This document shows positions 1 through 64,000 of a DNA stretch of 64,000 nucleotides, piece by piece. Source of the stretch: Candidatus Aenigmatarchaeota archaeon (lineage in GTDB: Archaea > Aenigmatarchaeota > Aenigmatarchaeia > PWEA01 > JACQIF01). The translations under genes were made by a program, and so were the position numbers. The first letter of the stretch is position 1, and every line of letters begins with the position of its first letter. Below the pieces are notes generated by a model, which saw only the letters and a list, made by a program, of their open reading frames with translations, was not told where the DNA came from and ran no database searches. Where the stretch lies: assembly GCA_016432325.1 (NCBI GenBank), contig CP066684.1, forward strand, positions 256,001-320,000. Direction: 5' to 3'.

Positions 1-2
1 TC

Positions 3-674
3 CTATCAAACTCCGACTCGCACTCGCCCTGGCCTTGGAGAATGGGCCGTGAGTGCAACGTGTTCGCCTTCGACGACGTTTTCACTTACGCGAACATAAC
101 GGACGCGATAAAGAACAGGGACAAGAGACACTTCCTGTACACCATAGAAGTCGATCCGGCTTACGGCAAGTACCACTGGGACGGCCATCGGATGTGCGGA
201 GTCGTTCTGTCTCCAGAAGAATCGGCCAAGAGCAATGGAGTGTGTCCCAAATGCAAACAGCGCCTGACGATAGGCGTCGAGAGCCGCGTGAACGAACTGG
301 CCGACCGGCCCGTCGGTTTCGTGCCTGAAAATGCGATACCGTTCAAAACGCTGCTTCCCCTCGCGGAGATTATTTCCTTTGTGATGAAAATCAAGAATCC
401 TTACGCCGTGCACGTCCGCCAGGAGTACGAGAAACTGGTGAAGCACTTCGGCAACGAGTTCAATGTGATGCTGGAAACTGCGGAATCAGAACTGGCCACG
501 GTCACGACAGCGAAGATCGCGGAATATATCATGAAGAACCGCAAGGCCCAGATACGCACGAAACCCGGCTATGACGGCGTCTACGGCGAACCGATAATCG
601 ACGGAGACGACGGTTCGTACGTGCGCGCTCCTGTGAAAACGCAGACGGGCCAGAAGACGCTTGGGGAGTTCTAG
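3..674 (+). CDS. Endonuclease Q-family (PHP-like, Zn-finger) protein, 5'-truncated by window edge
   Basis: Frame is open from nt 3: SNSDSHSPWPWRMGRE, YGKYHWDGHR, CPKC and PGYDGVYG motifs typical of EndoQ/TIGR00375 proteins. Confidence 0.85.
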   Translation, partial: LSNSDSHSPWPWRMGRECNVFAFDDVFTYANITDAIKNRDKRHFLYTIEVDPAYGKYHWDGHRMCGVVLSPEESAKSNGVCPKCKQRLTIGVESRVNELADRPVGFVPENAIPFKTLLPLAEIISFVMKIKNPYAVHVRQEYEKLVKHFGNEFNVMLETAESELATVTTAKIAEYIMKNRKAQIRTKPGYDGVYGEPIIDGDDGSYVRAPVKTQTGQKTLGEF

Positions 675-708
675 TAGGCTTTATATGCGTCTTTTGCCAG
701 TTCATCGC

Positions 709-1212
709 ATGCTTGTTCCGGAATATGCGATTATGGACCTGGTCAGAACCCTCGGCCAAGGCCTGCCCAGATTCGCGGACGGGAGGATAGATTACACGGA
801 CGCGCGTGTGGCGCCCGTCGTTTCTGCCTTCGTCCAATCAAACGAGGAGGTCCTCCTGCTCAAGAGAAGCCAGAAGGTCGGCCATTACCAAGGCAAGTGG
901 TGCGGCGTTGCCGGATATCTCGACAGCACAGACCAGCCCCCGATCGCCAAGGTTCTCGAGGAGGTCAATGAGGAAACCGGCATACGCAAGGCCGCCATAA
1001 GCAGAGTCAGGTTCGGGGAGAACTATTCGTGGAGGGATGGAGAAACCAACAAGAGCTGGATAGTATATCCCGCCCTCGTCAAGGTTTCGGGCAAGCCGCG
1101 GATAACGCTCGACGAAGAACACACGGAGCACGCATGGATAAAACCGCACGAGTTGCGCAAGTTCGAGACCGTGCCAAACCTCGACACTTCCCTCAGGAAC
1201 GCGCTTTCGTGA
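709..1212 (+). CDS. NUDIX hydrolase
   Basis: Nudix box AGYLD...VLEEVNEETGI. Start placed at the ATG about 24 nt after TTTATAT (680-686); exact start uncertain. Confidence 0.8.
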   Translation: MLVPEYAIMDLVRTLGQGLPRFADGRIDYTDARVAPVVSAFVQSNEEVLLLKRSQKVGHYQGKWCGVAGYLDSTDQPPIAKVLEEVNEETGIRKAAISRVRFGENYSWRDGETNKSWIVYPALVKVSGKPRITLDEEHTEHAWIKPHELRKFETVPNLDTSLRNALS

Positions 1213-1249
1213 GGCAACAGAACCGCATATAAAGCTATTTATTCCACGG

Positions 1250-1771
1250 ATGCCAACGGGATGCAACATGGAAGGACACGGCCGCATAACAGCCAGAGAA
1301 GCGATTTTATCTCCCAAGCCGATAGGCGTCTGCGAGGATGACGTTAACGTAGGCACATTCGAACTGCTGGGCACCGCCGAAACCGTTATCAGGAGAGGCC
1401 TCGCGGAGTTCGAGAAAACGATAGCGGAATACGGAAGCGCTCTCGCGGAATCCAAAGACTACTCGGGACTCCAGAAGAAGCTGATAGGGCAGCAACGCGC
1501 AATAGACATGATACTGGACGAACACAAAACGCTTGCGCGAGACCAGAGTTTCGAGACTCTCGGAAAGCTCACCAGCAGGTACGACGAACTCGGCATGACT
1601 CTTCTTGGGATGGAAGTCGTATACGAACACACGCATCCTGAATTCTTCACGTCCTTTGACAAGAGATACAACGAAGATCCGGCGTTCAGGGCGCGGTTCG
1701 ATTGCCAGCGCATCAAGAACGAAGTGGAAACGATTCCCGCGTTTGACCACAAAGACCCCGCGTTCGCCTAG
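1250..1771 (+). CDS. Hypothetical protein (helical)
   Basis: 173-aa ORF preceded by TATAAA; no recognisable motif. Confidence 0.6.
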   Translation: MPTGCNMEGHGRITAREAILSPKPIGVCEDDVNVGTFELLGTAETVIRRGLAEFEKTIAEYGSALAESKDYSGLQKKLIGQQRAIDMILDEHKTLARDQSFETLGKLTSRYDELGMTLLGMEVVYEHTHPEFFTSFDKRYNEDPAFRARFDCQRIKNEVETIPAFDHKDPAFA

Positions 1772-2166
1772 TCTCCAAGCTCCTCGATAAGGCGCATCAC
1801 GTTCTCCTTTATCTCGGCCGCGACGCGCTCTCTGTCTTCGGTGCCTGCGGCGCCTACGTCGCGCACGCTCCAGAAGTCGGCTTTGTTGCTTTTCAGAAGG
1901 TATACTGGACACTCCGTTCTGGAGCAAAGAACTATTATCCGATCGGCCTCTTCAACCATGTCAGGTGTGAGCGGTTTTGGTTTCTGTCCCGCCGTCGCGA
2001 CGCCTTCCTTCTCGAGCATGAGCTTGAACGTAGGCGATATCTTCGTGTCCCCTTTGAACTGGGCCGCGGCGCTGACTGCCTTGTGGCGGCGCGCGTAGTG
2101 GTTGAAGTACGCCTCCGCGACCTGGCTGCGGCCGACGTTCGCGCCGCAAACGAACAAAACGAGCAT
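1768..2166 (-). CDS. Low-molecular-weight phosphatase / ArsC-family protein
   Basis: N-terminal VLFVCGANVGRSQ (CX5R) motif; ADRIIVLC. Confidence 0.9.
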   Translation of the reverse strand: MLVLFVCGANVGRSQVAEAYFNHYARRHKAVSAAAQFKGDTKISPTFKLMLEKEGVATAGQKPKPLTPDMVEEADRIIVLCSRTECPVYLLKSNKADFWSVRDVGAAGTEDRERVAAEIKENVMRLIEELGD

Positions 2167-2220
2167 GACATCCGTTCATGAAGAACGTTTATATAGATTC
2201 GGCCAAATTCGCTGTTTGGA

Positions 2221-2495
2221 GGGCCGGTAGTCTAGTGGTTGCGCCTTTTGGGCACGTCCGCCCAAAACCCGCGGGAAAATACGCCTGCCGGCAACGCCAC
2301 ATATGACGTCTGCTTGACGGTTTTTGGCGACCAAGTCGCTGAAAATGAAACTGCAGAAGGTCGCTGGTTCGAACAAGGGGCACTGATGCGCGCGCTGCAC
2401 GCGGTTTCGACCGCGGCATGCCGAAACGCGGCGCGTTTCGTGCACCCTTGAACCCCTACGATACGTGGGGTACGGAAATCCGGCCCGGCCCACCA
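2221..2495 (+). tRNA. tRNA-Val(GAC) with three introns: D-loop 2241-2302, anticodon 37/38 2320-2351, T-loop 59/60 2374-2478
   Basis: Removing the three segments gives GGGCCGG-TA-GTCT-AGTGGTTA-TGAC-G-TCTGC-TTGACGT-GCAGA-AGGTC-GCTGG-TTCGAAT-CCGGC-CCGGCCC-A-CCA. BHB central helices: GTGG/CCAC, TTGA/TGAA (one mismatch), TTCG/CGGA. TATA box at about 2188. Confidence 0.92.
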
Positions 2496-2502
2496 TGACA
2501 GC

Positions 2503-3585
2503 TCAGCCGCCTCTGGGCGATGACGCGTACATGCCGCATCTGTCGAAGAAATACTCCCATCTTTCCAGTTCGGCGCGCTCCGCGCTCTCTGACATTGTTG
2601 TTTTCCTGGGGCGCGGCATTAATCTTTCAGCAAATCCGTTCAGTTTTATGGCAAGTTTCTCTCCATGCGTCCAGAACTCCTGATTCATGGGTATGACGTG
2701 GATGGTTCTCGCGTCTTCGGTGAGGCCCTTGGGAACGTCGGAACCATGCACTATGCTGTAGGTGATGTTGCCGCTCTTGTCTTCCCGCTCAACTACGGCC
2801 GGGCCGTCGCCCTTCACGCTCGCCTTGTACTTCCACCTACGGGAAAATCCGGGTTCGTGCGGGCTCGCCGGCGCGATCTTCACCACGCCGTCGTACTGCG
2901 ATGTGACAACCTTGTTCGTGCCTCTGAGCCTTTCGTCGGGGCGCGCGTAGAAGAGCCTTTTGTGCCCATCATCGAATCCATTCTGCGGTTCTATCTTGAC
3001 CAGCGCGCGGCCGCGGATGAGTTCTTTGGAATGACGGGCCACGTACTCGGGAGGAAGCAACGCCTCTGTCGGCTTGACATGATCGTCACGGGCGGCGTGC
3101 ATCGCCCTTGCCTTCTTTTCAAAAGAGCGCTGTGGATGCCGTGAGCGCCTGATTTCTTCCGAAGCTATCAGTCCGGCGCCGGCGTAGATAGAGAGTTCGG
3201 TCGTGGGCTGCACGTAGTCGCCATCGAACGGGTTAAGCACAGCTACCGGATCCATCTGCGGAACGTACAAGGAGAGAAGGTCGTTGAAACTGTTCCATCC
3301 CTTGATGGGATCCAGCTCGCCGGAAGAAAGCGCGTGAGTGGCGTAGGCGCCGACGGCTGCTATGGATATGCCGGCCAGATAGATGTCGTTGCGGGCCAGC
3401 GTGTTCTTCGCCTTCCTGACGTGCCCCTTTGTCGCTTCGACTGTCTTGCCGACGGCCCGTCTGATCAGACTGGAACCCTTTTGGAAAATGGACGCCTTGG
3501 GTTTTGATTTCGCAACCACAAAGAATTCGCCGTTCTCGCCAAAAGCTCTGCTAACCTCGCGTCGTTCACTCAAACTTGCGGCCAT
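2503..3585 (-). CDS. Hypothetical membrane-associated protein
   Basis: 360-aa ORF with hydrophobic segments near residues 68-85 and 133-142; TTG start. Confidence 0.6.
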   Translation of the reverse strand: MAASLSERREVSRAFGENGEFFVVAKSKPKASIFQKGSSLIRRAVGKTVEATKGHVRKAKNTLARNDIYLAGISIAAVGAYATHALSSGELDPIKGWNSFNDLLSLYVPQMDPVAVLNPFDGDYVQPTTELSIYAGAGLIASEEIRRSRHPQRSFEKKARAMHAARDDHVKPTEALLPPEYVARHSKELIRGRALVKIEPQNGFDDGHKRLFYARPDERLRGTNKVVTSQYDGVVKIAPASPHEPGFSRRWKYKASVKGDGPAVVEREDKSGNITYSIVHGSDVPKGLTEDARTIHVIPMNQEFWTHGEKLAIKLNGFAERLMPRPRKTTMSESAERAELERWEYFFDRCGMYASSPRGG

Positions 3586-3685
3586 TCAAACACCTCGGCA
3601 GATGCGCTGACATACGATATTCAAAATCAAATATAATGGAATGTGCGCAACTGTTTCGCCAGGACAAAAAAGTTCACGTGAAGTT

Positions 3686-4423
3686 TTATTCAGCGCCCCC
3701 GACTATTCCAGAAACGATGTCTGCTACGTCCGTCGCTTTGCCGTTCCCTGTCACTTCGTTTTCCGTCGAATGGCCGCTCTCTTTATGCGGGGCCTCCGTC
3801 GGGGCGTCTGGGATCGCCCTCGAGGAAACAGTGCCCTCGATCCTGGATTTCTGTTCAGGTTCCTTCTTTTCTTCGCTGTCTGCCGCCGTTTTCCTACCGG
3901 CCTTCTCAGGCACGTCAGCACGTTCCGAGCCCAGACCGGATTCAACGCCTCTTAGAAAATTCTTCTTGGCGTCGGGGATATCGGTTGAAATGCCGCTTTT
4001 GACGCGCTTGCCGACATTCTCGGCCTCCTCCGAATGTTCTTTCAGACGATCCTCAATGTTTCCCGGCCCTGTCGGCAACGCCTCAGCGACCGATATGGTC
4101 GCCTCCGCCTCCTTCAATAACCGCACGCGTTCAATTTCGGCCAGTTGGAGAGCCTCCATGTTTCCGGCACTGAACGCGGCGTCGACCTCGGCCAAACGCT
4201 CGTTGGCTATATCAAGCGCAATGCCGGCGCGCTCTTCGGGCGTCGATGCAAGACCCAACAATATATTGTCGAAAAGAACGTCAAAGAACCAGAACGGCGA
4301 GTCCGGAGTAACGCCCGCGACTCCGATGTCTTGGGCCAATACGGGGACGGGCAGCAGACCAACAGCCAGCAGCACAGCAACCATTGATCTCCAGTGCGCG
4401 CCGAATGACGTGTTCAGTGTCAT
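3686..4423 (-). CDS. Secreted DUF5667-like helical protein
   Basis: Signal peptide followed by AGVTPDSPFWFFDVLFDNI...ANERLAEV. Confidence 0.75.
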   Translation of the reverse strand: MTLNTSFGAHWRSMVAVLLAVGLLPVPVLAQDIGVAGVTPDSPFWFFDVLFDNILLGLASTPEERAGIALDIANERLAEVDAAFSAGNMEALQLAEIERVRLLKEAEATISVAEALPTGPGNIEDRLKEHSEEAENVGKRVKSGISTDIPDAKKNFLRGVESGLGSERADVPEKAGRKTAADSEEKKEPEQKSRIEGTVSSRAIPDAPTEAPHKESGHSTENEVTGNGKATDVADIVSGIVGGAE

Positions 4424-4429
4424 GCAAAT

Positions 4430-5431
4430 CTACTCCGTCTGGTCTGTTTTGTCTATTTCGTATTTCTCGTGGATATCGAGCACATTAATGCGGCCGCGCG
4501 GTTTCTTGCTGACGACTTCCTTCATCTCAAGACCTCGTATCACCTTTGAAACCTTGGACTTGGAAAACTTTGTTTCTGCGAGCACGTCGGACTGAAGGGC
4601 TCTTCCTTTCTTGCCAATCAGTATCTCAACGATGGCGTTCTCGTCCTGCGTCAGCGTGCTCCTGACGGCGCTGAGCGGGGTCTTGCGCGCCTGTGCAGGA
4701 CCGCCCTTGATGGCAGCGACCTTGCGGATTCTTTGCGCGGGCCGCGGCGTGCGCGTTTTCGGCGTCAGGAACCGCCTGAACCTGTACGCGGCATAGCCGA
4801 AAACAAGCGCCCCTGCGGCGAACAGAGGAGGCAGAAAAAGAGCGTCCGTCTTGTACATGACGAACGTGTTGTAAGCCTCTCCTGCGGCAATGGACGCGTT
4901 CCACACGAGCCTCACGCGTTGGCCGTCCGTTGAGAAGCGCGCGGCAGGTGAAACGAGAGGCACATCATCATCGAATGCCACGATCGCTCCCGGAGGCAGC
5001 TCCAGCGTGAAGTTGTATGAGTCTATCCGCAAAGCGCTCTGGAAAGCGTTGTTGAATACGATGCCGCGAGACGTCATCTCTGCCGGCGAATCTGCTGCAA
5101 AGGCGAGCGTTATTCTATGCGTGCCGCGGGCGACTGTCTTGTTGATGACAATCACATAGTCTTCGTCTTCCATAACCGCATAGACGTCTGCCGGCTTGCC
5201 ATCGATGGTGGCGGAGAGCCCGTCGGCGCGCGGGAAGCCGTGAAGCGTTATGTTGTTCATTGCGCTTTCTGAAACGAACAGCGCCGTGACGGAGTGCAAC
5301 GCCTTGCCGTCGAGGACAATGGTCGAAGAATATTCCTTGAAGTAGTCGGCTTCCACCGCCGCGGGCAGAAGGACAAGCATCGCCACAAGCACGTACACCC
5401 CCCTCATGCTCCAATTATGCACAAGGCGCAT
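4430..5431 (-). CDS. Membrane-anchored winged-HTH regulator (extracellular domain, TM, cytoplasmic HTH; COG2512-like)
   Basis: Signal peptide, beta-rich domain, TM, then LTQDENAIVEIL...QSDVLAETKFSKSKVSKVIRGLEMKEVV...GRIN. Confidence 0.8.
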   Translation of the reverse strand: MRLVHNWSMRGVYVLVAMLVLLPAAVEADYFKEYSSTIVLDGKALHSVTALFVSESAMNNITLHGFPRADGLSATIDGKPADVYAVMEDEDYVIVINKTVARGTHRITLAFAADSPAEMTSRGIVFNNAFQSALRIDSYNFTLELPPGAIVAFDDDVPLVSPAARFSTDGQRVRLVWNASIAAGEAYNTFVMYKTDALFLPPLFAAGALVFGYAAYRFRRFLTPKTRTPRPAQRIRKVAAIKGGPAQARKTPLSAVRSTLTQDENAIVEILIGKKGRALQSDVLAETKFSKSKVSKVIRGLEMKEVVSKKPRGRINVLDIHEKYEIDKTDQTE

Positions 5432-5482
5432 TATATGCTTGCCTAACTAACGGTCGTTCAAAGAAGACGGTTTTTTGACGCA

Positions 5483-5513
5483 GGAAACAGTTTCCAACGT
5501 TCCATTAAATACG
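5483..5513 (+). promoter_or_regulatory. Conserved promoter/operator copy 1 (GGAAAC-N8-ACGTTCCATT-TATA-like)
   Basis: 24/31 identical to 6301-6331; both lie upstream of + strand genes. Confidence 0.55.
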
Positions 5514-5585
5514 TCCCGGCCCGTAACTGACCTCCGCATGAACGGGAGGAAACTAAACGAATGCTATCGTTTTGGAGGTGGGATT

Positions 5586-5741
5586 ATGAAAAGCGAACAG
5601 CGATTGGAGCAGAAAATGGACGCCGGGCCCACGATAGGAACGGCAACGGTCGATGAGATGAGCGCGGCAGTGCTCTATCTGATGGAACTCCACTCGGAAG
5701 AACGCAGAGAAGGCAGGCGATGCTGGCCTGCTTTAGCCTGA
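5586..5741 (+). CDS. Small hypothetical protein
   Basis: ATG preceded by a strong GGAGGTG RBS. Confidence 0.5.
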   Translation: MKSEQRLEQKMDAGPTIGTATVDEMSAAVLYLMELHSEERREGRRCWPALA

Positions 5742-5753
5742 ACAGGGACCGCC

Positions 5754-6002
5754 ATGAAAGGTTCCAGAATCGGCCTTGGAGAGTCGTTCGGCGTCGTTTC
5801 GTTGATCTTTGCCACGAAGGACATACGATTCCCCGTGGAAAAGGAAGAGCTGGTGAGGCGTCTCGCTGTAACAAAACTGTATTGGGACAGAGATACCGTC
5901 ATAGACCTGAAAGAGGTTCTGCGTAGCAGCGATAAGGAGCTTTTCTCCAGTATGTGCGACGTCTTATGCGCGGTGGCCAATCACGAATCCGTGAAGACGT
6001 AA
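5754..6002 (+). CDS. Small hypothetical protein (DUF2795/MTH865-like FPxxKxEL motif)
   Basis: DIRFPVEKEELVRR...FSSMCDV. Confidence 0.55.
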   Translation: MKGSRIGLGESFGVVSLIFATKDIRFPVEKEELVRRLAVTKLYWDRDTVIDLKEVLRSSDKELFSSMCDVLCAVANHESVKT

Positions 6003-6018
6003 AACAGCGACGACCGCT

Positions 6019-6207
6019 TCATATTCTCTTTTTGCCGCGACCGCGCTTGAACCCTCTCAGAAATTCCTCTGCTGTCACGGAAGATGTCTTCTGCGCCGCG
6101 GCGAGCCCTCGCACAGCGGCCTCTTCAGCGAGCGCCACAGAACGCCCTGCAATCTCCCCTGCAAGACGGGACGCCTTCTTCATGGCTACGTCTACCGATC
6201 CGCCCAT
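6019..6207 (-). CDS. Small basic hypothetical protein
   Basis: 62-aa ORF with upstream TATA-like element at about 6241-6247. Confidence 0.45.
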   Translation of the reverse strand: MGGSVDVAMKKASRLAGEIAGRSVALAEEAAVRGLAAAQKTSSVTAEEFLRGFKRGRGKKRI

Positions 6208-6300
6208 ATCAACACCCGACTAAGCTGGAATCCGTGGAGATATAAAACATACGCGCTAACGGACAGATGAAACAGTTCCTGACCGTTTCCAGCTCGAACG

Positions 6301-6331
6301 GGAAACTGTCGTCGACGTTCCATTTTATACG
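6301..6331 (+). promoter_or_regulatory. Conserved promoter/operator copy 2, upstream of the DUF5667-GT2-GH operon
   Basis: GGAAACTGTCGTCGACGTTCCATTTTATACG; matches 5483-5513. Confidence 0.55.
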
Positions 6332-6444
6332 GTTTCTCCTGTCGGTGTGTCAGCTCGCGAGCGCAGGTCCCGGAAGGGCTTCTCCTTCCCACCCCCACAC
6401 GCCGCGAGCGCTAATCCCGAAACTAGGGACTAGGGTGGTCATGG

Positions 6445-7920
6445 ATGTTGAAGACGGCGTTGGTGATTGCGGCTATAGTAATGGTGTCTGCGATGCCTGT
6501 AGCGGCAAGCGCACAGCTCGTCTCTATTACAAGCGACGGGGGAGTCGTGATAGGAGGCTCCGCTGGCGCGGGAACGGATGACGTGAACGTCGGCGCAGAA
6601 ACGGCCGCTACCGCAGAAATGAACGCCGAGGCAAACGCAGAAACGGGTTCGGGCTCTTCCAACGACACCGAACCCAATATAGTAGACACCGGTGGTAATG
6701 CGGTCTCAACGCTGTCGGCCGGCGCCTCTGGAGGCGCGTCGGCGTCTGCATTCGCGTCGACGGCGTCAGGAGCATCCGGTAAAAACGCAGGGGACATGGC
6801 CGCAGGAAGCGCGGAGGATGACAACAGCGCGGGCGCGGGAAGCGCCGGGATTACACCGGACTCCCCTCTGTGGGTCATTGATGTTTTCGTGGATAAGGCA
6901 AGGCTTTTCCTCGCGTCGACCGCAGAAGCCAAGGCAAACGTCGGATTGGACATAGCCTCGGAAAGGCTGGCCGAGATGCAGGAAACGGCCGAAACGCACA
7001 AGATTGAGGCTTTCCAAAAGGCAAGGCTCGAGCACAGTAACACCATATTAGAGATTCAGAAAGAAGTCAGCGTACTCGATTCCCAAGACACCGCAGTTCT
7101 GATATCCCTTCAGGAGAAGGCAGACGCCCATGCCGAGGCCGCCGCTGACATAAACGACGATTTACACTCCAAGATGACAGGCGAAGGCGCTGAGGCCGTG
7201 TTGGAAGCGTTCTCAGAGAGCGTATCCGAGGCCGCCGCTGACATAAAACTGAATCTCAACAAGATAGCAGAGAAACGCACGAATGAAAGCGTAGAGCAGG
7301 CAAGGAACAGCCTGGAAGAAGCGCGAACGGCGGCTTCGGTTTGCGCCGATGCGTCAACCATTACGGACGCGATTGCAAACGCGGAGCCGCCCGAATTACC
7401 CGACCCAGCCGTAGGCATATGGTCTGCGACGCACGCCAGCGCCTGTGCCAGCATAGGAGAGAACGTTGGCAAGGCCGAGGAACAGATGAAAGACGCAGAG
7501 AGCGCCCTCGACGAAAAGATGTTCGGAGAGGCTTTCGGTCAGGCGACGGCTGCGATAAAGACGTGTAATGAAATACAAGCGCAAGCAGAGGCAGTGGCCA
7601 CAGAAAAGGCTACGGAAAAGATGGAGGCCGCGAAGGAGGCCATCAAGGAGGCCAGAACAGTTACTCAACTGTGCGCCACGGCAGATGTGTGGAAGAACAT
7701 GCATCTGAACGCTGAGCCTCCGCGATTGCCTGACCCATCGGTAGATGTTGAAGCGATGTCGTGGAACGGGGCATGCGTTAGCGCCGACACGAACGCTAAG
7801 AGAGCCGAGGTGCACATGATGGCCGCCCAGTCCGCCTTCCTTAAGGGGGACATGGGCGAAGCACTCGGTCAGGCGTCCGCGGCACTGGAAGCAGCCAATG
7901 ATGCGAAAGGTGCAGGGTGA
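6445..7920 (+). CDS. Large secreted DUF5667-like protein with duplicated C-terminal Cys-containing repeat
   Basis: Signal peptide, Ala/Gly linker, AGITPDSPLWVIDVFVDK; NAEPPxLPDP...FGQA/LGQA unit present twice. Confidence 0.75.
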   Translation: MLKTALVIAAIVMVSAMPVAASAQLVSITSDGGVVIGGSAGAGTDDVNVGAETAATAEMNAEANAETGSGSSNDTEPNIVDTGGNAVSTLSAGASGGASASAFASTASGASGKNAGDMAAGSAEDDNSAGAGSAGITPDSPLWVIDVFVDKARLFLASTAEAKANVGLDIASERLAEMQETAETHKIEAFQKARLEHSNTILEIQKEVSVLDSQDTAVLISLQEKADAHAEAAADINDDLHSKMTGEGAEAVLEAFSESVSEAAADIKLNLNKIAEKRTNESVEQARNSLEEARTAASVCADASTITDAIANAEPPELPDPAVGIWSATHASACASIGENVGKAEEQMKDAESALDEKMFGEAFGQATAAIKTCNEIQAQAEAVATEKATEKMEAAKEAIKEARTVTQLCATADVWKNMHLNAEPPRLPDPSVDVEAMSWNGACVSADTNAKRAEVHMMAAQSAFLKGDMGEALGQASAALEAANDAKGAG

Positions 7921-7926
7921 GATGTT

Positions 7927-8112
7927 ATGGTGCAAGGATTGAGAAAAATAGGGGAGAACGACAAAACGATCGTGTATCGCGGGGTCGATTACCTCGGACA
8001 CGCCGTGCAGTACATCATACTGCGTTCGGCATTTCCAAGAGGCCCGCCGCACACGCTCGATCCGTGGCTGGCAGAAGAACTATCAGAGACTTTGGCCTCG
8101 GATAAAAGGTGA
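7927..8112 (+). CDS. Small hypothetical protein
   Basis: Fills the operon gap; GGTGA RBS. Confidence 0.5.
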   Translation: MVQGLRKIGENDKTIVYRGVDYLGHAVQYIILRSAFPRGPPHTLDPWLAEELSETLASDKR

Positions 8113-8132
8113 AATGATGGTTGGTGGGGTTT

Positions 8133-8729
8133 ATGGAAACGAGGTCCGTGGCGCTCATAGTCTTGCTCAGTGTCGCAGCCGTGCTCATGATAATCTCGAC
8201 CGGCAGCCCGCTGCCGATAGACGGCGTGCCTGACTTCTCCGCCGACGTCAATACGGTAAAATCCGTTCCCAGCGCCATAGGCGAAGGCGGAGCGCTCCTG
8301 CTCCTGACGGGCGGACTCCTCGTCCTGCTCATCATGCTGCCGATAACGCTTCTCAAATCAATACACACAGAGGCGCAACACGAACCCGTGAAAAACGGCG
8401 GGGCGTCCAACGGCTCAAACGGCTCCAACGGGTCCGGCAAGTACGACCTTGGTTACAAGGTGGGAGCTTCCGTAAGCAGCCAGAACATAGACGACATAGT
8501 GGACAGCCTGGAGCAGCTGCAGGACACGGAAGTGAGCATAACCAATACTACCGGAAAGCTGAAACGCATCCACGTGAAAAAATGCAAGACGTGCAGGAAT
8601 CCAGTCTGCGATTTCGAGAGGGGCTTCTTCGCCGGCGCGTTCGGCCAGTTCTATGACAACGTCAGCGTCAAAGAGACGAAATGCCGCGCGACAGGCGCGG
8701 GTTACTGCGAATTTGAGGTGAAGGGGTGA
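8133..8729 (+). CDS. Membrane protein with C-terminal V4R-like domain
   Basis: Two TM segments, then CKTC...PVCDFERGFFAGAF...VKETKCRATGAGYCEFEV. Confidence 0.8.
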   Translation: METRSVALIVLLSVAAVLMIISTGSPLPIDGVPDFSADVNTVKSVPSAIGEGGALLLLTGGLLVLLIMLPITLLKSIHTEAQHEPVKNGGASNGSNGSNGSGKYDLGYKVGASVSSQNIDDIVDSLEQLQDTEVSITNTTGKLKRIHVKKCKTCRNPVCDFERGFFAGAFGQFYDNVSVKETKCRATGAGYCEFEVKG

Positions 8730-8735
8730 CCGTCC

Positions 8736-11700
8736 ATGACATTTCTGTCAACGATAGTAAAAACGGTGGCCGGCGCGTCTCTGGGAGCCGCTCTTGGACT
8801 GTGGGTTTTCATAGCGGCGTCTCTCATATTCTTCCCTCCTTCCTCGTTCGACATCACGCGGGCGACTCTGGAGAACATGGATGCGGCAATAGGGCAGATA
8901 GTCTTCTCCTACAGCTCGTATGAGGTTCTGTCCATCATTTCAGGAGCCATTTTCGGGATGGCCCTCATGCACTCGAAACAGGCCGTCCTGATGCTCACAA
9001 CGATGGCGCTGGGAGGCGCGGGAGGCCTCTTGATATACATTAGCGGATTCATCGCCGTGAACCTGCTGACCACCCCGCGCGCCGCTTCCCTGAGCCTCTA
9101 CAGCCTCGTTGTGTCCGCTGTCGTCTCTGCCACTCCGGCCGAGTATTTCATGATGGCCCTCGGCGCGTGCCTCGGCTTCGTAATCGCCAACAACACGTGG
9201 AGGTCTTCGGGCCTCATCATCTATACGGCTCTCGTCGGCATAATATTCGGCTACCTGACGTACACCTTCGTCGTAACGCTCCCCCTCGTGCCGCTGTCGC
9301 AGAAGCCTCTCAGCATCCTTCTCTTCATAGCCGAGACTGCGAGCCTCTCGATGGTCGTCATATACGCTTTCTACACCTTGGACTTCACGACCAAGGTGAG
9401 GTGGTTGAGGGACATGCGCGACTTCCACTTCTCCAAGCACTACATGCCCGCAGTCGCGTTCCACGTGGCGACTTTCAACGAGCCTCCTGACATCGTAATC
9501 GACACTCTCAAATCGCTTCTCAGGGTGGACTATCCGCGAAACAAGCGCAAGATAATGGTCATCGACGACTCCACGGAAGCGCAGAGCTGGAAGCCCGTCA
9601 AGAGTTTTTGCGACAAGAACGGCATCTCTTTCATCCGCCGTCCAGAACGCAAAGGATACAAAGCAGGCGCGCTCAACTACGCGCTGAAGAAGACTCCTTC
9701 TGACGTGGACCTCGTGGCCGTCGTGGACGCCGACTACATTGTGGAGAGCGACTACCTGAAGAGCGTCGTGGGTTACTTCGTGGATCAGGACCTCGGCTTC
9801 GTCCAGACGCCCCAGGACTACAGGAACCGCGACGAAAACTATCTCACGGAGCAGTACTACTACGCGGACAGCTACTTCTATCGCGTCGTGATGCTCTCGC
9901 GCAACGAGGCGAACGCGATAATCTTCGCGGGTACGATGGGTATCATACGCAAGGAGGTTCTGGAGAAGGTGGGAGGATGGGGAGAAGGCTTCATCTGCGA
10001 GGACGCCGAGCTCTCTGTGCGCATCCTCAACGACGGCTACAAGTCGCTCTACATCAACCGCACCTTCGGCCGCGGCCTCATTCCGACGACGTACGATAGT
10101 TACCAGAAGCAGCTGTACAGGTGGAGTTTCGGCGGGGTGAAGATACTGAAGGCGCACTTCTGGAAGTTCCTCTTTTCGGCCAAGATGTCCCTGAGGCAGA
10201 AGTTCGACTTCCTCATCGGGGGCCTGCACTGGTTCGACGGGACGTGGATACTTCTCATAGCCAGCATACTCTCAACGCTCGCCGTGGCCGACATATTCAA
10301 CTATCAGGCCGTCACGTACCACCAGCGCGAGGTGTGGCTCGTCGGCCTCGTCCCCATCTTCCTGCTCGTGGACGGCGTGACGCGCCTCCATATGGCTCTC
10401 AGCAGATCCATGGGAGTGTCCCTTCTGGGCACGTTCGGCGTGATGGGCATGTGGTTCTCTGTCAAGTTCAACAACATGTTCGCATCCTACCTCGCGCTTA
10501 TCGGCGTGAACAAGCCGTTCATAAGAACGTCAAAGAAGCCTCCGGGCAAGATGTCGTTCTCCGAGGCCGTTGAATATTCGGTGAAGCTGACAAAGTTCGA
10601 GACCGCCGTCTTCATAATACTGATGGCCCTGGCTCTCGCCGTGCTGGTCAAGACAATCCTGCTCTTCATGATAGGCACGCCGGACTACGCGAGACTGCTG
10701 ATGGTCTTCTGGCTGACTTTCTACGCCCTGATATTCGGGAGCGCTCCCCTGTACGCATACCTGTCTTACAGAACGTCAACGCGCACAACGAAGCTGAGCA
10801 TGGCGAGCCTCGCGCTCTCCCTGAGGAACATGGTATGGGTTCCATTGAGAAAGGCGATTCATCAGGCGCCTTCCAGCAGGGGCAACGGCTCCAAGACGAT
10901 TGTCTATCTTGCGGTAGCAAGCGCGATCGTTGGTGGAGCGCTTCTCCTCTATATGGAAACGAACGGCGCTCAGGCGTCGCCGGTACAGGCGTCTGCGGTC
11001 ATCGCCCCCCAAATCGACCGGAGCAACATATCATTCGGTTCCAGCATCGAGGCGCTGGATTACGCGGGCCAGACGGGCTGGAGGCCCGAATACTCGTCGA
11101 TGCGAGCCGGCAGGTGGATGAAAACAGACCCATACGGCTGGCAGACGTTCTCGGACTGGTTGGACAAGACCGCGAAGAAAGGGACCGTTCCTGTAATCCT
11201 GTGGGACTACTGGGGGAAAGACGCGGCGCCGGACAAGATAGAGAACGGCTACGGGGGCAAGACCGTCGCGGAATGGCATGACATGACGGACCGCATCGCC
11301 CTCATGGTAAACGGTTCGAACAACGAGCAGTCGCTGATAGTGCTGGAACCCGAGTTCAACAAGGCCGGCATGGAAAACTGGACGCCTTTCAACGACCACC
11401 TCATCAACCTGACAGAGGCCGTACACGCCGGGAGCCCGAACACCAGCGTGGTGATAGGCTTTGGCAACTGGAATCAAGACGCGTGGGCCACGTTCGCACC
11501 CGCAATACGCTCGGCAGACATGGTAGGATACCAGTCGGTTGTCATCTCGACGCAGGCCAGCAGCCGGGATTTTGCAGACCTGCCCGAGAACGCGATAGCC
11601 GCCAGCAAGAAGCTTCGGCCGTACGGCAAGCCAATAGTGCTCTTCGACCTGGCTGTCTCGACGTATCCGCATATGGAAGCGTTGCAGAACGACACGCTTT

Positions 11701-11879
11701 CCGAATTTTTCTCCAAGGCGCCGCAGCTGTCCGCTGCAGGCACGCGCATAGTAATCTACAGGCATTTCGTGGACGCGACTGCGTACGTGCCTTCTGAAGA
11801 GATGCACTGGGGTCTGGTCTATGGCAACGGGACGAAGAAGCCCGCATACCAGACATGGATCAATGGGGTGGGAGCATGA
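8736..11879 (+). CDS. Processive GT2 glycan synthase (NdvB/cellulose-synthase-like) fused to a C-terminal extracellular glycoside-hydrolase-like TIM barrel
   Basis: TFNEP, GYKAGALN, VDADY, FVQTPQDY, CEDAE and QLYRW (QxxRW) motifs; multiple TMs; C-terminal domain with IVLEPEFN, DMVGYQ and MHWGL. Confidence 0.85.
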   Translation: MTFLSTIVKTVAGASLGAALGLWVFIAASLIFFPPSSFDITRATLENMDAAIGQIVFSYSSYEVLSIISGAIFGMALMHSKQAVLMLTTMALGGAGGLLIYISGFIAVNLLTTPRAASLSLYSLVVSAVVSATPAEYFMMALGACLGFVIANNTWRSSGLIIYTALVGIIFGYLTYTFVVTLPLVPLSQKPLSILLFIAETASLSMVVIYAFYTLDFTTKVRWLRDMRDFHFSKHYMPAVAFHVATFNEPPDIVIDTLKSLLRVDYPRNKRKIMVIDDSTEAQSWKPVKSFCDKNGISFIRRPERKGYKAGALNYALKKTPSDVDLVAVVDADYIVESDYLKSVVGYFVDQDLGFVQTPQDYRNRDENYLTEQYYYADSYFYRVVMLSRNEANAIIFAGTMGIIRKEVLEKVGGWGEGFICEDAELSVRILNDGYKSLYINRTFGRGLIPTTYDSYQKQLYRWSFGGVKILKAHFWKFLFSAKMSLRQKFDFLIGGLHWFDGTWILLIASILSTLAVADIFNYQAVTYHQREVWLVGLVPIFLLVDGVTRLHMALSRSMGVSLLGTFGVMGMWFSVKFNNMFASYLALIGVNKPFIRTSKKPPGKMSFSEAVEYSVKLTKFETAVFIILMALALAVLVKTILLFMIGTPDYARLLMVFWLTFYALIFGSAPLYAYLSYRTSTRTTKLSMASLALSLRNMVWVPLRKAIHQAPSSRGNGSKTIVYLAVASAIVGGALLLYMETNGAQASPVQASAVIAPQIDRSNISFGSSIEALDYAGQTGWRPEYSSMRAGRWMKTDPYGWQTFSDWLDKTAKKGTVPVILWDYWGKDAAPDKIENGYGGKTVAEWHDMTDRIALMVNGSNNEQSLIVLEPEFNKAGMENWTPFNDHLINLTEAVHAGSPNTSVVIGFGNWNQDAWATFAPAIRSADMVGYQSVVISTQASSRDFADLPENAIAASKKLRPYGKPIVLFDLAVSTYPHMEALQNDTLSEFFSKAPQLSAAGTRIVIYRHFVDATAYVPSEEMHWGLVYGNGTKKPAYQTWINGVGA

Positions 11880-13234
11880 GAATGGTTATAGTCGCCGCGG
11901 TATTCGCCGTTGTCCTCCTCACGGCGTTCTCTCTTGGAATCGCGACAACCGTCGGAGAGCGCGTGGTCGAGAAGGGCGTACCCACAGAAGTCGCAATACG
12001 GGACGGGACGCTATTGGTTAACGGCAATCCCTTTATCGTCAAAGGCGTCACGTATTCAGGCGTTCCGATAGGTGAGGATCCCAGAGACAAGCATTGTCCC
12101 ACGTGCCTGAGCGAAGACACCTATATGCACGACCTTGCCCTAATGAAAGCCGGCGGAGTCAACACTGTCCGCATTCTTGATCCAGCGAATCCTGAGAACA
12201 CAAGGAAGTTCCTCGATGCCGCCTACGCTCATGGGATAATGGCCATCATCGGGACGTCTGGTCCTGTCAAGGAGGATGCTTCTCTTCCAGGAGTGCGCGA
12301 ACACTCGACGGAAGGGATGTTGGACGTGGTCAAGACTTACAAGGACCACCCAGCCGTCCTGATGTGGATGTACGGCAACGAGGTCAACTTCTGGTACCCG
12401 AAGGACGCGAACGTGGACGACTGGTACACGCTACTCGACGAAACGGCCGCGGCCGTCAAGAAGGAGGATCCTTTGCACCCCGTAATAACAGGCAACAACG
12501 ACCTCCTGAACCTCGATGGCGTCCGCACCGTCAGGAACGTGGACGTTTACGGCTCCAACCAGTACAGTCTCAACGACGGCTCGTGGAACTGGTTCTTCAC
12601 CACATACGACCAGTCGGCGATAGGCCTTCCTCTGATGCTCACGGAATTTGGAGCCGATTCGTGGAACTCTGAGAAATCGGCGGAAGATGAAGCGTCGCAG
12701 GCGCGCATACTGTCGGCAAGCTGGAACTCAACTAAAGGCCGCCCCGGTTTCATCGGAGCGATAGCGTTCGAGTGGGCGGACGAATGGTGGAAGTCGGAAA
12801 ACCCGGAAAAGAGAAACTGCGAAAGGGACTGGCAGCCGTTTGACAGCGCTTCTCTTCCGGACAAATGGTTCTCGGAGGAGTGTTTCGGACTGGTGCGCAT
12901 GCAAGAGAACACCAATGAAAGGGTGCCGAAGCTGGCGTACTACGAACTGCAAAAGGAATGGGTCGTGCCGGACCAAGGAAGCGCTCCCACAATATCATTG
13001 GTGGAAATCTCCGGTAAAGAGGTAAACGCCATCGTCGCCACGTACGGAGGCGCGGCTGCGGACGTAACACTGCGTTACAAAGGCTTGCTCGAAGACTGGA
13101 AGGAGACTCCGATGCGGCGCGACGGTTTCACGTACGCCGCTGAAATCTCTCATGTGACGCCTCCCCTATCCTACAGGATCGTTGCGGCTGACGAATACGG
13201 CACCCGGACAAAGGAAGGAACGGTGATTGTATGA
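11876..13234 (+). CDS. Secreted clan GH-A glycoside hydrolase (GH2-like TIM barrel)
   Basis: Signal peptide; PFIVKGVTY, GVNTVRI, KDHPAVLMWMYGNEVN (acid/base), LMLTEFG (nucleophile), AFEWADEWWK. Confidence 0.85.
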   Translation: MRMVIVAAVFAVVLLTAFSLGIATTVGERVVEKGVPTEVAIRDGTLLVNGNPFIVKGVTYSGVPIGEDPRDKHCPTCLSEDTYMHDLALMKAGGVNTVRILDPANPENTRKFLDAAYAHGIMAIIGTSGPVKEDASLPGVREHSTEGMLDVVKTYKDHPAVLMWMYGNEVNFWYPKDANVDDWYTLLDETAAAVKKEDPLHPVITGNNDLLNLDGVRTVRNVDVYGSNQYSLNDGSWNWFFTTYDQSAIGLPLMLTEFGADSWNSEKSAEDEASQARILSASWNSTKGRPGFIGAIAFEWADEWWKSENPEKRNCERDWQPFDSASLPDKWFSEECFGLVRMQENTNERVPKLAYYELQKEWVVPDQGSAPTISLVEISGKEVNAIVATYGGAAADVTLRYKGLLEDWKETPMRRDGFTYAAEISHVTPPLSYRIVAADEYGTRTKEGTVIV

Positions 13235-14970
13235 GACCACTCTTCGTGGTGGCCGTGCTAACGTTGGCTCTATTGGCCTCGGCCGTATCTGTCCACGCAG
13301 GACACGATGCAGCGACTGCAGTAAGCTTCGGGGACACGGTTTTCACCACGCCCAACGGCTCCCAGTACGCGCCCGCGGCATCCTATCCGGTCAGCGTCAC
13401 CATAACCAACGAGAGCTTCGGAAGCGATACGATAGACGCAAGCTCGGTAAAGATGAGGCTCGTGGCTCCTGGCGGAGGCTCGTTCAACTATACGAGCGCG
13501 ACGACGCCTGCCGTCTCGAACACCAGCAACGGCGTCTTCAGCATCACGTTCACCCAAGGCCAACTGGGACCCGCGGGCACTTACACGCTGACGTGGTTCG
13601 CGAAAACGGTCGCGGAGAACGATACCGAAACCGCGTCAGGCGGCGTGGAGTATACGGTATCCAAGAACTCCAGCGCATCTGTATCGCTCAAACTCAACGG
13701 CACCGCGGGAGACAGGGCGTATAACATCGGGAGCGTTATTGAGCAAAACGCGCAGTCGACAGTCAGCGGACTCACTACACGCCTCTACAATAATTTCAGC
13801 GGCTCCATCGGGCTGGTGGGCAGCGGCTCTGCAGAAGTCACGGTCTCGAACAGGACAGATACGACCGCACCGACTACTACTCTGGGAGTCTCTCCATCCA
13901 GTGCATCCCCTCAGCAAGTCGTTACAGTATCCTGCACAGTCTCGGATTCCGGAAACGTGGGCGCGGGCCCCTACGCGGTTTCGGCTAACGCGACAGGCAA
14001 TGAAAACTATTCGGCCTCTGCGACTGTCACGCGGACAGCCACGCTGAGCTCTGTCGCGCCAACAAAGACCATCACAGTAACAAAGCCCGGAGGAAGTACG
14101 TTCGCCGTGGCCAACTGCAACGAGACGATTTCCGGAAGCAGTACGGAAGAGTCAGGCACGTACTCTGTGAGACTGCAGGCCGCAGACAACGCAGGCAACA
14201 CAGACGAGAGGACTGTCACATTCACCGTAAGCGCGGCCAGCGGCGACTCTGGTAACGGGAGCAGCGGAAGCTCTGGCGGCAGCAGCGGTTCTGGCGGCAG
14301 TTCAGGCGGAGGAGGCTCCGGCGGCAGCACGGGAGGCCTTGATGAAGGCGCGGTAGAGACCGTATCCCTCCAAACGGTCAGGCCCGGAGAGGCTTACGTT
14401 GCGAAGTTCTCCAATTCCAATCTGGGAATAGTTGAGATTGACTTCGTTGCCAAGGCGCCTGCCAGCGACGTTCGCATCACTGTAACAGAACTCAAAACAA
14501 GGCCGGAAACCACCTCGAGGCTCAACGACTGGGTATACAAGTACGTGTCGATAAAAGTCACCAACATAGAAGCCGGCGACATCGAATCGGTAAAGATACG
14601 GTTTGCCGTTTCCAACAAATGGGCCAAGGAAAACCGGGTGGACTTGGACTCGATAGCGCTCTACAGGTATACGACCGAATGGACTCCGTTACAAACCACG
14701 TCAGAGCCCTCTTTCCTTTCAGAAATGACGTTCTATGACGCGAAAAGCCCAGGGGTCTCGTTTTTCGCCATTGCCGGTTCCGAACGGGCAGAGCCCATCG
14801 TCAGCGTGCTGAATACCACAGAACTGAACCTGACGTCGATAACGTCGCCGGAGGCGGTTGCGAACTACTCCAAAGGGCTGCTGGTCCTTCTTGCACTGAT
14901 ATTCGCGATAGCCGCGGGCGTGATGTACTGGAAATGGGACGTTCTGTTCAAGAAGCCGCATTCCAGGTGA
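13231..14970 (+). CDS. Cell-surface glycoprotein with Ig-like and PGF-pre-PGF-like domains and a C-terminal TM anchor
   Basis: Signal peptide, many N-x-S/T sequons, Gly/Ser linker, VYKYVSI...F.V...W...AKSPGVSFFAI. Confidence 0.8.
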   Translation: MRPLFVVAVLTLALLASAVSVHAGHDAATAVSFGDTVFTTPNGSQYAPAASYPVSVTITNESFGSDTIDASSVKMRLVAPGGGSFNYTSATTPAVSNTSNGVFSITFTQGQLGPAGTYTLTWFAKTVAENDTETASGGVEYTVSKNSSASVSLKLNGTAGDRAYNIGSVIEQNAQSTVSGLTTRLYNNFSGSIGLVGSGSAEVTVSNRTDTTAPTTTLGVSPSSASPQQVVTVSCTVSDSGNVGAGPYAVSANATGNENYSASATVTRTATLSSVAPTKTITVTKPGGSTFAVANCNETISGSSTEESGTYSVRLQAADNAGNTDERTVTFTVSAASGDSGNGSSGSSGGSSGSGGSSGGGGSGGSTGGLDEGAVETVSLQTVRPGEAYVAKFSNSNLGIVEIDFVAKAPASDVRITVTELKTRPETTSRLNDWVYKYVSIKVTNIEAGDIESVKIRFAVSNKWAKENRVDLDSIALYRYTTEWTPLQTTSEPSFLSEMTFYDAKSPGVSFFAIAGSERAEPIVSVLNTTELNLTSITSPEAVANYSKGLLVLLALIFAIAAGVMYWKWDVLFKKPHSR

Positions 14971-14979
14971 GGTAGGACC

Positions 14980-15279
14980 ATGAAAGACGTTGTTCGCCTG
15001 GCGCTCGTAATATCCTTCTTTCTCCTCACATCCACGGTCTCTGCGCTTCCCGAAGAGAATCAGAAGGAACAGCACAGTCCTCTGGTTTCCATCAACATCG
15101 GAGAGTCTGGGGAGACCAATGATACGGGAGCCTCAAACTACACGCAGAACGCGACGGCGCCTGCGCAACCCCCGGCTTCCGAAGGCGTCCGCGGGATGCT
15201 GGTGATACTTGCGCTCGTAATATCCATAGCCGCGGGCCTGCTCTACTGGAAGTGGGACTCCATCTTCAAGAGATATTAG
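14980..15279 (+). CDS. Small secreted/membrane-anchored protein
   Basis: Signal peptide; C-terminal TM ending YWKWDSIFK, like the upstream gene. Confidence 0.7.
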   Translation: MKDVVRLALVISFFLLTSTVSALPEENQKEQHSPLVSINIGESGETNDTGASNYTQNATAPAQPPASEGVRGMLVILALVISIAAGLLYWKWDSIFKRY

Positions 15280-15333
15280 ACCGTTTCTGAGCGTTTTTGA
15301 CTATTATATCAACCTGTTTATCATGGTGTTTCC

Positions 15334-15960
15334 ATGACGTCCAAAAACGTTCGAAAAGGAGTCTCCTATCTCAAGCGCACAGATCCGCGCCTCGCACGCG
15401 TCATCGCCCGTTCGAAGACACGCCCGTCCTTAAGCCGCCGCAACAAGCCCTTCGCCTCTCTCGTGCAGTCGATAATGTACCAGCAGCTCGCGGGCGCAGC
15501 CGCGGCGGCTATCCATAAAAGACTTCTCGCTCTCTATGATGGAAAGGAACCAACACCGCGGCAGGTTCTCAAAACGCACTCGCGAACGCTCCGCTACAGG
15601 TGCGGCATGTCGTGGAAGAAAGCCGAGTTCCTGAAGGACCTTTCGAGGAAAGTCTTGGACGGAACGGTCGAAATACACGAACTCGACCATCTGCCCGACG
15701 ACAAGATTATCGAAGAGCTCACGCAAGTCAAAGGCATAGGCCGCTGGTCCGCGGAGATGTTCCTGATGTTCAACCTCGGGCGGCTGGACGTGTTTCCCGT
15801 GGACGATCTGGGCATCAGAAACGGCATGACAAGACTGTACAAGCTTCGCGGCCGCGTCACCAACGAGCGACTCGAACGAATCGCGGAGAGATGGCGCCCT
15901 TACCGTTCGCTCGCATGTTGGTACGTCTGGACATACAAGGAAGGCGAATGGAAGTACTAG
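15334..15960 (+). CDS. alkA: DNA-3-methyladenine glycosylase (AlkA family)
   Basis: SIMYQQL, LTQVKGIGRWSAEMFLMF, VFPVDDLG, WRPYRS. Confidence 0.92.
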   Translation: MTSKNVRKGVSYLKRTDPRLARVIARSKTRPSLSRRNKPFASLVQSIMYQQLAGAAAAAIHKRLLALYDGKEPTPRQVLKTHSRTLRYRCGMSWKKAEFLKDLSRKVLDGTVEIHELDHLPDDKIIEELTQVKGIGRWSAEMFLMFNLGRLDVFPVDDLGIRNGMTRLYKLRGRVTNERLERIAERWRPYRSLACWYVWTYKEGEWKY

Positions 15961-15999
15961 ACTTTCTGGAACAGCGCCTCAGCGATGTGCTGAAAGTCA

Positions 16000-16518
16000 T
16001 CAGACTTTCATGAAAAGCGCCACGTAGTCTGTTTCGCGCTCGTCTCCCACGACGCCTTCTTTCAGGAGTTTCAAGCCGGCAAAACTCTTCAAGAGCCGCG
16101 CTCTTTTGCCCTCCATCGTTTCGGGATTGCAGAAGTCTGAAATGAGCAGGAAGCCCCCAGGCTTGACGACTCTCACGAGTTCGTGGATATTCTGAATGAG
16201 ATGTATCGTGTCGAACGAGACGACGATGTCGAACGCCTCGTTCGCGAACGGCAGCGAGTTCCCGTCGGAAAGCACGAACAGCGCATTCTTCTGCGCGTGA
16301 GGGCTGGCATCCACGCCCACGGCAAGTCGCGGCGTTATCCCCTTCCCCGCCAGAAAATCCTCGAACCAGCCTTCGCCTGAGCCTACGTCAAGAACGCGCG
16401 CGCTCTCGAACCTGAGCTTTGCCGCGGCAGGCACGATGAACTCCACGAAGATCCCCTCGTATTTGTTGAGTTGGGTCTCCTTCATCCATTTGGAGTATAT
16501 CTTCTCCGTGAAGGACAT
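16000..16518 (-). CDS. Class I SAM-dependent methyltransferase
   Basis: VLDVGSGEG, LPF...FDIVVS, RVVKPGG. Confidence 0.85.
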   Translation of the reverse strand: MSFTEKIYSKWMKETQLNKYEGIFVEFIVPAAAKLRFESARVLDVGSGEGWFEDFLAGKGITPRLAVGVDASPHAQKNALFVLSDGNSLPFANEAFDIVVSFDTIHLIQNIHELVRVVKPGGFLLISDFCNPETMEGKRARLLKSFAGLKLLKEGVVGDERETDYVALFMKV

Positions 16519-16576
16519 GCTATAGATTGGGAAAGGGACGCTTTATATCTAAAGCGTTTCTTGCCGTTAAGACTCT

Positions 16577-17176
16577 TTATATCGTCTGCCGCGGCTCCGC
16601 GCTGTCTCTCCCTTTGGCTTCCGGTGGACCGGTTTCGCGCGCCTGTTCGCCAAGAGGGAGATCGGCTATCTTTCGATAAAGCGACGGCCCGTCGCGCATG
16701 ACGCTTTCGTAGTAGCTCACGCCGCTGACGACGAACTCTCCCAGCTCAAAATCGTCGTGGCGCTCAACAATTTCCCCAAGTCCCAGAGAATCCTGTCCAA
16801 GCGCCCTTCTGTACAAGGTCATGTGCGGAACGTATGTTTTATTGGGCTCCCGGCCAAGACTATGCAGCAGGGAGTCGTTGACGCGCCTGTTGAGGTCCGT
16901 AAACTCTTCCCGGCCCTCGGCTACTGTCACGTGAAGGGTCCACTCGTCGAAAGCCAGGCCCCGCAAACGGATCTTGAAGGGAGCTACTCCTGAGATAACG
17001 GGCCTCGCCGCCTCTTCCACGGCTGTCGTGTCCGGCGTTTCTCCCAGAAACCTGACGGTTATGTGCGAGTTGGGCTGAGGCAACAGGCCGTCCACATGGG
17101 AAAAGTTCCCCTGAATTGAATATACTTTCTCACGAAATGACGCGGGGATGTTCACGGCCAGGAAGGTTTTGTTCAT
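16577..17176 (-). CDS. thpR: 2H phosphoesterase (RNA 2',3'-cyclic phosphodiesterase)
   Basis: Two HxT motifs (SHITVRFLG, PHMTLY); N-terminal TFLAV. Confidence 0.85.
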   Translation of the reverse strand: MNKTFLAVNIPASFREKVYSIQGNFSHVDGLLPQPNSHITVRFLGETPDTTAVEEAARPVISGVAPFKIRLRGLAFDEWTLHVTVAEGREEFTDLNRRVNDSLLHSLGREPNKTYVPHMTLYRRALGQDSLGLGEIVERHDDFELGEFVVSGVSYYESVMRDGPSLYRKIADLPLGEQARETGPPEAKGRDSAEPRQTI

Positions 17177-17294
17177 ACGAAATGTTGTGCGAACAATTAT
17201 TTAAAATGGTGCGCCGTTTTATAGTTCTTACGAACAGCGGTTCGTAAGTTTGCGAACCCTTGTTCGCAAATACCGCGCCGATCGCAGTAACTGT

Positions 17295-17723
17295 TTAGAT
17301 TTTCCTCGGCATGAAGTCCATGCCCACCATGACCTTCGTTATGCGCGTCGAGTTGCCCGCCGCCTTGGTGATAAGAGCCATGGCCTCCTCCGCGCTTTTC
17401 ATCCTGTTAATGCTCAGCAGCATCTCGCCGAACCGCGCGTTGCTGATAAAGAACATCGCCTTGCCTATGCAACTCTTTGATTTGATAGCCTTCCCGACGT
17501 CCGCTTCCAGTATCTGCGCCTGCCTCTCGGGCTTTACCTGCCCGCCCACGTTCAGTTTAAGTGCGCGTATGTCACCGAACCCAAGGACAACCTGTTTCTT
17601 GCCTCCGAGGTTGCCCTTCCTGTCCGCCGATATCATCCAGCGCTCGCCGCCGAGAATATGCTTCTCGTGGATTACAATATACTCGTTGCCGCTCTCTGTG
17701 GTAAGGATATAGCTGTCGTCCAT
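17295..17723 (-). CDS. Hypothetical protein
   Basis: 142-aa ORF; no recognised motif. Confidence 0.55.
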   Translation of the reverse strand: MDDSYILTTESGNEYIVIHEKHILGGERWMISADRKGNLGGKKQVVLGFGDIRALKLNVGGQVKPERQAQILEADVGKAIKSKSCIGKAMFFISNARFGEMLLSINRMKSAEEAMALITKAAGNSTRITKVMVGMDFMPRKI

Positions 17724-17775
17724 CGCATGAATTGAACGTTCTGCCTATTTAACTTTTCGCGTGCCATAGCGGGCC

Positions 17776-18978
17776 ATGCCAGTGGACTTCGGTTCTGTCC
17801 GAAAGCTCGAGGACGCCCAAATCAAGCAAGGCCAGCGATGGATATACTCTGCTGATTTCAACATCAAGCACGTCGGGACGACGCTAGAGAGCACAGGCAG
17901 AATAGACACCGAGATAGAGGATTTGAAACGGATAATCATAAACGGCGGACGCGTCGCGATTCTCGCACACAAGGGCCGTCACAAGGATGAAGATACGGAA
18001 GAACTCGATTATGTAGTCCCGTATCTCAGCAAGAAGCTCGGCGTGCAGTCCAAGTATCATTTCTCGAACAACTCCTACATGGCTGCAGACTTCATCGACA
18101 ACCTCAAACCCGGCGAAGTTGCCGTAATGGGCAATACGCGCGTGCACGAAGGAGAGGAAGAGAACAGCGCGTCCCTGGCAGAACAATACTCCCGCCTCGG
18201 CGAGCGCGTTGCCGTCGGAGGCTTCGGAAAGGCGCACAGGGTGAACGCGTCGAACGTCGGAATTCTTGACTATCTGCCCGGTTATGCAACGAGAAGCCAG
18301 CTGCGAGAGATGGAACTGCTGGCGCCGTGGACCGGCCGCTCCAAAGAGTACTCGGTAGCGGTCCTCGGAGGCGTGAAGAAGGAGAAGATAACCATCGGCC
18401 TCAAAGGCTTCGCAGAGACGTATGACGCTGTCATACCAGGAGGCATCGTGCTGAACACGGCGCTGCGCGTGATGGGCTACGACGTGGGAGACTCGGTTCT
18501 CGACGACGGAGGCAAGACGTTCGAGAATAACGTTAAAAAAATACTCGACGGTCCTAACGGCAACAGGGTGCTTCTGCCCGATACTGTCATGGTTGCAGAG
18601 AGAACAGAAAAAGGTTTCGGTCACTCAAGAAAAATCAAGATAAAGGAAGGCGTGCCGAAGGGCAGCGCCATCGTCGATTTCCTGCCGACGCAGAAGATAG
18701 CCGACGCGCTGGACCGTGTCGTAGACGAGCACGGCCGTCTCGTTGTCGCAGGGACGCCGGGCGTGATGATAAACGGCTATACGATAGCCACCAACACGGT
18801 GTTCACGAGATTGACAAAGCCCGGCGTACGGGGACTCGTCCTGGGAGGCGACACGACCGCCGAGATTAAGTACAAAGGCACTACGTCGACAGGAGGCGGC
18901 TCGGCGCTCGCGTTCGTAACGGACGGAACGACAGAGGTTTTCAAGGCTCTGCAGAAGAACAGGCTGGCGTTCGCTTAG
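17776..18978 (+). CDS. pgk: Phosphoglycerate kinase family protein (divergent)
   Basis: DFN, AHKGR, NTR, FGKAHR, LGGVK, GGDT and STGGG motifs. Confidence 0.8.
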   Translation: MPVDFGSVRKLEDAQIKQGQRWIYSADFNIKHVGTTLESTGRIDTEIEDLKRIIINGGRVAILAHKGRHKDEDTEELDYVVPYLSKKLGVQSKYHFSNNSYMAADFIDNLKPGEVAVMGNTRVHEGEEENSASLAEQYSRLGERVAVGGFGKAHRVNASNVGILDYLPGYATRSQLREMELLAPWTGRSKEYSVAVLGGVKKEKITIGLKGFAETYDAVIPGGIVLNTALRVMGYDVGDSVLDDGGKTFENNVKKILDGPNGNRVLLPDTVMVAERTEKGFGHSRKIKIKEGVPKGSAIVDFLPTQKIADALDRVVDEHGRLVVAGTPGVMINGYTIATNTVFTRLTKPGVRGLVLGGDTTAEIKYKGTTSTGGGSALAFVTDGTTEVFKALQKNRLAFA

Positions 18979-19008
18979 GCTTTTATTCCACGTCTTCTCA
19001 TCTACAAC

Positions 19009-19419
19009 ATGCCGAAAGCGATGCCAAAAACGGAGACAGAGTGGAAGAAGAAGCTCGCGCCTGAACAGTACCGCGTTCTCCGACAGTGCGGGACAGAACT
19101 TCCTTTCACGGGCAAGTGGCTCCACAACAAGGAGACGGGCATGTACGTGTGCGGGGCTTGCGGCGCCGAGCTGTTTCCATCGGACACAAAATTCGACTCC
19201 GGAACGGGCTGGCCGAGCTTCTGGGACGCCGCGTCCGCGAAAGCCGTCAAGCTCAAGGAAGACCGCGCGCTGGGGATGACGCGCGTCGAAGTCACGTGCG
19301 CCAAGTGCGGCGGCCATCTGGGACACCTGTTCAACGACGGGCCTCGGCCAACAGGACAAAGGTACTGCATAAACTCTGCTGCGCTGGACTTTAAGAAAGG
19401 AGCACGACGTCACGCGTAG
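19009..19419 (+). CDS. msrB: Peptide-methionine (R)-S-oxide reductase
   Basis: [27 protein letters not shown] and CxxC pairs. Confidence 0.97.
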
Positions 19420-19961
19420 AGCGCTACTCCAAGGAACGAACCTATGGCATAGCCGGCCAGAGCCGCAAGCATTCCTATCGAAGCCATCTCTATCCCGCCT
19501 GCGAACGGGTTGCCCATCGTTATCTTGTTCTTGACAAAGCCAGTCGCGAACAAAACAAGCGTCGAGATGACGAGAGCCGCGATGGTAGCTGCGCCTATAT
19601 CGAGCACGATGAACGGTACGAGAGGCACCAGAGAGCCTACAACGGCGGCCGCGCCTATCACAAGAGCGCTGCGCAACGGGTTCTCCCACGCGTCGATGAC
19701 TACTCTATGCACGCGCTTCGGCGCCGTGCTTGCGTAGTACTCCTTGGCCGCCTTGGAGGACGTGTAACCGACGGCCGCCATTGAAATTGATTCGGCGAAA
19801 GTGGCGGCGAGGCCTGCGATGATGACGACGCGCGTGTCGTGCGTCGCGCTTGCGACCGCAAGGATTACGCCCAGAACGTTAACAAGGCCGTCCTGGCCGC
19901 CGAGTATTATGTCGCGGAGGTTTGAGCCCGTGTTTGAATCGACTGTCTTGCGCGTTGGCAT
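19410..19961 (-). CDS. VIT1/CCC1 family transporter
   Basis: [22 protein letters not shown]; multiple TMs. Confidence 0.9.
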
Positions 19962-20055
19962 GAGGTTCTTAGATATGCATGGGATTTAAAGAATGAACGC
20001 GTGTAAAAACCGAAAGGTTTAATAACGAGCCGCGCCCACATACTTCGGTGGTTCC

Positions 20056-20697
20056 ATGGCGAACAGCGTGAATGTATCGATTCTCGGCACTGGCAACGTA
20101 GCGTCGAACCTCGCGAAGGGCCTTTCCAAGAGCGGCTACGCTGTGATGCTCGGTTCCAGAACGCCCGCGGAGGCGAAGAAAAAGATGGGCGCGCTGCCTG
20201 CCGACGTAACGGTCGGAACGCTCAAAGAGGCGGCCAAGTTCGGAGACGTTATTTTTACGGCAATTCCCTTCGCTTCTCTACCCGAGACAATCGAAGCCAT
20301 CGGCCCCGAAAACCTGCGCGGCAAAATAATCGTCGATAACACCAACGTTCTTACGCCTTCGTTCGAGTGGGCCATCGGGTTCTCCACATCAGGCGCCGAA
20401 GAGTTGGCCAAGCTCGTCCCGGGCGCGCGCGTTGTCAAGGCCTTCAACACGGTCTTCGCCGAGCACATGGGTGTTGGAACTCTCGGCAAGGAGAAGCTCA
20501 CGGTTTTCGCCGCTGGCGACGACGAGGCGAGCAAGAACGTCGTGCGCACGTTGGCCGAGTCGATAGGCTTCGAGACTGTCGACGCGGGCCCTCTGAAGTC
20601 GGCGCGATATCTGGAAGCGATGGGAATCCTGAACATAACTCTGGGATACGGCCTGAAGATGGGCTCGAGGATTGGATTGAGACTTGTGAAGGAGTGA
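20056..20697 (+). CDS. NADPH-dependent F420 reductase-like dinucleotide-binding oxidoreductase
   Basis: ILGTGNVA, GSRTP, SGAEEL, VVKAFNT, DAGPLKSARYLE. Confidence 0.85.
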   Translation: MANSVNVSILGTGNVASNLAKGLSKSGYAVMLGSRTPAEAKKKMGALPADVTVGTLKEAAKFGDVIFTAIPFASLPETIEAIGPENLRGKIIVDNTNVLTPSFEWAIGFSTSGAEELAKLVPGARVVKAFNTVFAEHMGVGTLGKEKLTVFAAGDDEASKNVVRTLAESIGFETVDAGPLKSARYLEAMGILNITLGYGLKMGSRIGLRLVKE

Positions 20698-20780
20698 ATA
20701 ACTGAATTCTTAACAATATCTTCCGATCCAGAACCGCGCGTTTTATATAGTTGCCAAACCAATTCAATAATGTGAACCCC

Positions 20781-20987
20781 ATGAGGCAAGTCATAATCTA
20801 CAAAGGAGAAGACAATTATTGGGTGGCCGAATGCCCGTCCCTTCCGGGATGCATTTCTCAAGGCAAAACGAGAGAGGAGGCCGTCGCAAACATAAAAGAA
20901 GCCATAGAAGGTTACATCGAAACTCTGAAGCAGGATAAGCTTCCTGTTCCAAAAGAGCACTACGACACTATGATGGTTGCCGTATGA
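20781..20987 (+). CDS. hicB: HicB-family antitoxin
   Basis: VAECPSLPGCISQGKTREEAVANIKEAI. Confidence 0.9.
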   Translation: MRQVIIYKGEDNYWVAECPSLPGCISQGKTREEAVANIKEAIEGYIETLKQDKLPVPKEHYDTMMVAV

Positions 20988-21202
20988 AACTTCCCGTTGT
21001 TTCTGGAAGGGAGACGGTCAAGGCTTTGGCCAAAGTCGGGTTCTCACTCAGGCACAGAAAAGGCAGTCATATGATCCTGAGGCGCGACAACCCGTTTACA
21101 CAACTGACCGTGCCAGACCATAAAGAGCTGGACAGAGGAACGTTAAGGGCTATCATCAGGCAGGCCGGGTTGACTGTGGAACAGTTCACAGACCTTTTGT
21201 AA
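20984..21202 (+). CDS. hicA: HicA-family toxin
   Basis: GF...RKGSHMIL...TVPDHKELDRGTLRAIIRQAGL. Confidence 0.9.
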   Translation: MKLPVVSGRETVKALAKVGFSLRHRKGSHMILRRDNPFTQLTVPDHKELDRGTLRAIIRQAGLTVEQFTDLL

Positions 21203-21304
21203 TTTCCGGTGTGGAATCTTATCCGCGGCCTATAAATGAAAACGAGTGTTTGCTCAATCTCATATGTGAAGTAGATGTCAGTAGTTAACCATATCAAAGA
21301 GGAC

Positions 21305-21318
21305 TGGTGCGATGGCCG
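21305..21318 (-). repeat. att site (duplicated tRNA-Gly 3' end CGGCCATCGCACCA)
   Basis: Exact 14-bp match to 34316-34329. Confidence 0.85.
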
Positions 21319-21408
21319 CTTCCCACCCCCAGAGTGCGGTGCGTCGTTAGGATAACTTTTACCGGCGTTCGTCTGTTGGGAGGGCTTGTATTTATAGATT
21401 TTTAGGGC

Positions 21409-22233
21409 TCACCCGAATTGATTTTTCCAGTCTTCCAATATCTGTTTTAACCTTTTGACTTCCCTTTCTGGAAGGGGATTATGATGATCTACTATGTTTC
21501 TAGATAGTTTCACCGCTTTCTCAAATGTAACAGGCCATAGTTCCAAATCGAGAAGATTCTTAAAAACTTCGTGCTCTTTGCGCATTATGTAGACCAAATC
21601 CTCCAAGTCAGTATAGAACAATTCGTGTGACCCGCGTGGGGCGTGCCATTTGTTAATCCCTTCCAATGCCTTTCTGGATTTAACCTCGTTGAGCAAACTA
21701 CTTCTGATTCCTGCTTTGTGCCACCAGTCGGCACCGTATTTTTGTGATAGGGTATTATGAATAAAATGTCGCAGAGAATTTTCGAGTAAGTAGAGAATAA
21801 CATACGGTTCTGCCATTCTTTGTGCATCTTCTTCCACCGCATCATCGATAAAGGGAATCGAGGAGGGCATTCTGAATCGAGGTTTTATTCTTCTCGGTAT
21901 GTCTCTAGGGTCTTGATCATCTTCTCTAAGGTCTACATGTAGCCATTGATCTAGAACACCGAGAAGCTTGAGCTGCGGTACCTTTTCATAGATTTCTGAG
22001 CGATCATTGGTGCCGATTTGTCTAATCAGGCCATATCCATGATCGTTGAACCTATTGATGGCCTTGCTCATTGTAGGTTGTGGTATAGAAAGTCTCGTGG
22101 AAAGCTCCTTTACGGATTCCTTTTTGCTGATGTTCTTTAGGATTCTTAGTCTAATTGGAGAATTCCCCACAGCCTCTTGAAACTTTTTTATCAAGTCTCT
22201 TTTTTCCCGGGTCAACACCTTCAAGACAATCAC
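21409..22233 (-). CDS. wHTH + Swt1-like HEPN domain protein (putative RNase effector)
   Basis: N-terminal HTH; YVILYLLENSLRHFI...YGADWW, YTDLEDL and RNIVDH (RxxxxH). Confidence 0.8.
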   Translation of the reverse strand: MIVLKVLTREKRDLIKKFQEAVGNSPIRLRILKNISKKESVKELSTRLSIPQPTMSKAINRFNDHGYGLIRQIGTNDRSEIYEKVPQLKLLGVLDQWLHVDLREDDQDPRDIPRRIKPRFRMPSSIPFIDDAVEEDAQRMAEPYVILYLLENSLRHFIHNTLSQKYGADWWHKAGIRSSLLNEVKSRKALEGINKWHAPRGSHELFYTDLEDLVYIMRKEHEVFKNLLDLELWPVTFEKAVKLSRNIVDHHNPLPEREVKRLKQILEDWKNQFG

Positions 22234-22442
22234 TGCCGCTTTATCTTTCTTGAAGTTCTCTGGCGTCTTATTGAGCTGGCGGACTTTCCTAATAGGCTCC
22301 CGATTTCCTCCGACGTGAGACCATTTGCAGTCATTATCTTAATCTGCGTCCTCTCATCTTTCCCCTGAGCCGCCACAACTGCTAATAGCCTATCAAGCTT
22401 GCGATTCGTTTCCCTCAAAAGCTCCGATGCTCTATCACTCAT
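22230..22442 (-). CDS. Small coiled-coil + HTH protein
   Basis: LRETNRKLDRLL; GLTSEEIGSLLGKSASSIR. Confidence 0.7.
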   Translation of the reverse strand: MSDRASELLRETNRKLDRLLAVVAAQGKDERTQIKIMTANGLTSEEIGSLLGKSASSIRRQRTSRKIKRQ

Positions 22443-22680
22443 TGTTGTCGCCCCCTTTGCCCTTTACGTGTTTTTTGGCCCTTCTTGCCCGCGAGAGGAT
22501 GGTACTGACGCTCTCTGGAGTAGTGCCAACAACGCTGGCGATTTCTGACGGCCGCAGATTACATTGATCGAGGAGGGTTATCCTGTCCGTCATGGTCAAA
22601 CCACGAGTACTCGACAACGCTATTATACGCATAAGTTTATCCAACCTAACCGTAAGCTCTTTGAATTGTCTGTCGTCCAA
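22435..22680 (-). CDS. Small coiled-coil + HTH protein
   Basis: LTVRLDKLMR; LRPSEIASVVGTTPESVSTILSR. Confidence 0.7.
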   Translation of the reverse strand: MDDRQFKELTVRLDKLMRIIALSSTRGLTMTDRITLLDQCNLRPSEIASVVGTTPESVSTILSRARRAKKHVKGKGGDNNE

Positions 22681-22684
22681 GATA

Positions 22685-23002
22685 TCACCTTGCCCTAACG
22701 TAATATTTTTCCTTGCCCCCTCCCCGAGCTTCTCTGATTAAACCCGCATTCTGTAGAAGGGCAACATTCTGACTTATCTGTTGGATCGATTTGCTCGTCT
22801 CTGCCGCTATCTGACCTACCGATCGTTTGCCGTTACATAGCTCATAAATCTTTTTACGCAGCGTTGATTTACCCAACATCCGTTGCTTCGATGCTTCCAA
22901 AACCTCAGCATTGACAACGGTGGAGAGCTCGACTAGTTCTTGTAACCTATCTTGGATTTTATACAGGGCAAGGAGTATTTCAGCTTCGTTATCCTTAACC
23001 AT
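22685..23002 (-). CDS. Coiled-coil + ArsR-like wHTH protein
   Basis: IYELCNGKRSVGQIA...SIQQISQNVALLQNAGLI. Confidence 0.75.
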   Translation of the reverse strand: MVKDNEAEILLALYKIQDRLQELVELSTVVNAEVLEASKQRMLGKSTLRKKIYELCNGKRSVGQIAAETSKSIQQISQNVALLQNAGLIREARGGGKEKYYVRAR

Positions 23003-23051
23003 ATCAATCGTTTCATTAAACGAGAGTTAACCTTAAATACACGACGTTACC

Positions 23052-23068
23052 ATATAACACTGTTATAT
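23052..23068. repeat. Palindromic site A (ATATAACACTGTTATAT)
   Basis: One of four copies; at a cargo/core junction; contains the stop codon of 23063..23788. Confidence 0.8.
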
Positions 23069-23788
23069 TTCCTTGCCTGTCACAAACGGCGCCCTCCCGA
23101 GAAGCGCCTGCGCGAACTCCGCCTCCGTTATGACCGCCGGCTTGAGCAACTTGATCCCCGTCAGCAGCTCCTTCGGCGCGTCCAGCTGGCCGCAGATGCC
23201 GATGGCGCGGGCTTCCACGCCGTCCGCCGCCGAGAGTTTCTTGAGAATCTTTTCATCGGTGCCGAGGGAAAGCACCAGCACGAAATATTTTGTAAGCGCG
23301 TCTAGTATCGAAAGCTTGTCCGTATGAACGAAGCCATAACTCGGAACGGAGAAGGCCGCTGTTAGCAGTCTCTCCTGGACCTCCTTCGAATAGAAGAATC
23401 GTTCGAGTAGTTCATAATCCTTCGTAGTCGGCAGGCGTCCGCCGGCCTCCTTGACGCGCTTCCTCGCGTCCGCGGCCGCGTCATCCCAATATTCCCACAG
23501 CGGCTTCAGCGTCGATTGGTAGAAGACCATTCGCCCGTAGCGGCCGTTGGCCGCCCGCTCGTACTTCTTGATGCCGCGGACGCGCTTCAGGTATTCGTCC
23601 CTCGAAACGTCAGCCTTCGCTACGTAGCCGCGGCTGCGCAGCCACTTCAGCTCGGCGATGAGATACTTCTTCGACGTCCGAACCGTCGCCTGAAGGGTCT
23701 TCAGGCTCTGAGGCGCGATGAGCGTCATCAGATAGACGCTGAGCGTGAGAGTCTTTGCCAGCTTCGCGTAGGGCCGTGTGCGCTTCAT
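23063..23788 (-). CDS. Element protein, probable N-terminal wHTH
   Basis: PQSLKTLQ...SKKYLIAELKWLRSRGYV. Confidence 0.55.
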   Translation of the reverse strand: MKRTRPYAKLAKTLTLSVYLMTLIAPQSLKTLQATVRTSKKYLIAELKWLRSRGYVAKADVSRDEYLKRVRGIKKYERAANGRYGRMVFYQSTLKPLWEYWDDAAADARKRVKEAGGRLPTTKDYELLERFFYSKEVQERLLTAAFSVPSYGFVHTDKLSILDALTKYFVLVLSLGTDEKILKKLSAADGVEARAIGICGQLDAPKELLTGIKLLKPAVITEAEFAQALLGRAPFVTGKEI

Positions 23789-23914
23789 AATACAACGTTC
23801 ACGCGCCCGGTTAAATAGGCACGTGCCCTAAGGTTTCCTAAAAGCAACTTCTGACGCCCGACGAGGAACCTTAAGCGGGTGATAACTATATACCACCGCC
23901 GGTAGTAAACTGTC

Positions 23915-24193
23915 ATGGCAAACAGAACCCGCGCGACGTTCACACTCGGTGTAAAGACCGTCGCGCGCTTGCGCGAAGCGTCCGCGATTGCCGGCCTGCC
24001 GATGTCGCAGTTGTGCGAGCAGGCCATTCTTGAAAAGGCGCGGAGCCTTCTGAAAAACGGCAATGGCCAGAAGCAGTGCAACGGTTCTTCATCCCCGATA
24101 GTCTGCCTCATAGTCGCCATTCTGAAAAAGTTCCTGGGAATCCCAGAGCAGAACGGTAACAAGAACGGAGCTGGTAACGGTGCCAATAATTAG
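23915..24193 (+). CDS. Ribbon-helix-helix/CopG-like protein with NG-rich tail
   Basis: RATFTL...LREAS...PMSQLCEQAILE. Confidence 0.6.
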   Translation: MANRTRATFTLGVKTVARLREASAIAGLPMSQLCEQAILEKARSLLKNGNGQKQCNGSSSPIVCLIVAILKKFLGIPEQNGNKNGAGNGANN

Positions 24194-24309
24194 GTTTGAG
24201 TCTCTGGAGGAGTTCTTCGCCTACATCGAGGAGCAGGGACGCAAGCGCGGCGTGGTGCTGATGAAAGAGCCGCCTGCGGCACCGGCGCCCAAGAAGGAGG
24301 TCGAACGCC

Positions 24310-24594
24310 GTGGACGCTGACGAGATGCTTCCGAGCGTCAAGGGTTGGCGGTCGGCGGGTCTGAGCCAGATGGACATCGTGATAATGGTGCTCCGGCGGA
24401 ACATGCCCGGCGTTTCGCAGAGGCTGTTGGCCGAAATACTGGACATAAAACAGCCGGCGATAGCGCGGCGAGTCAGGACGCTCGAGAGATTCGGCTTCCT
24501 GAAGGAACGAAAAGAGGTGGTTGAGTATGAAGGCAAGATACGAGAGCAAGAGATTCCTGTGCGGCGACAAGCGGTCGCTGAGATTGGAGCTTGA
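24310..24594 (+). CDS. wHTH DNA-binding protein
   Basis: PGVSQRLLAEILDIKQPAIARRVRTLERFGFL; GGAGGT RBS. Confidence 0.75.
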   Translation: MDADEMLPSVKGWRSAGLSQMDIVIMVLRRNMPGVSQRLLAEILDIKQPAIARRVRTLERFGFLKERKEVVEYEGKIREQEIPVRRQAVAEIGA

Positions 24595-24865
24595 AGGCGG
24601 GGACTTGGCGTTGTTGTCCAAAGGCCCGCTCGCGGCGACTGCGCACTACAAAGGCGAGGCGCGGCCTGTTGAGCTGCGCATCGGCGAACATAAAGAGGAG
24701 CTGCGTTTGGATTCGCAGAGAGGAACGATGGACGACGCGAAGAATTACGTCGTGACGATGAGCCGCGGCGCGTACGAGTCGCTAGGGCCCGGAATGTTCG
24801 CCGGTGTCAGCGGACGGGACTACTGCGGAGGGGAGATACATGTGTCGACCGAAGAAAAAGATTAG
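24527..24865 (+). CDS. Hypothetical element protein
   Basis: ORF in the element core operon; GAGGTGG RBS. Confidence 0.5.
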   Translation: MKARYESKRFLCGDKRSLRLELEGGDLALLSKGPLAATAHYKGEARPVELRIGEHKEELRLDSQRGTMDDAKNYVVTMSRGAYESLGPGMFAGVSGRDYCGGEIHVSTEEKD

Positions 24866-25013
24866 GATCGTCAGCTCGCGGCTCACGACCGATATGAACG
24901 GCTTCCTGAGACGCGAGTGCTGCCGCCTGCGCGTCACAAGAAGCGAGTTCATACGCGTGTTCCTGTGGAAGGAATTGGCGCAACGCCTCAAGGCGATGGA
25001 GGCGTCGTTATGA
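24840..25013 (+). CDS. Ribbon-helix-helix-like protein
   Basis: IVSSRL...L...VTRSEFIRVFLWKEL. Confidence 0.55.
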   Translation: MCRPKKKIRIVSSRLTTDMNGFLRRECCRLRVTRSEFIRVFLWKELAQRLKAMEASL

Positions 25014-25228
25014 CACAGCTCATAAGCTATCGCGGCCTGATGAGGCTCTACGAACTGTGGCGCGGCGGCTCGTCCATGCCTCCGGGATGGCGCGAGTCGG
25101 TTCGCCGTTACGTCGTTCATAAGCGCTGCCGCGTCCTGATTGACAGCGACGGCGTATCGCAGCTCGCCCAGGCGGAGCAGATGGCCAAGATGATGTTCGG
25201 TGGTGCGGATGCGCAAATGCCTGTTTGA
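25010..25228 (+). CDS. Small hypothetical element protein
   Basis: ATG overlaps the upstream TGA; GGAGG RBS. Confidence 0.45.
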   Translation: MTQLISYRGLMRLYELWRGGSSMPPGWRESVRRYVVHKRCRVLIDSDGVSQLAQAEQMAKMMFGGADAQMPV

Positions 25229-26492
25229 AGGATGCACGGCGGAGGTGGAGGATTCATACCCTCTCGATTTCTGCGCGGCGCACAGGGAGGCGCCGGATGA
25301 AAGAATTACGGCACCGATGTCTCTTGATGAACTCAAAGAAATCCTCGGCGTCACAATCAAAGCCGACGACACGAACAAGGTTATAACGTTTCTCGCTATG
25401 CTGACTGCGTTCACCGAGGACGCGCAGATTAATGTTTCGTTCCGCGCGCCATCGAGCACCGGCAAGTCTTACATACCTTTAGAAATCGCTTCTCTCTTCC
25501 CCAAAGACGACATAATAGAAATCGCCTATGCTAGCCCGACAGCCTTCTTCCACGACCGCGGCGAGTGGGACGCGGAGACGGGATGCCTCAAAATAAACCT
25601 TGAGAGAAAGATAATGATTTTCGTGGACATGCCGCACGATTCGCTGCTTCACCGATTGCGTCCGCTTCTTTCGCACGACCGCAAGGAATTAATCTTCAAA
25701 ATCACAGACAGGAGCGACAAGAAAGGATTGAGAACGAAGAACGTCATACTGCGCGGCTACCCTTCGGTTGTCTTCTGTACGGCCTCTTTGAAAATGGATG
25801 AACAAGAATCCACGCGCAACGTTCTGTTGAGCCCCGAAACGAACCAAGAAAAGCTGCGAGAGTCCGTTCTGCTCAAGATCCGCAAGAACGCCGATGTGAA
25901 GACATACCAAGACTGGCTGATGAGCGATTCGCGGCGCGAAATCCTGAAGGCGCGCGTCGAGCAGATTAGGAACGCGAAGATAGACAACGTCATAATCCCG
26001 GACACGGCGCGCATCCAAGAACGTTTCCTCAACCGCAAGCTGAAGCCGCGCGACATGAGGGACGTGGGGCGGCTGATGTCCATCGTAAAGGCAGTCGCCC
26101 TGCTTAACTTTTCCCACAGGGAACGGCGCGGCAACGACCTTGTCTGCAGCGCGGACGACATAAACACTGGCTTCGCCGTCTGGGGCGACATAGAGCGGTC
26201 GCAAGACTTGGGAGTGCCGCCGTACATTCTGCGGGTTTTTGACGAGGTTATAATGCCGCTGGCCGGGAACGGGGGAATCCAGCGCAAGCGGATAGTCAGC
26301 AAGCACTACGAGGTCTATGGCAAGCCTCTGCCCGACTGGCTGCTGAGACAGCAGATATTGCCATCGCTGGAGGCTGCCGGACTCGTCTATCAGGAGGTCG
26401 ATCCCGAGGATCGGCGCCAGCTCCTCATCCAAGTTTCACCCGCACCCGCTACTCACGGTATCTCTGGGTCGCTGGAAAATACCGTGAGTTAA
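25209..26492 (+). CDS. P-loop ATPase/replicative helicase-like protein with N-terminal Zn finger and C-terminal wHTH
   Basis: CLFEGC...CAAH; Walker A APSSTGKS; Walker B-like MIFVD; PRDMRD. Confidence 0.75.
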   Translation: MRKCLFEGCTAEVEDSYPLDFCAAHREAPDERITAPMSLDELKEILGVTIKADDTNKVITFLAMLTAFTEDAQINVSFRAPSSTGKSYIPLEIASLFPKDDIIEIAYASPTAFFHDRGEWDAETGCLKINLERKIMIFVDMPHDSLLHRLRPLLSHDRKELIFKITDRSDKKGLRTKNVILRGYPSVVFCTASLKMDEQESTRNVLLSPETNQEKLRESVLLKIRKNADVKTYQDWLMSDSRREILKARVEQIRNAKIDNVIIPDTARIQERFLNRKLKPRDMRDVGRLMSIVKAVALLNFSHRERRGNDLVCSADDINTGFAVWGDIERSQDLGVPPYILRVFDEVIMPLAGNGGIQRKRIVSKHYEVYGKPLPDWLLRQQILPSLEAAGLVYQEVDPEDRRQLLIQVSPAPATHGISGSLENTVS

Positions 26493-26505
26493 GACTGGGG
26501 GTAAG

Positions 26506-26520
26506 TATAACAGTGTTATA
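26506..26520. repeat. Palindromic site B (TATAACAGTGTTATA)
   Basis: Between convergent genes at a core/cargo junction. Confidence 0.8.
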
Positions 26521-26521
26521 T

Positions 26522-26950
26522 TTAAACAACAAATGTTGTTTGAAAATGGGTTAGCGTATCCTTTAGAGGCAGCCCACTTCCTATACAAATTTGGACTTTC
26601 ATCGCACCGTCCTTAAATTGGGTGTCGTATAGACTGCCCACATTGGATGGCTGATGATGCCAGTTCTTGTCTTTCCATATTATATCGGTACCAGCAGGCG
26701 AGACCACGACACCATAAACATCGATAGTATCCCCATCTTTCGTATCTTGCCTAGCTTGCAGGAAGACGTTACCGCTAACTTGCGGTGCGATATCGAAAAA
26801 AAGTTGGTTTCCCACCAAGCGCATGTAACCGTATGTAAGATGTGATTCTTCCTGAGTCCCCAATCTCAGAACAAAGGTCATATTAGATTTAGACCCTTCC
26901 GTAATCCGAAGATGGGATTCTTGGTTCTCGTAAAACTTCAGTTTCTTCAT
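26522..26950 (-). CDS. Hypothetical cargo protein
   Basis: Beta-rich ORF; start uncertain. Confidence 0.5.
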   Translation of the reverse strand: MKKLKFYENQESHLRITEGSKSNMTFVLRLGTQEESHLTYGYMRLVGNQLFFDIAPQVSGNVFLQARQDTKDGDTIDVYGVVVSPAGTDIIWKDKNWHHQPSNVGSLYDTQFKDGAMKVQICIGSGLPLKDTLTHFQTTFVV

Positions 26951-27002
26951 ATCTCGGGAAAGGTTGAACTGACTTTTATAGTGCATAGCACTCATTAAGG
27001 TC

Positions 27003-29615
27003 ATGGAACGCCAAGAAGTCAGGGCACAGATCAAAACTCTTGTAGAAGACTTCAAGGCAAACTATACTTCATACAAATCCCGCTCCGAAGCTGACATAGA
27101 GCAACTTGTGCTACGACTCTTCAAGATTCTTGGTTGGACAGACGTCAACGACGTTTTCCAGCAAGTTAAGACGCACCGAGGCGAAAAACGAGGTAGAGCC
27201 GACTTCGCCTTCAAAATCAATGATAGGACAGTTTTCTTTTTGGAAGTAAAGAAGATGGGCGTACCTTTGGATAAAGAGGCGGATAGACAGGTTATATCGT
27301 ATGCTCTATCTCAGAGAATACCGTTCGCCGTATCGACAAACTTCGAGGAATTAAAGCTCTTTTGTGTTGAAGCGTTCGATAAGAAAGATCAGGTTTTCAG
27401 AGTCTTCAGGTACGAAGATTACTCGATCAAAGATGATTTGTTTCTTCTGTCGAAGGAGAGTTTCGCTTCGGGTAACACGTTGAAAGAAGCTGAAAGCGAG
27501 GGTCGACTGAAGAAGAGAGTAACCATCGACAAACCGCTTTTGGAAGACCTCATGCATATCCGCAGTCTCGTAGCAGGCGACATAGAAAAAAGTTACCCGG
27601 ACAAATACGAACTCAATGAGCGCGACGAAATAATTCAGAGAATAATAGACCGCTTGATTTTCATACGTCGGTGTGAGGATGTGGGCATGAACCCAGAGGG
27701 TCAAACGCTCGAAGAAATCAAACATCTTTCAGACGAGAAAGCGTATCCTAAACTGAAACAACTCTTCGCTAAGTATAATGATGTCTACGATAGCGGCTTA
27801 TTCTCGATTGGCACGGATAATGATTGTGATAGAATAACGATCGATGGGTCTATCATTCACAAGCTTGTAGGATACCTCTATGAATCCAAGAACGGTCAGT
27901 ATATTTACAACTTTGACTGGATAGATGCCGACGTACTTGGACAAGTGTACGAACAATATCTCGGTAAAATACTCGCACAAACAAAATCAGGTAAAACGAA
28001 ACTTAAGGAAGGACAAGCGCATCGTAAGGAACAGGGAATATACTATACTCCCACCTACATTGTCAATTACATTATTAAGAACACTGTTGGCGCTAAACTA
28101 AAAGAGAGGAAAATTAACGTGAACGATATTTCGATACTCGATCCTGCTTGTGGGTCTGGATCATTTCTTATCAAGGCATTTGACGAGATGTATAACTATA
28201 GACGGGGTAAAGGCGGCACGGATCAGCGTAAATTTGATACACAAGGCATTTACTCCATTAAAACCGAAATTCTTAAAAACAATATTTTCGGTGTCGATCT
28301 TGACAACAAAGCCGTGGAAATAGCTAAATTAAATCTACTCTTAAAGGCGGCAGAGAACGGACGCCGATTACCGAAGGAATTAGACGCTCACGTCAAGCGT
28401 GGTAATAGTATTATAGATGATGAAAAAGTTGTGGGCGCCGATGCGTTCCGTTGGGAGAGTGAATTTACAGATATCGTAAAACAAGGTGGATTTGACATCA
28501 TTATAGGCAATCCGCCTTATGGGGCAGAGTTGAAGGAAAACGAAAGGGAATACATTTCTCGGAAATATGAAACCGCGAAATCGTACAAAAATACAGCGCT
28601 TGTTTTCATAGAGAAATCGATGAATCTATTAAAAGATGGAGGATACTTTGGAATGATTGTACCAAAGTCCTTGGCATATAGCCAAGCGTGGAAACCATGT
28701 AGAGACTTCATTAAGAAGGACATGATTTTGTTAGTTGATGTTAGCAAAGCCTTTGAAGATGTTTTATTGGAACAAGTTATATTCATTATACAAAAGGGCA
28801 GTGGCAAAAAGTCCTACATTGTAGAAAACATTGATACCGGCTCTAAATTTACTGTGGACAAATCATTCATAGATAAAATCGATTCCTTGATAGTTCATGA
28901 CAGTAGAGAAGACTTCGAAGTGTTCAAACATCTTATGTCCTCTCCATTACAAATGAAGAGTGTTTCCAAAACAAGTCGTGGATTGCCGCTCCAGAAGTTT
29001 ATAACCAAAAAGAAAACACCATATAAAATATTTCGTGGGGTCAACATTTCCCGCTATCACCTTGGGGATAGTACAGACTTCTTAGAGAAAATCGATGCTA
29101 CAAATACAAAGGTTAAACAGCTTCTTCAACCTAAGATAATTTCACAGAGAATAGTGGCTCATGTAACACGCCCAAAGGACCATATCATAATCATGTCTGC
29201 ATTGGATGGAGAAGGACAGTTAAATGTGGATACTGTAGAAAATACCACTCTAACCGATAAGAAATACAAGCTAGAGACTATTTTGGCTATAATGAACTCC
29301 GAATTGATTTCATGGTATGCATACAGGTATATCTTCGGTAAAGCCATTAGAACTATGGATTTCGATGATTACTATGTTGGTAAAATACCTCTGCCTCATA
29401 CATCTAAATCTGTTGAAACTGCTCTAACCGAGAAGGTTTCAAGAATAAATGACCTTAACAAAAAAGTTCATCAGTTGGGCGATAAGAAAACGGCCGAGAC
29501 TGCTAAGCTCGACGAAGAAGTCAAGAAGACTAATGCGGAGATAGACGAACTCGTCTACAAGATATACGGGGTAACGGACGCCGAGAAGAAGACTATTAAA
29601 GAAAGCTTAAATTAA
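27003..29615 (+). CDS. Type IIG-like restriction-modification enzyme (nuclease, N6-adenine MTase, TRD)
   Basis: RADFAF...FLEVKK (PD-(D/E)xK); LGQVYEQYL, YYTP, ILDPACGSGSF, IIGNPPY; TaqI-C-like C-terminus. Confidence 0.9.
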   Translation: MERQEVRAQIKTLVEDFKANYTSYKSRSEADIEQLVLRLFKILGWTDVNDVFQQVKTHRGEKRGRADFAFKINDRTVFFLEVKKMGVPLDKEADRQVISYALSQRIPFAVSTNFEELKLFCVEAFDKKDQVFRVFRYEDYSIKDDLFLLSKESFASGNTLKEAESEGRLKKRVTIDKPLLEDLMHIRSLVAGDIEKSYPDKYELNERDEIIQRIIDRLIFIRRCEDVGMNPEGQTLEEIKHLSDEKAYPKLKQLFAKYNDVYDSGLFSIGTDNDCDRITIDGSIIHKLVGYLYESKNGQYIYNFDWIDADVLGQVYEQYLGKILAQTKSGKTKLKEGQAHRKEQGIYYTPTYIVNYIIKNTVGAKLKERKINVNDISILDPACGSGSFLIKAFDEMYNYRRGKGGTDQRKFDTQGIYSIKTEILKNNIFGVDLDNKAVEIAKLNLLLKAAENGRRLPKELDAHVKRGNSIIDDEKVVGADAFRWESEFTDIVKQGGFDIIIGNPPYGAELKENEREYISRKYETAKSYKNTALVFIEKSMNLLKDGGYFGMIVPKSLAYSQAWKPCRDFIKKDMILLVDVSKAFEDVLLEQVIFIIQKGSGKKSYIVENIDTGSKFTVDKSFIDKIDSLIVHDSREDFEVFKHLMSSPLQMKSVSKTSRGLPLQKFITKKKTPYKIFRGVNISRYHLGDSTDFLEKIDATNTKVKQLLQPKIISQRIVAHVTRPKDHIIIMSALDGEGQLNVDTVENTTLTDKKYKLETILAIMNSELISWYAYRYIFGKAIRTMDFDDYYVGKIPLPHTSKSVETALTEKVSRINDLNKKVHQLGDKKTAETAKLDEEVKKTNAEIDELVYKIYGVTDAEKKTIKESLN

Positions 29616-29681
29616 CGTCTGAGACTTGACCCAATACACCATATGGAAAGGGTTTAATAGCTTTGTCCATTCACATTATAC

Positions 29682-30776
29682 ATGGTCAGGGATAGTCTAG
29701 AATTCTTTGATGCTGACGGAGAATTTTTAAAAAGAATAGAGTCCGTCAAGTCAATTGGACCTACGCCCCGTAAGGTCATTCTCTTTATCCAAGATTCAGA
29801 AATGCCTTTTTTGAAACTGATTAAGCAATGGATTCCTGCTAGATATGAAGGCACTATTTGTAAAACAGAAGAATTTGATAGATTCGACGTAGCGGAGCTT
29901 ACTATAAAAAATAGAGATTTAGAAGGCGCTTTATACAAATGTTCTCACTGTGGTCAAGAAATTCCCAAAGAAGAACTTTTTGAATATGGACAAAACATGC
30001 AGAACTTACTTGTATTCCCTAAAAATAGTCCCGTCTTTTTCTTGGTAACAAATAAAGGTTCCCATGAACTGGACGCCGATTTAGGCTTCTTCAAAGCACT
30101 TTATCCCTTCGTATCTCGTGTACGATTCCGTTCGTACCAACTAAAACAAATGCTAGACGTTCTTCCTAATAAAACCGATATAGTTATTTCAGAATACGTT
30201 GCTAAACGTTATTATGGCGAAAAAAAGACAATCGAACTTCACCAAAAGGTGGACGTTGATACGGCATTTCTTCAAGCGGCTAAGGAAAATACCTGGATTG
30301 ACAGCATTCTTCTGGAAGTTGATGGAAAGAAAATACGATTGGCGCGAAACGGAAGAATACAATACTATCAGTCGTATCACTTTAGCAACATCTTCAGTCA
30401 ACTGATTAAACCAATACTGCATAACCTAACAGCAAACTATGAAAATGTTCTAAGAAATCGCTCTCGGACAATTGCTAACCCGGCGGCCAAACCTATAGTA
30501 TTTAAAACGGAAAAACCAGTTTTTACTTCTCAGAATGCTGGTATCGAACTGATAAAACGACTTGGCCGCCTACGGGGAATAGAAATAGCACAAGTCAATA
30601 GCGACGACCAGATGCCGGAGTTGATGGTAAAAGATTACACGTCTGGAGCAAGCTACTCAATAGACGTCGTAGCCGAGAATATGATAGTTATGACACCACA
30701 GACAGGCGTACGAGAAATTTCTCTTAATAGAGTCGTGAATAAAATACTAGAAGATTTTGACTGTGAGGTAATCTGA
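29682..30776 (+). CDS. Uncharacterised cargo protein with CxxC insert
   Basis: 364 aa, AT-rich, YKCSHCG; TGATG coupling to the next gene. Confidence 0.7.
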   Translation: MVRDSLEFFDADGEFLKRIESVKSIGPTPRKVILFIQDSEMPFLKLIKQWIPARYEGTICKTEEFDRFDVAELTIKNRDLEGALYKCSHCGQEIPKEELFEYGQNMQNLLVFPKNSPVFFLVTNKGSHELDADLGFFKALYPFVSRVRFRSYQLKQMLDVLPNKTDIVISEYVAKRYYGEKKTIELHQKVDVDTAFLQAAKENTWIDSILLEVDGKKIRLARNGRIQYYQSYHFSNIFSQLIKPILHNLTANYENVLRNRSRTIANPAAKPIVFKTEKPVFTSQNAGIELIKRLGRLRGIEIAQVNSDDQMPELMVKDYTSGASYSIDVVAENMIVMTPQTGVREISLNRVVNKILEDFDCEVI

Positions 30777-31906
30777 TGGTTGCTCCAAAACACACGAAAG
30801 ATGATGTAGACAGTTATCGGGAGGCCGTTTTGGCTAATATTGTTTTTAAAAAGTATTTGAAAGAAATATGGAATGTTGGATACGATCTATATTTCGGTGC
30901 TAGACTAGTCTATGATAAAGACAAACCAGCGGTAACGCCCGATTTGTTTCTTAAAGGTACTTCGAGTAATGATATTGTAGGGGATATTAAACGTTCTTTG
31001 CCGTCAAATTTCCCTAACAGTTTGGAGTCCAAAAACTATATGGAATGGGCCAGGGGGGAAGGTGGAAAAGGTTTCGTTATGCAGATGTTGGATGTAAGTC
31101 TAACACAAAAGTTAAAGAAATATGATAGCGAATTTCTCAATTGTACGAACCCACATGATATTTTATTTATCCTGCACGAAAGAGCACAGAGAACATACAT
31201 GCTCTGGAAGAGACATTTACCGTACATCCCACGAAACAATCTGGTTGGTCTACAATATCATGTTTCTAGAGGGTCTAGCGTCAAAACACTTAATATCGGA
31301 ATACTAGACGGACAGTTCTCAGATCAGGGCTTAGGCGAATTCTTCAGAGATAACCCAATAGCTTGGCACTTTAACGAAGAATCCCAGCTAATCGGAGAAT
31401 ACAAAATTGCTGTAGTTGACGAGGGCCATCAGCCACCAAAAGAATATGTGATGCTCATTCTGTGGCAAAACATTTTTGATGAAATTCTGAGAAACAAATA
31501 CTCAGAAAGTCTTTTGGATAGAGTGAAAATACTAGAACAAGGATTAAATCCAGTTATAGTTGTGGATTTGGATACCATTATAGAATACCTTAGTAAATAT
31601 TATATATTACCATATTATGATACCGCCGACAACTCACAGGACACAAGGAGACAGTTCACGAGAAGCCTTGTAAAAGATGCAATGAACTCATTTACTGAAA
31701 TTGATATAACCGATGTAACGAAGGTAGACGGGGGAACAAATCCCGCGTATAAAATAGTCTATCAACCGCTGTCTAAAGGACAGGATGCCTTGCAAGTCTT
31801 AATAGACGCGTTGTCTGATGCGGGAATTTTAGAAAAGGAAGTGGTCGATATCCCGAGACAGATTGATCTAACATCATTTACCGATAAAGACAGTGATACT
31901 CGATAG
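30776..31906 (+). CDS. Uncharacterised cargo protein, possible PD-(D/E)xK nuclease
   Basis: TPDLFL...IVGDIKRS. Confidence 0.65.
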   Translation: MVAPKHTKDDVDSYREAVLANIVFKKYLKEIWNVGYDLYFGARLVYDKDKPAVTPDLFLKGTSSNDIVGDIKRSLPSNFPNSLESKNYMEWARGEGGKGFVMQMLDVSLTQKLKKYDSEFLNCTNPHDILFILHERAQRTYMLWKRHLPYIPRNNLVGLQYHVSRGSSVKTLNIGILDGQFSDQGLGEFFRDNPIAWHFNEESQLIGEYKIAVVDEGHQPPKEYVMLILWQNIFDEILRNKYSESLLDRVKILEQGLNPVIVVDLDTIIEYLSKYYILPYYDTADNSQDTRRQFTRSLVKDAMNSFTEIDITDVTKVDGGTNPAYKIVYQPLSKGQDALQVLIDALSDAGILEKEVVDIPRQIDLTSFTDKDSDTR

Positions 31907-32093
31907 AGTGTAGAGAGTTAGAGGAGTAGCCAATTGAAGTCCCAAAAATAAGGTATATAAACATCCTCACCAATCAATTATTCAATATGCTCCCCAGTCT
32001 TGTACGCCGGCTCGTCCGGCGGCAACACTGGGTTATTCTCTCTTTTCCTTGATGCATTCTAAGGCTTCTAGAAGGCTGTGTTTGACGCAACGA

Positions 32094-32300
32094 CTAGACT
32101 ACGAATTTCGATGTATCAAACAATTTAGATTTTATTCTAACTCCACCTTCTGCTTCCACCTGGGCCACTCGGTGATTCCCCCTTTCACTCGTAATTCTCC
32201 GTGCCTTGGAAATGTTGGTGGCCTGAACCAGAACCTTTCCTAATCTATGGACGTTAATCCAATCATCACTGTCCACGGGAAAAGTTACTGGGTTATTCAT
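32094..32300 (-). CDS. Small hypothetical protein
   Basis: Overlaps the upstream stop; third gene of a small operon. Confidence 0.4.
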   Translation of the reverse strand: MNNPVTFPVDSDDWINVHRLGKVLVQATNISKARRITSERGNHRVAQVEAEGGVRIKSKLFDTSKFVV

Positions 32301-32691
32301 CTGTCTCACTCATTTTTCCTGCTTTTACAAACTTGTCAAAAACTCGTTGTACCTGCTCGCCAGAAAGGGCCAATTCTGTGGAGACAAAAAAGACGGATAG
32401 TTTCGTATTACCAGCACTCTTTTCTCTCAATATTAGTTGTGTTATCTCCTTTTCTGCTTCCATATCACTTATCCTCCTGTCTTTAGTGATCGATTCGTGC
32501 ATCCCATGCATTTCATGTTGCCTTCTCAATGAGACTACCTCTTGGCGAAGGAAATCAACCTCATCCTCAAGACTTCTCAGTCTCTGTTGTTGCGCCCTAA
32601 AAACAGGCAGAGGGATGGATAGACGCTCGAAAACGGTTTGTATAGGCTCGTCTTCTCCAACAATGTCTATTGCACGTCTGATGGTTGCCAT
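32293..32691 (-). CDS. Coiled-coil + wHTH-like hypothetical protein
   Basis: LRSLEDEVDFLRQEVVSL; STELALSGEQVQRVFDKF. Confidence 0.55.
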   Translation of the reverse strand: MATIRRAIDIVGEDEPIQTVFERLSIPLPVFRAQQQRLRSLEDEVDFLRQEVVSLRRQHEMHGMHESITKDRRISDMEAEKEITQLILREKSAGNTKLSVFFVSTELALSGEQVQRVFDKFVKAGKMSETDE

Positions 32692-32695
32692 ACAT

Positions 32696-32953
32696 TCACC
32701 TACTTATCATACTCTTTACCTTTTGCAAAAACTCCGGATCTGGTGATTCTATGTGCAGTATTTTGTCTTCAACTTCCTTCTTGTTTTGGTGGCTCATTAT
32801 CAATGGAATGGGCATGTTGTTTTTTACCTTTACCAGAACAATGCTCGCTGGCATTATATCTTTATCCATTTGAGATAGATTAGACGCGAATTCTTTATCA
32901 AAGAGATCCCCAAGGCCCACACCATGCAATCGCACGCTCTCTATTTGTTCCAT
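32696..32953 (-). CDS. Small hypothetical protein
   Basis: GGTGAG RBS; operonic spacing. Confidence 0.5.
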   Translation of the reverse strand: MEQIESVRLHGVGLGDLFDKEFASNLSQMDKDIMPASIVLVKVKNNMPIPLIMSHQNKKEVEDKILHIESPDPEFLQKVKSMISR

Positions 32954-33065
32954 GAACACTCACCGTATATTATTGGTGCTACAGCCACTTAAACTGAAGA
33001 CGGGGTGGTTTTACATCATTCCGAAGTCTTTATTTAAGGCTATGTATCATTGACCATAGTGTTTT

Positions 33066-33082
33066 ATATAACACTGTTATAT
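33066..33082. repeat. Palindromic site C (ATATAACACTGTTATAT)
   Basis: At the cargo/integrase junction; contains the integrase stop codon. Confidence 0.8.
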
Positions 33083-34255
33083 TCTCTCCCTCATCCTCTC
33101 TTCCATCCTGTCCATGAGAGCCGTCACGAGCTCCTCGGATATAACGAAGCCCTTGTTGCTTTCCATCGTCTGCGCCTTCGCCTTCTCCGAAATCGGATGG
33201 CGGCATCGCACGCACCAGTTCCTGTCCATAGTATTAGACGTGCCGCAGACGCCGCACTCTTTCGGCCGCAGATGGCCGTTCGTCTCCTCCTTCTTCGGAA
33301 CGAGGCCGTGAATCCTCAATATAGCCTCGTCCATCTGCGCACCGCTGAGATGGACATAGATTGCGGCCATCTTTGAAGCGCCGGTCCAACCAAGATAAGC
33401 CTTCATCTGCTGTTCGGTCAGCTCGGTGGCCAGCCGCGTCGCGGCCGTGTGGCGGAAGAGGTGTGGGTGCAGCCTTTTCCGATAGCCGCTGCGCTCCTTG
33501 ATGCGCCTCAGCAGCGTTTTGAACGTCGAGTAGCTCATCGGTCTGCCGTAGTCCGTCAGCCACAGCGCGTCGTCGCCGTTTTTCGTCGGGTGGGATTCCA
33601 AGTAGGCGGACAGGGCTGGAATGGAGGAAACGATGCGCACGCGCCGCGGGCCGGTCTTGCCGCGGACGTGGATGACGCCGCCGTACTCGTCGAAGGCGGC
33701 GTCCTTGTATCTCATGGAGAGGAGTTCCCCTATCCGCACGCCGCTCTCCCAGAGGGTCCACAGCATGGCGCGGTCGCGCGCCGAACGCGCGTGACGCAGA
33801 AGCAGCCGCAGGTCGTCCTCGCTCACCAAATCCTCGGGAAGCTTTCTCTTGTTCGAGGGCTCGTTCGTCTTTATCCATCGAACCTCCGGCGGGATTTCCT
33901 CGTCGTTGCCACGCAGCCACTTGAAGAAGCGTTTGATGCACGCCCGCTGATCGACCTTCGTTCGCTCTGTCCAGTCGCGCTTCTCCTGTATGCGGCTGAC
34001 GAGTTCCATCAGATCGTCCTTGTCCATCTCATCGAAGTTCTTGTGCGCGAGGCGGCCGATGTTGGTCATGCGGATGGCGTAGAAGACCTGGCGATAGACA
34101 CTGCCCCCGCCGACGCCGAACTGCCTTATGAACTTGAGAAGCAACTCCCTGTTGGGCTCTGTTATCCGCCCGTCCGTCCGCAGGCGGCGCATCGCCGACT
34201 CAAGGCGGTTGTCTATGTTGTAGATGTCGTGGACTTCAAGACTCTGCTGCGCCAT
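33077..34255 (-). CDS. Tyrosine recombinase/integrase with C-terminal Zn ribbon
   Basis: SGVRIGE (R), GKTG (K), HPHLFRH (HxxR), LGW, IYVH (Y); CGVC...CVRC. Confidence 0.95.
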   Translation of the reverse strand: MAQQSLEVHDIYNIDNRLESAMRRLRTDGRITEPNRELLLKFIRQFGVGGGSVYRQVFYAIRMTNIGRLAHKNFDEMDKDDLMELVSRIQEKRDWTERTKVDQRACIKRFFKWLRGNDEEIPPEVRWIKTNEPSNKRKLPEDLVSEDDLRLLLRHARSARDRAMLWTLWESGVRIGELLSMRYKDAAFDEYGGVIHVRGKTGPRRVRIVSSIPALSAYLESHPTKNGDDALWLTDYGRPMSYSTFKTLLRRIKERSGYRKRLHPHLFRHTAATRLATELTEQQMKAYLGWTGASKMAAIYVHLSGAQMDEAILRIHGLVPKKEETNGHLRPKECGVCGTSNTMDRNWCVRCRHPISEKAKAQTMESNKGFVISEELVTALMDRMEERMRERI

Positions 34256-34315
34256 AATACATTAACCTCCGCCGGAGTATATAGTTATCGCCGTCGACGC
34301 ACCATAGAATGAGGT

Positions 34316-34443
34316 TGGTGCGATGGCCGGGATTTTCAAGCACTCCTACGTTCGTAGGGGTTAAAGGGGCGCCGAAGTGCCACTTTTTTGAACCCGGGCT
34401 ACGACGTTGGCAACGTCGAGTCCTACCACTAGACTACCATCGC
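34316..34443 (-). tRNA. tRNA-Gly(GCC) with a T-loop (59/60) intron at 34333-34386
   Basis: Spliced: GCGATGG-TA-GTCT-AGTGGTA-GGAC-T-CGACG-TTGCCAA-CGTCG-TAGC-CCGGG-TTCAAAT-CCCGG-CCATCGC-A-CCA; BHB helix TTCA/TGAA. Confidence 0.95.
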
Positions 34444-34475
34444 TCGCCCGAGAATATGCCAGTATTGTATTTAAA

Positions 34476-34910
34476 CTATGTACTCGACCAGAACGTGCCG
34501 CCCTCGTGCTTCCACTTCAGATAGTCCTGAAGGATGCGCCAGTGGTCGAAACCGAACTCCTCCTCCTTAAGCGCCGAGGGGTCGTACCATCCTGCGTCAA
34601 TCGCGTCATCGCCTCCTTCTGGCTGTCCGGAAATCCACCTGACGACGAATATGGTGGCGATGGTATGCTCCCTTATGTTCCTTTTGGGGTCCGAATAGAC
34701 CCCCAGCAGGGCCTCAATTTTCCCTTTTACGCCCGTCTCTTCCATGAGTTCTCTCAATGTGGCGGCTTCGACGGTCTCGCCTACGTCAACGAAGCCGCCG
34801 GGCCACGCCAGCGTGCCTCTGTAGGGCTCGTTGCCTCTTCTGATGAGCAGGACTTTTCCGTCCTTTTCCACGACGGCGTCCACAGTCGGCTTGGGGTTTT
34901 GATGTATCAC
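34476..34910 (-). CDS. NUDIX hydrolase (ADP-ribose pyrophosphatase-like)
   Basis: PTVDAVV, PGGFVDVGETVEAATLRELMEETG, YSDPKR, GDDA, FDH. Confidence 0.9.
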   Translation of the reverse strand: MIHQNPKPTVDAVVEKDGKVLLIRRGNEPYRGTLAWPGGFVDVGETVEAATLRELMEETGVKGKIEALLGVYSDPKRNIREHTIATIFVVRWISGQPEGGDDAIDAGWYDPSALKEEEFGFDHWRILQDYLKWKHEGGTFWSST

Positions 34911-34970
34911 GAACTTCCTGCGCTTCGGCCCCTTTATAAACCTATCTCTCTCACTCACGCCGATGAGAAT

Positions 34971-36230
34971 ATGGGATTCAAGAAATTCAACCTGAAAGCC
35001 GAGGTGCAGAAAGGAATAGAAGAGTGCGGCTTTTCGATACCGACCGAGGTCCAGGACAAGTGCATACCTATGGTACTGCAGGGCAAGGACCTTATTGTCC
35101 AATCGAAGACGGGCTCCGGCAAGACCGCGGCCTTCGGGATTCCGATACTCCACCTCCTCAAGAGCGAGCGTGCGCTCGTGCTCGTGCCGACGCGCGAGCT
35201 GGCGCTGCAGGTGGCCGAAGACATAGAGATACTGGGCAAACACCACCACGTCCGTACAACCGCCGTCTACGGCGGCGAGTCCATAGAGAACCAGATAAGG
35301 CGCGCCCACGGCAGGCAGATAGTCGTCGCCACGCCCGGACGCTTGCTCGACCTCCAGGAACGCAGGGTCATCGACCTGAAGGCCTTCAAGGTTGTCGTTC
35401 TGGACGAAGCGGACCGCATGCTGGACATGGGCTTCGAGAAGCAGCTCACAGAGATAATGTCTTTGTTGCCGCCACAGCGCCAGACTCTGATGTTCTCCGC
35501 GACGATGCCCGAAGGAGCGCAGCGCATAGCGCGCCGCTACATGAACAGGCCGGAAAACGTGATGCTGACGCCTGACCGCGTTGATACTTCGACGATACGG
35601 CAAACATACTATCCATGCTCACAGAAGACCAAGCTGACGGCTCTCGCCTACGTGCTCACCAAGGAGAAGCCGGAGACGACGCTGATATTTTGCCGGACGA
35701 AACGCGACGTCGATTGGGTGAACGGTGTCTTGTCCGCGTCGGGTTTCAAGTCAATGGCCATCCACGGCGACATGAGCCAATCCCAGCGCCTGCGCGCGAT
35801 AGAGGCGTTCCGCGGGCGACACGTCCCGATACTCGTCGCGTCAGACGTCGCCGCGAGGGGTCTGGATATAGAAAACATCAGCCACGTGATAAACTTCAAC
35901 GTTCCCGAGGAGTCCGATACGTACGTACACCGCATAGGTCGTACGGGTCGCATGGGCCGCTCAGGCCGCGCGATAACGTTCGTCACGCCGGAGGACGGCC
36001 GCGCGTGGGACGAGATACGCAGAAAGATACGAAAGGACATAGCCGAAGAGCGCGTGCCCGCGGATTTCACTTACAATATAGTCGTGCCGAGGCGCGAGTA
36101 TCACGAGCGCGGTCCCAGGCGAAGCGGTCCCGGCCGCGGGGGCCCGAGACGCGGCGGACCCGGCGGTCGCAGCAAGAAAGGCTGGGGAGAGCCCGTGCGG
36201 TACGTGATTGGAGCTAGGCCGAGGTACTAA
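34971..36230 (+). CDS. DEAD-box RNA helicase
   Basis: TGSGKT, PTREL, DEAD, SAT, ARGLD, HRIGRTGR; RGG-rich tail. Confidence 0.97.
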   Translation: MGFKKFNLKAEVQKGIEECGFSIPTEVQDKCIPMVLQGKDLIVQSKTGSGKTAAFGIPILHLLKSERALVLVPTRELALQVAEDIEILGKHHHVRTTAVYGGESIENQIRRAHGRQIVVATPGRLLDLQERRVIDLKAFKVVVLDEADRMLDMGFEKQLTEIMSLLPPQRQTLMFSATMPEGAQRIARRYMNRPENVMLTPDRVDTSTIRQTYYPCSQKTKLTALAYVLTKEKPETTLIFCRTKRDVDWVNGVLSASGFKSMAIHGDMSQSQRLRAIEAFRGRHVPILVASDVAARGLDIENISHVINFNVPEESDTYVHRIGRTGRMGRSGRAITFVTPEDGRAWDEIRRKIRKDIAEERVPADFTYNIVVPRREYHERGPRRSGPGRGGPRRGGPGGRSKKGWGEPVRYVIGARPRY

Positions 36231-36231
36231 T

Positions 36232-36675
36232 CTACCGGCTTCCCAGTCGAAGCGCCATCAAGGAATATTTTTTAGATAGCCTATAGATTGTCCTGAATCC
36301 GAACCTCTCGTAGAAACGCACATTGGTTGTGGTAAGAAGTATCAATGAGGCCTTGTTCCTGCCCTTCTTCGTCTTGATTTCCTGTATCGTTCGTTTGATT
36401 AGTTCTGTGCCAATTCCTTCTTTCTGGCGCGTCGGCTCGACGTTCACCCAGAATATATGGTAGACATGCCAATCCATCCAAGATTGGATAAATCCCGCGA
36501 ATCCAACCATTCTTCCATTCTCTTCTGCAACAAGGTACCGAGGCGGTATGATCGGATTTTTGAAGGCGGCTTTTATTTCCCGTCTTGCAGCAAGCTCGAA
36601 TGCCTTCGAATAGTTCAAACCGACAATCCTGGCGGCTTTTAGAATTTCATGCTTCCTGACGTATCTTATCTTCAT
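36232..36675 (-). CDS. GNAT acetyltransferase
   Basis: VNVEPTRQKEGIGT, FYERFGF. Confidence 0.85.
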   Translation of the reverse strand: MKIRYVRKHEILKAARIVGLNYSKAFELAARREIKAAFKNPIIPPRYLVAEENGRMVGFAGFIQSWMDWHVYHIFWVNVEPTRQKEGIGTELIKRTIQEIKTKKGRNKASLILLTTTNVRFYERFGFRTIYRLSKKYSLMALRLGSR

Positions 36676-36772
36676 ACTATCCTGAGATGGGATTGCAGAG
36701 CTTACGATATAAAAGTAAATGGCGCTGATGCTTGAAACGGCGGTTTCATATCAGCGCGTCTGTTGAATTGGT

Positions 36773-36983
36773 TGGCGCTGAGGGGGAGATTCTCGTGAAC
36801 CCGTCGTAGGGGTTCAAGGGGCGCACGCATGTGCCACTTGTTTGAACTCCCGCGGGCTTGCGCCCACCGGTTTTCGAGACCGGCGCAGTTGGTCCGCCTT
36901 CTGCCCGCAGGCGTATTTTTTCCCGCGGGTTTTTGCGCGGATATTGCGCAAAAAGGCGCTAAACCAAGCTTTGCTACCTCAGC
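36773..36983 (-). tRNA. tRNA-Ser(CGA) with two introns: D-arm 21/22 at 36889-36959 and T-loop 59/60 at 36790-36840
   Basis: Spliced: GCTGAGG-TA-GCAA-AGCTTGGTTTA-CTGC-G-CCGGT-CTCGAAA-ACCGG-long variable arm TGGGCGCAAGCCCGC-GGGAG-TTCAAAT-CTCCC-CCTCAGC-G-CCA. D-arm BHB GGTT/GACC flanked by CGCC/GGCG. Confidence 0.93.
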
Positions 36984-37039
36984 ACTGTGTCCAGTAGGCC
37001 GGTTATAGTTATAAAAGGTTTACTTGCGGTGTTTATTCT

Positions 37040-37240
37040 ATGTTCGTAAAGGTTCTGTTCCAGAAGAAGGAAACCGAGGTAGAGGTCCCCGCGAACGCCA
37101 AGGTAGCCGACGCCCTGAAGGCCGCTGGGATATCCGTTCAAACAGTGATACCAAGGCGCAATGGTTCTGTGATAACCGACGAGGATTCTGTCAAGGAAGG
37201 CGACGTCATAGACGCGTTGCGCATTGTTTCGGGTGGTTAG
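37040..37240 (+). CDS. Ubiquitin-like sulfur carrier (SAMP/ThiS/MoaD family)
   Basis: 66 aa ending VSGG; upstream of ncsA. Confidence 0.9.
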   Translation: MFVKVLFQKKETEVEVPANAKVADALKAAGISVQTVIPRRNGSVITDEDSVKEGDVIDALRIVSGG

Positions 37241-37298
37241 AATACTGTTCATGAAACCTGCGGTTTCAAGATTCCCTCGCGGGGCTTGGTGAAGTGCG

Positions 37299-37484
37299 AT
37301 GGAATGCCAACGATGCGGGAAGAATACAATTCTGTTCCGCGTAAAAGACGAAGGACTCTGCGAGTCGTGCATACGCAAAGATCCCAAACTCGAGCTCGTC
37401 CCATACTCAAAAGAGGAAGAACGCAGATTGGGCGCGCTTATGAAACATCCCGCGAAATGGTACAAGGAGGTAAGAACGAAATGA
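37299..37484 (+). CDS. Small Zn-finger protein
   Basis: CQRC...LCESC; stop overlaps the ncsA start. Confidence 0.6.
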   Translation: MECQRCGKNTILFRVKDEGLCESCIRKDPKLELVPYSKEEERRLGALMKHPAKWYKEVRTK

Positions 37485-38434
37485 ACTGTTCGGCTTGCGA
37501 AAAGGATGCGGTATACCACAGAAAGTACGAAGGACGCGCGCTCTGCAAGGAACATTTCTCCGAGGACCTTCTGACCAAAATACGCAGGACGATACGCACC
37601 GAGCAACTCATCAAGCACGGCGACAAGATATGCGTCGCGCTCTCCGGTGGGAAGGACTCCTCTCTTACGCTTTACGTGCTTTCTGATTTGCTCAAGACGT
37701 GGCCTAATGTTGAACTGTTCGCATTAGCTGTCGACGAAGGCATAGAAGGCTATCGGGACAAGAGTCTCGAATCCGCGAAGGAGCTGTGCGCGCGGCTGGG
37801 CGTACGGCTTCACGTCGTCTCGTACAAGGATGAGTTCGGCAAGACCATGGACCAGGTTTTGCACGGGAAGAAGGACTTTCAGAACGCGGACTCCGAGGGT
37901 TCCGCACGCGGCAACGTGCGCGCCTGCACGTACTGCGGCGTTTTCCGCAGAAACATCCTCAACAAGTATGCGCGCGAGCTCGGCGCGACAAAAGTTGCGA
38001 CAGGCCACAACCTCGACGACGAGCTGCAAAGCGTGTTCATGGACTTCCTGAAAGGAGACGTCAACCGTCTGGTACGCATGGGAACGACGATGAATGCGCA
38101 TGAAAATGATCTTATACTACGCGTAAAGCCGTTGCGAAACGTGCCGGAACGCGAGATAGGACTGTTCTGCATCCTGAACGGACTGCCTCACCACGAGGAC
38201 GAGTGCCCGAACGCGCACGACTCGCTGCGGTTCGACGTGCGCGACTTCCTGAACAGGATGGAAGAGCGTTATCCAGGAACGAAGCACAACGCGTCCGCAA
38301 CGTTTGAGAAGGTACTGCCTGCGCTGCGCGAGTCATTTATGAAACAAATGCCTTCCCTGCGCGCGTGCGAGAAGTGCGGAGAGCTGTGCTCAGGCGAAAC
38401 GTGCAAGGCATGCGAATTGAAGGCGACGATTTAG
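37481..38434 (+). CDS. ncsA: tRNA 2-thiolation protein (NcsA/TtuA family)
   Basis: Terminal Zn fingers, SGGKDS PP-loop, CTYCGVFRR, TGHNLDD, CPNA. Confidence 0.92.
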   Translation: MNCSACEKDAVYHRKYEGRALCKEHFSEDLLTKIRRTIRTEQLIKHGDKICVALSGGKDSSLTLYVLSDLLKTWPNVELFALAVDEGIEGYRDKSLESAKELCARLGVRLHVVSYKDEFGKTMDQVLHGKKDFQNADSEGSARGNVRACTYCGVFRRNILNKYARELGATKVATGHNLDDELQSVFMDFLKGDVNRLVRMGTTMNAHENDLILRVKPLRNVPEREIGLFCILNGLPHHEDECPNAHDSLRFDVRDFLNRMEERYPGTKHNASATFEKVLPALRESFMKQMPSLRACEKCGELCSGETCKACELKATI

Positions 38435-38847
38435 GCCGGGGCGGCCGTCGGCCCGCTCTTTTTCAAGAGACGGAACTCGTAGCGCCGCGGCGCGAACTGC
38501 TTCAAATCCGCCTCGTACGCGCAGCGCCTGCAATGCACGCCTATCATCACGCGCTCGCCTCTGAGGTTGTTTGAGACGGTGGCGAACAGTTCTCCGCTGC
38601 AGGCCGGACATTCATCAGGCAGGTCTCCAGAACCCTTCTTCGTCTCGACGCCGAGCTCGAGTCCGGCTATTTCCAGCGCCAGCTTGCGCGCTCGCTGCGG
38701 CGTTATCTCGAACTTGCTGTCCAGCCTCTTCAAACTGTCTTCCACGAGCTCCGCGAGCTCTTCCTGCGTGCGGACGATGCCGTGCTCCTTGAGAGTCATG
38801 TAGATTACGCGCTTCACGAGTTCTGAATCGGGTATCTTCGTGCTCAT
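38431..38847 (-). CDS. Conserved archaeal Zn-ribbon protein
   Basis: CPAC...CRRC, PRRYEF. Confidence 0.7.
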   Translation of the reverse strand: MSTKIPDSELVKRVIYMTLKEHGIVRTQEELAELVEDSLKRLDSKFEITPQRARKLALEIAGLELGVETKKGSGDLPDECPACSGELFATVSNNLRGERVMIGVHCRRCAYEADLKQFAPRRYEFRLLKKSGPTAAPA

Positions 38848-38885
38848 ATCCCCACACGTCCCGTGGGCTGTGTGACTATTAAACC

Positions 38886-39632
38886 TTATCGCCTGAGTTC
38901 CAGATACATCGTCGGATTCACGACCCCCATATACGCGGCCGTCAGTGACGTCACGTAGCGCAGTATCACGAACGCCGCGAGGCTTGCCGTGCGAATCGTT
39001 CCGGGCAGGAAGAACGCCACGGCGATGAGGGCGAACGAAATGAGGACGACGTATGTGGTCTCTGTCCTATACTTCTTTGACAAACGGAAGCTGCGCCTGA
39101 ACGACTCGAAGACGCCAACATCGTCTATAATGACCGAAGACGGAGAGAAGTAGAACTTGAGCGTAATGTAAAATGTGATTATGGCTACTGTTCCGAAACC
39201 GATTGCCATGAGCAGCACGTTTCCTGTAAGAACGCCGAGCATCGCGACGACCATCGGCACGAGCATCAGAGCGGTTGCAAGCAACACGGGCAAGAAAACG
39301 GACAAGAACGTACGCGGCAAACAGGTCCACGCGACGCGCATGGACTTTGCGAAATCGAACTTCTTGTTCTTCCTGTAGCCTTTTACGAGCGTCGGATACA
39401 TGCTGTGGAAGTAGACGGAAACAACGGTTACGAGTATAGAGCCTGTCAGGTAGAGGAACGCGACGTCGATTGTTGGCGGCTTTGAGAAGCCCGTGACGTC
39501 GATGCCGAACTCCAGCAGGAAATAAAGCAGGAACGCGTTCCAGACCGTCGTCGATATCAGGTTCGGCGCGAAGAACAGCGGCTGTTTCACGAGGAAGCGC
39601 AGCGAATCGTTGAGGACTTTGAAGGCCTTCAT
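38886..39632 (-). CDS. Integral membrane protein
   Basis: About 6 TM segments; ESFRRSFRL motif. Confidence 0.75.
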   Translation of the reverse strand: MKAFKVLNDSLRFLVKQPLFFAPNLISTTVWNAFLLYFLLEFGIDVTGFSKPPTIDVAFLYLTGSILVTVVSVYFHSMYPTLVKGYRKNKKFDFAKSMRVAWTCLPRTFLSVFLPVLLATALMLVPMVVAMLGVLTGNVLLMAIGFGTVAIITFYITLKFYFSPSSVIIDDVGVFESFRRSFRLSKKYRTETTYVVLISFALIAVAFFLPGTIRTASLAAFVILRYVTSLTAAYMGVVNPTMYLELRR

Positions 39633-39685
39633 CGTTGGCTCTTCGTCCCGGTTCCTATATATCCTTTTAGTGTCAATGAGAGCGC

Positions 39686-40345
39686 ATGACGCGGGGGGCG
39701 TTCATCGCATTCGAAGGAATGGACGGAAGCGGCAAGAGCACTGTCATGGAAAAGACTATGTTCGAGCTCAGTGGCAACGGCTATAGTATCAGATGGACCG
39801 CGGAGCCCACTCACCAAGGGACGGGCAAGCACATACGTGATAGGCTCAACGCCAAGTGGCCTCCCAAAGGGACGATGAGCGATCTCGCGGCCGCGGCGGT
39901 CTATACGCGTCTTTTCTTCGCGGACAGGATCGAACATAATGCGCTGGATATCCAACCCAACCTCTCAAAAAGAATCAACATCTTCACAGACCGTTCCTAC
40001 GGTTCTACGGTTGCTTACCAAAGCGCGCAGGGCTATCCAATAGAGAAGCTCGCGGGGGAAGTCGAGTGGCTCGTTGGCAAAAGTATGATAGAGCGCCCCG
40101 ACCTGATGGTTGTGCTTGATGTGAGCGTGCCGACAGCTCTTGCAAGGCTTGCAAAGACGGGCAAGAAACCAGACAAGTTCGAAGACCCTGAATTCCTGCC
40201 CAAGCTGCACGAGGCCTATGGAAACCTGCCCAAATACCTGCCGAACGACAGAATAGAATTCGTCGACGCCGAGAGGCCCTTGAAAGAGGTCGTGGTGGAC
40301 GTCTGTTCAAGAATACGCCCGCTGCTCGTGAAGAAAGCCGCCTGA
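39686..40345 (+). CDS. tmk: Thymidylate kinase
   Basis: FIAFEGMDGSGKST, LFFADR, DRSYGSTVAYQ. Confidence 0.93.
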   Translation: MTRGAFIAFEGMDGSGKSTVMEKTMFELSGNGYSIRWTAEPTHQGTGKHIRDRLNAKWPPKGTMSDLAAAAVYTRLFFADRIEHNALDIQPNLSKRINIFTDRSYGSTVAYQSAQGYPIEKLAGEVEWLVGKSMIERPDLMVVLDVSVPTALARLAKTGKKPDKFEDPEFLPKLHEAYGNLPKYLPNDRIEFVDAERPLKEVVVDVCSRIRPLLVKKAA

Positions 40346-41911
40346 TTATTTGGCGTCGGCCTCGGTCTCTCCCGAGTAGTATGATATCTTGTTCAGGTCC
40401 ATGTCCCAGACAGGCTTGCCGCAGAAGAGCTTGCCTTGGTTGCACATGGGGCCGACGCCCGCGCCTTTCCTGAGATGGCACGGCGGGCCCAGGAAGTTCC
40501 CTATCAACGGCGTCACTTCCCTTACTTGGTTCACTTCGTCGCGGTTTATCTTCCACTCCTCTTCCTGAGTGCGCAGGCACGTGCGCAACTCCCACTTGTG
40601 ACGGGCGCCAAACAGGTCCGTGGTCTCCTCTATTCGCAAAGCCGTCGCGTTGGGAAGAAGGTACGCGACGAACTCCCTGCTCTCTCCGTTATCCAGAAGA
40701 TAGCGGACATCTTCCCAAGTTCCTTCCATGGCATCGTTGAATATCTGAAGCGCTTCTGCGTTGCCTGCTATCAGTTCCGGCGCAACCGTGTCGGGTTCGC
40801 GCGTGAGGACGTCCTGCAGCCGCGGCCTTATTCCTTTCGTCGCCCTGTGCCTCTGCCCCTGCGAGTCGGCTGTGTGGCTGAGCTTCTTGCGGAACGTGTA
40901 CGCGACCTGTCCCATCGCGTACGAGGCCGGGTCCATGTGCTCGAGTTCTGCGGGGTGCAGGAGCGTGCGGTTATTGGCGGGGTTCATCACCAGGCCTATC
41001 AGCTGTTCGTCCGTCGCCACGCCGTCAGCCGCGCCCAAGTGAATGCGGACCGCATCGGCAAGGATGCGATCGCCGTCAGGCGTGTGCGTGACGAGTTTGG
41101 AACGGTAAGGATTGAGTTTCTTGTCGAACTGTGCGTTGTAAGCCGCGACGTCGACGTCGCCCAAGAGCTTGCGGCCCTTGAACGAGGGGCCGTCCTGCCT
41201 CTGCAACGGCGCTCCTATATGATCGAAGAGTTCTGGCTCTGTCTTCCTTGCCTCGGCCATCATCTGTTCGACAACGGTCTGCGCCTCCCACGGCACGTTG
41301 GTGAGCTTGGGGCTGAGCGCCAGCCTGTTGAGCGTCGAAAGATTCACCGTATAGTACATCCCGGAAAGCGCCGCGATGGGCAGAACATAGCGCGCCGTCT
41401 CGATGGCCTGCTTGGGCACGAGCTGGGTGTCCCGCTTGGAGAGCTTCCCTCTGGCCTCGGATTTGATGCCTTTCAACTCCTCTTCGAGAATGGGAATCAG
41501 CGCAGCATAAGCGTCCCATTGGGCGCGGATTCTCTTTCGCGTCCTGTCCCTGCTGTCAGAGTCGTGAAACGGAGGTATTCGTACTGTCGCGGTCCTGTTA
41601 GATACGTATCTCTGGCTTATCTGGTCTGTAACGTACGTAGACGGAAGATGGAAGAAATCGTGGATGAGGTTTCTGGAGACGTTCTCCAGAGCGAACGTAA
41701 AAGTCGGGTGGCCGAACACCTGGTGGCCGGAGTTAAACGTATCCTGTACGACTTTCTTCAGCGCCTCGTCCGGGACCTCGTCCGGAAGGACTATCCTGTT
41801 CGCAGCCCGCGGAGAATAGCAGCTCTTTGCCGATGCGCCTGCGATTCTTAGAGGTTCGTTGGGATATGCGATCAGCTCTACCTTCGACGGCGGATCTAGG
41901 ACAGACGACAT
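40346..41911 (-). CDS. thyX: Flavin-dependent thymidylate synthase, tandem two-domain form
   Basis: QISQRY and ARYVLP in domain 1; SQGQRHRA, YLLPNA and LRTC in domain 2. Confidence 0.88.
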   Translation of the reverse strand: MSSVLDPPSKVELIAYPNEPLRIAGASAKSCYSPRAANRIVLPDEVPDEALKKVVQDTFNSGHQVFGHPTFTFALENVSRNLIHDFFHLPSTYVTDQISQRYVSNRTATVRIPPFHDSDSRDRTRKRIRAQWDAYAALIPILEEELKGIKSEARGKLSKRDTQLVPKQAIETARYVLPIAALSGMYYTVNLSTLNRLALSPKLTNVPWEAQTVVEQMMAEARKTEPELFDHIGAPLQRQDGPSFKGRKLLGDVDVAAYNAQFDKKLNPYRSKLVTHTPDGDRILADAVRIHLGAADGVATDEQLIGLVMNPANNRTLLHPAELEHMDPASYAMGQVAYTFRKKLSHTADSQGQRHRATKGIRPRLQDVLTREPDTVAPELIAGNAEALQIFNDAMEGTWEDVRYLLDNGESREFVAYLLPNATALRIEETTDLFGARHKWELRTCLRTQEEEWKINRDEVNQVREVTPLIGNFLGPPCHLRKGAGVGPMCNQGKLFCGKPVWDMDLNKISYYSGETEADAK

Positions 41912-42040
41912 CCGATACTCCCCACTGGCATTCGCTTATAAAGCGGCGAAAGGTTAAATACTCTTCTTCAGGAGTGTGCCGACAGATGAAGTGCATGAAA
42001 CCACGTTTCATACTTCCCGCGAACCATTGGTGATGACCGC

Positions 42041-42466
42041 ATGAAGTGCCTTTCAGTAAAGCAACCGTACGCAGACCTCATCCTTTCTGGAAGAAAGACC
42101 ATCGAAAACCGCCACTGGAACGCGGCGTATCGGGGCGACCTCCTCATACACGCGTCCGCTAACGTGGACGCCGAAGGCTGCAAGAGGCTCGGAATAGACC
42201 CCGCGAAACTCGCCAAGGGCGCTATTCTAGGCAAGGTCAGGATGGTCGACGTCATAAAATACGACTCGCTGGACAAGTTCCGTTTCCTTTACACAAAACA
42301 TTTCGCGCCTGACGCGTATTACGACGAAGGCAAGACATTCGGCCTTGTGATGACGCAACCGCAGAGGTTTCCCAAGCCCGTCCTTTTGAAGGGAAGGCTC
42401 GGGATGTTCGAGGTCCGTCTCACGCGAACAGGACGAATAGAAACCAACGCGAAGAGGCAGAAATAA
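42041..42466 (+). CDS. ASCH domain protein
   Basis: LSVKQPYA...GRKTIENR...YRGDLLIHAS, KGRLG. Confidence 0.92.
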   Translation: MKCLSVKQPYADLILSGRKTIENRHWNAAYRGDLLIHASANVDAEGCKRLGIDPAKLAKGAILGKVRMVDVIKYDSLDKFRFLYTKHFAPDAYYDEGKTFGLVMTQPQRFPKPVLLKGRLGMFEVRLTRTGRIETNAKRQK

Positions 42467-43818
42467 TGACTCTCGATGCGTTCTTCAATCCGCAAAGCGT
42501 CGCTGTCATCGGCGCGAGCCGCGACCCGAAGAAAGTAGGACATGTAATCTTCCGCAACTTCGTGGAGAGCGGATTCCGCGGGCACGTGTATCCGATAAAC
42601 CCGAACGCTGAAGAGGTTTTCCAGAAACGCGCGTATGCGAGCGTGCGGGACGTACCGCACCATGTGGATCTGGCCGTCGTCTGCGTGCCGCAGCCGCTTG
42701 TCGCGCACGTTCTCGAGGAGTGCGGAATGAAGGGCGTGCGGGCTGTGATAGTCATCTCCGCCGGTTTCAAGGAGACCGGAAACGAGACCGCGGAGAAAGA
42801 ACTTGCGAAGATAGCCAAGCGCCATAACATCCGCCTCATCGGTCCGAACTGTCTTGGAGTGTACGATCCGTACACCGGAGTGGATACGTTCTTTTTGCCG
42901 CGCCACAGGCTCGGAAGACCGAAACCCGGCAACATGGCGTTCATCTCCCAGTCAGGCGCCGTGGCGTCTGTCGTGCTCGACTGGATGGAAAGCAAGGGTT
43001 ACCGCGCTTCGAAGTTCGTATCATACGGCAACGCCGTAGACATCAACGAAAACGAGCTCATCGAATATCTGGCAAAAGACAGGCAGACGGAAATCATCTG
43101 CGTCTATCTTGAAGGCGCGCACGACGGCCGCAGACTCATGGAGGTCGCGAAGAAGTGCAAGAAGCCGATAGTCGCCCTGAAGGGCGGCGTAACAAGCGAT
43201 GGAACGCGCGCCGTTGCGTCCCACACAGGCTCTCTCGCAGGCGCGGCCGAGGTGTACGCCGCTGCGTTCAAACAATCCGGCATCGTCCAAGCGCACGACA
43301 TGGTGCAGATATTCGACTATGCGCGCGTTCTCTCTTCGTGTCCGAAACCGAAAGGCAAGCGAGTACAGGTCATAACAAACGGCGGCGGCTTCGGAATCCT
43401 TACCGTTGACGAGATAGTGGCCAACGAACTGGAGATGGCCCAGCCTTCCAAGGATACGGTGAAAGCGATAAGGAAGGCCGCGCCTCCGCACGTGATAGTC
43501 AAAAACCCGATAGATTTGGCAGGAGACGCGACTGTCGAAACGTATCGCGCGGCTCTCGACGCGGCGATAAAAGACAAGAACAATGACATGCTCGTCGTGA
43601 TTGCGCTCATGCAGGTGCCGAACCTGACCGACGACATCGTGGACGTACTTGAAGAGGCGTACCAGACATCCAAAAAACCGATGGTGATCGTATCCGCAGG
43701 AGGCAACTACACGGAACTCATGAAAAAGACGCTCGACGAGAATGGCATACCGACGTTTTCTTATCCGGATAGGGCCGTGACGGCGCTGCGCGCTTTGTGG
43801 GACTATAGCAAGAAGTAA
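42466..43818 (+). CDS. acdA: ADP-forming acyl-CoA synthetase, alpha subunit
   Basis: VAVIGAS, IGPNCLG, SQSG, ASHTGSLAG, TNGGG, NPIDL. Confidence 0.93.
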   Translation: MTLDAFFNPQSVAVIGASRDPKKVGHVIFRNFVESGFRGHVYPINPNAEEVFQKRAYASVRDVPHHVDLAVVCVPQPLVAHVLEECGMKGVRAVIVISAGFKETGNETAEKELAKIAKRHNIRLIGPNCLGVYDPYTGVDTFFLPRHRLGRPKPGNMAFISQSGAVASVVLDWMESKGYRASKFVSYGNAVDINENELIEYLAKDRQTEIICVYLEGAHDGRRLMEVAKKCKKPIVALKGGVTSDGTRAVASHTGSLAGAAEVYAAAFKQSGIVQAHDMVQIFDYARVLSSCPKPKGKRVQVITNGGGFGILTVDEIVANELEMAQPSKDTVKAIRKAAPPHVIVKNPIDLAGDATVETYRAALDAAIKDKNNDMLVVIALMQVPNLTDDIVDVLEEAYQTSKKPMVIVSAGGNYTELMKKTLDENGIPTFSYPDRAVTALRALWDYSKK

Positions 43819-45261
43819 TTAGCCTGTCGAATTGGTCTCGTTCCTTTCGTTGTCTTCGTCTTCATCGGTTTCGTCATCTTCTGTCTCGTTCTCTTCCATA
43901 TCGTCTTCTTCGTCTTCCATCTCGTCCTCTTCTGTTTCATTCTCTTTCATGTCTCCGAAGTCACCGCGGGCGCGCGCTCGCAGCTTGGTCAGAAACTCTT
44001 CGCGGTTCACCCTTAGTTTGTGCTCCAGCTCGGCACGCTCCGTCTCAAACTTCGCTTTGAATCTGGCTCTCACGCCCTCCTGCGTCTCACAGTCCGTTCC
44101 AAGGAACGTCTCCACTTCTTCTGCCGTAAGGCTCGTGCGCGCGTCTATCTCTTGTTTTATGGTCGCGCAGTCCGTGGTGTTGAGCGTGAATTCGACGCGT
44201 TCGCGCGTGCCGTCGCGTTCGATGCGGACGCCAACGCGCGTCTGATTGCCTTCGCTGTTTATCTTTATCTCTACCTTCTCATGACGCTCTTCCTCGTCGT
44301 CCGCCTCTCCGACGCCTTTGTCCTCTCCAAGACGGCCTGTGAGGACGCGCTCTGCGTTTCTTGCGATGTGAAGCGCGGCCGTGGCCTGACCGAAGGCTTT
44401 GCCCGTCTGGTTTTCGGTAAGCGCCGTTTCAGAAACATTGAGGTGGAATTCTGCACGCTCGATTAGATGAAGGCCCGCGTTGAGGCGGCGCACGCTCGCA
44501 TTCGTGGCGTTGCCTCCGCCAATCTCGGCCGACAACACTTCCGCGGCTGTCTTCGCGTCGGCTATCGCTGTCCTGGCCATCTCTATCCTTTCAGAGGCTT
44601 TCGCTTGCAAGAACTCGTGCAAACCGTGGCGTCCCTCGGTTTCATTGAACTTCTCGTTTATCTCGTCGTCATCAAGTCCCCGCGCCTCGAACTTGGCGCG
44701 CAAGGCGTCCTTCTTTTGCCTTATCTCAATCCTGACGTCCGCGGTGCTGTTGGTCAGGCTGTCCAAGAACGCGTCCAGACGCGCGCGCTGTTCGCCTGTA
44801 AGCGTCCCTCGAACTTTCAACTTGACGCTGATGGCGCTGTTTACTTCCTCCACGTCACTCTCGTGTTTCTCGACCTCACTTTCTATCTCCGCCGTGTCGT
44901 CCAGCTCGTCTTCCTCCCTGGCCTCCTTGAGCGCCTTTATGCGCGCCTTGACCTCGGCGAGCGTATGAGTGTGTTCATTCTCGGCCTTGGCTGCGTCGTC
45001 CACTTTGTTGGCCGCTATCATTGCCTTGACTTCGGCCAGACGTTCGGCAGCGATGTGCAGGTTCGCGTGTGCCTTTGCATCGTCCGTGGTCGCAAGCAGG
45101 ATGCCTATCTTGTCAAGAGCAACGTCGATGCCCCACAGAGGAGAATCAGGCGTTGTGCCGGGGTCTGTGGAGGGTTCGGTTTCGTGAGCGAGAACCGGAA
45201 GAGGACCAATCAACAGCAGGAAGGCCGTCATGGACAGGATGAAACGCTGAACGCCTTTCAT
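43819..45261 (-). CDS. Secreted DUF5667-like protein with acidic C-terminal tail
   Basis: Signal peptide, PGTTPDSPLWGIDVALDKI...AAERLAEV, AFGQA. Confidence 0.78.
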   Translation of the reverse strand: MKGVQRFILSMTAFLLLIGPLPVLAHETEPSTDPGTTPDSPLWGIDVALDKIGILLATTDDAKAHANLHIAAERLAEVKAMIAANKVDDAAKAENEHTHTLAEVKARIKALKEAREEDELDDTAEIESEVEKHESDVEEVNSAISVKLKVRGTLTGEQRARLDAFLDSLTNSTADVRIEIRQKKDALRAKFEARGLDDDEINEKFNETEGRHGLHEFLQAKASERIEMARTAIADAKTAAEVLSAEIGGGNATNASVRRLNAGLHLIERAEFHLNVSETALTENQTGKAFGQATAALHIARNAERVLTGRLGEDKGVGEADDEEERHEKVEIKINSEGNQTRVGVRIERDGTRERVEFTLNTTDCATIKQEIDARTSLTAEEVETFLGTDCETQEGVRARFKAKFETERAELEHKLRVNREEFLTKLRARARGDFGDMKENETEEDEMEDEEDDMEENETEDDETDEDEDNERNETNSTG

Positions 45262-45417
45262 ACCAAGGATAGCGGCGCCCGCTATATAAAACTGCCGTCG
45301 TAAGCCTCTTATGCGCTTTTTAAAGCTATCCGCACAGGTTTATTGCGGCGATGATTGAACCGCTCCAGAGCGAGCCTCCCCTACGGTAAAGTGGAGGGGC
45401 TGTGAGCATCAAGGTAA

Positions 45418-45493
45418 CTCATGAGCCGCTATTCCATCATATGAAGCTCAACGCTACCCGCTTCGAAGTTTTTGTGTAGCTCATGAGCCGCTA
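45418..45493. repeat. Two copies of CTCATGAGCCGCTA (45418-45431, 45480-45493)
   Basis: Exact 14-bp direct repeat with a palindromic core, 62 bp apart, intergenic. Confidence 0.7.
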
Positions 45494-45546
45494 AATCTTT
45501 TTGCGCCAAAGACGCAGGTAAACGCGCAAAAACATTTATGAAAAAT
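45493..45546. repeat. Stand-alone copy of the tRNA-intron hairpin module
   Basis: AAAT-C-TTTTTGCGC-loop-GCGCAAAAA-C-ATTT-ATGAAAAAT, same layout as 58478-58523. Confidence 0.7.
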
Positions 45547-45567
45547 CTACTGCCGCCATTTGACTCT

Positions 45568-45837
45568 CTACTTCAGCGACTTCAGAAAACTCGTGACTGC
45601 TCTCTCGCCTTTGTACTCGACTTCTGTCATCACTTTCTTTCGGTCTATCTCGATCTCTTCCTGCAGCGTTATCTCAGGCAACCCGAGGCTCTCCCTTGCC
45701 GACGCGATCTTTATCCGTTCGACAACCAAACCAATTCCTTTCTTCTTCAAAACTCGACGTTTACTCCGAGCCAGCTTGACGGCTTCCCTGCATTCCAGAG
45801 AATCGTCAACCCATAAAATCAGAATCTTTGACGACAT
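45568..45837 (-). CDS. Small thioredoxin/glutaredoxin-like hypothetical protein
   Basis: LILWVDDSLECREA...GLPEI...YKG. Confidence 0.5.
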   Translation of the reverse strand: MSSKILILWVDDSLECREAVKLARSKRRVLKKKGIGLVVERIKIASARESLGLPEITLQEEIEIDRKKVMTEVEYKGERAVTSFLKSLK

Positions 45838-45898
45838 CCGCGCTCATCCCGTTCTGTTCAAAAAGAAAAAAGGGGAAGAAGGTTTGTCTCTTCTGCGG

Positions 45899-45982
45899 TC
45901 AGCGCTTGCGTCCGCGAGACGCCTTGCGCCTGCCGCCCTTTTTCACTGCCTTCTTCCTCGATCTTTTCACTTTTCTCGCCAT
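45899..45982 (-). CDS. 27-aa highly basic microprotein MARKVKRSRKKAVKKGGRRKASRGRKR
   Basis: GAGGTG RBS, T-rich terminator after the stop, 16/27 Lys+Arg; below the ORF-track cutoff. Confidence 0.65.
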   Translation of the reverse strand: MARKVKRSRKKAVKKGGRRKASRGRKR

Positions 45983-46093
45983 TTTTGCACCTCTTTTTTG
46001 AAGCCGCGACGTACGCGAACGACCGAAGCTTCTTGTAATTATTTGAAACCGCAGAATATAACTGTTTTACGGGCGAATTTTCTCCGGATTGTC

Positions 46094-46615
46094 TCATTTT
46101 TTTCTCTTCTTGTCGATGTCGAGCGCCTCGTCTTCCACTTCCATCGTCTTCTTGAAGATGGACGCGAGATGCACGAAATATTTTCCGTCTTCCTTTATCT
46201 CCACGATGAGCGGCTCTTTTTGGACGAGCTTCGCGACGTTGATGTCGTAGACTCCCTCGTCTATGACGCGTATGGCCTCGAGATCGAATTCGACGTCGTC
46301 AACGACGCGCGTCTCCTTGTGATGGAGTTTCTCAATCGCGCTTTGAACTTTCTTCACGACGTCCTGAGGGCTCGGCGCTTCTCTCGGAGAGGGTCGACTG
46401 CGCTCTCGCGGGGCATCAAAAGAAGCGGGTCCCGGCGATGCGCCGGGCGCGCGCTGCGCAAGTCCCGACACGACGGCGCGCTCGTGCGCGAGCATGCGCT
46501 GCGAAGGTTTGACGCGCTGGTAGATGAAGATGTTCGAGCCGCATTCGCAGCCTTTGACGAGCTCCACGGCGTAGTTGTCGTACGTGCGTCCGCAAGACGC
46601 GCATTTGTTCGGCAT
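46094..46615 (-). CDS. OapC/ArvC-like Zn-ribbon protein
   Basis: MPNKCASCG...GCECGSNIF; AIRVIDEGVYDINV...GKYFVHL. Confidence 0.85.
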   Translation of the reverse strand: MPNKCASCGRTYDNYAVELVKGCECGSNIFIYQRVKPSQRMLAHERAVVSGLAQRAPGASPGPASFDAPRERSRPSPREAPSPQDVVKKVQSAIEKLHHKETRVVDDVEFDLEAIRVIDEGVYDINVAKLVQKEPLIVEIKEDGKYFVHLASIFKKTMEVEDEALDIDKKRKK

Positions 46616-46646
46616 AGTAACGGTTAAGAGGCACAATAGTATAAAT

Positions 46647-47261
46647 CTACAAGTAGCGGTGCAACGCCATCTCGAACGCCGCGTACTTCATGTTCTGCCT
46701 CGTCTCCTCGAGCTTCGCGTACGCCTTCCACGCCTCGAACTCGGGGTCGTCTTTTCTCTTGTTCAGAACCGCAGTCAGCGTCTCCCGCGCCTCGTTAAGC
46801 CTGTTCAGCCTGCCCAGCGCGGACTCGAAAGACATAGCGGGCTTCCACGGCCCGTCGTCCTTTACGCCTCCGCGACGCAGAGGGTGCCCGTAGAAGAACT
46901 TCGCGGCGTATCCCTTTGCAACGTCAGAACGTCTTACATGCTGCGCGTCGCGGGCGGCCCATTCAGGGACGTTGGGAAACTCTACAGGGACTTTCCCGGG
47001 TATCCTCTCAGCCGCGCGCCCTATCTTTTCTCGCATCTGGTAGAGCTCCTCCCTGCAGTAAGCGAGTTGGTCCGGAAGCGCTCCGTCGCGAGCCATGTAG
47101 TTCGCGGCATAGTGAAGCAACGTTATCTTGGGCGACGCCACGGGGCCTCTCGACGCGCCCGGCAGTTCGTCGCCTATGTATCTGGGAAATCCCGATCTCG
47201 AAGCGCGCCGCCTCAGGCGAAGGTCCTCCCTGTGAAGATCGAGGAACGTTCGGTCGTCCAT
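46647..47261 (-). CDS. Hypothetical protein
   Basis: Helical ORF; start uncertain. Confidence 0.5.
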   Translation of the reverse strand: MDDRTFLDLHREDLRLRRRASRSGFPRYIGDELPGASRGPVASPKITLLHYAANYMARDGALPDQLAYCREELYQMREKIGRAAERIPGKVPVEFPNVPEWAARDAQHVRRSDVAKGYAAKFFYGHPLRRGGVKDDGPWKPAMSFESALGRLNRLNEARETLTAVLNKRKDDPEFEAWKAYAKLEETRQNMKYAAFEMALHRYL

Positions 47262-47319
47262 AGTAATCACTTTACCATGGTGACAATTCGTATTTAAAGC
47301 TTTCTGTGCCTCCAGAAGC

Positions 47320-47868
47320 ATGAACGAAGAGAATGGCTACAGGATACCTCTCGTCAAACCGCAGAGGGTCGACGCCGTCCGGGAGCTCGAGGTCAGCGGC
47401 CCGTGGCTTACAAAATCCGACGCCGCGCTTGACGTTTCTCTGTCGATGCCTCTCGACGAGCTCAGGGACGAATTCATGGCCTGCGATCCCGACGAGCTGG
47501 CGCACGTCGGAACAGACATACGAGGCCTCAGGATATACGACGTCAGGGGTATCGAACCCGGAAAAGTCGGCGGAACCGAATTTCACCGCGTGCGCCAAGA
47601 ACTCGCCTTCTGCAAGAGAGGCGCCGTCGAATGGGTGTGCCAGGACGTCTACGGGCAAATAAGGACGTTCGTACTCACGCAGGCAAACGCGGTGCGCGTG
47701 CCGCCTTTCATAAAGCACACCTACAAGGCTCTCGAGACCAGCGACCTGCAGGTCGTGGCGAATACTCTGTACAACGCGGACAATCCTAGAACGCACGACA
47801 CCTTCTCGGCGGCGGACTTCGATATCCTGAAGAAAAGCTTCAACGGAGCTTCGCCAGCAGGGAAATAG
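47320..47868 (+). CDS. Cupin (WxcM/RmlC-like) protein
   Basis: GGTEFHRVRQEL...VPPFIKHTY...LYNADNP..HDT. Confidence 0.7.
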   Translation: MNEENGYRIPLVKPQRVDAVRELEVSGPWLTKSDAALDVSLSMPLDELRDEFMACDPDELAHVGTDIRGLRIYDVRGIEPGKVGGTEFHRVRQELAFCKRGAVEWVCQDVYGQIRTFVLTQANAVRVPPFIKHTYKALETSDLQVVANTLYNADNPRTHDTFSAADFDILKKSFNGASPAGK

Positions 47869-48208
47869 CGTCCTTCTCCTCGCGGACCTTCTCTATCACG
47901 TCAGAAGAGCCTACTACCACGAGGCCCTCGCGTCTCTCCCAGCCGAACAGGCGCGTTATCGCGTCGAACGGGCCTGCGCGGGCGTCGAAACCGACGAACT
48001 CTATCCCCGGGAAGCCGGCCTTTGCCTCGCGCACCGAACGCTCTATAAGGAGCTTCTTCTCGTCTGCGGTGAGCGCCTCTTCCAGAACGACGATTGTGCG
48101 GTTCTTGACCTTGTCGAAAATCATCTTGAGCTTTTCGTTGAAACTCTTGCGCGCCAGCCGCTCGCGTGACAGGAACTCTATGTTTATTCCTTTCGCCGAT
48201 TTGCGCAC
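47840..48208 (-). CDS. OapB/ArvB (DUF2073) protein
   Basis: EKLKMIFDKVK..IVVLEEAL...FPGIE...GLVVVG. Confidence 0.85.
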   Translation of the reverse strand: MRKSAKGINIEFLSRERLARKSFNEKLKMIFDKVKNRTIVVLEEALTADEKKLLIERSVREAKAGFPGIEFVGFDARAGPFDAITRLFGWERREGLVVVGSSDVIEKVREEKDAISLLAKLR

Positions 48209-48209
48209 G

Positions 48210-48833
48210 CTAGGCCAACTCCTTCACTATTTTCTCGTACAGGGCGTCCATGTTCTTGCCCTGCTTCGCGGAGATCTCGACGCACGGATATTGGGGGAAC
48301 GCGTCCTTGACGCGCTCGGGTTTGGCGCCCTTGAGGTCAACCTTGTTCGCGACGAGCAGTATGGGGATCTTCTTGGATTCGAGGTTGCCTAAGATGGTGA
48401 CGTTGACCTGCGTGTACGGGTTGTCAGTCGAATCGAAGACGACCAAACAGGCGTCCACGTTGTCCAGCCACTTTATCGCTTCGACTATGCCTTTTGTCGC
48501 TTCCTTGGAGCGGTTCTTGGCCTTCTTGGCGGCCATTCCGTACTTGACAAAGTCCTTGTAATCGACGCGGGTAGCTATGCCCGGCATGTCAAGCAGGTTC
48601 ATGTTGATGCGGTGGCCATTGCTTTCGAGAACGAGCTTCTCCTTCTTCTTGACCATGCGCGTCTCGTGAGGAATCTCGGATACCTTGGTGAACTCTCCGC
48701 CGCCAAAGTCCTTGGAGATGCGGTTGGCGAGCGTGGACTTGCCTGTGTTGGGCGGCCCGTAAAGGCCTAGGCTTATCTCCTTGCGGCCTCCGAAGAGACG
48801 CGCGAAAAACTGCTTGATTACCCTGAATACCAT
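48210..48833 (-). CDS. Small GTPase OapA/ArvA (Era-like)
   Basis: GPPNTGKSTLANRI, IPHETR, DMPG, EATKGIVEAIKWL, NKVD, ISA. Confidence 0.92.
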   Translation of the reverse strand: MVFRVIKQFFARLFGGRKEISLGLYGPPNTGKSTLANRISKDFGGGEFTKVSEIPHETRMVKKKEKLVLESNGHRINMNLLDMPGIATRVDYKDFVKYGMAAKKAKNRSKEATKGIVEAIKWLDNVDACLVVFDSTDNPYTQVNVTILGNLESKKIPILLVANKVDLKGAKPERVKDAFPQYPCVEISAKQGKNMDALYEKIVKELA

Positions 48834-48991
48834 AGATATCGTTCCGTGTTTTAGTGTGTTGAACGTAGGTCGTATAAATATGCATTCGCGTGCGCGGCAC
48901 GTATCCGTAAGATCCGTATACAACTGTTTATGCTATCTATATATTCGGGCTTGTCCAAACTTGATAAGGGCACGGCTTGGTTAAAATTTCC

Positions 48992-49900
48992 ATGGGTAGT
49001 CGCAGCACCGGTTTCTACGGATTTCCAGTCAAACTTATCGGCTCCAGGAGCATTGGAATGGTCGACGATCTAATAAGGCCGGCGGATTACATTGTCTTGG
49101 AACTTGGAAGAGACCCTTTCGCGTCAGATAGGCAAAAGATGAGGAGGGAATCGCGCAAATATGATTTTTCTCTCGTTACTCATGAACATAGGGACCACAA
49201 CGGCGAACCCGGCAGCCAATACGGCAGCCATAGGGAACAGCTTGTGGACAGGATAGAGAACCTGATAAGAGACAGGCGGGATTTGAAACAATTCGTCCCC
49301 AAGAACTACGAAACGTTTGATTACAGCGCAATCATCAATGGCTCTGTTCACATGCTCCCGGTAGCGCCTGTTGCGGCACAATTAAAAGAGGCGAAACCGG
49401 TGGAAACCTATCCTCTACACGGCAGCGACAGCGTAACGCGCGCACGCACGTTGCACGGCTCCTATACGGGATTCCCGATGGATTACGTGTACCACACGAG
49501 CTACGTCTTCAACATCGACGGTGTCGTCATCGGAGTAATGGGCGACAACCACGGCCAGATGAAAGGACAGAAGGTAAAAGTTGATGACAGGGAAATCGAG
49601 CTTCTTGACTTCCTGGAAGAGATTGGGGTAAATGTCCTTATATCCGACGGAGTCAGCATTTCACACGCGAGCAGCCCGGCGGCTATCGAGAACGGCATAC
49701 AGACGTCTCTGAGGGCGCTGGAGATCCCGACGCTCAAGTATTTCATCCAGGACCACCACGCGAGCCGCTTCGATCCGGACGCCGGCGAACTCATGGGAAT
49801 AGTGCAACCGCAGGCGGAAGAGCGCGGAATCGAATACGGACTGGTTTCGCACTTCATTCAGAACGACGGCCACCTGCGCGGCTTTAAGGCCGTCGCGTAA
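48992..49900 (+). CDS. Metallo-beta-lactamase-fold protein
   Basis: THEHRDH (HxHxDH), LHG, GDN, QDHH. Confidence 0.65.
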   Translation: MGSRSTGFYGFPVKLIGSRSIGMVDDLIRPADYIVLELGRDPFASDRQKMRRESRKYDFSLVTHEHRDHNGEPGSQYGSHREQLVDRIENLIRDRRDLKQFVPKNYETFDYSAIINGSVHMLPVAPVAAQLKEAKPVETYPLHGSDSVTRARTLHGSYTGFPMDYVYHTSYVFNIDGVVIGVMGDNHGQMKGQKVKVDDREIELLDFLEEIGVNVLISDGVSISHASSPAAIENGIQTSLRALEIPTLKYFIQDHHASRFDPDAGELMGIVQPQAEERGIEYGLVSHFIQNDGHLRGFKAVA

Positions 49901-49984
49901 ATTACTGCAATATAAAGATTTGTTCGGCGAACGCAAGACAAACGCATATAAAGATGCCGCGCGTTCTAACGTCGGGTGTGCTGA

Positions 49985-50635
49985 TTGAAGCTCAGTAACG
50001 ACATCTTCCTGCTCGATGGCGCGGAACCGGACTCGAACGTCTTTCTTATCGATGGAGAACTGCTCATTGACACCGGCTCCGGCCTGTACATGCAGGAAAC
50101 TCTCGACCAGATGGCCGAATACGGATTAAACCCGAAGGCGATAAAGCTCATCGTCATCACGCACGCCCACTTCGGCCACTGCGGCGCGATAAAGGAGTGG
50201 AAGAAGCTTACAGGCGCGAAGGTCGCCGTGCATCAAGGAGACCTTGACGCGCTCGAAAAGGGCGAAGGGGTGTTCTACGACGAGGACACCGTAGATTACG
50301 CAGGCGTACGGCCGGACGTCGTGCTCAAGGACGGAGAGACCGTAAAGACAAGGAACCACGCGTTCACCGTCGTTCATGCGCCCGGCCACAGTCCTGGTTC
50401 TATATGTCTGTGGGAACCGAAGCAACGCGTGCTCGTCTCCGGAGACCTGCTGTTCCTGGACGGGGTGGGCGACCAGATACCGACGGCCGACGCGAGCGCG
50501 CTCGCCGCGTCGCTGAAGAAGGTCAAGAAACTCGGAGACATTGAGATACTGCTGCCGGGCCACGGGGCCCCGGCGCACAAGAGGAATCCTTATGCCAAAG
50601 ACGCCATCAAAAAAGCTCTCGCGCAAATCAAGTAA
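49985..50635 (+). CDS. MBL-fold metallohydrolase
   Basis: LIDTG, THAHFGH, PGHSPGS, SGD, LPGHG. Confidence 0.9.
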   Translation: MKLSNDIFLLDGAEPDSNVFLIDGELLIDTGSGLYMQETLDQMAEYGLNPKAIKLIVITHAHFGHCGAIKEWKKLTGAKVAVHQGDLDALEKGEGVFYDEDTVDYAGVRPDVVLKDGETVKTRNHAFTVVHAPGHSPGSICLWEPKQRVLVSGDLLFLDGVGDQIPTADASALAASLKKVKKLGDIEILLPGHGAPAHKRNPYAKDAIKKALAQIK

Positions 50636-50879
50636 GCCCGCAGGCGACGGTCTGAAAGACCGCATCCTCGCCGCCATCTTTCTCGCAGGGGAAGCGGGCG
50701 TGCCCTTGGAGAAGATAGCGACCGTCCTGCAGGCCGATCTTGAAGAAGAGGGCGTCGCCGAGACGCTGGAAACGGTCCTCGTGGAGATGTCCAACGACGG
50801 TCTGGTTTCCGCGGACGGGCAAGACAGCTACTTCATCGAAGACAAGGGCTTCAGGAGAATCGAGAAATTCCCGGACTGA
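50592..50879 (+). CDS. Small wHTH-like protein
   Basis: RILAAIF...LEKIATVL...EMSNDGLV...YFIEDKG. Confidence 0.55.
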   Translation: MPKTPSKKLSRKSSKPAGDGLKDRILAAIFLAGEAGVPLEKIATVLQADLEEEGVAETLETVLVEMSNDGLVSADGQDSYFIEDKGFRRIEKFPD

Positions 50880-50931
50880 TGTTCTGCGCAATAGATAACT
50901 TTATATATCGACCGAACTCCTTTCTGTCCAG

Positions 50932-50979
50932 ACACAACAGGTTGTGGTTGCGCACGTTCGCGAACACAACAGGTTGTGT
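50932..50979 (+). promoter_or_regulatory. Tandem NrdR boxes (50932-50947, 50964-50979)
   Basis: ACACAACAGGTTGTGG and ACACAACAGGTTGTGT, 32 bp start-to-start, between TATA (about 50900) and nrdR. Confidence 0.85.
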
Positions 50980-50998
50980 TCTAAGAAAGTAGTAACAG

Positions 50999-51454
50999 GT
51001 GCCCGGTCTGAACTGTCCTTATTGCGCCCACACGGAAACGCGTGTCGTAGACAAACGCGAATCCGAGGACGAATCGACGCGCCGCAGGCGCGAATGCACG
51101 TCGTGCGTCAAGCGTTTCACCACGTACGAGCGCGTGGAGTCGCTTGACATGACGGTGGTAAAGCGGAACGGCGCCAAGGAACCCTTTATGAGGGAGAAGA
51201 TTCTGATGGGCATGAAAAGGGCGTGCGAGAAGAGGCCTATAACGGACGCCGAAATCGAAGAAGCAGTCGACTCCGTGGAACGCGTGCTCCGCAGGCGCAA
51301 ATCCACAGAGGTCAAGAGCACGGACATCGGGGACCTTGTGCTGAGAAAGCTCAAAGCGCTCGACGAAGTCGCATACATAAGGTTCGCGTCCGTATACCAG
51401 TCATTCGAAAGCGCCAAGGCCTTCGCAAAAGAAGTGGCGGCGCTGAAAATATAA
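50999..51454 (+). CDS. nrdR: Transcriptional repressor NrdR
   Basis: CPYC...TRVVDKR...RRRRECTSCVKRFTTYE, ATP cone, VAYIRFASVY; true start possibly CTG at 51008. Confidence 0.96.
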   Translation: MPGLNCPYCAHTETRVVDKRESEDESTRRRRECTSCVKRFTTYERVESLDMTVVKRNGAKEPFMREKILMGMKRACEKRPITDAEIEEAVDSVERVLRRRKSTEVKSTDIGDLVLRKLKALDEVAYIRFASVYQSFESAKAFAKEVAALKI

Positions 51455-51460
51455 GGGGGG

Positions 51461-54400
51461 ATGTTCATGAAAGCACAGGCGGCGCAGGCCGTGAAAAGCG
51501 CCGAGAAGGCGGGGAGCGGTTTGCGAATCGACAGGCGTTACACTCAACAGGGCGCGAGCGTTTTTGACCAGATCGAATGGACCACGCGCTCGTCCATCAT
51601 AGCAGAACCGGACGGCACCGTCGTCTTCAAATTCGACAAGGTTGAGGTCCCTGCGGCCTGGTCCCAGCTCGCGACAGACATTCTCGCCTCGAAATATCTC
51701 AAGCGCGCGCAAGTGAAAACCCAGGATGGCACCGTAGGCTCGGAAACCAGCGCGCGGCAGGTCGTCTCGCGAATAGCGACCACGTTCCGCTGGTTCGGTG
51801 AGAAGTACGGCTATTTCGCGTCCGCAGACGACGCGCAGGCGTTCGAGGACGAACTGACGTATCTGCTCATAACACAGCGCGCGGCCTTCAACAGCCCTGT
51901 CTGGTTCAACGTCGGCCACTGGCACTATCACAACATAAACCAGGACGGCGACAACTGGGCATGGGACATGGAGAACGGTCGCGTCTATCAGGAGAACAAC
52001 TACTACGCCCGCCCGCAAGGAGCGGCGTGCTTCATCCAGAGATGCGAGGACTGGATAAACGGACCCATGGGTATAATGGACCTCGTGGACAAGGAAGCGC
52101 GTCTCTTCAAGGGCGGCTCCGGCACAGGCACGAACTTCTCGCGCGTACGCGGCAGAGACGAACCGCTGTCGGGAGGGGGCGTTTCGAGCGGACTGATGAG
52201 CTTCCTTAAGATTCTCGACACCAACGCAGGCAGCATCAAGTCAGGAGGAACCACGCGCCGCGCGGCCAAGATGGTCATCCTCGACGCGGACCACCCTGAC
52301 ATAGAGGAGTTCGTCGGGTGGAAAGCGCACGAGGAAAAGAAGGCCAAGCTGCTGTTGCAGGCCGGGATCGGCCTCGATTCTATGGGCCGCCCGGACTTCA
52401 ACGGCGAGGCGTATACTACCGTTTCCGGCCAGAACTCCAACAATTCCGTGCGCGTTACAGACGAATTCATGAACGCCATTCGCGAAGACAAGGAGTGGAA
52501 TCTCATCGCGCGCAGGAGCAAGAAGACATGGAAGACCGTTCGTGCGAAGGAACTCTGGAACAAGATTTCCCGATGCGCATGGGAGTGCGCGGACCCCGGA
52601 GTGCAATACGACGATACGATACAGAGATGGCACACCTGCAAGAACACGGACAAGATATACGCGACAAACCCGTGCTCGGAGTTTGTGTTCCTTGACGAAA
52701 CGTCATGCAATCTCGCGTCCGTGAACCTTCTGAAGTTTTTCGACGATACGAAATTCGACGTGGACGCGTACAGGTACGCGTGCCGCGTGATGTTCATCGC
52801 GCAGGAGATAGGCGTCGACCTCTTCTCCTACCCGAGCCGCACGATTGCGGAGACCACGCACAAGACGCGGCCGCTCGGTCTCGGTTACGCGAATCTCGGA
52901 ACGCTTTTGATGTGCATGGGCCTGCCGTACGACAGCGCAGAAGGCCGCGCTATGGCAGGCGCGCTGACCGCGCTCATGACAGGAGAGGCCTATCTTACGT
53001 CCGTTGAGATGGCCCGCGTCAAAGGCCCTTTCGCACTGTACGAGGAGAACAGGGAGCCGATGCTCGGCGTAATGAGAATGCACCGCGACTCAACGTACGA
53101 GCTCTTCCGCACAGGAAGCCCGATACCCGAAAAGATGGCCGGCGCGATGCCGGAGAAATGGTTCGAGGATATAGCAAAGACCGCTGTGGAAGTCTGGGAC
53201 GATGTCGTCGAGGAAGGGAGCAAGCACGGCTTCAGGAACGCGCAGGCGACGGTCCTCGCGCCCACAGGAACGATAGCGCTGCTGATGGACTGCGACACCA
53301 CAGGCGTCGAACCGGACTTTAGCCTCGTCAAGTGGAAGAAGCTCGCTGGCGGAGGATATTTCCGCATCATCAACCAGTCTGTTCCACGCGCGCTGCGCAA
53401 CCTCGGCTATACGAACGAACAGGTCAAGGTGATAGAAGAGCACGTGCTGGGCAAGAGGACGGCCGACGGGACCGTGCTCGAACTGGGCAAGGAGACGATA
53501 GAAGGCGCTCCGCACGTACGCACGGAACACTACGCGGTCTTCGACTGCGCCAACAGGTGCGGCGACGGCGTCCGCTTCATAGCCCCTGAAGGCCACATAC
53601 ATATGATGGCCGCGTCACAGCCTTTCCTCTCGGGCGCGATATCGAAGACCGTGAATCTCCCTTCTGACGTTACGGTGGAAGACGTGGCACGCACGTACGA
53701 ACTGGGATGGAACCTCGGCCTCAAGGCCATAGCGCTCTACCGCGACGGCTGTAAAGCATCGCAACCGCTCAACGCCAAGGCCGCCATAAAGGCCGAAGCG
53801 AAGGAAGAGGGGCCTACGTGGGGAGAGATGGTACGCCTCCCAAAGTTCACGGACAACATCATCAAGCGCGAAGTCGCCGTGATGGACCCGAAGCTCGGCA
53901 GAATAAAGATGCACATAATCTTCTGCGAGGACGACCGCGGAAGGCCCATGGAAGTTTTCATGGCTGTCGGCCGCAACGCCTCGTCGGTCAACGAGTTCTG
54001 CCGCGACCTTGGAATCGCATGGTCCAAGCAGCTGCAGCTCGGCCGCCCTGCCAAGGATCTTGCCCTTGACATGGTTGGAGAGGTTGGGGCAATCGCAGGC
54101 ATGACAGACCACCCGCTCTTCAAGACGTGCATGTCTGTGAAGGACCTCGTCGGCAAGATGACCCTCTACGAGTACTACGGAAAGACCGATTTCATAAATC
54201 CCGAAGTTCTGGAGACGTACCAGAAGTCGCTGAACTATGTCAAGCCCCGCTGGCAGGTCCTTGAGGAACTGCACCACCTGCGTTCGCTGCGGGAAGCGCG
54301 AAAGGAAAAGCCGCTGACCGCGTTCACAACGCCTGCGGCGGCAAAGGACAGCGTGGACCCGCACGAAATAGCGAAGAAGTTCATGGCTGACGCGCCTGAC

Positions 54401-54484
54401 TGCGACGTCTGCGGCTTCAAGACCGTGCGCAACGCCGCGTGCTTCAAGTGCCTTAACTGCGGGAACAGCATGGGATGTTCGTGA
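51461..54484 (+). CDS. nrdJ: Class II (AdoCbl) ribonucleotide reductase, long form with TSCPD-like and Zn-finger C-terminus
   Basis: FNSPVWFN, AACFI, TNPCSE, CNLASVN, APTGTI, AISKTVN, YRDG. Confidence 0.95.
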   Translation: MFMKAQAAQAVKSAEKAGSGLRIDRRYTQQGASVFDQIEWTTRSSIIAEPDGTVVFKFDKVEVPAAWSQLATDILASKYLKRAQVKTQDGTVGSETSARQVVSRIATTFRWFGEKYGYFASADDAQAFEDELTYLLITQRAAFNSPVWFNVGHWHYHNINQDGDNWAWDMENGRVYQENNYYARPQGAACFIQRCEDWINGPMGIMDLVDKEARLFKGGSGTGTNFSRVRGRDEPLSGGGVSSGLMSFLKILDTNAGSIKSGGTTRRAAKMVILDADHPDIEEFVGWKAHEEKKAKLLLQAGIGLDSMGRPDFNGEAYTTVSGQNSNNSVRVTDEFMNAIREDKEWNLIARRSKKTWKTVRAKELWNKISRCAWECADPGVQYDDTIQRWHTCKNTDKIYATNPCSEFVFLDETSCNLASVNLLKFFDDTKFDVDAYRYACRVMFIAQEIGVDLFSYPSRTIAETTHKTRPLGLGYANLGTLLMCMGLPYDSAEGRAMAGALTALMTGEAYLTSVEMARVKGPFALYEENREPMLGVMRMHRDSTYELFRTGSPIPEKMAGAMPEKWFEDIAKTAVEVWDDVVEEGSKHGFRNAQATVLAPTGTIALLMDCDTTGVEPDFSLVKWKKLAGGGYFRIINQSVPRALRNLGYTNEQVKVIEEHVLGKRTADGTVLELGKETIEGAPHVRTEHYAVFDCANRCGDGVRFIAPEGHIHMMAASQPFLSGAISKTVNLPSDVTVEDVARTYELGWNLGLKAIALYRDGCKASQPLNAKAAIKAEAKEEGPTWGEMVRLPKFTDNIIKREVAVMDPKLGRIKMHIIFCEDDRGRPMEVFMAVGRNASSVNEFCRDLGIAWSKQLQLGRPAKDLALDMVGEVGAIAGMTDHPLFKTCMSVKDLVGKMTLYEYYGKTDFINPEVLETYQKSLNYVKPRWQVLEELHHLRSLREARKEKPLTAFTTPAAAKDSVDPHEIAKKFMADAPDCDVCGFKTVRNAACFKCLNCGNSMGCS

Positions 54485-54521
54485 ACTCAATCCTTTTATT
54501 TCGGCTGAACGAACTATATCC

Positions 54522-56333
54522 ATGCTCCTAGACCGCCCGCCAAAGACGAAGCTCGCGTTAACGGACAACGCGAAGCGCGTGCTCCAGAAGCGCTACCTGA
54601 GGAAGGACGTCCGCGGGCGCGTCGTCGAGACGCCGGCGCAGATGTTATGGCGCGTCGCGCGCAAAATCGCCTCTGTGAACGCGCGTTACGGAGACCGCTC
54701 AACAGAACGCGAAGCCAGGGAATTTTACGGTATCATGGCGCGCCTCGAATTCCTGCCCAACTCGCCGACGCTCATGAACGCGGGCACGCCTTTGCAGCAG
54801 CTGTCCGCGTGTTTCGTACTGCCTGTCGAAGACTCGCTGGACGGCATCTACGACGCGCTCAAATTGCAGGCGCTGATACAACAGACAGGCGGAGGCACAG
54901 GATTCTCGTTCTCGCATCTGCGACCCGAGGGGGACGTAGTCAGGGAGACGGGCGGAGTCGCGTCAGGACCCGTGTCATTCGCACGCGTGTTCGACTGCAG
55001 CACGGACGCGATAAAGCAGGGCGGCCGCAGGCGCGGCGCCAACATGGGCATCCTGCGTTACGACCACCCGGACATCGTGAAGTTCGTCGACGCGAAGCTC
55101 GCCGAAGGCGCGCTGAAAAACTTCAACGTCTCGGTGAGCGTCACGGACGACTTCATGCGGCGCGCGGAGCACGGCCAGAGCTTCAAGCTCATCAACCCCC
55201 GCACGCGCAAATCGGAAGGCGTCCTGAACGCGGAAAGGCTGCTCGACAGGATATGCGAGAACGCGTGGAAGAGCGCCGAACCCGGAATGGTATTCGTCGA
55301 TCGTATCGAGCGTGACAATCCTACCCCGAAGATAGGCCGCCTCGAGGCGACCAATCCGTGCGCCGAACAGCCTCTGTTACCATACGAGGCGTGCAATCTG
55401 GGCTCCATAAACCTGACTAAGTGCGTGCGCGGGTCTCTTGGGCGGGCGCGCATCGATTGGAAGAAGCTTGCGTATCTCGTGGACACGGGGGTGCGCTTCC
55501 TTGACAACGTAGTTGACGCGTCTGTCTTCCCAGACCGCCGCATAACGGCTGTCGTGCGCGGCAACAGGAAGATAGGCCTCGGCGTCATGGGTTTCGCTGA
55601 TGCGCTCGTGTTGATGGGAATGCCTTACGACTCCAAGGAGGCGCTGGAGACCGCAGAACGCATCATGAAGTTCGTAGACGAACATGCGAAGGAAACCTCT
55701 ATCCGAATAGCCGAAGCGCGCGGCCCCTTCCCCAACTTCAGCAGGAGCATCTATGCGAAGGGAGATCCGATACGCAACGCGACGCGAACGACGATAGCGC
55801 CAACGGGAACGATAAGCATGCTCGCGGACTGCTCATCGGGCATCGAACCGCTGTACTCCGTGTACTATACGAAGAACGTACTGGAAGGCGAGCACCTCTC
55901 CGAAATCAACCCGTATCTTGTCCTGCTGGCAAAGAAGCGCGGGTTCTATTCCGTGAAGTTCGTCGGAAGCCTTCGCGGCCGCCACACCATACGCGACATG
56001 AAAGGGGTTCCGGAGGACGTGCGCCGGCTGTTCGTAACGGCTCACGACGTGACGCCAGAACGGCACGTCCGCATGCAGGCCGCGTTCCAAAAACACACGG
56101 ACAACGCGGTGTCAAAGACGATAAACCTTCCTGCAGACTCGAGCGCCCGGGATGTCAAAAATGCGTACGTTCTTGCGTGGCGATTGGGCTGCAAGGGCAT
56201 AACGGTTTACCGCGAAGGCACACGATTGGGCCAGGTCATAACAGCAGGAGGCGTCTGCGAGGAGTGCGGCGGGACGTACGCAACTATTGAAGGTGCCTTT
56301 GTCTGCAAGACATGCGGAGACTCGGGAGAATGA
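54522..56333 (+). CDS. nrdJ: Second class II ribonucleotide reductase, compact form
   Basis: PNSPTLMNAG, LSACFV, TNPCAEQ, CNLGSIN, APTGTIS, AVSKTIN; C-terminal CxxC-CxxC. Confidence 0.95.
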   Translation: MLLDRPPKTKLALTDNAKRVLQKRYLRKDVRGRVVETPAQMLWRVARKIASVNARYGDRSTEREAREFYGIMARLEFLPNSPTLMNAGTPLQQLSACFVLPVEDSLDGIYDALKLQALIQQTGGGTGFSFSHLRPEGDVVRETGGVASGPVSFARVFDCSTDAIKQGGRRRGANMGILRYDHPDIVKFVDAKLAEGALKNFNVSVSVTDDFMRRAEHGQSFKLINPRTRKSEGVLNAERLLDRICENAWKSAEPGMVFVDRIERDNPTPKIGRLEATNPCAEQPLLPYEACNLGSINLTKCVRGSLGRARIDWKKLAYLVDTGVRFLDNVVDASVFPDRRITAVVRGNRKIGLGVMGFADALVLMGMPYDSKEALETAERIMKFVDEHAKETSIRIAEARGPFPNFSRSIYAKGDPIRNATRTTIAPTGTISMLADCSSGIEPLYSVYYTKNVLEGEHLSEINPYLVLLAKKRGFYSVKFVGSLRGRHTIRDMKGVPEDVRRLFVTAHDVTPERHVRMQAAFQKHTDNAVSKTINLPADSSARDVKNAYVLAWRLGCKGITVYREGTRLGQVITAGGVCEECGGTYATIEGAFVCKTCGDSGE

Positions 56334-56866
56334 AGTACTACACGGGCGCAGGCGACAAGGGCAAGACGACCATTACTGGCAAGACCGGAGTGGCCAAGGA
56401 CTCGCCGCGCGTGGAGGCCTACGGAAATCTGGACGAGCTTGAAGCGATTCTTGGAATAGCGATATCGCATGCCGATGGGCACAAAGACGTAGTTTCCATT
56501 CTCAAGAAGATGCAGAACCTGCTGCACGTCGCCTCGGCCGAGCTGGCCGATCCGAAAGGCAAGCGCGGCATGCGCATCGCAAAGGAACATCTGAAGTGGC
56601 TCGAAGATGTGTGCGACTCCTACGGCGCGAAGACGCGGCCTCTTTCCACGTTCGTACTGCTCGGCGGCTCGCCGGCTGGAGCGCGGCTGCACTTCGCGCG
56701 CACGGTCGCACGGCGCGCTGAGCGTTCGCTCGTCGCGTTGTGGAGGAAGGAACGCGTGTCAAAAGAGATGCTCGCGTTCATCAACCGCCTGTCTTCGGCG
56801 CTGTTCGTGCTGGCCCGTTACGTGAACGAACGCGATGGCTACAAGGAAGAGAGCCCCTCATACTGA
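56330..56866 (+). CDS. PduO-type cob(I)alamin adenosyltransferase
   Basis: YTGAGDKGKT, AYGNLDEL, ARTVARRAER, INRLSSALF. Confidence 0.93.
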   Translation: MKYYTGAGDKGKTTITGKTGVAKDSPRVEAYGNLDELEAILGIAISHADGHKDVVSILKKMQNLLHVASAELADPKGKRGMRIAKEHLKWLEDVCDSYGAKTRPLSTFVLLGGSPAGARLHFARTVARRAERSLVALWRKERVSKEMLAFINRLSSALFVLARYVNERDGYKEESPSY

Positions 56867-56908
56867 CTCTTATATACGCGCGCACGCAAGTCGACCCGAG
56901 GACACGAC

Positions 56909-57115
56909 ATGCACGTTTCTGTCGACAGCGGGCTCTGCATAGGATGCGATCTGTGCGCACGCCTCTGTCCACTCACGTTTTCCATGGACGGCAAGAAGGC
57001 CGAGGTGCGCGACCCTCTGGGCCACGCCCGCGAGGACGTTTCAAAGGTTGCGGACAAGTGTCCTACGGGCGCGATACGCGTTTCTCACGCTGAGTGGACG
57101 AAGCATCTCCGTTAG
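56909..57115 (+). CDS. Ferredoxin
   Basis: CIGCDLC..LCP...CPTGAI. Confidence 0.88.
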   Translation: MHVSVDSGLCIGCDLCARLCPLTFSMDGKKAEVRDPLGHAREDVSKVADKCPTGAIRVSHAEWTKHLR

Positions 57116-57576
57116 CTTTTGTACACGTTTGCTCTTGAAGGATTTCTCGTCTTCTCCTTCGCGGTCTGTGCGCCAAAGAGTCTTCCGAAGTCCTGTATGA
57201 ACTTCGGCGACATATCCAGCGGCCCCTCCAGTCTTGAGCCGTGTATCATTATCTCGTGGTTTCTGTCGCCTGTCGCGTCGCGGATGATGTAGTCTGTCAG
57301 TGGATAAGGGCTGTCAAGAACCGTCCAACCGTAAGCGGTCGCGAGTTTCTTCAGACCGTCTTCACGCTCCTGCGTCCACGACCTGTCGCTAGGATCGGTT
57401 GCCATGTACGCAATAAGCTGCATCCCCTTGGCTCCTGGCGCGCGTCTGGCTTCTATGCGAAAGTCTCCGTCCGCTCCGACCTTTTTCACCTCGCTCTCTA
57501 TGACTGGAGCCGACTTGTTCTCTATTGAAGAAAGCCTGTCGACGAGTTCCTTCGCCTTGCGCACTGTGGCTGCCAT
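57112..57576 (-). CDS. Hypothetical protein
   Basis: AGGAGG RBS; 154 aa. Confidence 0.6.
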   Translation of the reverse strand: MAATVRKAKELVDRLSSIENKSAPVIESEVKKVGADGDFRIEARRAPGAKGMQLIAYMATDPSDRSWTQEREDGLKKLATAYGWTVLDSPYPLTDYIIRDATGDRNHEIMIHGSRLEGPLDMSPKFIQDFGRLFGAQTAKEKTRNPSRANVYKS

Positions 57577-57639
57577 GGAACGTCCTCCTGCTCGTATCTG
57601 ATATTCGCAGTGATATAAGTCTTGCTCAGACGCCGAACC

Positions 57640-58299
57640 TTAAATACGTTTCGAATAACCCTCCTTGTAGTACTTGCATATCTTGCTTAGTGGACATATG
57701 GAACACTTGGGGCCCACGGGTCTGCATAAATCGCGGCCGAACTTGATGAGATCTGTATTGATTAAATGCCATTTAGATTTGGGAATGTTGTTTTCCAAGA
57801 CGCGCTTCACGTCCTCGACGCTCGCCTCTTCGTCAATCAGCCCGATCCTCTTGGGCACGCGATTGCAGTGCGTATCGATTGCTATCGATGGTATTCCGTG
57901 GCCGTACATCAGAACAATGTCCGCGCACTTGGGGCCGATGCCGTAAAGAGTCATGAGTTCATGGCGCGTACGCGGCACGCGCCCGCCGAACTCTTCCATA
58001 ATCTGCCTGCAAGTCTCGTGAATCTTCTTCGCCTTTTGCTTGTACGGGCCCGAGACGCGGATAAGCCGTTCGAGTCGTGCGCGCGGCAGCGCCAGAATCT
58101 CCTGTGGCGTCGACGCAACGGCGACAAGGGCCGAAAAGGCTCTCTCGGTCTGCTCGTCGCGGGTGCGCTGGGACAGGATGCATGAGATGATTACGGAGAA
58201 CGGGTCCTCTTTATTGGCGGCTAGGTTCTGGACGTCCCCGTAGCGGCGGACGAGAAAGTCTACCATAATATCGGTTTTCTCTCGAACTGACAGCCCCAT
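57640..58299 (-). CDS. nth: Endonuclease III
   Basis: ILSQRT, LYGIGPKCA, IDTH, C-x6-C-x2-C-x5-C cluster motif. Confidence 0.95.
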   Translation of the reverse strand: MGLSVREKTDIMVDFLVRRYGDVQNLAANKEDPFSVIISCILSQRTRDEQTERAFSALVAVASTPQEILALPRARLERLIRVSGPYKQKAKKIHETCRQIMEEFGGRVPRTRHELMTLYGIGPKCADIVLMYGHGIPSIAIDTHCNRVPKRIGLIDEEASVEDVKRVLENNIPKSKWHLINTDLIKFGRDLCRPVGPKCSICPLSKICKYYKEGYSKRI

Positions 58300-58348
58300 G
58301 GGCCACTTTTAGCCCTTTTAATATATTACGACGACCATTCACGGCAAC

Positions 58349-58620
58349 GGGCTTGTAACTCAGCTTGGTAGTCTCCCAAAGCGAAAGGGAGGCCATCAGT
58401 ATCGGGCTTTTAACGGCGTTAAAAGCGCTGAGGTCTCGAAGACCGATGAATGGAGGAAACCCGAGAGTCGTGGGTTCGAAACTTTTTGCGCACGTCCGCG
58501 CAAAAACTTTCATGAAAAGTACGCTGCCGCCGGTGCGCGTGCGCGGATTTTTCAGGCGGGTTTTTGCGCGTCGAGCGGATGTGATTGGCGCAAAAAGCTG
58601 CAATCCCACCAGGCCCGCCA
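58349..58620 (+). tRNA. tRNA-Lys(TTT) with three introns: D-arm 22/23 58372-58397, anticodon 37/38 58413-58458, T-loop about 58479-58601
   Basis: Spliced: GGGCTTG-TA-ACTC-AGCTTGGTA-GAGT-A-TCGGG-CTTTTAA-CCCGA-GAGTC-GTGGG-TTCGAAT-CCCAC-CAGGCCC-G-CCA. BHB helices TGGT/GCCA, CTTT/GAGG, GGTT/AGCT; T-loop junction uncertain by 1-2 nt. Confidence 0.92.
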
Positions 58621-58693
58621 TAAATTTCAAAGGTCGGGCCGTTGGAAAGCGAAGCTTTCCTTGAGGCCCGCCATTACGTTCACGGTGCGAAGA

Positions 58694-59953
58694 ATGGCCA
58701 AGAAAACAACGAAGAGAGCGCAGAAAAAAGTTGCGGCAAAGAAGGCCGATGCAACGAAGCGTGAGCAGGCCGCAGCGCCGAAGACCAAAATCCGCTATGA
58801 CCGCATCCTCGTCCGTTACGGGGAGATGGCCCTCAAGAGCGACGTTGTGCGACGCCGCATGGAAGACCGCCTTCTCGGGAACATTCGAAGCGGTCTGGAC
58901 AAGATGCAGATAAAGTACGTCCTGCACAAGGAGATGGGCCGCATCTTCGTCGAGACCAGACAGATTGAAGAAACGGTCGGCGTACTCACACACATCTTCG
59001 GACTCGTCAGCGTATCGCCGGTGCAGACGCGCGTCATAGGCTCGTCTCTCGAGAAGATAGCCGAAACGGCCGAGAGGATAGGGCGCACGTTCATCACGTC
59101 GAAAGATACGTTCGCGTTGCGCGCACGGCGGACGGGCAACGAGAACTTCACTTCAAAGATGATAGAACGCGAGGCCGGAGGCCGCGTGCAGGACGCCACG
59201 CAGGCGCGCGTGGACCTAGACAACCCGGACAAGACTCTGTACGTCGAGGTTCGCCAGAACAAGGCATATTTCTACATCGAAGAACACGCCTGTCCGGGCG
59301 GCCTTCCTTTGGGAACACAGGGGCGCGTTGTCATTCTCTTTTCGGGTTCTGTCGATGCCGCGGCGGCCGCGTGGCTGATGATGAAACGGGGCTGTACCGT
59401 AGTTCCGATATACTTCGAGTCCTCCCCTTACACGGACGCGTCCACAGACGAACGCGCGGCGCGCGTCTTCGAAACGCTTCGGGAATGGTCGCATGGCAAC
59501 AAGATGTCATTGAGACGCGTACCGCACGGCAAGGCGCTGTTCATGTTCACGGAAGAATGCCGCGACGAACATCTTGACGTGCTCTCGAAGAGACAGATGC
59601 TTCGCGTGGCGAATCTTATCGCCAAGCAGGAAGGCGCGCGTGCTGTCGTGACGGGCGACAACCTCAACCAGAACGCCTCGCAGACTCTCGAGAACATGGC
59701 CGTCGTCGACCGCGCGTCAGAACTGCCCGTGTTCAGGCCCGTCCTCACGTGGGACAAGGAGGAGATACTGAAGCTGGCGCAGAGAATCGGAGCGTTCGAG
59801 GCGGCGACAAAGGAAGTGAAGCCCGCCCCGCGCTCGCGCAGGTCGTTCCCCGCTGTGCGTCTGGAGGACATCGAACGCGAAGAGCAGAAGGTGGACGTAA
59901 AGAAACTGGCCGAGGAGGCCGCCGAACCCGTCAGCTCCAAAACTTCTTCGTGA
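58694..59953 (+). CDS. thiI: ThiI-like THUMP-domain protein with degenerate catalytic motifs
   Basis: ILVRYGEMALKS, THUMP domain, GGLPLGTQG, ASQTLEN; PP-loop reads SGSVDA. Confidence 0.8.
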   Translation: MAKKTTKRAQKKVAAKKADATKREQAAAPKTKIRYDRILVRYGEMALKSDVVRRRMEDRLLGNIRSGLDKMQIKYVLHKEMGRIFVETRQIEETVGVLTHIFGLVSVSPVQTRVIGSSLEKIAETAERIGRTFITSKDTFALRARRTGNENFTSKMIEREAGGRVQDATQARVDLDNPDKTLYVEVRQNKAYFYIEEHACPGGLPLGTQGRVVILFSGSVDAAAAAWLMMKRGCTVVPIYFESSPYTDASTDERAARVFETLREWSHGNKMSLRRVPHGKALFMFTEECRDEHLDVLSKRQMLRVANLIAKQEGARAVVTGDNLNQNASQTLENMAVVDRASELPVFRPVLTWDKEEILKLAQRIGAFEAATKEVKPAPRSRRSFPAVRLEDIEREEQKVDVKKLAEEAAEPVSSKTSS

Positions 59954-62777
59954 TCGCGAACTGGCGCTCGGCGTCGAGCACGTCGCGCAGCATGCCGTTT
60001 TCATCCGCCCGCTGCTTTGCAAGCACGCGTATCGTTGTGTCAGGACCGACGCCGCGGCCGGCCAGGCACACGACAGCGCGCCGACCGTAAGTCAGAACAA
60101 GGTCGGCGGTGTCCTGCAGCTTCGACAAGCGCAACGCGTCTTCCGCAGAGAGCTTCTTGCCTTCGGCGCTCTTCTTTATCAGAATCTCGGATTCCCGCGC
60201 GAACGGTTTTATCACGGCGAGCATACGGGACGCGCACTTCGGGCATTCCGGGTCCTCGCGCACGTCGCGCACGAGCTTGTTCGTCGCAAAGTCTCCGCAC
60301 TTCATGCACACGAGACGCACCTGCGTTCCGAGCAGGCGCTCGCGGAACACCTCGAATATCTCCTTGTCCGGCCTTTTCGGACCGACGAGCTCGCGGAACT
60401 GGTATTCTATGCCGCGGCGGCCTATGGGCGAGATTGCGTTCGCAGTGACGAGTTTGACTTCGCCTGCCTTTACCTCCGTGAACATCTCCTTGGTCTTCTG
60501 CACATCAAGTTTCTCGAAGAGAACCTCGTTCTTCGCCTCTTCGGAGACCGGCGTGTCTGCGAATGCGTCGACCATTTTCTTCAGGTTCAGTTTGTCCCAT
60601 TTCGCGCGCCTCGTAACGGCGCCGAAGCGCTTTGCGACGTGCACGAGCCTCCAGCGGAACATCTGCGTGAGCCCGAGCGTCTTCAGTATGACGTCATGCA
60701 ATTCGTCCGCGGAGTTCTCCTTTATCAGCGCCTCTATCGCGCCCTTGTCAACGCCTTGGAATATTATTCTGTACGGATCGTTTTTTATGGCAATCGAATG
60801 ACCGAACTGAGAGGAGAGCAGAACCGCGAAGAAGCGCGCGAGTGTGGCGTTCACCATCGCGCCGAAACAGGCGTGCATCACTACGAAATCCTTGTCGTTT
60901 TGAAACCCATCGGGTTTCAAATACTTCGAAGCATCGCTTCGAAGACCCTCCAGTACAACCGTCCGATCGTCAGGCACAACAGCGCCGGCTTTGAGCTGTT
61001 CTCCTATGTAAGAAACGAGCTTGGATGCCGCGCCCTCCGACAGAGGGTATCGATGTCTTATGCGTTCTATGACGTCGCCTTCTTTCTCGCCGCTCTTCAT
61101 CGCCTCGGCTATCATGCGCCTCAGCGCGCCAACCTCCTGCGCAATCTCGAACGGAACGGGTATCAGTTCGCCTTCCCACGCAGGAACCGCGGACGTCATG
61201 TCGTCCACTGGTTCTACCAGGACGCGGCCCTCGTATACGGAAAGGATGCGCCACGGAGTGCCTTTCACGATGAACGTCGTGCCCGTGTTTCCGTGCTCGG
61301 CGACGAATGTCTCGTCGAGAACGCCCACGTGCGACTGGTCGAGGTTGTTGACTACGTGGTACTGGTAGATGTCCGGAATCGTGGAAAGGTTTGAGTAGTA
61401 GTACTCCCATGCTTTCTTGCGGCGCCTGAGCACCGCGGCGTCTCTCCAAACCATGTTCAGGTCCGCGACGTAAGCGAGCACGGCGTCGAACGTCTCGCGG
61501 TCAAGGTTGCGATATGGATACGCGTTCCTGAACAGCGCGTACATCTCGTCGGGGTTCTGGTCATAGCTCTCGAGCGCCATCCCGACAATCTGATTGGCCA
61601 TCACGTCCAGAGGCATCGGATATATCTCCGTTGGTTCCAGCTCGCCTGCCAGAGCGCGCCGCGCGATGACCGCGCTTTCCAGTATGTCGTCCGCGTCGCC
61701 GGCGACTATGACTCCCTTGCTCTTCTCTCCTATCCGGTGGCCAGAGCGGCCGACGCGCTGGACGAGCTTCGAGACCTGCCGCGGGGAAGTGTGCTGGACC
61801 ACGAGGTCTATGGAACCGACGTCTATGCCCAACTCAAGCGACGAAGTGCATATCAAAGCCTTCACGCTCTCGGCTTTCAGCGAGTCTTCGGCCTTGATGC
61901 GCACTTCCTTGCTCAGGCTCGAGTGGTGTATGTCGTGCGTCCACGTCTTGTCCATCTTCGTCAAACGCGAAGAGAGGACTTCCGCAGACTCGCGCGTATT
62001 GGTGAATACAAGCGTAGACTTGTGCTTCGTAATCAGGTCTTTTATCGCGTGCAAACGCGCGGCCACGTCCGCCCCTATGTAGAGCTTCTCAGCGACCGCC
62101 TTGTCTTCCGGAGACGGCGTCGGGGATATCACCTCTATCCCGAAGTATTTCGACGCCGCGGCATTCACGATGCGCGCGGTGGGCGCGATGAACTCGGCTA
62201 CGCGTTCAGGCGAGCCGACTGTTGCCGACAGGCCCACGGTCTGGAACTTTCCCGCAAGCTTGCGCAGCCGCGCGAGCCCGACGCTCAGCTGCGTGCCGCG
62301 CTTGCTCTCCACAAGCTCGTGTATCTCGTCCACGACCACCCATTTCAGGTTTTTGAGAGCCTCGCGCAGCTTCGGGGCCGTGAGCATCGCCTGGAGCGTT
62401 TCCGGAGTCGTGATAAACATGTGCGCGGGGAAAGCGGACTGTTTCGAGCGTTCGTACTGCGTGGTATCGCCGTGGCGGACAGTGAGGTCCAACTCAAGGC
62501 GTTCGGCCCACCATTTCAGACGCTTGAAAAGGTCGCGGTTGAGGGCGCGGAGAGGCGTTATGTAAAGTATCGAAATTGGTGCCGGGCGCGTCGACGCCCA
62601 CATGGAGAAGATGGGCAACATCGCTGATTCGGTTTTGCCGATGCCTGTAGGCGCAAGCACGAGAACGTCCTCGCCTTTGAGGATTACAGGCGCGGCCAGC
62701 TTCTGGACCGGAGTAGGGTCTGTCCAGCCACGTTCGCGTATCGCCGCCTGAAGTTTCTTGTCGAGTTCTTCGAACAC
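59931..62777 (-). CDS. lhr: Lhr-family SF2 helicase with C-terminal Zn finger
   Basis: APTGIGKT, PLRALNRD, DEIHE, SAT, LELGIDVG, QRVGRSGH; GTG start behind AGGTGA. Confidence 0.93.
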   Translation of the reverse strand: MFEELDKKLQAAIRERGWTDPTPVQKLAAPVILKGEDVLVLAPTGIGKTESAMLPIFSMWASTRPAPISILYITPLRALNRDLFKRLKWWAERLELDLTVRHGDTTQYERSKQSAFPAHMFITTPETLQAMLTAPKLREALKNLKWVVVDEIHELVESKRGTQLSVGLARLRKLAGKFQTVGLSATVGSPERVAEFIAPTARIVNAAASKYFGIEVISPTPSPEDKAVAEKLYIGADVAARLHAIKDLITKHKSTLVFTNTRESAEVLSSRLTKMDKTWTHDIHHSSLSKEVRIKAEDSLKAESVKALICTSSLELGIDVGSIDLVVQHTSPRQVSKLVQRVGRSGHRIGEKSKGVIVAGDADDILESAVIARRALAGELEPTEIYPMPLDVMANQIVGMALESYDQNPDEMYALFRNAYPYRNLDRETFDAVLAYVADLNMVWRDAAVLRRRKKAWEYYYSNLSTIPDIYQYHVVNNLDQSHVGVLDETFVAEHGNTGTTFIVKGTPWRILSVYEGRVLVEPVDDMTSAVPAWEGELIPVPFEIAQEVGALRRMIAEAMKSGEKEGDVIERIRHRYPLSEGAASKLVSYIGEQLKAGAVVPDDRTVVLEGLRSDASKYLKPDGFQNDKDFVVMHACFGAMVNATLARFFAVLLSSQFGHSIAIKNDPYRIIFQGVDKGAIEALIKENSADELHDVILKTLGLTQMFRWRLVHVAKRFGAVTRRAKWDKLNLKKMVDAFADTPVSEEAKNEVLFEKLDVQKTKEMFTEVKAGEVKLVTANAISPIGRRGIEYQFRELVGPKRPDKEIFEVFRERLLGTQVRLVCMKCGDFATNKLVRDVREDPECPKCASRMLAVIKPFARESEILIKKSAEGKKLSAEDALRLSKLQDTADLVLTYGRRAVVCLAGRGVGPDTTIRVLAKQRADENGMLRDVLDAERQFAITKKFWS

Positions 62778-62791
62778 CCTAATCACCTGAA

Positions 62792-62810
62792 AATATAACA
62801 GTGTTATATT
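62792..62810. repeat. Palindromic site D (AATATAACAGTGTTATATT)
   Basis: Fourth copy, just upstream of the lhr RBS, bordering AT-richer DNA. Confidence 0.8.
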
Positions 62811-62912
62811 ATACGGCCTGCGCTTGGTCCCAAACGGATAGTACACTAACACGGAGATAAATAGTTAGAGCAAGCGACATGCGAGGTAATTTTAAATTGG
62901 ATGGAATAACAG

Positions 62913-63668
62913 TCAGAACATGTAGGACTCGACTGTCGCCATGTCCTCCTTATCAAGTTTCAGCGTCATCTCGAGATGGGGGGCTTTTTCTAGCCAGAGA
63001 TGGCGTGGAGGGAAAACAGTATTGTAAAAAACGAACCCGCCAAGCAGAGATCTCTTAACTGCCGTTCCATACGCGTTTATCACTTTCGGCCTTAACGAGC
63101 GTTTGGCTGCATGAAAGTCTTCCCGACAGTTGCCGTGGTGGTCGTCCAAGAAGAGACTCTGCGGCGGATTGCCGTAAGAAATATACCGCCTGGCTTCCTT
63201 GGATTTAGGAATGATAATTTTCGCTCTCTTCAGTTTCACCTCATCGAAGAACTGGGTATAAACTTCCAGAATCCTGCTGTGCTCTTCCTCATTGAACACG
63301 GATGCGCACTCGATCGGAATGTCTGAATAAACAAGACCGTCCGGCCTCTTTATGGAGAAACCGTCTCCCGGAGTCCTCTTGACATACTCGGCGTGACGAA
63401 CCTCTGTCCAGACTCCGTTGTCGCACGCTTCCAGCGCCAAGGCAAGCGTGTCTATGGGTATCACCCATGGAAATGAACACGCCTTGAACTGATCGGATTT
63501 GTGCCTCCCATAGTTCAGAGCTGGGAAGGTAGGAAGGGTGGGGACTGTAGGAACCCCGCTGTCTTCAACGGGTAGTCGCAACCATCCCTGATCCCTCAGC
63601 TTAATAGAAACGGAGGGTTCTTCCGGGCTTGGCGGGAAGAAGACTCCAGAATCCGAATGTTCTCGCAT
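62913..63668 (-). CDS. Hypothetical protein
   Basis: 251-aa ORF; no recognised motif. Confidence 0.55.
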   Translation of the reverse strand: MREHSDSGVFFPPSPEEPSVSIKLRDQGWLRLPVEDSGVPTVPTLPTFPALNYGRHKSDQFKACSFPWVIPIDTLALALEACDNGVWTEVRHAEYVKRTPGDGFSIKRPDGLVYSDIPIECASVFNEEEHSRILEVYTQFFDEVKLKRAKIIIPKSKEARRYISYGNPPQSLFLDDHHGNCREDFHAAKRSLRPKVINAYGTAVKRSLLGGFVFYNTVFPPRHLWLEKAPHLEMTLKLDKEDMATVESYMF

Positions 63669-63722
63669 AATGGTTTAACGCAGTTAAAAGATATAAACGG
63701 CGCGTCGTTTTCAATATGGAGA

Positions 63723-63998
63723 TTACCGCAGCCAACCCCGCAAAGCGTTGATAAACGACTCCCAGACTCCGGTCTTCTTGGCCGGCGCGGGCAGAGGAGT
63801 TTTATATTCGGCAAAATCGTCCTGCTCGCTTCTTTTAGGCTCTTCCTGCGTTTCGGTTATGTTGCTGTCCTCGTAAACGAAAACGCTCTTCGACGCGTCG
63901 TACGTCTTGTTTCCGTCTTTGAGTCTTACGACAAGAACCAACTCGCCGGTCTTGACTGGCGTATTGAAGAGTTCCGCATAAGTGATTTCTGTCGCGTT
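63723..63998 (-). CDS. Hypothetical protein, 5' end outside window
   Basis: Frame is open to the window edge; ends GVWESFINALRGWLR. Confidence 0.5.
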   Translation of the reverse strand, partial: NATEITYAELFNTPVKTGELVLVVRLKDGNKTYDASKSVFVYEDSNITETQEEPKRSEQDDFAEYKTPLPAPAKKTGVWESFINALRGWLR

Positions 63999-64000
63999 TA

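Follow-up and report, generated by a model that had tools for sequence, protein, structure and literature searches.

A recurrent hairpin module with a mirrored purine tail in tRNA introns and at gene ends of an Aenigmatarchaeota archaeon, and its possible spread as a small insertion element

Module-built introns and a further copy in the window

The window analysed here, a stretch of 64,000 nucleotides (contig CP066684.1, positions 256,001 to 320,000), belongs to an Aenigmatarchaeota archaeon, a tiny groundwater organism whose 875-kb genome is 90% complete and has a flat GC skew. Its tRNA-Val, tRNA-Ser and tRNA-Lys genes carry several introns each (Table 1). The tRNAs are normal once the introns are removed and agree with uninterrupted relatives; the multi-intron genes were spliced by hand and with a custom alignment, and ARAGORN and Rfam gave no matches to the window or to the module described below. 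The host encodes a single-unit EndA, a second EndA subunit was not found in its genome, and an RtcB-like ORF is recognised by its motif.

One intron of each gene is built from a structured module, here called M. A previous sequence-only reading had placed five copies of M in the window, in Val, Ser, Lys (two) and at 45493, and all five are present there. In the Val D-loop intron and the Ser D-arm intron M starts at intron base 1. The Val copy belongs to the GCGC subfamily, with its third tract at 2275-2279 and its tail mini-hairpin reaching to about 2292, and in Ser the N4 segment and the intron 3' end form the BHB intron stem. The T-loop intron of Lys is, as had been claimed, an inverted pair of M, and both copies supply its 10-bp intron stem beside a weak central helix.

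The fifth copy had been taken to stand alone outside tRNA genes. It is indeed a non-tRNA copy, because tried as a tRNA intron it scores 12 bits in a spliced alignment, which is the level of non-tRNA controls; a BHB at this copy is not above background. However, it is not simply free because it starts on the final base of a 14-nt stretch that duplicates the 3' terminus of a probable C/D-box-like sRNA. The D' guide of this probable sRNA forms 10 Watson-Crick pairs with the 16S rRNA of the same genome. The sRNA had no Rfam match, and a pattern built for it, which also missed its own copy, was not found in the same-genus genome G001 or in 25 relatives; the sole match among relatives was discarded, lying inside a coding region.

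Table 1. Coordinates of the tRNA genes, the copies of M and the adjoining features in the window
Feature	Position	Strand	Remarks
tRNA-Val(GAC) gene	2221..2495	+	three introns
Val(GAC) D-loop BHB intron	2241..2302	+	strict BHB, central helix 4/4
tRNA-Ser(CGA) gene	36775..36983	-	D-arm and T-loop introns
Ser(CGA) D-arm intron	36889..36959	-	relaxed BHB, helix 4/4, 8-bp intron stem
Putative TATA-like box before the probable sRNA	45317..45325	+
Probable C/D-box-like sRNA	45345..45431	+	5-bp terminal stem, C/D'/C'/D-like boxes
14-nt direct repeat	45418..45493	+	45418-45431 and 45480-45493, 48-nt spacer; sRNA 3' end duplicated
Non-tRNA copy of M	45493..45557	+	flush with duplicated sRNA end
tRNA-Lys(UUU) gene	58349..58621	+	three introns
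Lys(UUU) T-loop (59/60) intron	58481..58603	+	inverted doublet of M; central helix 2/4
Forward copy of M in Lys	58478..58531	+	N4 takes in exon bases G57-A59
Inverted copy of M in Lys	58536..58601	-	N4 at H' place, 3' splice site

Anatomy of the module and the strand that may fold

M begins with N4 and a C.C mismatch, after which come a pyrimidine/purine stem of 4-5 bp and a G/C stem whose loop varies. A linker of 6 nt then leads to a G-led purine tract, and a mini-hairpin forms the tail. M is an imperfect palindrome, which also forms doublets and arrays, and it contains a T-run that could terminate transcription. The C.C mismatch had been described as conserved, which holds for M in general, but the GCGC subfamily carries two of them instead of one. 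N4 and the bases upstream of M vary, and N4 covaries with N4'. The compensatory stem changes reported before extend to two-sided changes at 10 of 13 stem pairs, with 94.8% of the cells pairing and none of 500 shuffles equalling this, in a set of copies that had been selected as hairpins. The purine tract is the mirror of the 3' arm in 58 of 60 copies from pattern-neutral loci, and both states of this mirror rule are found within six subfamilies. In a strand-neutral set, the coupling of the triads in the order pyrimidine, purine, mirror-purine is kept in 129 of 144 copies. The mirrored purine tail is, at the level of the sequence, a triplex signature.

The mismatches of M are A.C rather than G.T at a ratio of 41:13 (27:9 once kin are collapsed), a spectrum that suggests folding of the non-RNA strand. 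The tail loop has the form GNNA on the strand opposite the RNA only (58 versus 0 of 121), and DNA folding is better on this strand for four of the five window copies. Selection for the fold of M appears to act on this opposite strand, where M would form a pyrimidine-motif triplex (T.A-T, C+.G-C) together with GNA/GNNA-capped hairpins. The mirror tail, the fold on the opposite strand and the sRNA next to the 45493 copy had all been overlooked in the sequence-only reading.

The class II triplex repeats BoxC, PIT and TMECO are multicopy like M, have the same 5' pyrimidine-purine-mirror purine order, and their complementary strand could likewise form a pyrimidine-motif triplex, and RNA is stated to form no purine-motif triplexes (PMC4666352). 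However, M has just 4-5 A/T-rich triads in place of the 9-nt G/C-rich consensus, has a long hairpin as first loop, adds the C.C mismatch, the outer stem and the tail, and lives in introns. Its triad number and its first loop fall outside the ITxF rule (stem of 6-15 triads, loops of 1-6 nt), and it does not fit the TMECO consensus. PIT elements act as a block to DNA polymerase in vitro (PMC4666352), and it could be imagined that M spreads with no dedicated enzyme, the triplex or hairpin stalling replication and template switching or repair copying M elsewhere. Nearby duplications and nested inserts around M copies would fit such a process, as would the failure to find a transposase, but why several phyla keep a linker fixed at 6 nt, the C.C mismatch and the flush end would be left unaccounted for, and we regard it as very improbable.

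Distribution of the module and traces of its movement

With a profile HMM and structural patterns, about 31 copies of M were found in the host genome compared to none in 20 shuffles, so that the genome-wide excess over shuffled sequence anticipated by the sequence-only reading exists. In the 875 kb there are 8 matches to the strict pattern and 14 to the medium pattern, and neither occurs in any of 20 order-5 Markov shuffles. Among the host copies, 22 sense copies and one inverted copy are in tRNA introns and eight are elsewhere, and 30 are separate elements outside the doublet arrangement. A looser pattern is present in 145 of 371 Aenigmatarchaeota genomes, and M is also found in other DPANN phyla and in rRNA introns. 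Copies are concentrated in tRNA, 5S, 16S and 23S genes. A tail-only pattern gave mostly chance matches across the class, viral contigs gave chance matches only, and phages none. The TTTTT/AAAAA repeats of the bacterial Chloroflexi and Methylomirabilota were not counted because a G-C pair replaces the C.C mismatch and their linker is variable.

Most copies of M lie where a tRNA or rRNA intron begins, and some are flush with gene ends. The C.C base is at most 10 nt from the 5' splice site in 107 of 117 placed sense copies, sense and inverted copies number 118 and 11 (n=129), and more than 90% of the intron copies are sense, counts that include non-independent kin and many loci retrieved by tRNA-rich patterns. 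Copies in tRNA genes outnumber intergenic ones about 3:1, although the non-coding DNA (~70 kb) is several-fold larger than the tRNA genes. The non-intron copies adjoin RNA or ORF ends as well, BHBs at non-tRNA copies are not above the 43% background that makes the free BHB search non-discriminating, some copies are in-frame in pilin leaders, and some are interrupted by a second element. Host selection might keep M as a structural signal, for 3'-end protection, termination or as a splicing aid, that is spread by gene conversion alone and is not selfish. This would suit the location flush behind stop codons and RNA ends, the sense bias, the T-run, and the additional use of N4 as BHB intron stem. 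However, it is the antisense strand that favours the fold, M is patchy between congeners, and neither the disruption by the second element nor the copies in pilin leaders would be expected of such a signal, which makes this explanation quite improbable.

That M has moved is indicated by identical stretches of 33-41 nt shared between non-homologous sites of different isotypes, for example the Ser T-loop and the Val, Ala, and Met D-loops, or the Trp anticodon and the Arg D-loop. The gap between eIF5A and DedA comprises 3 nt in G001 and ~170 nt in the host, Ser(GGA) has an M intron in G001 and none in the host, an HTH gene is followed by an empty site in two other families, and the Lys T-loop site is empty in most relatives of the same order. 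Doublets are found in the host and in relatives. Direct repeats of 10-15 nt flank some copies; among the eight non-intron copies of the host, two have repeats of 13-15 nt (2 mismatches), a third a weak one, and five none. No RNA run was among the sequencing runs listed. Among the matches listed from four DNA runs of one study, possibly the source, no joint was present at the 45493 or Lys copies, in contigs that drop rare variants. Since inverted copies, doublets, further non-tRNA copies and empty orthologous sites exist, the outcome that the sequence-only reading had named as speaking against a mobile element did not occur.

Insertion as DNA or by way of RNA

A search of the 90%-complete host genome for Y1 transposase, TnpB, and reverse transcriptase genes found none; for reverse transcriptase there was no family match. 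Y1 genes are not more common in M-rich (6/26) than in M-poor genomes (6/24), and none was located beside M in the genomes compared. Longer copies flanking a transposase or nuclease gene, for which a search had been suggested, were not found, nor was a linked TnpA-REP flanked by M copies. REP, REPIN, and BIME sequences resemble M as short imperfect palindromes with a conserved mismatch that form inverted doublets and tandem arrays and are located directly behind stop codons (PMC8266576, PMC6006769). However, M has neither the GTAG tetranucleotide nor a REPtron, it has a third strand, and the TnpA-REP subclasses are reported to be non-archaeal (PMC8266576, PMC6006769). The PATEs and SMRs of Haloquadratum are archaeal and transposase-free like M, have near-terminal palindromes, and are also entered in the palindrome by a second small element (PMC3119063). 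For M, in contrast, no IS605 parent was found, the sequences upstream vary in DPANN instead of presenting the fixed 4-5-nt target of IS605 type, and direct repeats, never made by PATEs, flank some copies; M did not match the listed PATE palindromes (Table S9 of PMC3119063). MITEs and Rickettsia palindromic elements are small, non-coding, multicopy and found in-frame in proteins, as is M (PMC10969869), but unlike MITEs single M copies have no terminal inverted repeats (inverted ends are confined to doublets) and no constant target duplication, and no partner transposon was found among the Y1, TnpB, and reverse transcriptase families. Thus, M is not supported as a formal MITE, REP, or PIT element. 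What stands of the proposed small non-autonomous DNA element is the dispersed, mobile-type pattern, which is not due to chance; its assignment to MITEs or REPs and a linked transposase do not.

We lean towards M being a non-autonomous insertion element that acts at the DNA level as single-stranded DNA and persists in tRNA genes in the form of EndA introns. M would be the conserved end of this element. Its N4 end, which is observed to abut stop codons, the 3' ends of RNAs, or the junctions with exons, would mark where it is inserted, at times leaving 10-15-nt direct repeats; against this, target duplications are lacking at most non-tRNA copies. Copies in tRNA and rRNA genes would be kept where N4, or else a second copy in inverted orientation, makes up a complete BHB, and host EndA and RtcB would then remove the intron. 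Further spread between tRNA genes may use short common exon sequences, which would account for much of the tRNA excess. As a mobiliser we can only guess at a nuclease or ligase acting in trans on folded single-stranded DNA. Tolerance through splicing, as formerly proposed, cannot be a full explanation because of the excess in tRNA genes and of sense copies, and the strong tRNA/rRNA and sense bias is unlike a random DNA inserter.

An alternative in line with the sense bias is a route through RNA and cDNA, in which introns, once excised or circularised, would be joined into further RNAs (through reverse splicing by EndA/RtcB, or through RNA ligation) and then copied to DNA, with M folding in the cDNA for priming or recombination and inverted and non-tRNA copies arising as rare by-products. 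Intron transposition is documented for the Thermoproteales (Fujishima et al. 2010, summarised in PMC4033280), whose introns are, like those built from M, of EndA type, at non-canonical positions and similar in sequence between isotypes. The position next to the 5' splice site, the concentration in tRNA and rRNA genes and the non-intron copies at RNA or ORF ends are in line with such a route. The inverted and non-tRNA copies previously held against an RNA route exist, but the argument is weaker than stated because an intron cDNA would correspond precisely to the strand that seems to fold. However, M is a single module, conserved and structured, located at the end of the intron, with inverted copies, doublets, copies outside spliced RNAs, and an antisense-favoured fold, all of which set it apart from the Thermoproteales introns. 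The direct repeats and doublets better suit DNA insertion, and the missing reverse transcriptase match, the background level of BHBs at non-tRNA copies and haloarchaeal look-alikes with no association with introns also weigh against this route. We consider it unlikely but viable, because no enzyme was found, the formal MITE, REP, and PIT comparisons fail, and the bias exceeds what tolerance would give.

The origin of the intron DNA in archaeal tRNA genes is an open question. An Asgard preprint of 2026 put copying, mobile elements, and reverse transcription to the test without finding a general intron-entry route (10.64898/2026.10.13.758758). M offers a testable route for intron gain, since one recognisable family builds many introns at many positions in several DPANN phyla, with empty and filled sites in close relatives. 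More tentatively, and with considerable doubt, M might be the end by which an undescribed class of mobile elements is recognised (triplex-folding single-stranded DNA or cDNA, inserted flush at RNA and gene ends), a class that is a main source of new DPANN tRNA and rRNA introns and includes the haloarchaeal stop-codon repeats. A literature search for a haloarchaeal or DPANN description of an M-type repeat found none; there is reportedly a paper on inverted repeats of halobacteria. If the haloarchaeal look-alike is M, its mobility, strand, and mechanism could be tested in cultured, genetically tractable hosts. There it is located behind stop codons, starting at most 4 nt from the stop in 11 of 19 scorable copies.

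Distribution of the repeat within the genome

The window comprises bases 256001-320000 of a single-contig genome of 875 kb, whose DNA was obtained from groundwater. The sequence-only reading had placed five copies of M in it, and their positions were all borne out. M is a short repeat consisting of four outer-stem bases (N4, pairing with N4'), a C.C mismatch, a stem-loop, a 6-nt linker, a purine third tract and a tail mini-hairpin. Genome-wide, a strict pattern for M matches 8 times and a medium pattern 14 times, and neither matched in 20 shuffled genomes. Profile searches and reading of the contexts raise the number to about 31 copies: 19 clear and three degenerate sense copies inside tRNA introns, a single inverted copy in a tRNA intron (Lys), and eight copies elsewhere. 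Because non-coding DNA, which a rough gene call puts at about 70 kb, far exceeds the tRNA genes, the latter are strongly over-represented among the sites. Three of the eight other copies begin at a stop codon, one lies behind a tRNA 3' end, one within a 5' leader, two in pilin leaders, and one is the window copy at 45493. Both pilin-leader copies, including the inverted one, are in frame, and a 15-nt repeat flanks one of them. In 30 copies, two-sided changes are found at 10 of the 13 hairpin pairs, outer N4 stem included.

ARAGORN and Rfam detected no tRNA within the window because its tRNA genes carry two or three introns each. The intron stem in Lys(UUU) is formed by the intron's own two M copies. 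EndA, which cuts bulge-helix-bulge (BHB) motifs and would be expected to splice out the M introns, is a single unit with its closest matches among Aenigmatarchaeota proteins, and no second subunit was found in the genome. Single-unit EndA enzymes with a C-terminal insert have been associated with disrupted tRNAs in DPANN archaea (PMC5829648). Nearly all tRNAs of this genome have non-canonical, relaxed introns despite the single-unit enzyme. The T-loop introns of Val (window 2450 (+)) and Ser (window 36815 (-)) have another conserved segment in common, unrelated to M. In the anticodon intron of Lys(UUU), and likewise in Lys(UUU) introns of relatives from the same order, a guide with complementarity to the tRNA's own anticodon loop precedes first a D box and then a C-like box. 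By the fifth-base rule this guide would direct 2'-O-methylation of U34, comparable to the guide in the tRNA-Trp intron.

Features of the window and of the host genome (C1, this genome's contig; L076, a fetched locus)
Feature	Position	Strand	Remarks
Val(GAC) intron with M	window 2241-2302		strict BHB
Ser(CGA) intron with M	window 36889-36959		central helix 4/4, intron stem 8 bp
Lys(UUU) intron with two M copies	window 58481-58603		central helix 2/4, intron stem 10 bp
Lys(UUU) anticodon intron guide segment	window 58418-58453	+
Probable C/D-box sRNA, unannotated	window 45345-45431	+	guide to 16S rRNA
M copies in pilin leaders	C1 420411-420470, 546680-546800		opposite orientations
EndA, single-unit	L076 1474-2079	-	basic insert near C-terminal motif

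Polymorphism and spread

M is a genuine, widespread and polymorphic repeat family. The syntenic gap between eIF5A and DedA measures about 170 nt here versus 3 nt in the congener G001, which in turn has an M intron in Ser(GGA) that is absent here. An HTH gene and its neighbour overlap in two other families, whereas an M copy separates them in this genome. Most relatives have an uninterrupted Lys T-loop, and a Val D-loop copy is polymorphic within one genus. Identical M stretches of 33-41 nt occur in different isotypes at unrelated positions, and 13-15-nt repeats flank two of the non-intron copies. These data suggest mobility at the DNA level, with conversion as a putative means of spread.

Among 371 genomes of Aenigmatarchaeota, 145 matched a looser pattern, clearly more than matched a reversed-pattern control, although some of these matches are due to chance. 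When all GTDB genomes were searched with strict variants, 36 of 40 and 28 of 28 matches fell in DPANN archaea, including Micrarchaeota, Iainarchaeota, Altiarchaeota and one bin labelled Parvarchaeota. In the fetched loci, tRNA introns carry M at many positions, in 118 cases sense and in 11 inverted. The sense copies are located at the 5' splice site, and in several inverted copies the N4 end lies at the 3' splice site. The family thus shows both orientations and a general rule that N4 is flush with a host boundary. Inverted doublets like that of the Lys intron were found again in other genomes, and M was also seen in 5S, 16S and 23S genes and as tandem arrays. A multicopy repeat in Halobacteriales shares with M its core, the C.C mismatch, a linker of 6 nt and an N4 that covaries, begins at most 4 nt from a stop codon in 11 of 19 scorable copies, and is likely homologous to M. 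Multicopy repeats of comparable layout (a hairpin between T5 and A5, with a purine tail behind it) occur in Chloroflexi and Methylomirabilota (L002, L004, L011, L024, L034, L035) but have a G-C pair in place of C.C and a linker that varies.

The folded strand and the nature of the element

A T-A pair beside the C.C mismatch goes with A in the tail and a C-G pair with G. Pattern-neutral searches gave 60 copies, 58 of which obey this rule, and six N4 subfamilies include both states. The covariation suggests a triplex. M is laid out like the class II intrastrand triplex repeats, although it does not conform to the consensus and the formal rules on size that define them (PMC4666352). Stem mismatches, counted after a Watson-Crick-only filter, are A.C in 41 and G.T in 13 cases (27:9 once kin are collapsed), and A.C is a G.T wobble when read on the other strand. 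The tail loop is GNNA on the opposite strand only (58 versus 0). Three discordant triads retain a C.G-T triple on the opposite strand only, while one other case is opposite in direction. RNA is reported to form no purine-motif triplexes (PMC4666352). Therefore, the conserved fold is most likely that of the template or cDNA strand rather than of the pre-tRNA.

A route through cDNA would accommodate the folded strand as well as a DNA element does, but we consider it rather improbable. The non-autonomous DNA element proposed from sequence is, by a little better than an even chance, the best reading of M; the accompanying idea that it is tolerated in tRNA genes because it is spliced does not on its own explain the bias towards tRNA genes and sense orientation. 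In its behaviour M resembles a REP or PATE whose end is of the PIT type, yet it belongs to none of these by formal tests. Neither a Y1 transposase nor TnpB nor RT was found in this genome; M copy number is not tracked by the presence of Y1, and none of the Y1 loci has M adjacent.

The copy at 45493 and accompanying elements

The 45493 copy starts on the base with which a 14-nt repeat ends; this repeat is the duplicated end of an 87-nt segment that itself lies downstream of a TATA-like box. Besides a terminal stem and C/D-like boxes, this segment contains a guide that matches the genome's own 16S rRNA by 10 Watson-Crick pairs. Because such a match has an estimated chance of a few percent, and neither an Rfam match nor a homologue was found, we grade the segment as a probable C/D-box sRNA. 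If it is real, the copy, which is inverted relative to both flanking protein genes, would obey the common rule, being sense with N4 flush with the host boundary. The segment also has a weaker 23S match, and an inserted hairpin separates D' from C'.

At four or five sites a second element is inserted within M. This small multi-hairpin element lies in A-runs of the third tract or 3' arm (C1 211306, 743574, 830615, 652782 and about 546720), resembling the targeting of PATE palindromes by SMRs (PMC3119063). A related but distinct family of short hairpins (C1 636913 and 643706 (-), 103728, 522087, 830067) flanks the rRNA genes and is also intergenic. In the rRNA operon (C1 635000-648500), which contains a tRNA-Ala(UGC) with three introns, the spacing of the rRNA motifs suggests insertions in the rRNA genes.

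Follow-up and report, generated by a model that had tools for sequence, protein, structure and literature searches.

The REP, REPIN and BIME repeats, mobilized by RAYT (Y1 HUH) transposases, are short gene-less hairpin sequences with a conserved stem, present in tens of copies at mostly intergenic positions. The left end of IS608, a member of the IS200/IS605 group (characterized by a TnpA/TnpB gene and insertion without duplication), is reportedly ordered as flank, spacer of ~15 nt, flank-complementary segment and hairpin, with a guide of 4 nt that is fixed for each element. MITEs, Correia elements, Rickettsia palindromic elements and MIRUs are small non-autonomous sequences with direct repeats at their borders, tolerated within or beside genes; MITEs have terminal inverted repeats and a target-site duplication of fixed length, and MIRU-like units restore translation starts. 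Two structures belong to tRNA biology itself: the acceptor-TΨC minihelix, a continuous helix of ~12 bp (7 from the acceptor and 5 from the T stem) with a 7-nt T loop and a single-stranded discriminator and CCA, and the archaeal bulge-helix-bulge (BHB) tRNA introns (two 3-nt bulges with a 4-bp helix between them), related short structured sequences that occupy many tRNA positions and show local complementarity to exons. Intron transposition in Thermoproteales tRNAs has been reviewed (PMC4090602), and how introns reach archaeal tRNA genes was still called an open question in a 2026 preprint (bioRxiv 10.64898/2026.10.13.758758).

The unit examined here follows a tRNA-Ser(CGA) gene in the window, a 64,000-nt stretch of an 874,869-bp single-contig genome (G000; 56% G+C, ~90% complete). 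It belongs to a dispersed family of insertions with repeats at both borders, carries an inverted copy of its flank, and is of a kind that is dispensable at orthologous sites. The full architecture, found at ~25 sites in G000, comprises a gene terminus (X1), a spacer of ~15 nt (S), an inverted copy of the terminus (X'), a core hairpin, a linker of 0–4 nt and a direct copy of the terminus (X2); X1, spacer, X', GAAAC-type core and X2 at a period of ~45–57 nt are present in the Ser unit and in copies from four other genomes (G019, G017, G013 and G009). As with REP, REPIN and BIME sequences, these are short, mostly intergenic hairpin repeats with a conserved stem, without genes and in tens of copies, but there is no detectable Y1 transposase, each copy holds its own flank in direct and inverted form, the sites are gene termini, and the period stays near 53 nt. 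The succession of flank, spacer, complement and hairpin would appear to parallel the IS200/IS605 left end, but X' is 6–12 nt long and different at every site, an extra direct copy (X2) is present, and TnpA and TnpB are lacking: the best PF01797 match (E = 0.15, 11.6 bits) is below cut-off, as is PF07282. MITEs and their analogs share the small size, non-autonomy, bounding direct repeats and tolerance in or near genes, and MIRU-like units the restoration of translation starts. In the present family, however, there are no terminal inverted repeats, the start of the spacer and the end of the linker not being complementary; the inverted repeat is formed by an internal segment against the flanking duplicate, and the direct repeats that flank every clean copy differ in length (7–28 nt) while the period is held constant. 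The tRNAs of G000 do carry multiple introns, in line with the BHB introns of other archaea, but the tRNA-Ser unit is no part of the mature tRNA, its relatives include copies at protein-gene starts, and it displays in place of a BHB one 3-nt bulge opposite 1 nt (0–4 nt in other copies). Finally, like a minihelix, the unit is a hairpin in which the top 5–6 bp of the cognate acceptor stem precede G and CCA, but G73 and C74 are engaged in pairs, a T loop is missing, the helix consists of 8+6 bp with an internal loop, and the pairing is not kept in the sister species. No description of an X1-S-X'-core-X2 architecture was found in full-text literature searches, and this hairpin insertion family looks undescribed.

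The tRNA-Ser(CGA) locus

The unit is preceded by a two-intron tRNA-Ser(CGA) gene on the minus strand, whose 3' end lies at window position 36773. Run on the window, ARAGORN and Rfam detected neither the unspliced gene nor any other tRNA, and in the genome as a whole ARAGORN (intron mode) and Rfam recover only ~8–12 tRNAs. Joining three exons by hand (36983–36960, 36887–36841 and 36789–36773) yields an 88-nt sequence that ARAGORN calls as tRNA-Ser(CGA), with acceptor GCUGAGG/CCUCAGC, G73 and an encoded CCA. The exon boundary at intron 1 is supported by the D-stem pair, A12-T23 here versus C12-G23 in the related tRNA-Ser of the sister species G001. The parts of the locus, in window coordinates, are as follows.

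36960–36983, minus strand: exon 1, acceptor 5' strand GCTGAGG and 5' part of the D arm (spliced ARAGORN call)
36888–36959, minus strand: intron 1, 72 nt, at the D-loop/D-stem junction, made of hairpin repeats (splicing)
36841–36887, minus strand: exon 2, D-stem 3' strand, anticodon arm CTCGAAA, long variable arm, T stem and TTCAAA (splicing)
36790–36840, minus strand: intron 2, 51 nt, in the T loop (splicing)
36773–36789, minus strand: exon 3, T-stem 3' strand, acceptor CCTCAGC, G73 and CCA, with X1 as the last 9 nt, 36773–36781 (splicing)
36758–36772, minus strand: spacer S, ACCAATTCAACAGAC, with the family TTCAA motif, part of the insertion and not of the native trailer (S motifs shared across units)
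36750–36757, minus strand: X', GCGCTGAT, inverted copy of ATCAGCGC (sequence and fold)
36733–36748, minus strand: core hairpin TGAAAC-CGCC-GTTTCA, TGAAACCGCCGTTTCA (21 exact copies of the pattern genome-wide versus 0 in the control)
36720–36729, minus strand: A followed by X2, ATCAGCGCCA, a direct repeat of the tRNA 3' end that pairs with X' (sequence and fold)
36706–36719, minus strand: native T-rich trailer, TTTACTTTTATATC, after X2 (T-rich runs like those opening the trailers of unit-less tRNAs)
36232–36675, minus strand: open reading frame of a GNAT acetyltransferase, ATG at 36675

Both introns are non-canonical, and sequences resembling the intron-containing stretches of this gene occur elsewhere in the genome.

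Minus-strand reading of all parts upholds the layout given for the unit in the original prediction, including the recurrence of the tRNA 3' end: X1 (TCAGCGCCA, 36781–36773), the last 9 nt of the tRNA, has an exact second copy at a period of 53 nt. A single A separates X' from the core, and an AGC linker separates the core from A and X2. The pairing differs from the 12-bp (6+6) helix with free discriminator and CCA that had been envisaged. Folding of a 61-nt stretch gives an 8-bp outer stem (GCGCUGAU/AUCAGCGC) and a 6-bp inner stem at −18.3 kcal/mol (z = −5.7; 0/200 shuffles as stable), with a 1x3 internal loop between the stems and a 4-nt closing loop, CGCC, in the minimum free energy structure. 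In this predicted fold the discriminator G and the first C of X2 pair with the GC of X' and CA alone is unpaired; since the equivalents of G73 and C74 are engaged, the unit offers no free NCCA.

There is no T-run between the tRNA CCA and the hairpin, the native T-rich trailer coming after X2. Because of this, and because unit-less tRNAs have similar T-rich trailers, the pre-tRNA probably runs through the unit, and the co-transcription originally proposed is likely on these sequence grounds. The TTTACTTTTATATC trailer is probably the terminator of tRNA-Ser(CGA), and probably also serves as the TATA-like box of the downstream GNAT gene. The start of this gene lies ~31 nt past the TTTTATAT box, which is the T-rich trailer of the tRNA itself, placing the hairpin unit between tRNA-Ser(CGA) and a putative promoter/terminator (window 36675–36719, minus strand). 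Another core hairpin, TGAAACCTGCGGTTTCA, occupies window positions 37251–37267 on the plus strand, between the stop of a TtuB-like gene (GG-TAG) and the GGTGAAG ribosome-binding site of a TtuA-like gene; its flanking repeat is weak (score 7, period 87).

The hairpin family in the genome

Two surveys were carried out, one of CCA-ended 9-mers repeated 30–90 nt downstream, which also exposed reverse complements of start codons as repeated words, and one anchored on GAAA[C/G]-loop-[C/G]TTTC hairpins. A generic scan for a direct repeat plus an inverted 6-mer gave 80 cases versus 78 in the control, with no excess, and the architecture was therefore anchored on the core hairpin. GAAA[CG] hairpins number 82 in G000 versus ~14 in dinucleotide-matched simulations, GAAAC being the third commonest 5-bp hairpin stem of the genome, and the exact core TGAAAC-N4-GTTTCA is present in 21 copies versus 0 for a reversed control. 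At 23 of the 82 hairpins X' and X2 form an outer stem of 5 Watson-Crick bp or more, where 3 are expected from swapped flanks, and among the ~25 clean copies the period is 51–57 irrespective of repeat length (7–28 nt). Considering also that an exact 9-mer repeat within 30–90 nt is expected ~2e-4 times per tRNA, the core and hairpin counts argue that the tRNA-Ser unit is not a product of chance.

Family copies are found at tRNA 3' ends, at the 5' end of a tRNA-Pro (25029–25094) and at many protein-gene starts. The proposed survey downstream of the genome's tRNAs did reveal cognate 3'-end repeats, at ~11–12 of ~46 tRNA 3' ends, a heuristic count since most tRNAs here have several introns. Every one of these units begins right after the CCA. 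Members of the family in G000 include the following.

Window 58611–58674, plus strand: tRNA-Lys(UUU) unit, AGGCCCGCCAT / AAATTTCAAAGGT / CGGGCC / GTT / GGAAAGCGAAGCTTTCC / TTG / AGGCCCGCCAT, period 53
Window 41986–42049, minus strand: protein-gene-start member, GCACTTCAT twice at period 55 around ATGAAACGTGGTTTCAT
Genome 60969, 292773 (tRNA-Ser(CGA)), 246820, 314620 (tRNA-Lys), 515963, 700798 and 29818: units at tRNA 3' ends
Genome 641118 and 830062: nested tRNA-trailer units
Genome 698587: a further unit
Genome 24819: degenerate tRNA-trailer unit
Genome 683123: unit with a different hairpin

The tRNA-Lys unit has the layout and spacing of its tRNA-Ser counterpart, as had been noted; the preceding tRNA is multi-intron, carries the anticodon loop CTTTTAA of Lys(UUU) and ends at 58620. 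This tRNA gene spans window positions ~58350–58620 on the plus strand and holds several introns of TTTTTGCGC/GCGCAAAAA-type hairpins. In the gene-start member at 41986–42049 the repeat is the reverse complement of ATG and the first codons, and the orthologous site in G001 is without the hairpin. In the nested units (641118–641209 and 830062–830157) two extra TTCGAA-type hairpins lie between X' and the GAAAC core, extending the periods to 91 and 95 nt.

Presence and absence in the sister species

G001 (540 kb in 90 contigs, searched whole) is the only genome of the same genus that was compared. Its orthologue of the tRNA end at G000 246820 is empty, GGTCCACCA running directly into TTTATGTTTTTAT, as is that of 29818 (CCCGCACCA followed by CTGTAAAG), and its tRNA-Ile and tRNA-Phe, the orthologues of 830062 and 683123, have no unit. 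Thus four of five comparable tRNA 3' sites are empty in G001. Past the empty sites the sequence is like that following X2 in G000, which assigns the spacer S to the insertion. The one tRNA-end unit common to both genomes is that of the other tRNA-Ser (G000 60969), where the G001 copy (X' GCGATGG, X2 CCCGCGCCA) has undergone non-compensatory decay and its X2 no longer equals the tRNA end; the expectation that pairing would be kept in relatives thus fails at the sole shared tRNA-Ser site. Turnover extends beyond tRNAs, and the majority of gene-start sites likewise lack the unit in G001. Most of the 25 hairpin sites with both flanks placed in G001 are shorter there by about one unit, inspected alignments being empty in G001 at 67036, 72173, 122282, 214105, 297997, 392979 and 757410.

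Two shared protein-gene units are informative. At 178691 the working start is on the X1 side, the X'/X2 stem contains a compensatory change from A-T to G-C, and X1 has drifted. At 394877 the working start is on the X2 side, X1 and X' form a perfect 12-bp hairpin in both species, with four species-specific differences that leave pairing intact, and X2 has drifted. In both cases the antisense arm X' remains paired with the non-working copy. The working start codon of the latter unit (G000 394813–394877, G001 L060:~2900–2990) is not the same in both species. In G000, X2 ATG has become ACG and the X1 ATG is accordingly used, reading in frame through the hairpin; in G001 the frame terminates within the unit, and a new start follows at the X2 ATG. 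A further difference is seen at G000 321266–321323, for which the G001 counterpart (L040) is a plain hairpin made of both repeats and the inverted copy, without the 18-nt GAAAC core; this comparison of sequences suggests that the core may insert into, or be lost from, the center of a pre-existing palindrome, a form of nesting.

The tRNA-Ser(CGA) locus itself has no orthologue in G001 by DNA and protein searches with the tRNA-Ser region and the GNAT gene, the sole match to the tRNA-Ser body being a Ser(GGA) gene interrupted by a contig end. Metagenome scans with the TtuA protein and with a 30-nt stretch of exon 2 found no closer relative.

Relatives elsewhere in the order

Exact cores number 21 in G000, 2 in G001 and 0–5 in other genomes of the same order, and are almost absent from other orders of the class. 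The same architecture stands at gene starts in G019, G017 and G013 (genus g4) and in G009 (g8), with periods of 43–57 nt, for example as CATTTAATCACC / TTTAT / TGATTAAA / core / TTTAATCACC; across the whole G019 genome (44% G+C) it accompanies ~5 of 31 hairpins, all at gene starts. The core stem is conserved across genera, its loops drifting with genome composition, and the stem sequence, like the S motif, is conserved between families of 44% and 56% G+C. This sequence conservation suggests recognition by a factor, or a function.

A tRNA-Ser trailer module lacking the GAAAC core is found in two g4 genomes. In G019 it reads CAGCGCCA-TTTGGCTTTCATAATGAGAGCC-TTAATATTCAAAGGCAAA-TGGCGCT-CCAGCGCCA, and the G013 copy is near-identical; the whole CCA is paired in both. 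Immediately 5' of its X' stands TTCAAAGGCAA, a motif that also fits the G000 tRNA-unit spacers, among them TTTCAAAGGTC, TTCAAGGCAA and TTCAACAGAC, the S motifs being common to the tRNA-trailer units of G000 and the G019/G013 modules. tRNA-Ser modules therefore occur in two families of the order. The g4 copies sit on different isoacceptors, a Ser with a GCTGGGG acceptor in G019 and Ser(CGA) in G013, and the orthologous Ser(CGA) genes inspected in G019, G017 and G004 are without a module. X2 of G013 has C at position −9, where its own tRNA has T, as expected if a donor tRNA-Ser had been copied by way of the 8 nt in common. Judged from sequence, the module is apparently old in the order and moves between tRNA genes without being fixed to tRNA-Ser(CGA). 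In a class-wide search for repeated CAGCGCCA, matches outside the order look like chance and lie in seemingly non-tRNA sequence, judged on the matched stretch; a match in G002, of the same order, is in non-tRNA, apparently coding sequence.

Proposed mechanism and alternative explanations

The tRNA-Ser unit is probably a copy of a family of gene-less hairpin insertions of ~45–57 bp that persists because it neutralizes itself and is spread by the host. Such a module would land immediately behind a gene terminus, in this case the tRNA-Ser(CGA) CCA end, bringing with it the TTCAA spacer, X' (the terminal 7–9 nt inverted), the core TGAAAC-N4-GTTTCA and X2, after which the native trailer resumes. 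The predicted empty allele is CCTCAGCGCCA followed directly by TTTACTTTT. RNA polymerase would read past the unit to the old T-tract, and in the resulting 3' trailer X2 would capture X' within a two-tier hairpin (about −18 kcal/mol), which would keep X' from invading the acceptor stem; the real tRNA end would stay free, and the trailer would be removed by ordinary 3' processing. Folding is consistent with this scheme. For the spliced tRNA with its full trailer both the cloverleaf and the trailer hairpin are kept (−58.4 kcal/mol), whereas for the natural sequence ending just before X2 the prediction has X' paired to the 3' strand of the tRNA itself, at the cost of the acceptor stem. On this reading X2 would act as a built-in decoy for the antisense arm X', and it is only in this sense, and not as a decoy for enzymes, that the word decoy of the original prediction is apt. 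The apparent minihelix with CCA would then be a by-product of the self-neutralizing design rather than an RNA made for a tRNA-related task, and this design, by making the insertion harmless, would account for its persistence. Copies sequestering the working end of a gene should be lost, a loss that would explain why the working end is on the spacer side in the standard copies examined, the exception being 394877, in which X' pairs with X1.

Mobility itself we infer from the presence/absence pattern and the donor base in G013. Profile searches of G000, a ~90% complete genome, detected no Y1 transposase, TnpB or Cas1, and for this reason spread by the host is favored, presumably by replication or repair copying between sites sharing terminal bases (template switching), with the three copies of the terminus kept alike by correction through the repeat and the palindrome. 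Some observations run against this scheme, among them the failure to detect a mobilizing enzyme and the recurrence of tRNA-Ser modules in two families of the order. Both Ser units of G000 match their own tRNA at −9, which simple copying from a donor does not predict, and the exact start after CCA in all tRNA units also counts against it, selection alone being insufficient as an explanation. Together with the conservation described above and the constant period, these two features leave a functional or factor-dependent reading with a modest probability. A broader proposal is tentative, and we consider it possible but rather doubtful: that the family is an undescribed form of gene-less mobile DNA copying termini in both orientations, so masking its antisense arm and sparing the working end of the gene, spread by host replication or repair enzymes only and a source of archaeal tRNA introns. 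A narrower version would give the old tRNA-Ser-linked module, common to two families of the order, a real role in handling the 3' end of tRNA-Ser.

The original prediction put forward a cognate tRNA-like minihelix. In a functional version of this view the CCA-ended hairpin would be freed from the pre-tRNA and serve as a processing aid (for example RNase P or tRNase Z entry), an enzyme decoy, or a substrate for CCA addition or serylation. The hairpin is indeed stable and non-random, its co-transcription is likely with no T-run ahead of it, ~11–12 of ~46 tRNAs have a unit that always starts right after CCA, and tRNA-Ser genes of another family in the order carry a related module with perfect X'/X2 pairing and the same S motif. 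A dedicated minihelix is nonetheless improbable, for the identical architecture appears at protein-gene starts and a tRNA 5' end, G001 lacks a unit at four of five comparable tRNA ends and the shared Ser site has decayed without compensation, the orthologous tRNA-Ser(CGA) genes of G019, G017 and G004 manage without a module, and the structure itself is ill-suited, with G73 and C74 paired (the entire CCA in g4), a 4-nt loop instead of a T loop and an interrupted helix. A second alternative is a cis-regulatory RNA or DNA device, in which a host protein binds the TGAAAC/GTTTCA hairpin, sets the pairing of X' with decoy or terminus, and tunes translation starts and tRNA maturation as a regulon. 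Its three-part layout resembles a switch of SD, anti-SD and anti-anti-SD elements, compensatory changes hold X' on the decoy copy, and the core stem is conserved across genera while loops drift with composition. However, sites turn over rapidly between sister species, copy number is uneven (21 exact cores in G000, 2 in G001, 0–5 elsewhere), pairing of X' with the decoy is so favored that switching seems unlikely, and no binding protein is known, so we regard this device, too, as having little chance of being correct.

Two further explanations address the direct repeat. Removal of exactly one period would restore an intact tRNA end, and both introns of tRNA-Ser(CGA) are made of related hairpin repeats, as might be expected of an intron-like element cut by the tRNA splicing endonuclease at equivalent positions of X1 and X2, with X2 providing the mature 3' end. 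This is very unlikely, since the predicted fold has just a 1x3 internal loop and no bulge-helix-bulge, bulge sizes differ among family members, and the tRNA is already complete at X1, with which its body pairs better (7 bp) than with the X2 context. A direct repeat of a tRNA 3' end is also the mark of integrase att sites, and the unit was alternatively put forward as a minimal att-bounded relic. It is a repeat-bounded insertion, as that proposal held, but its origin as an att-site duplication around an almost wholly deleted integrase element is extremely improbable: the repeat is just 9 nt and the interior 44 nt, the interval holds no integrase or coding remnant, what lies inside belongs to a family that recurs at ~25 sites with the period fixed, and the inverted copy X' is foreign to att sites.

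Several other candidates were considered and rejected. Reading frames through the hairpin differ between copies, contrary to a leader peptide; the sequence has neither C/D boxes nor GA pairs of the kind expected for a box C/D sRNA or a k-turn; a CRISPR repeat was dismissed on sequence and on the absence of Cas1; and a primer-binding site, for which X' would complement the tRNA 3' end including CCA, is at odds with the position of CCA outside X' in most G000 copies.

As a self-neutralizing insertion the unit accounts for an odd tRNA trailer without any new RNA function. The family is unusual in that its insertions sit precisely at gene termini, whether the CCA end or the 5' end of a tRNA or a start codon, and in that they carry the terminus in direct as well as inverted form, seemingly built so that the gene stays undisturbed. 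It may bear on the origin of archaeal tRNA introns and, if units are shown to move, would provide a concrete and testable route by which short structured DNA enters archaeal tRNA genes. For annotation it carries a warning, as most tRNAs in these genomes are missed by standard finders and duplicated starts yield false upstream open reading frames.

Other hairpin arrangements

Several tRNAs of G019 (L126–L167; for instance at concatenated minus-strand positions 406589, 417688 and 502258) are followed by two hairpins without a repeat of the tRNA end. These trailers consist of CCCTTTTTC...GAAAAAGGG and then AACTT-GGAAA[GC]-loop-[CG]TTTCC. In G000 the promoter-like TATA word GAAGG(G)TTTAAATA(G) is duplicated at 757307–757376 and 850343–850412 with a 56-nt period around a CCGC-AAGG-GCGG hairpin, and these duplications may represent another family, one that duplicates promoters.
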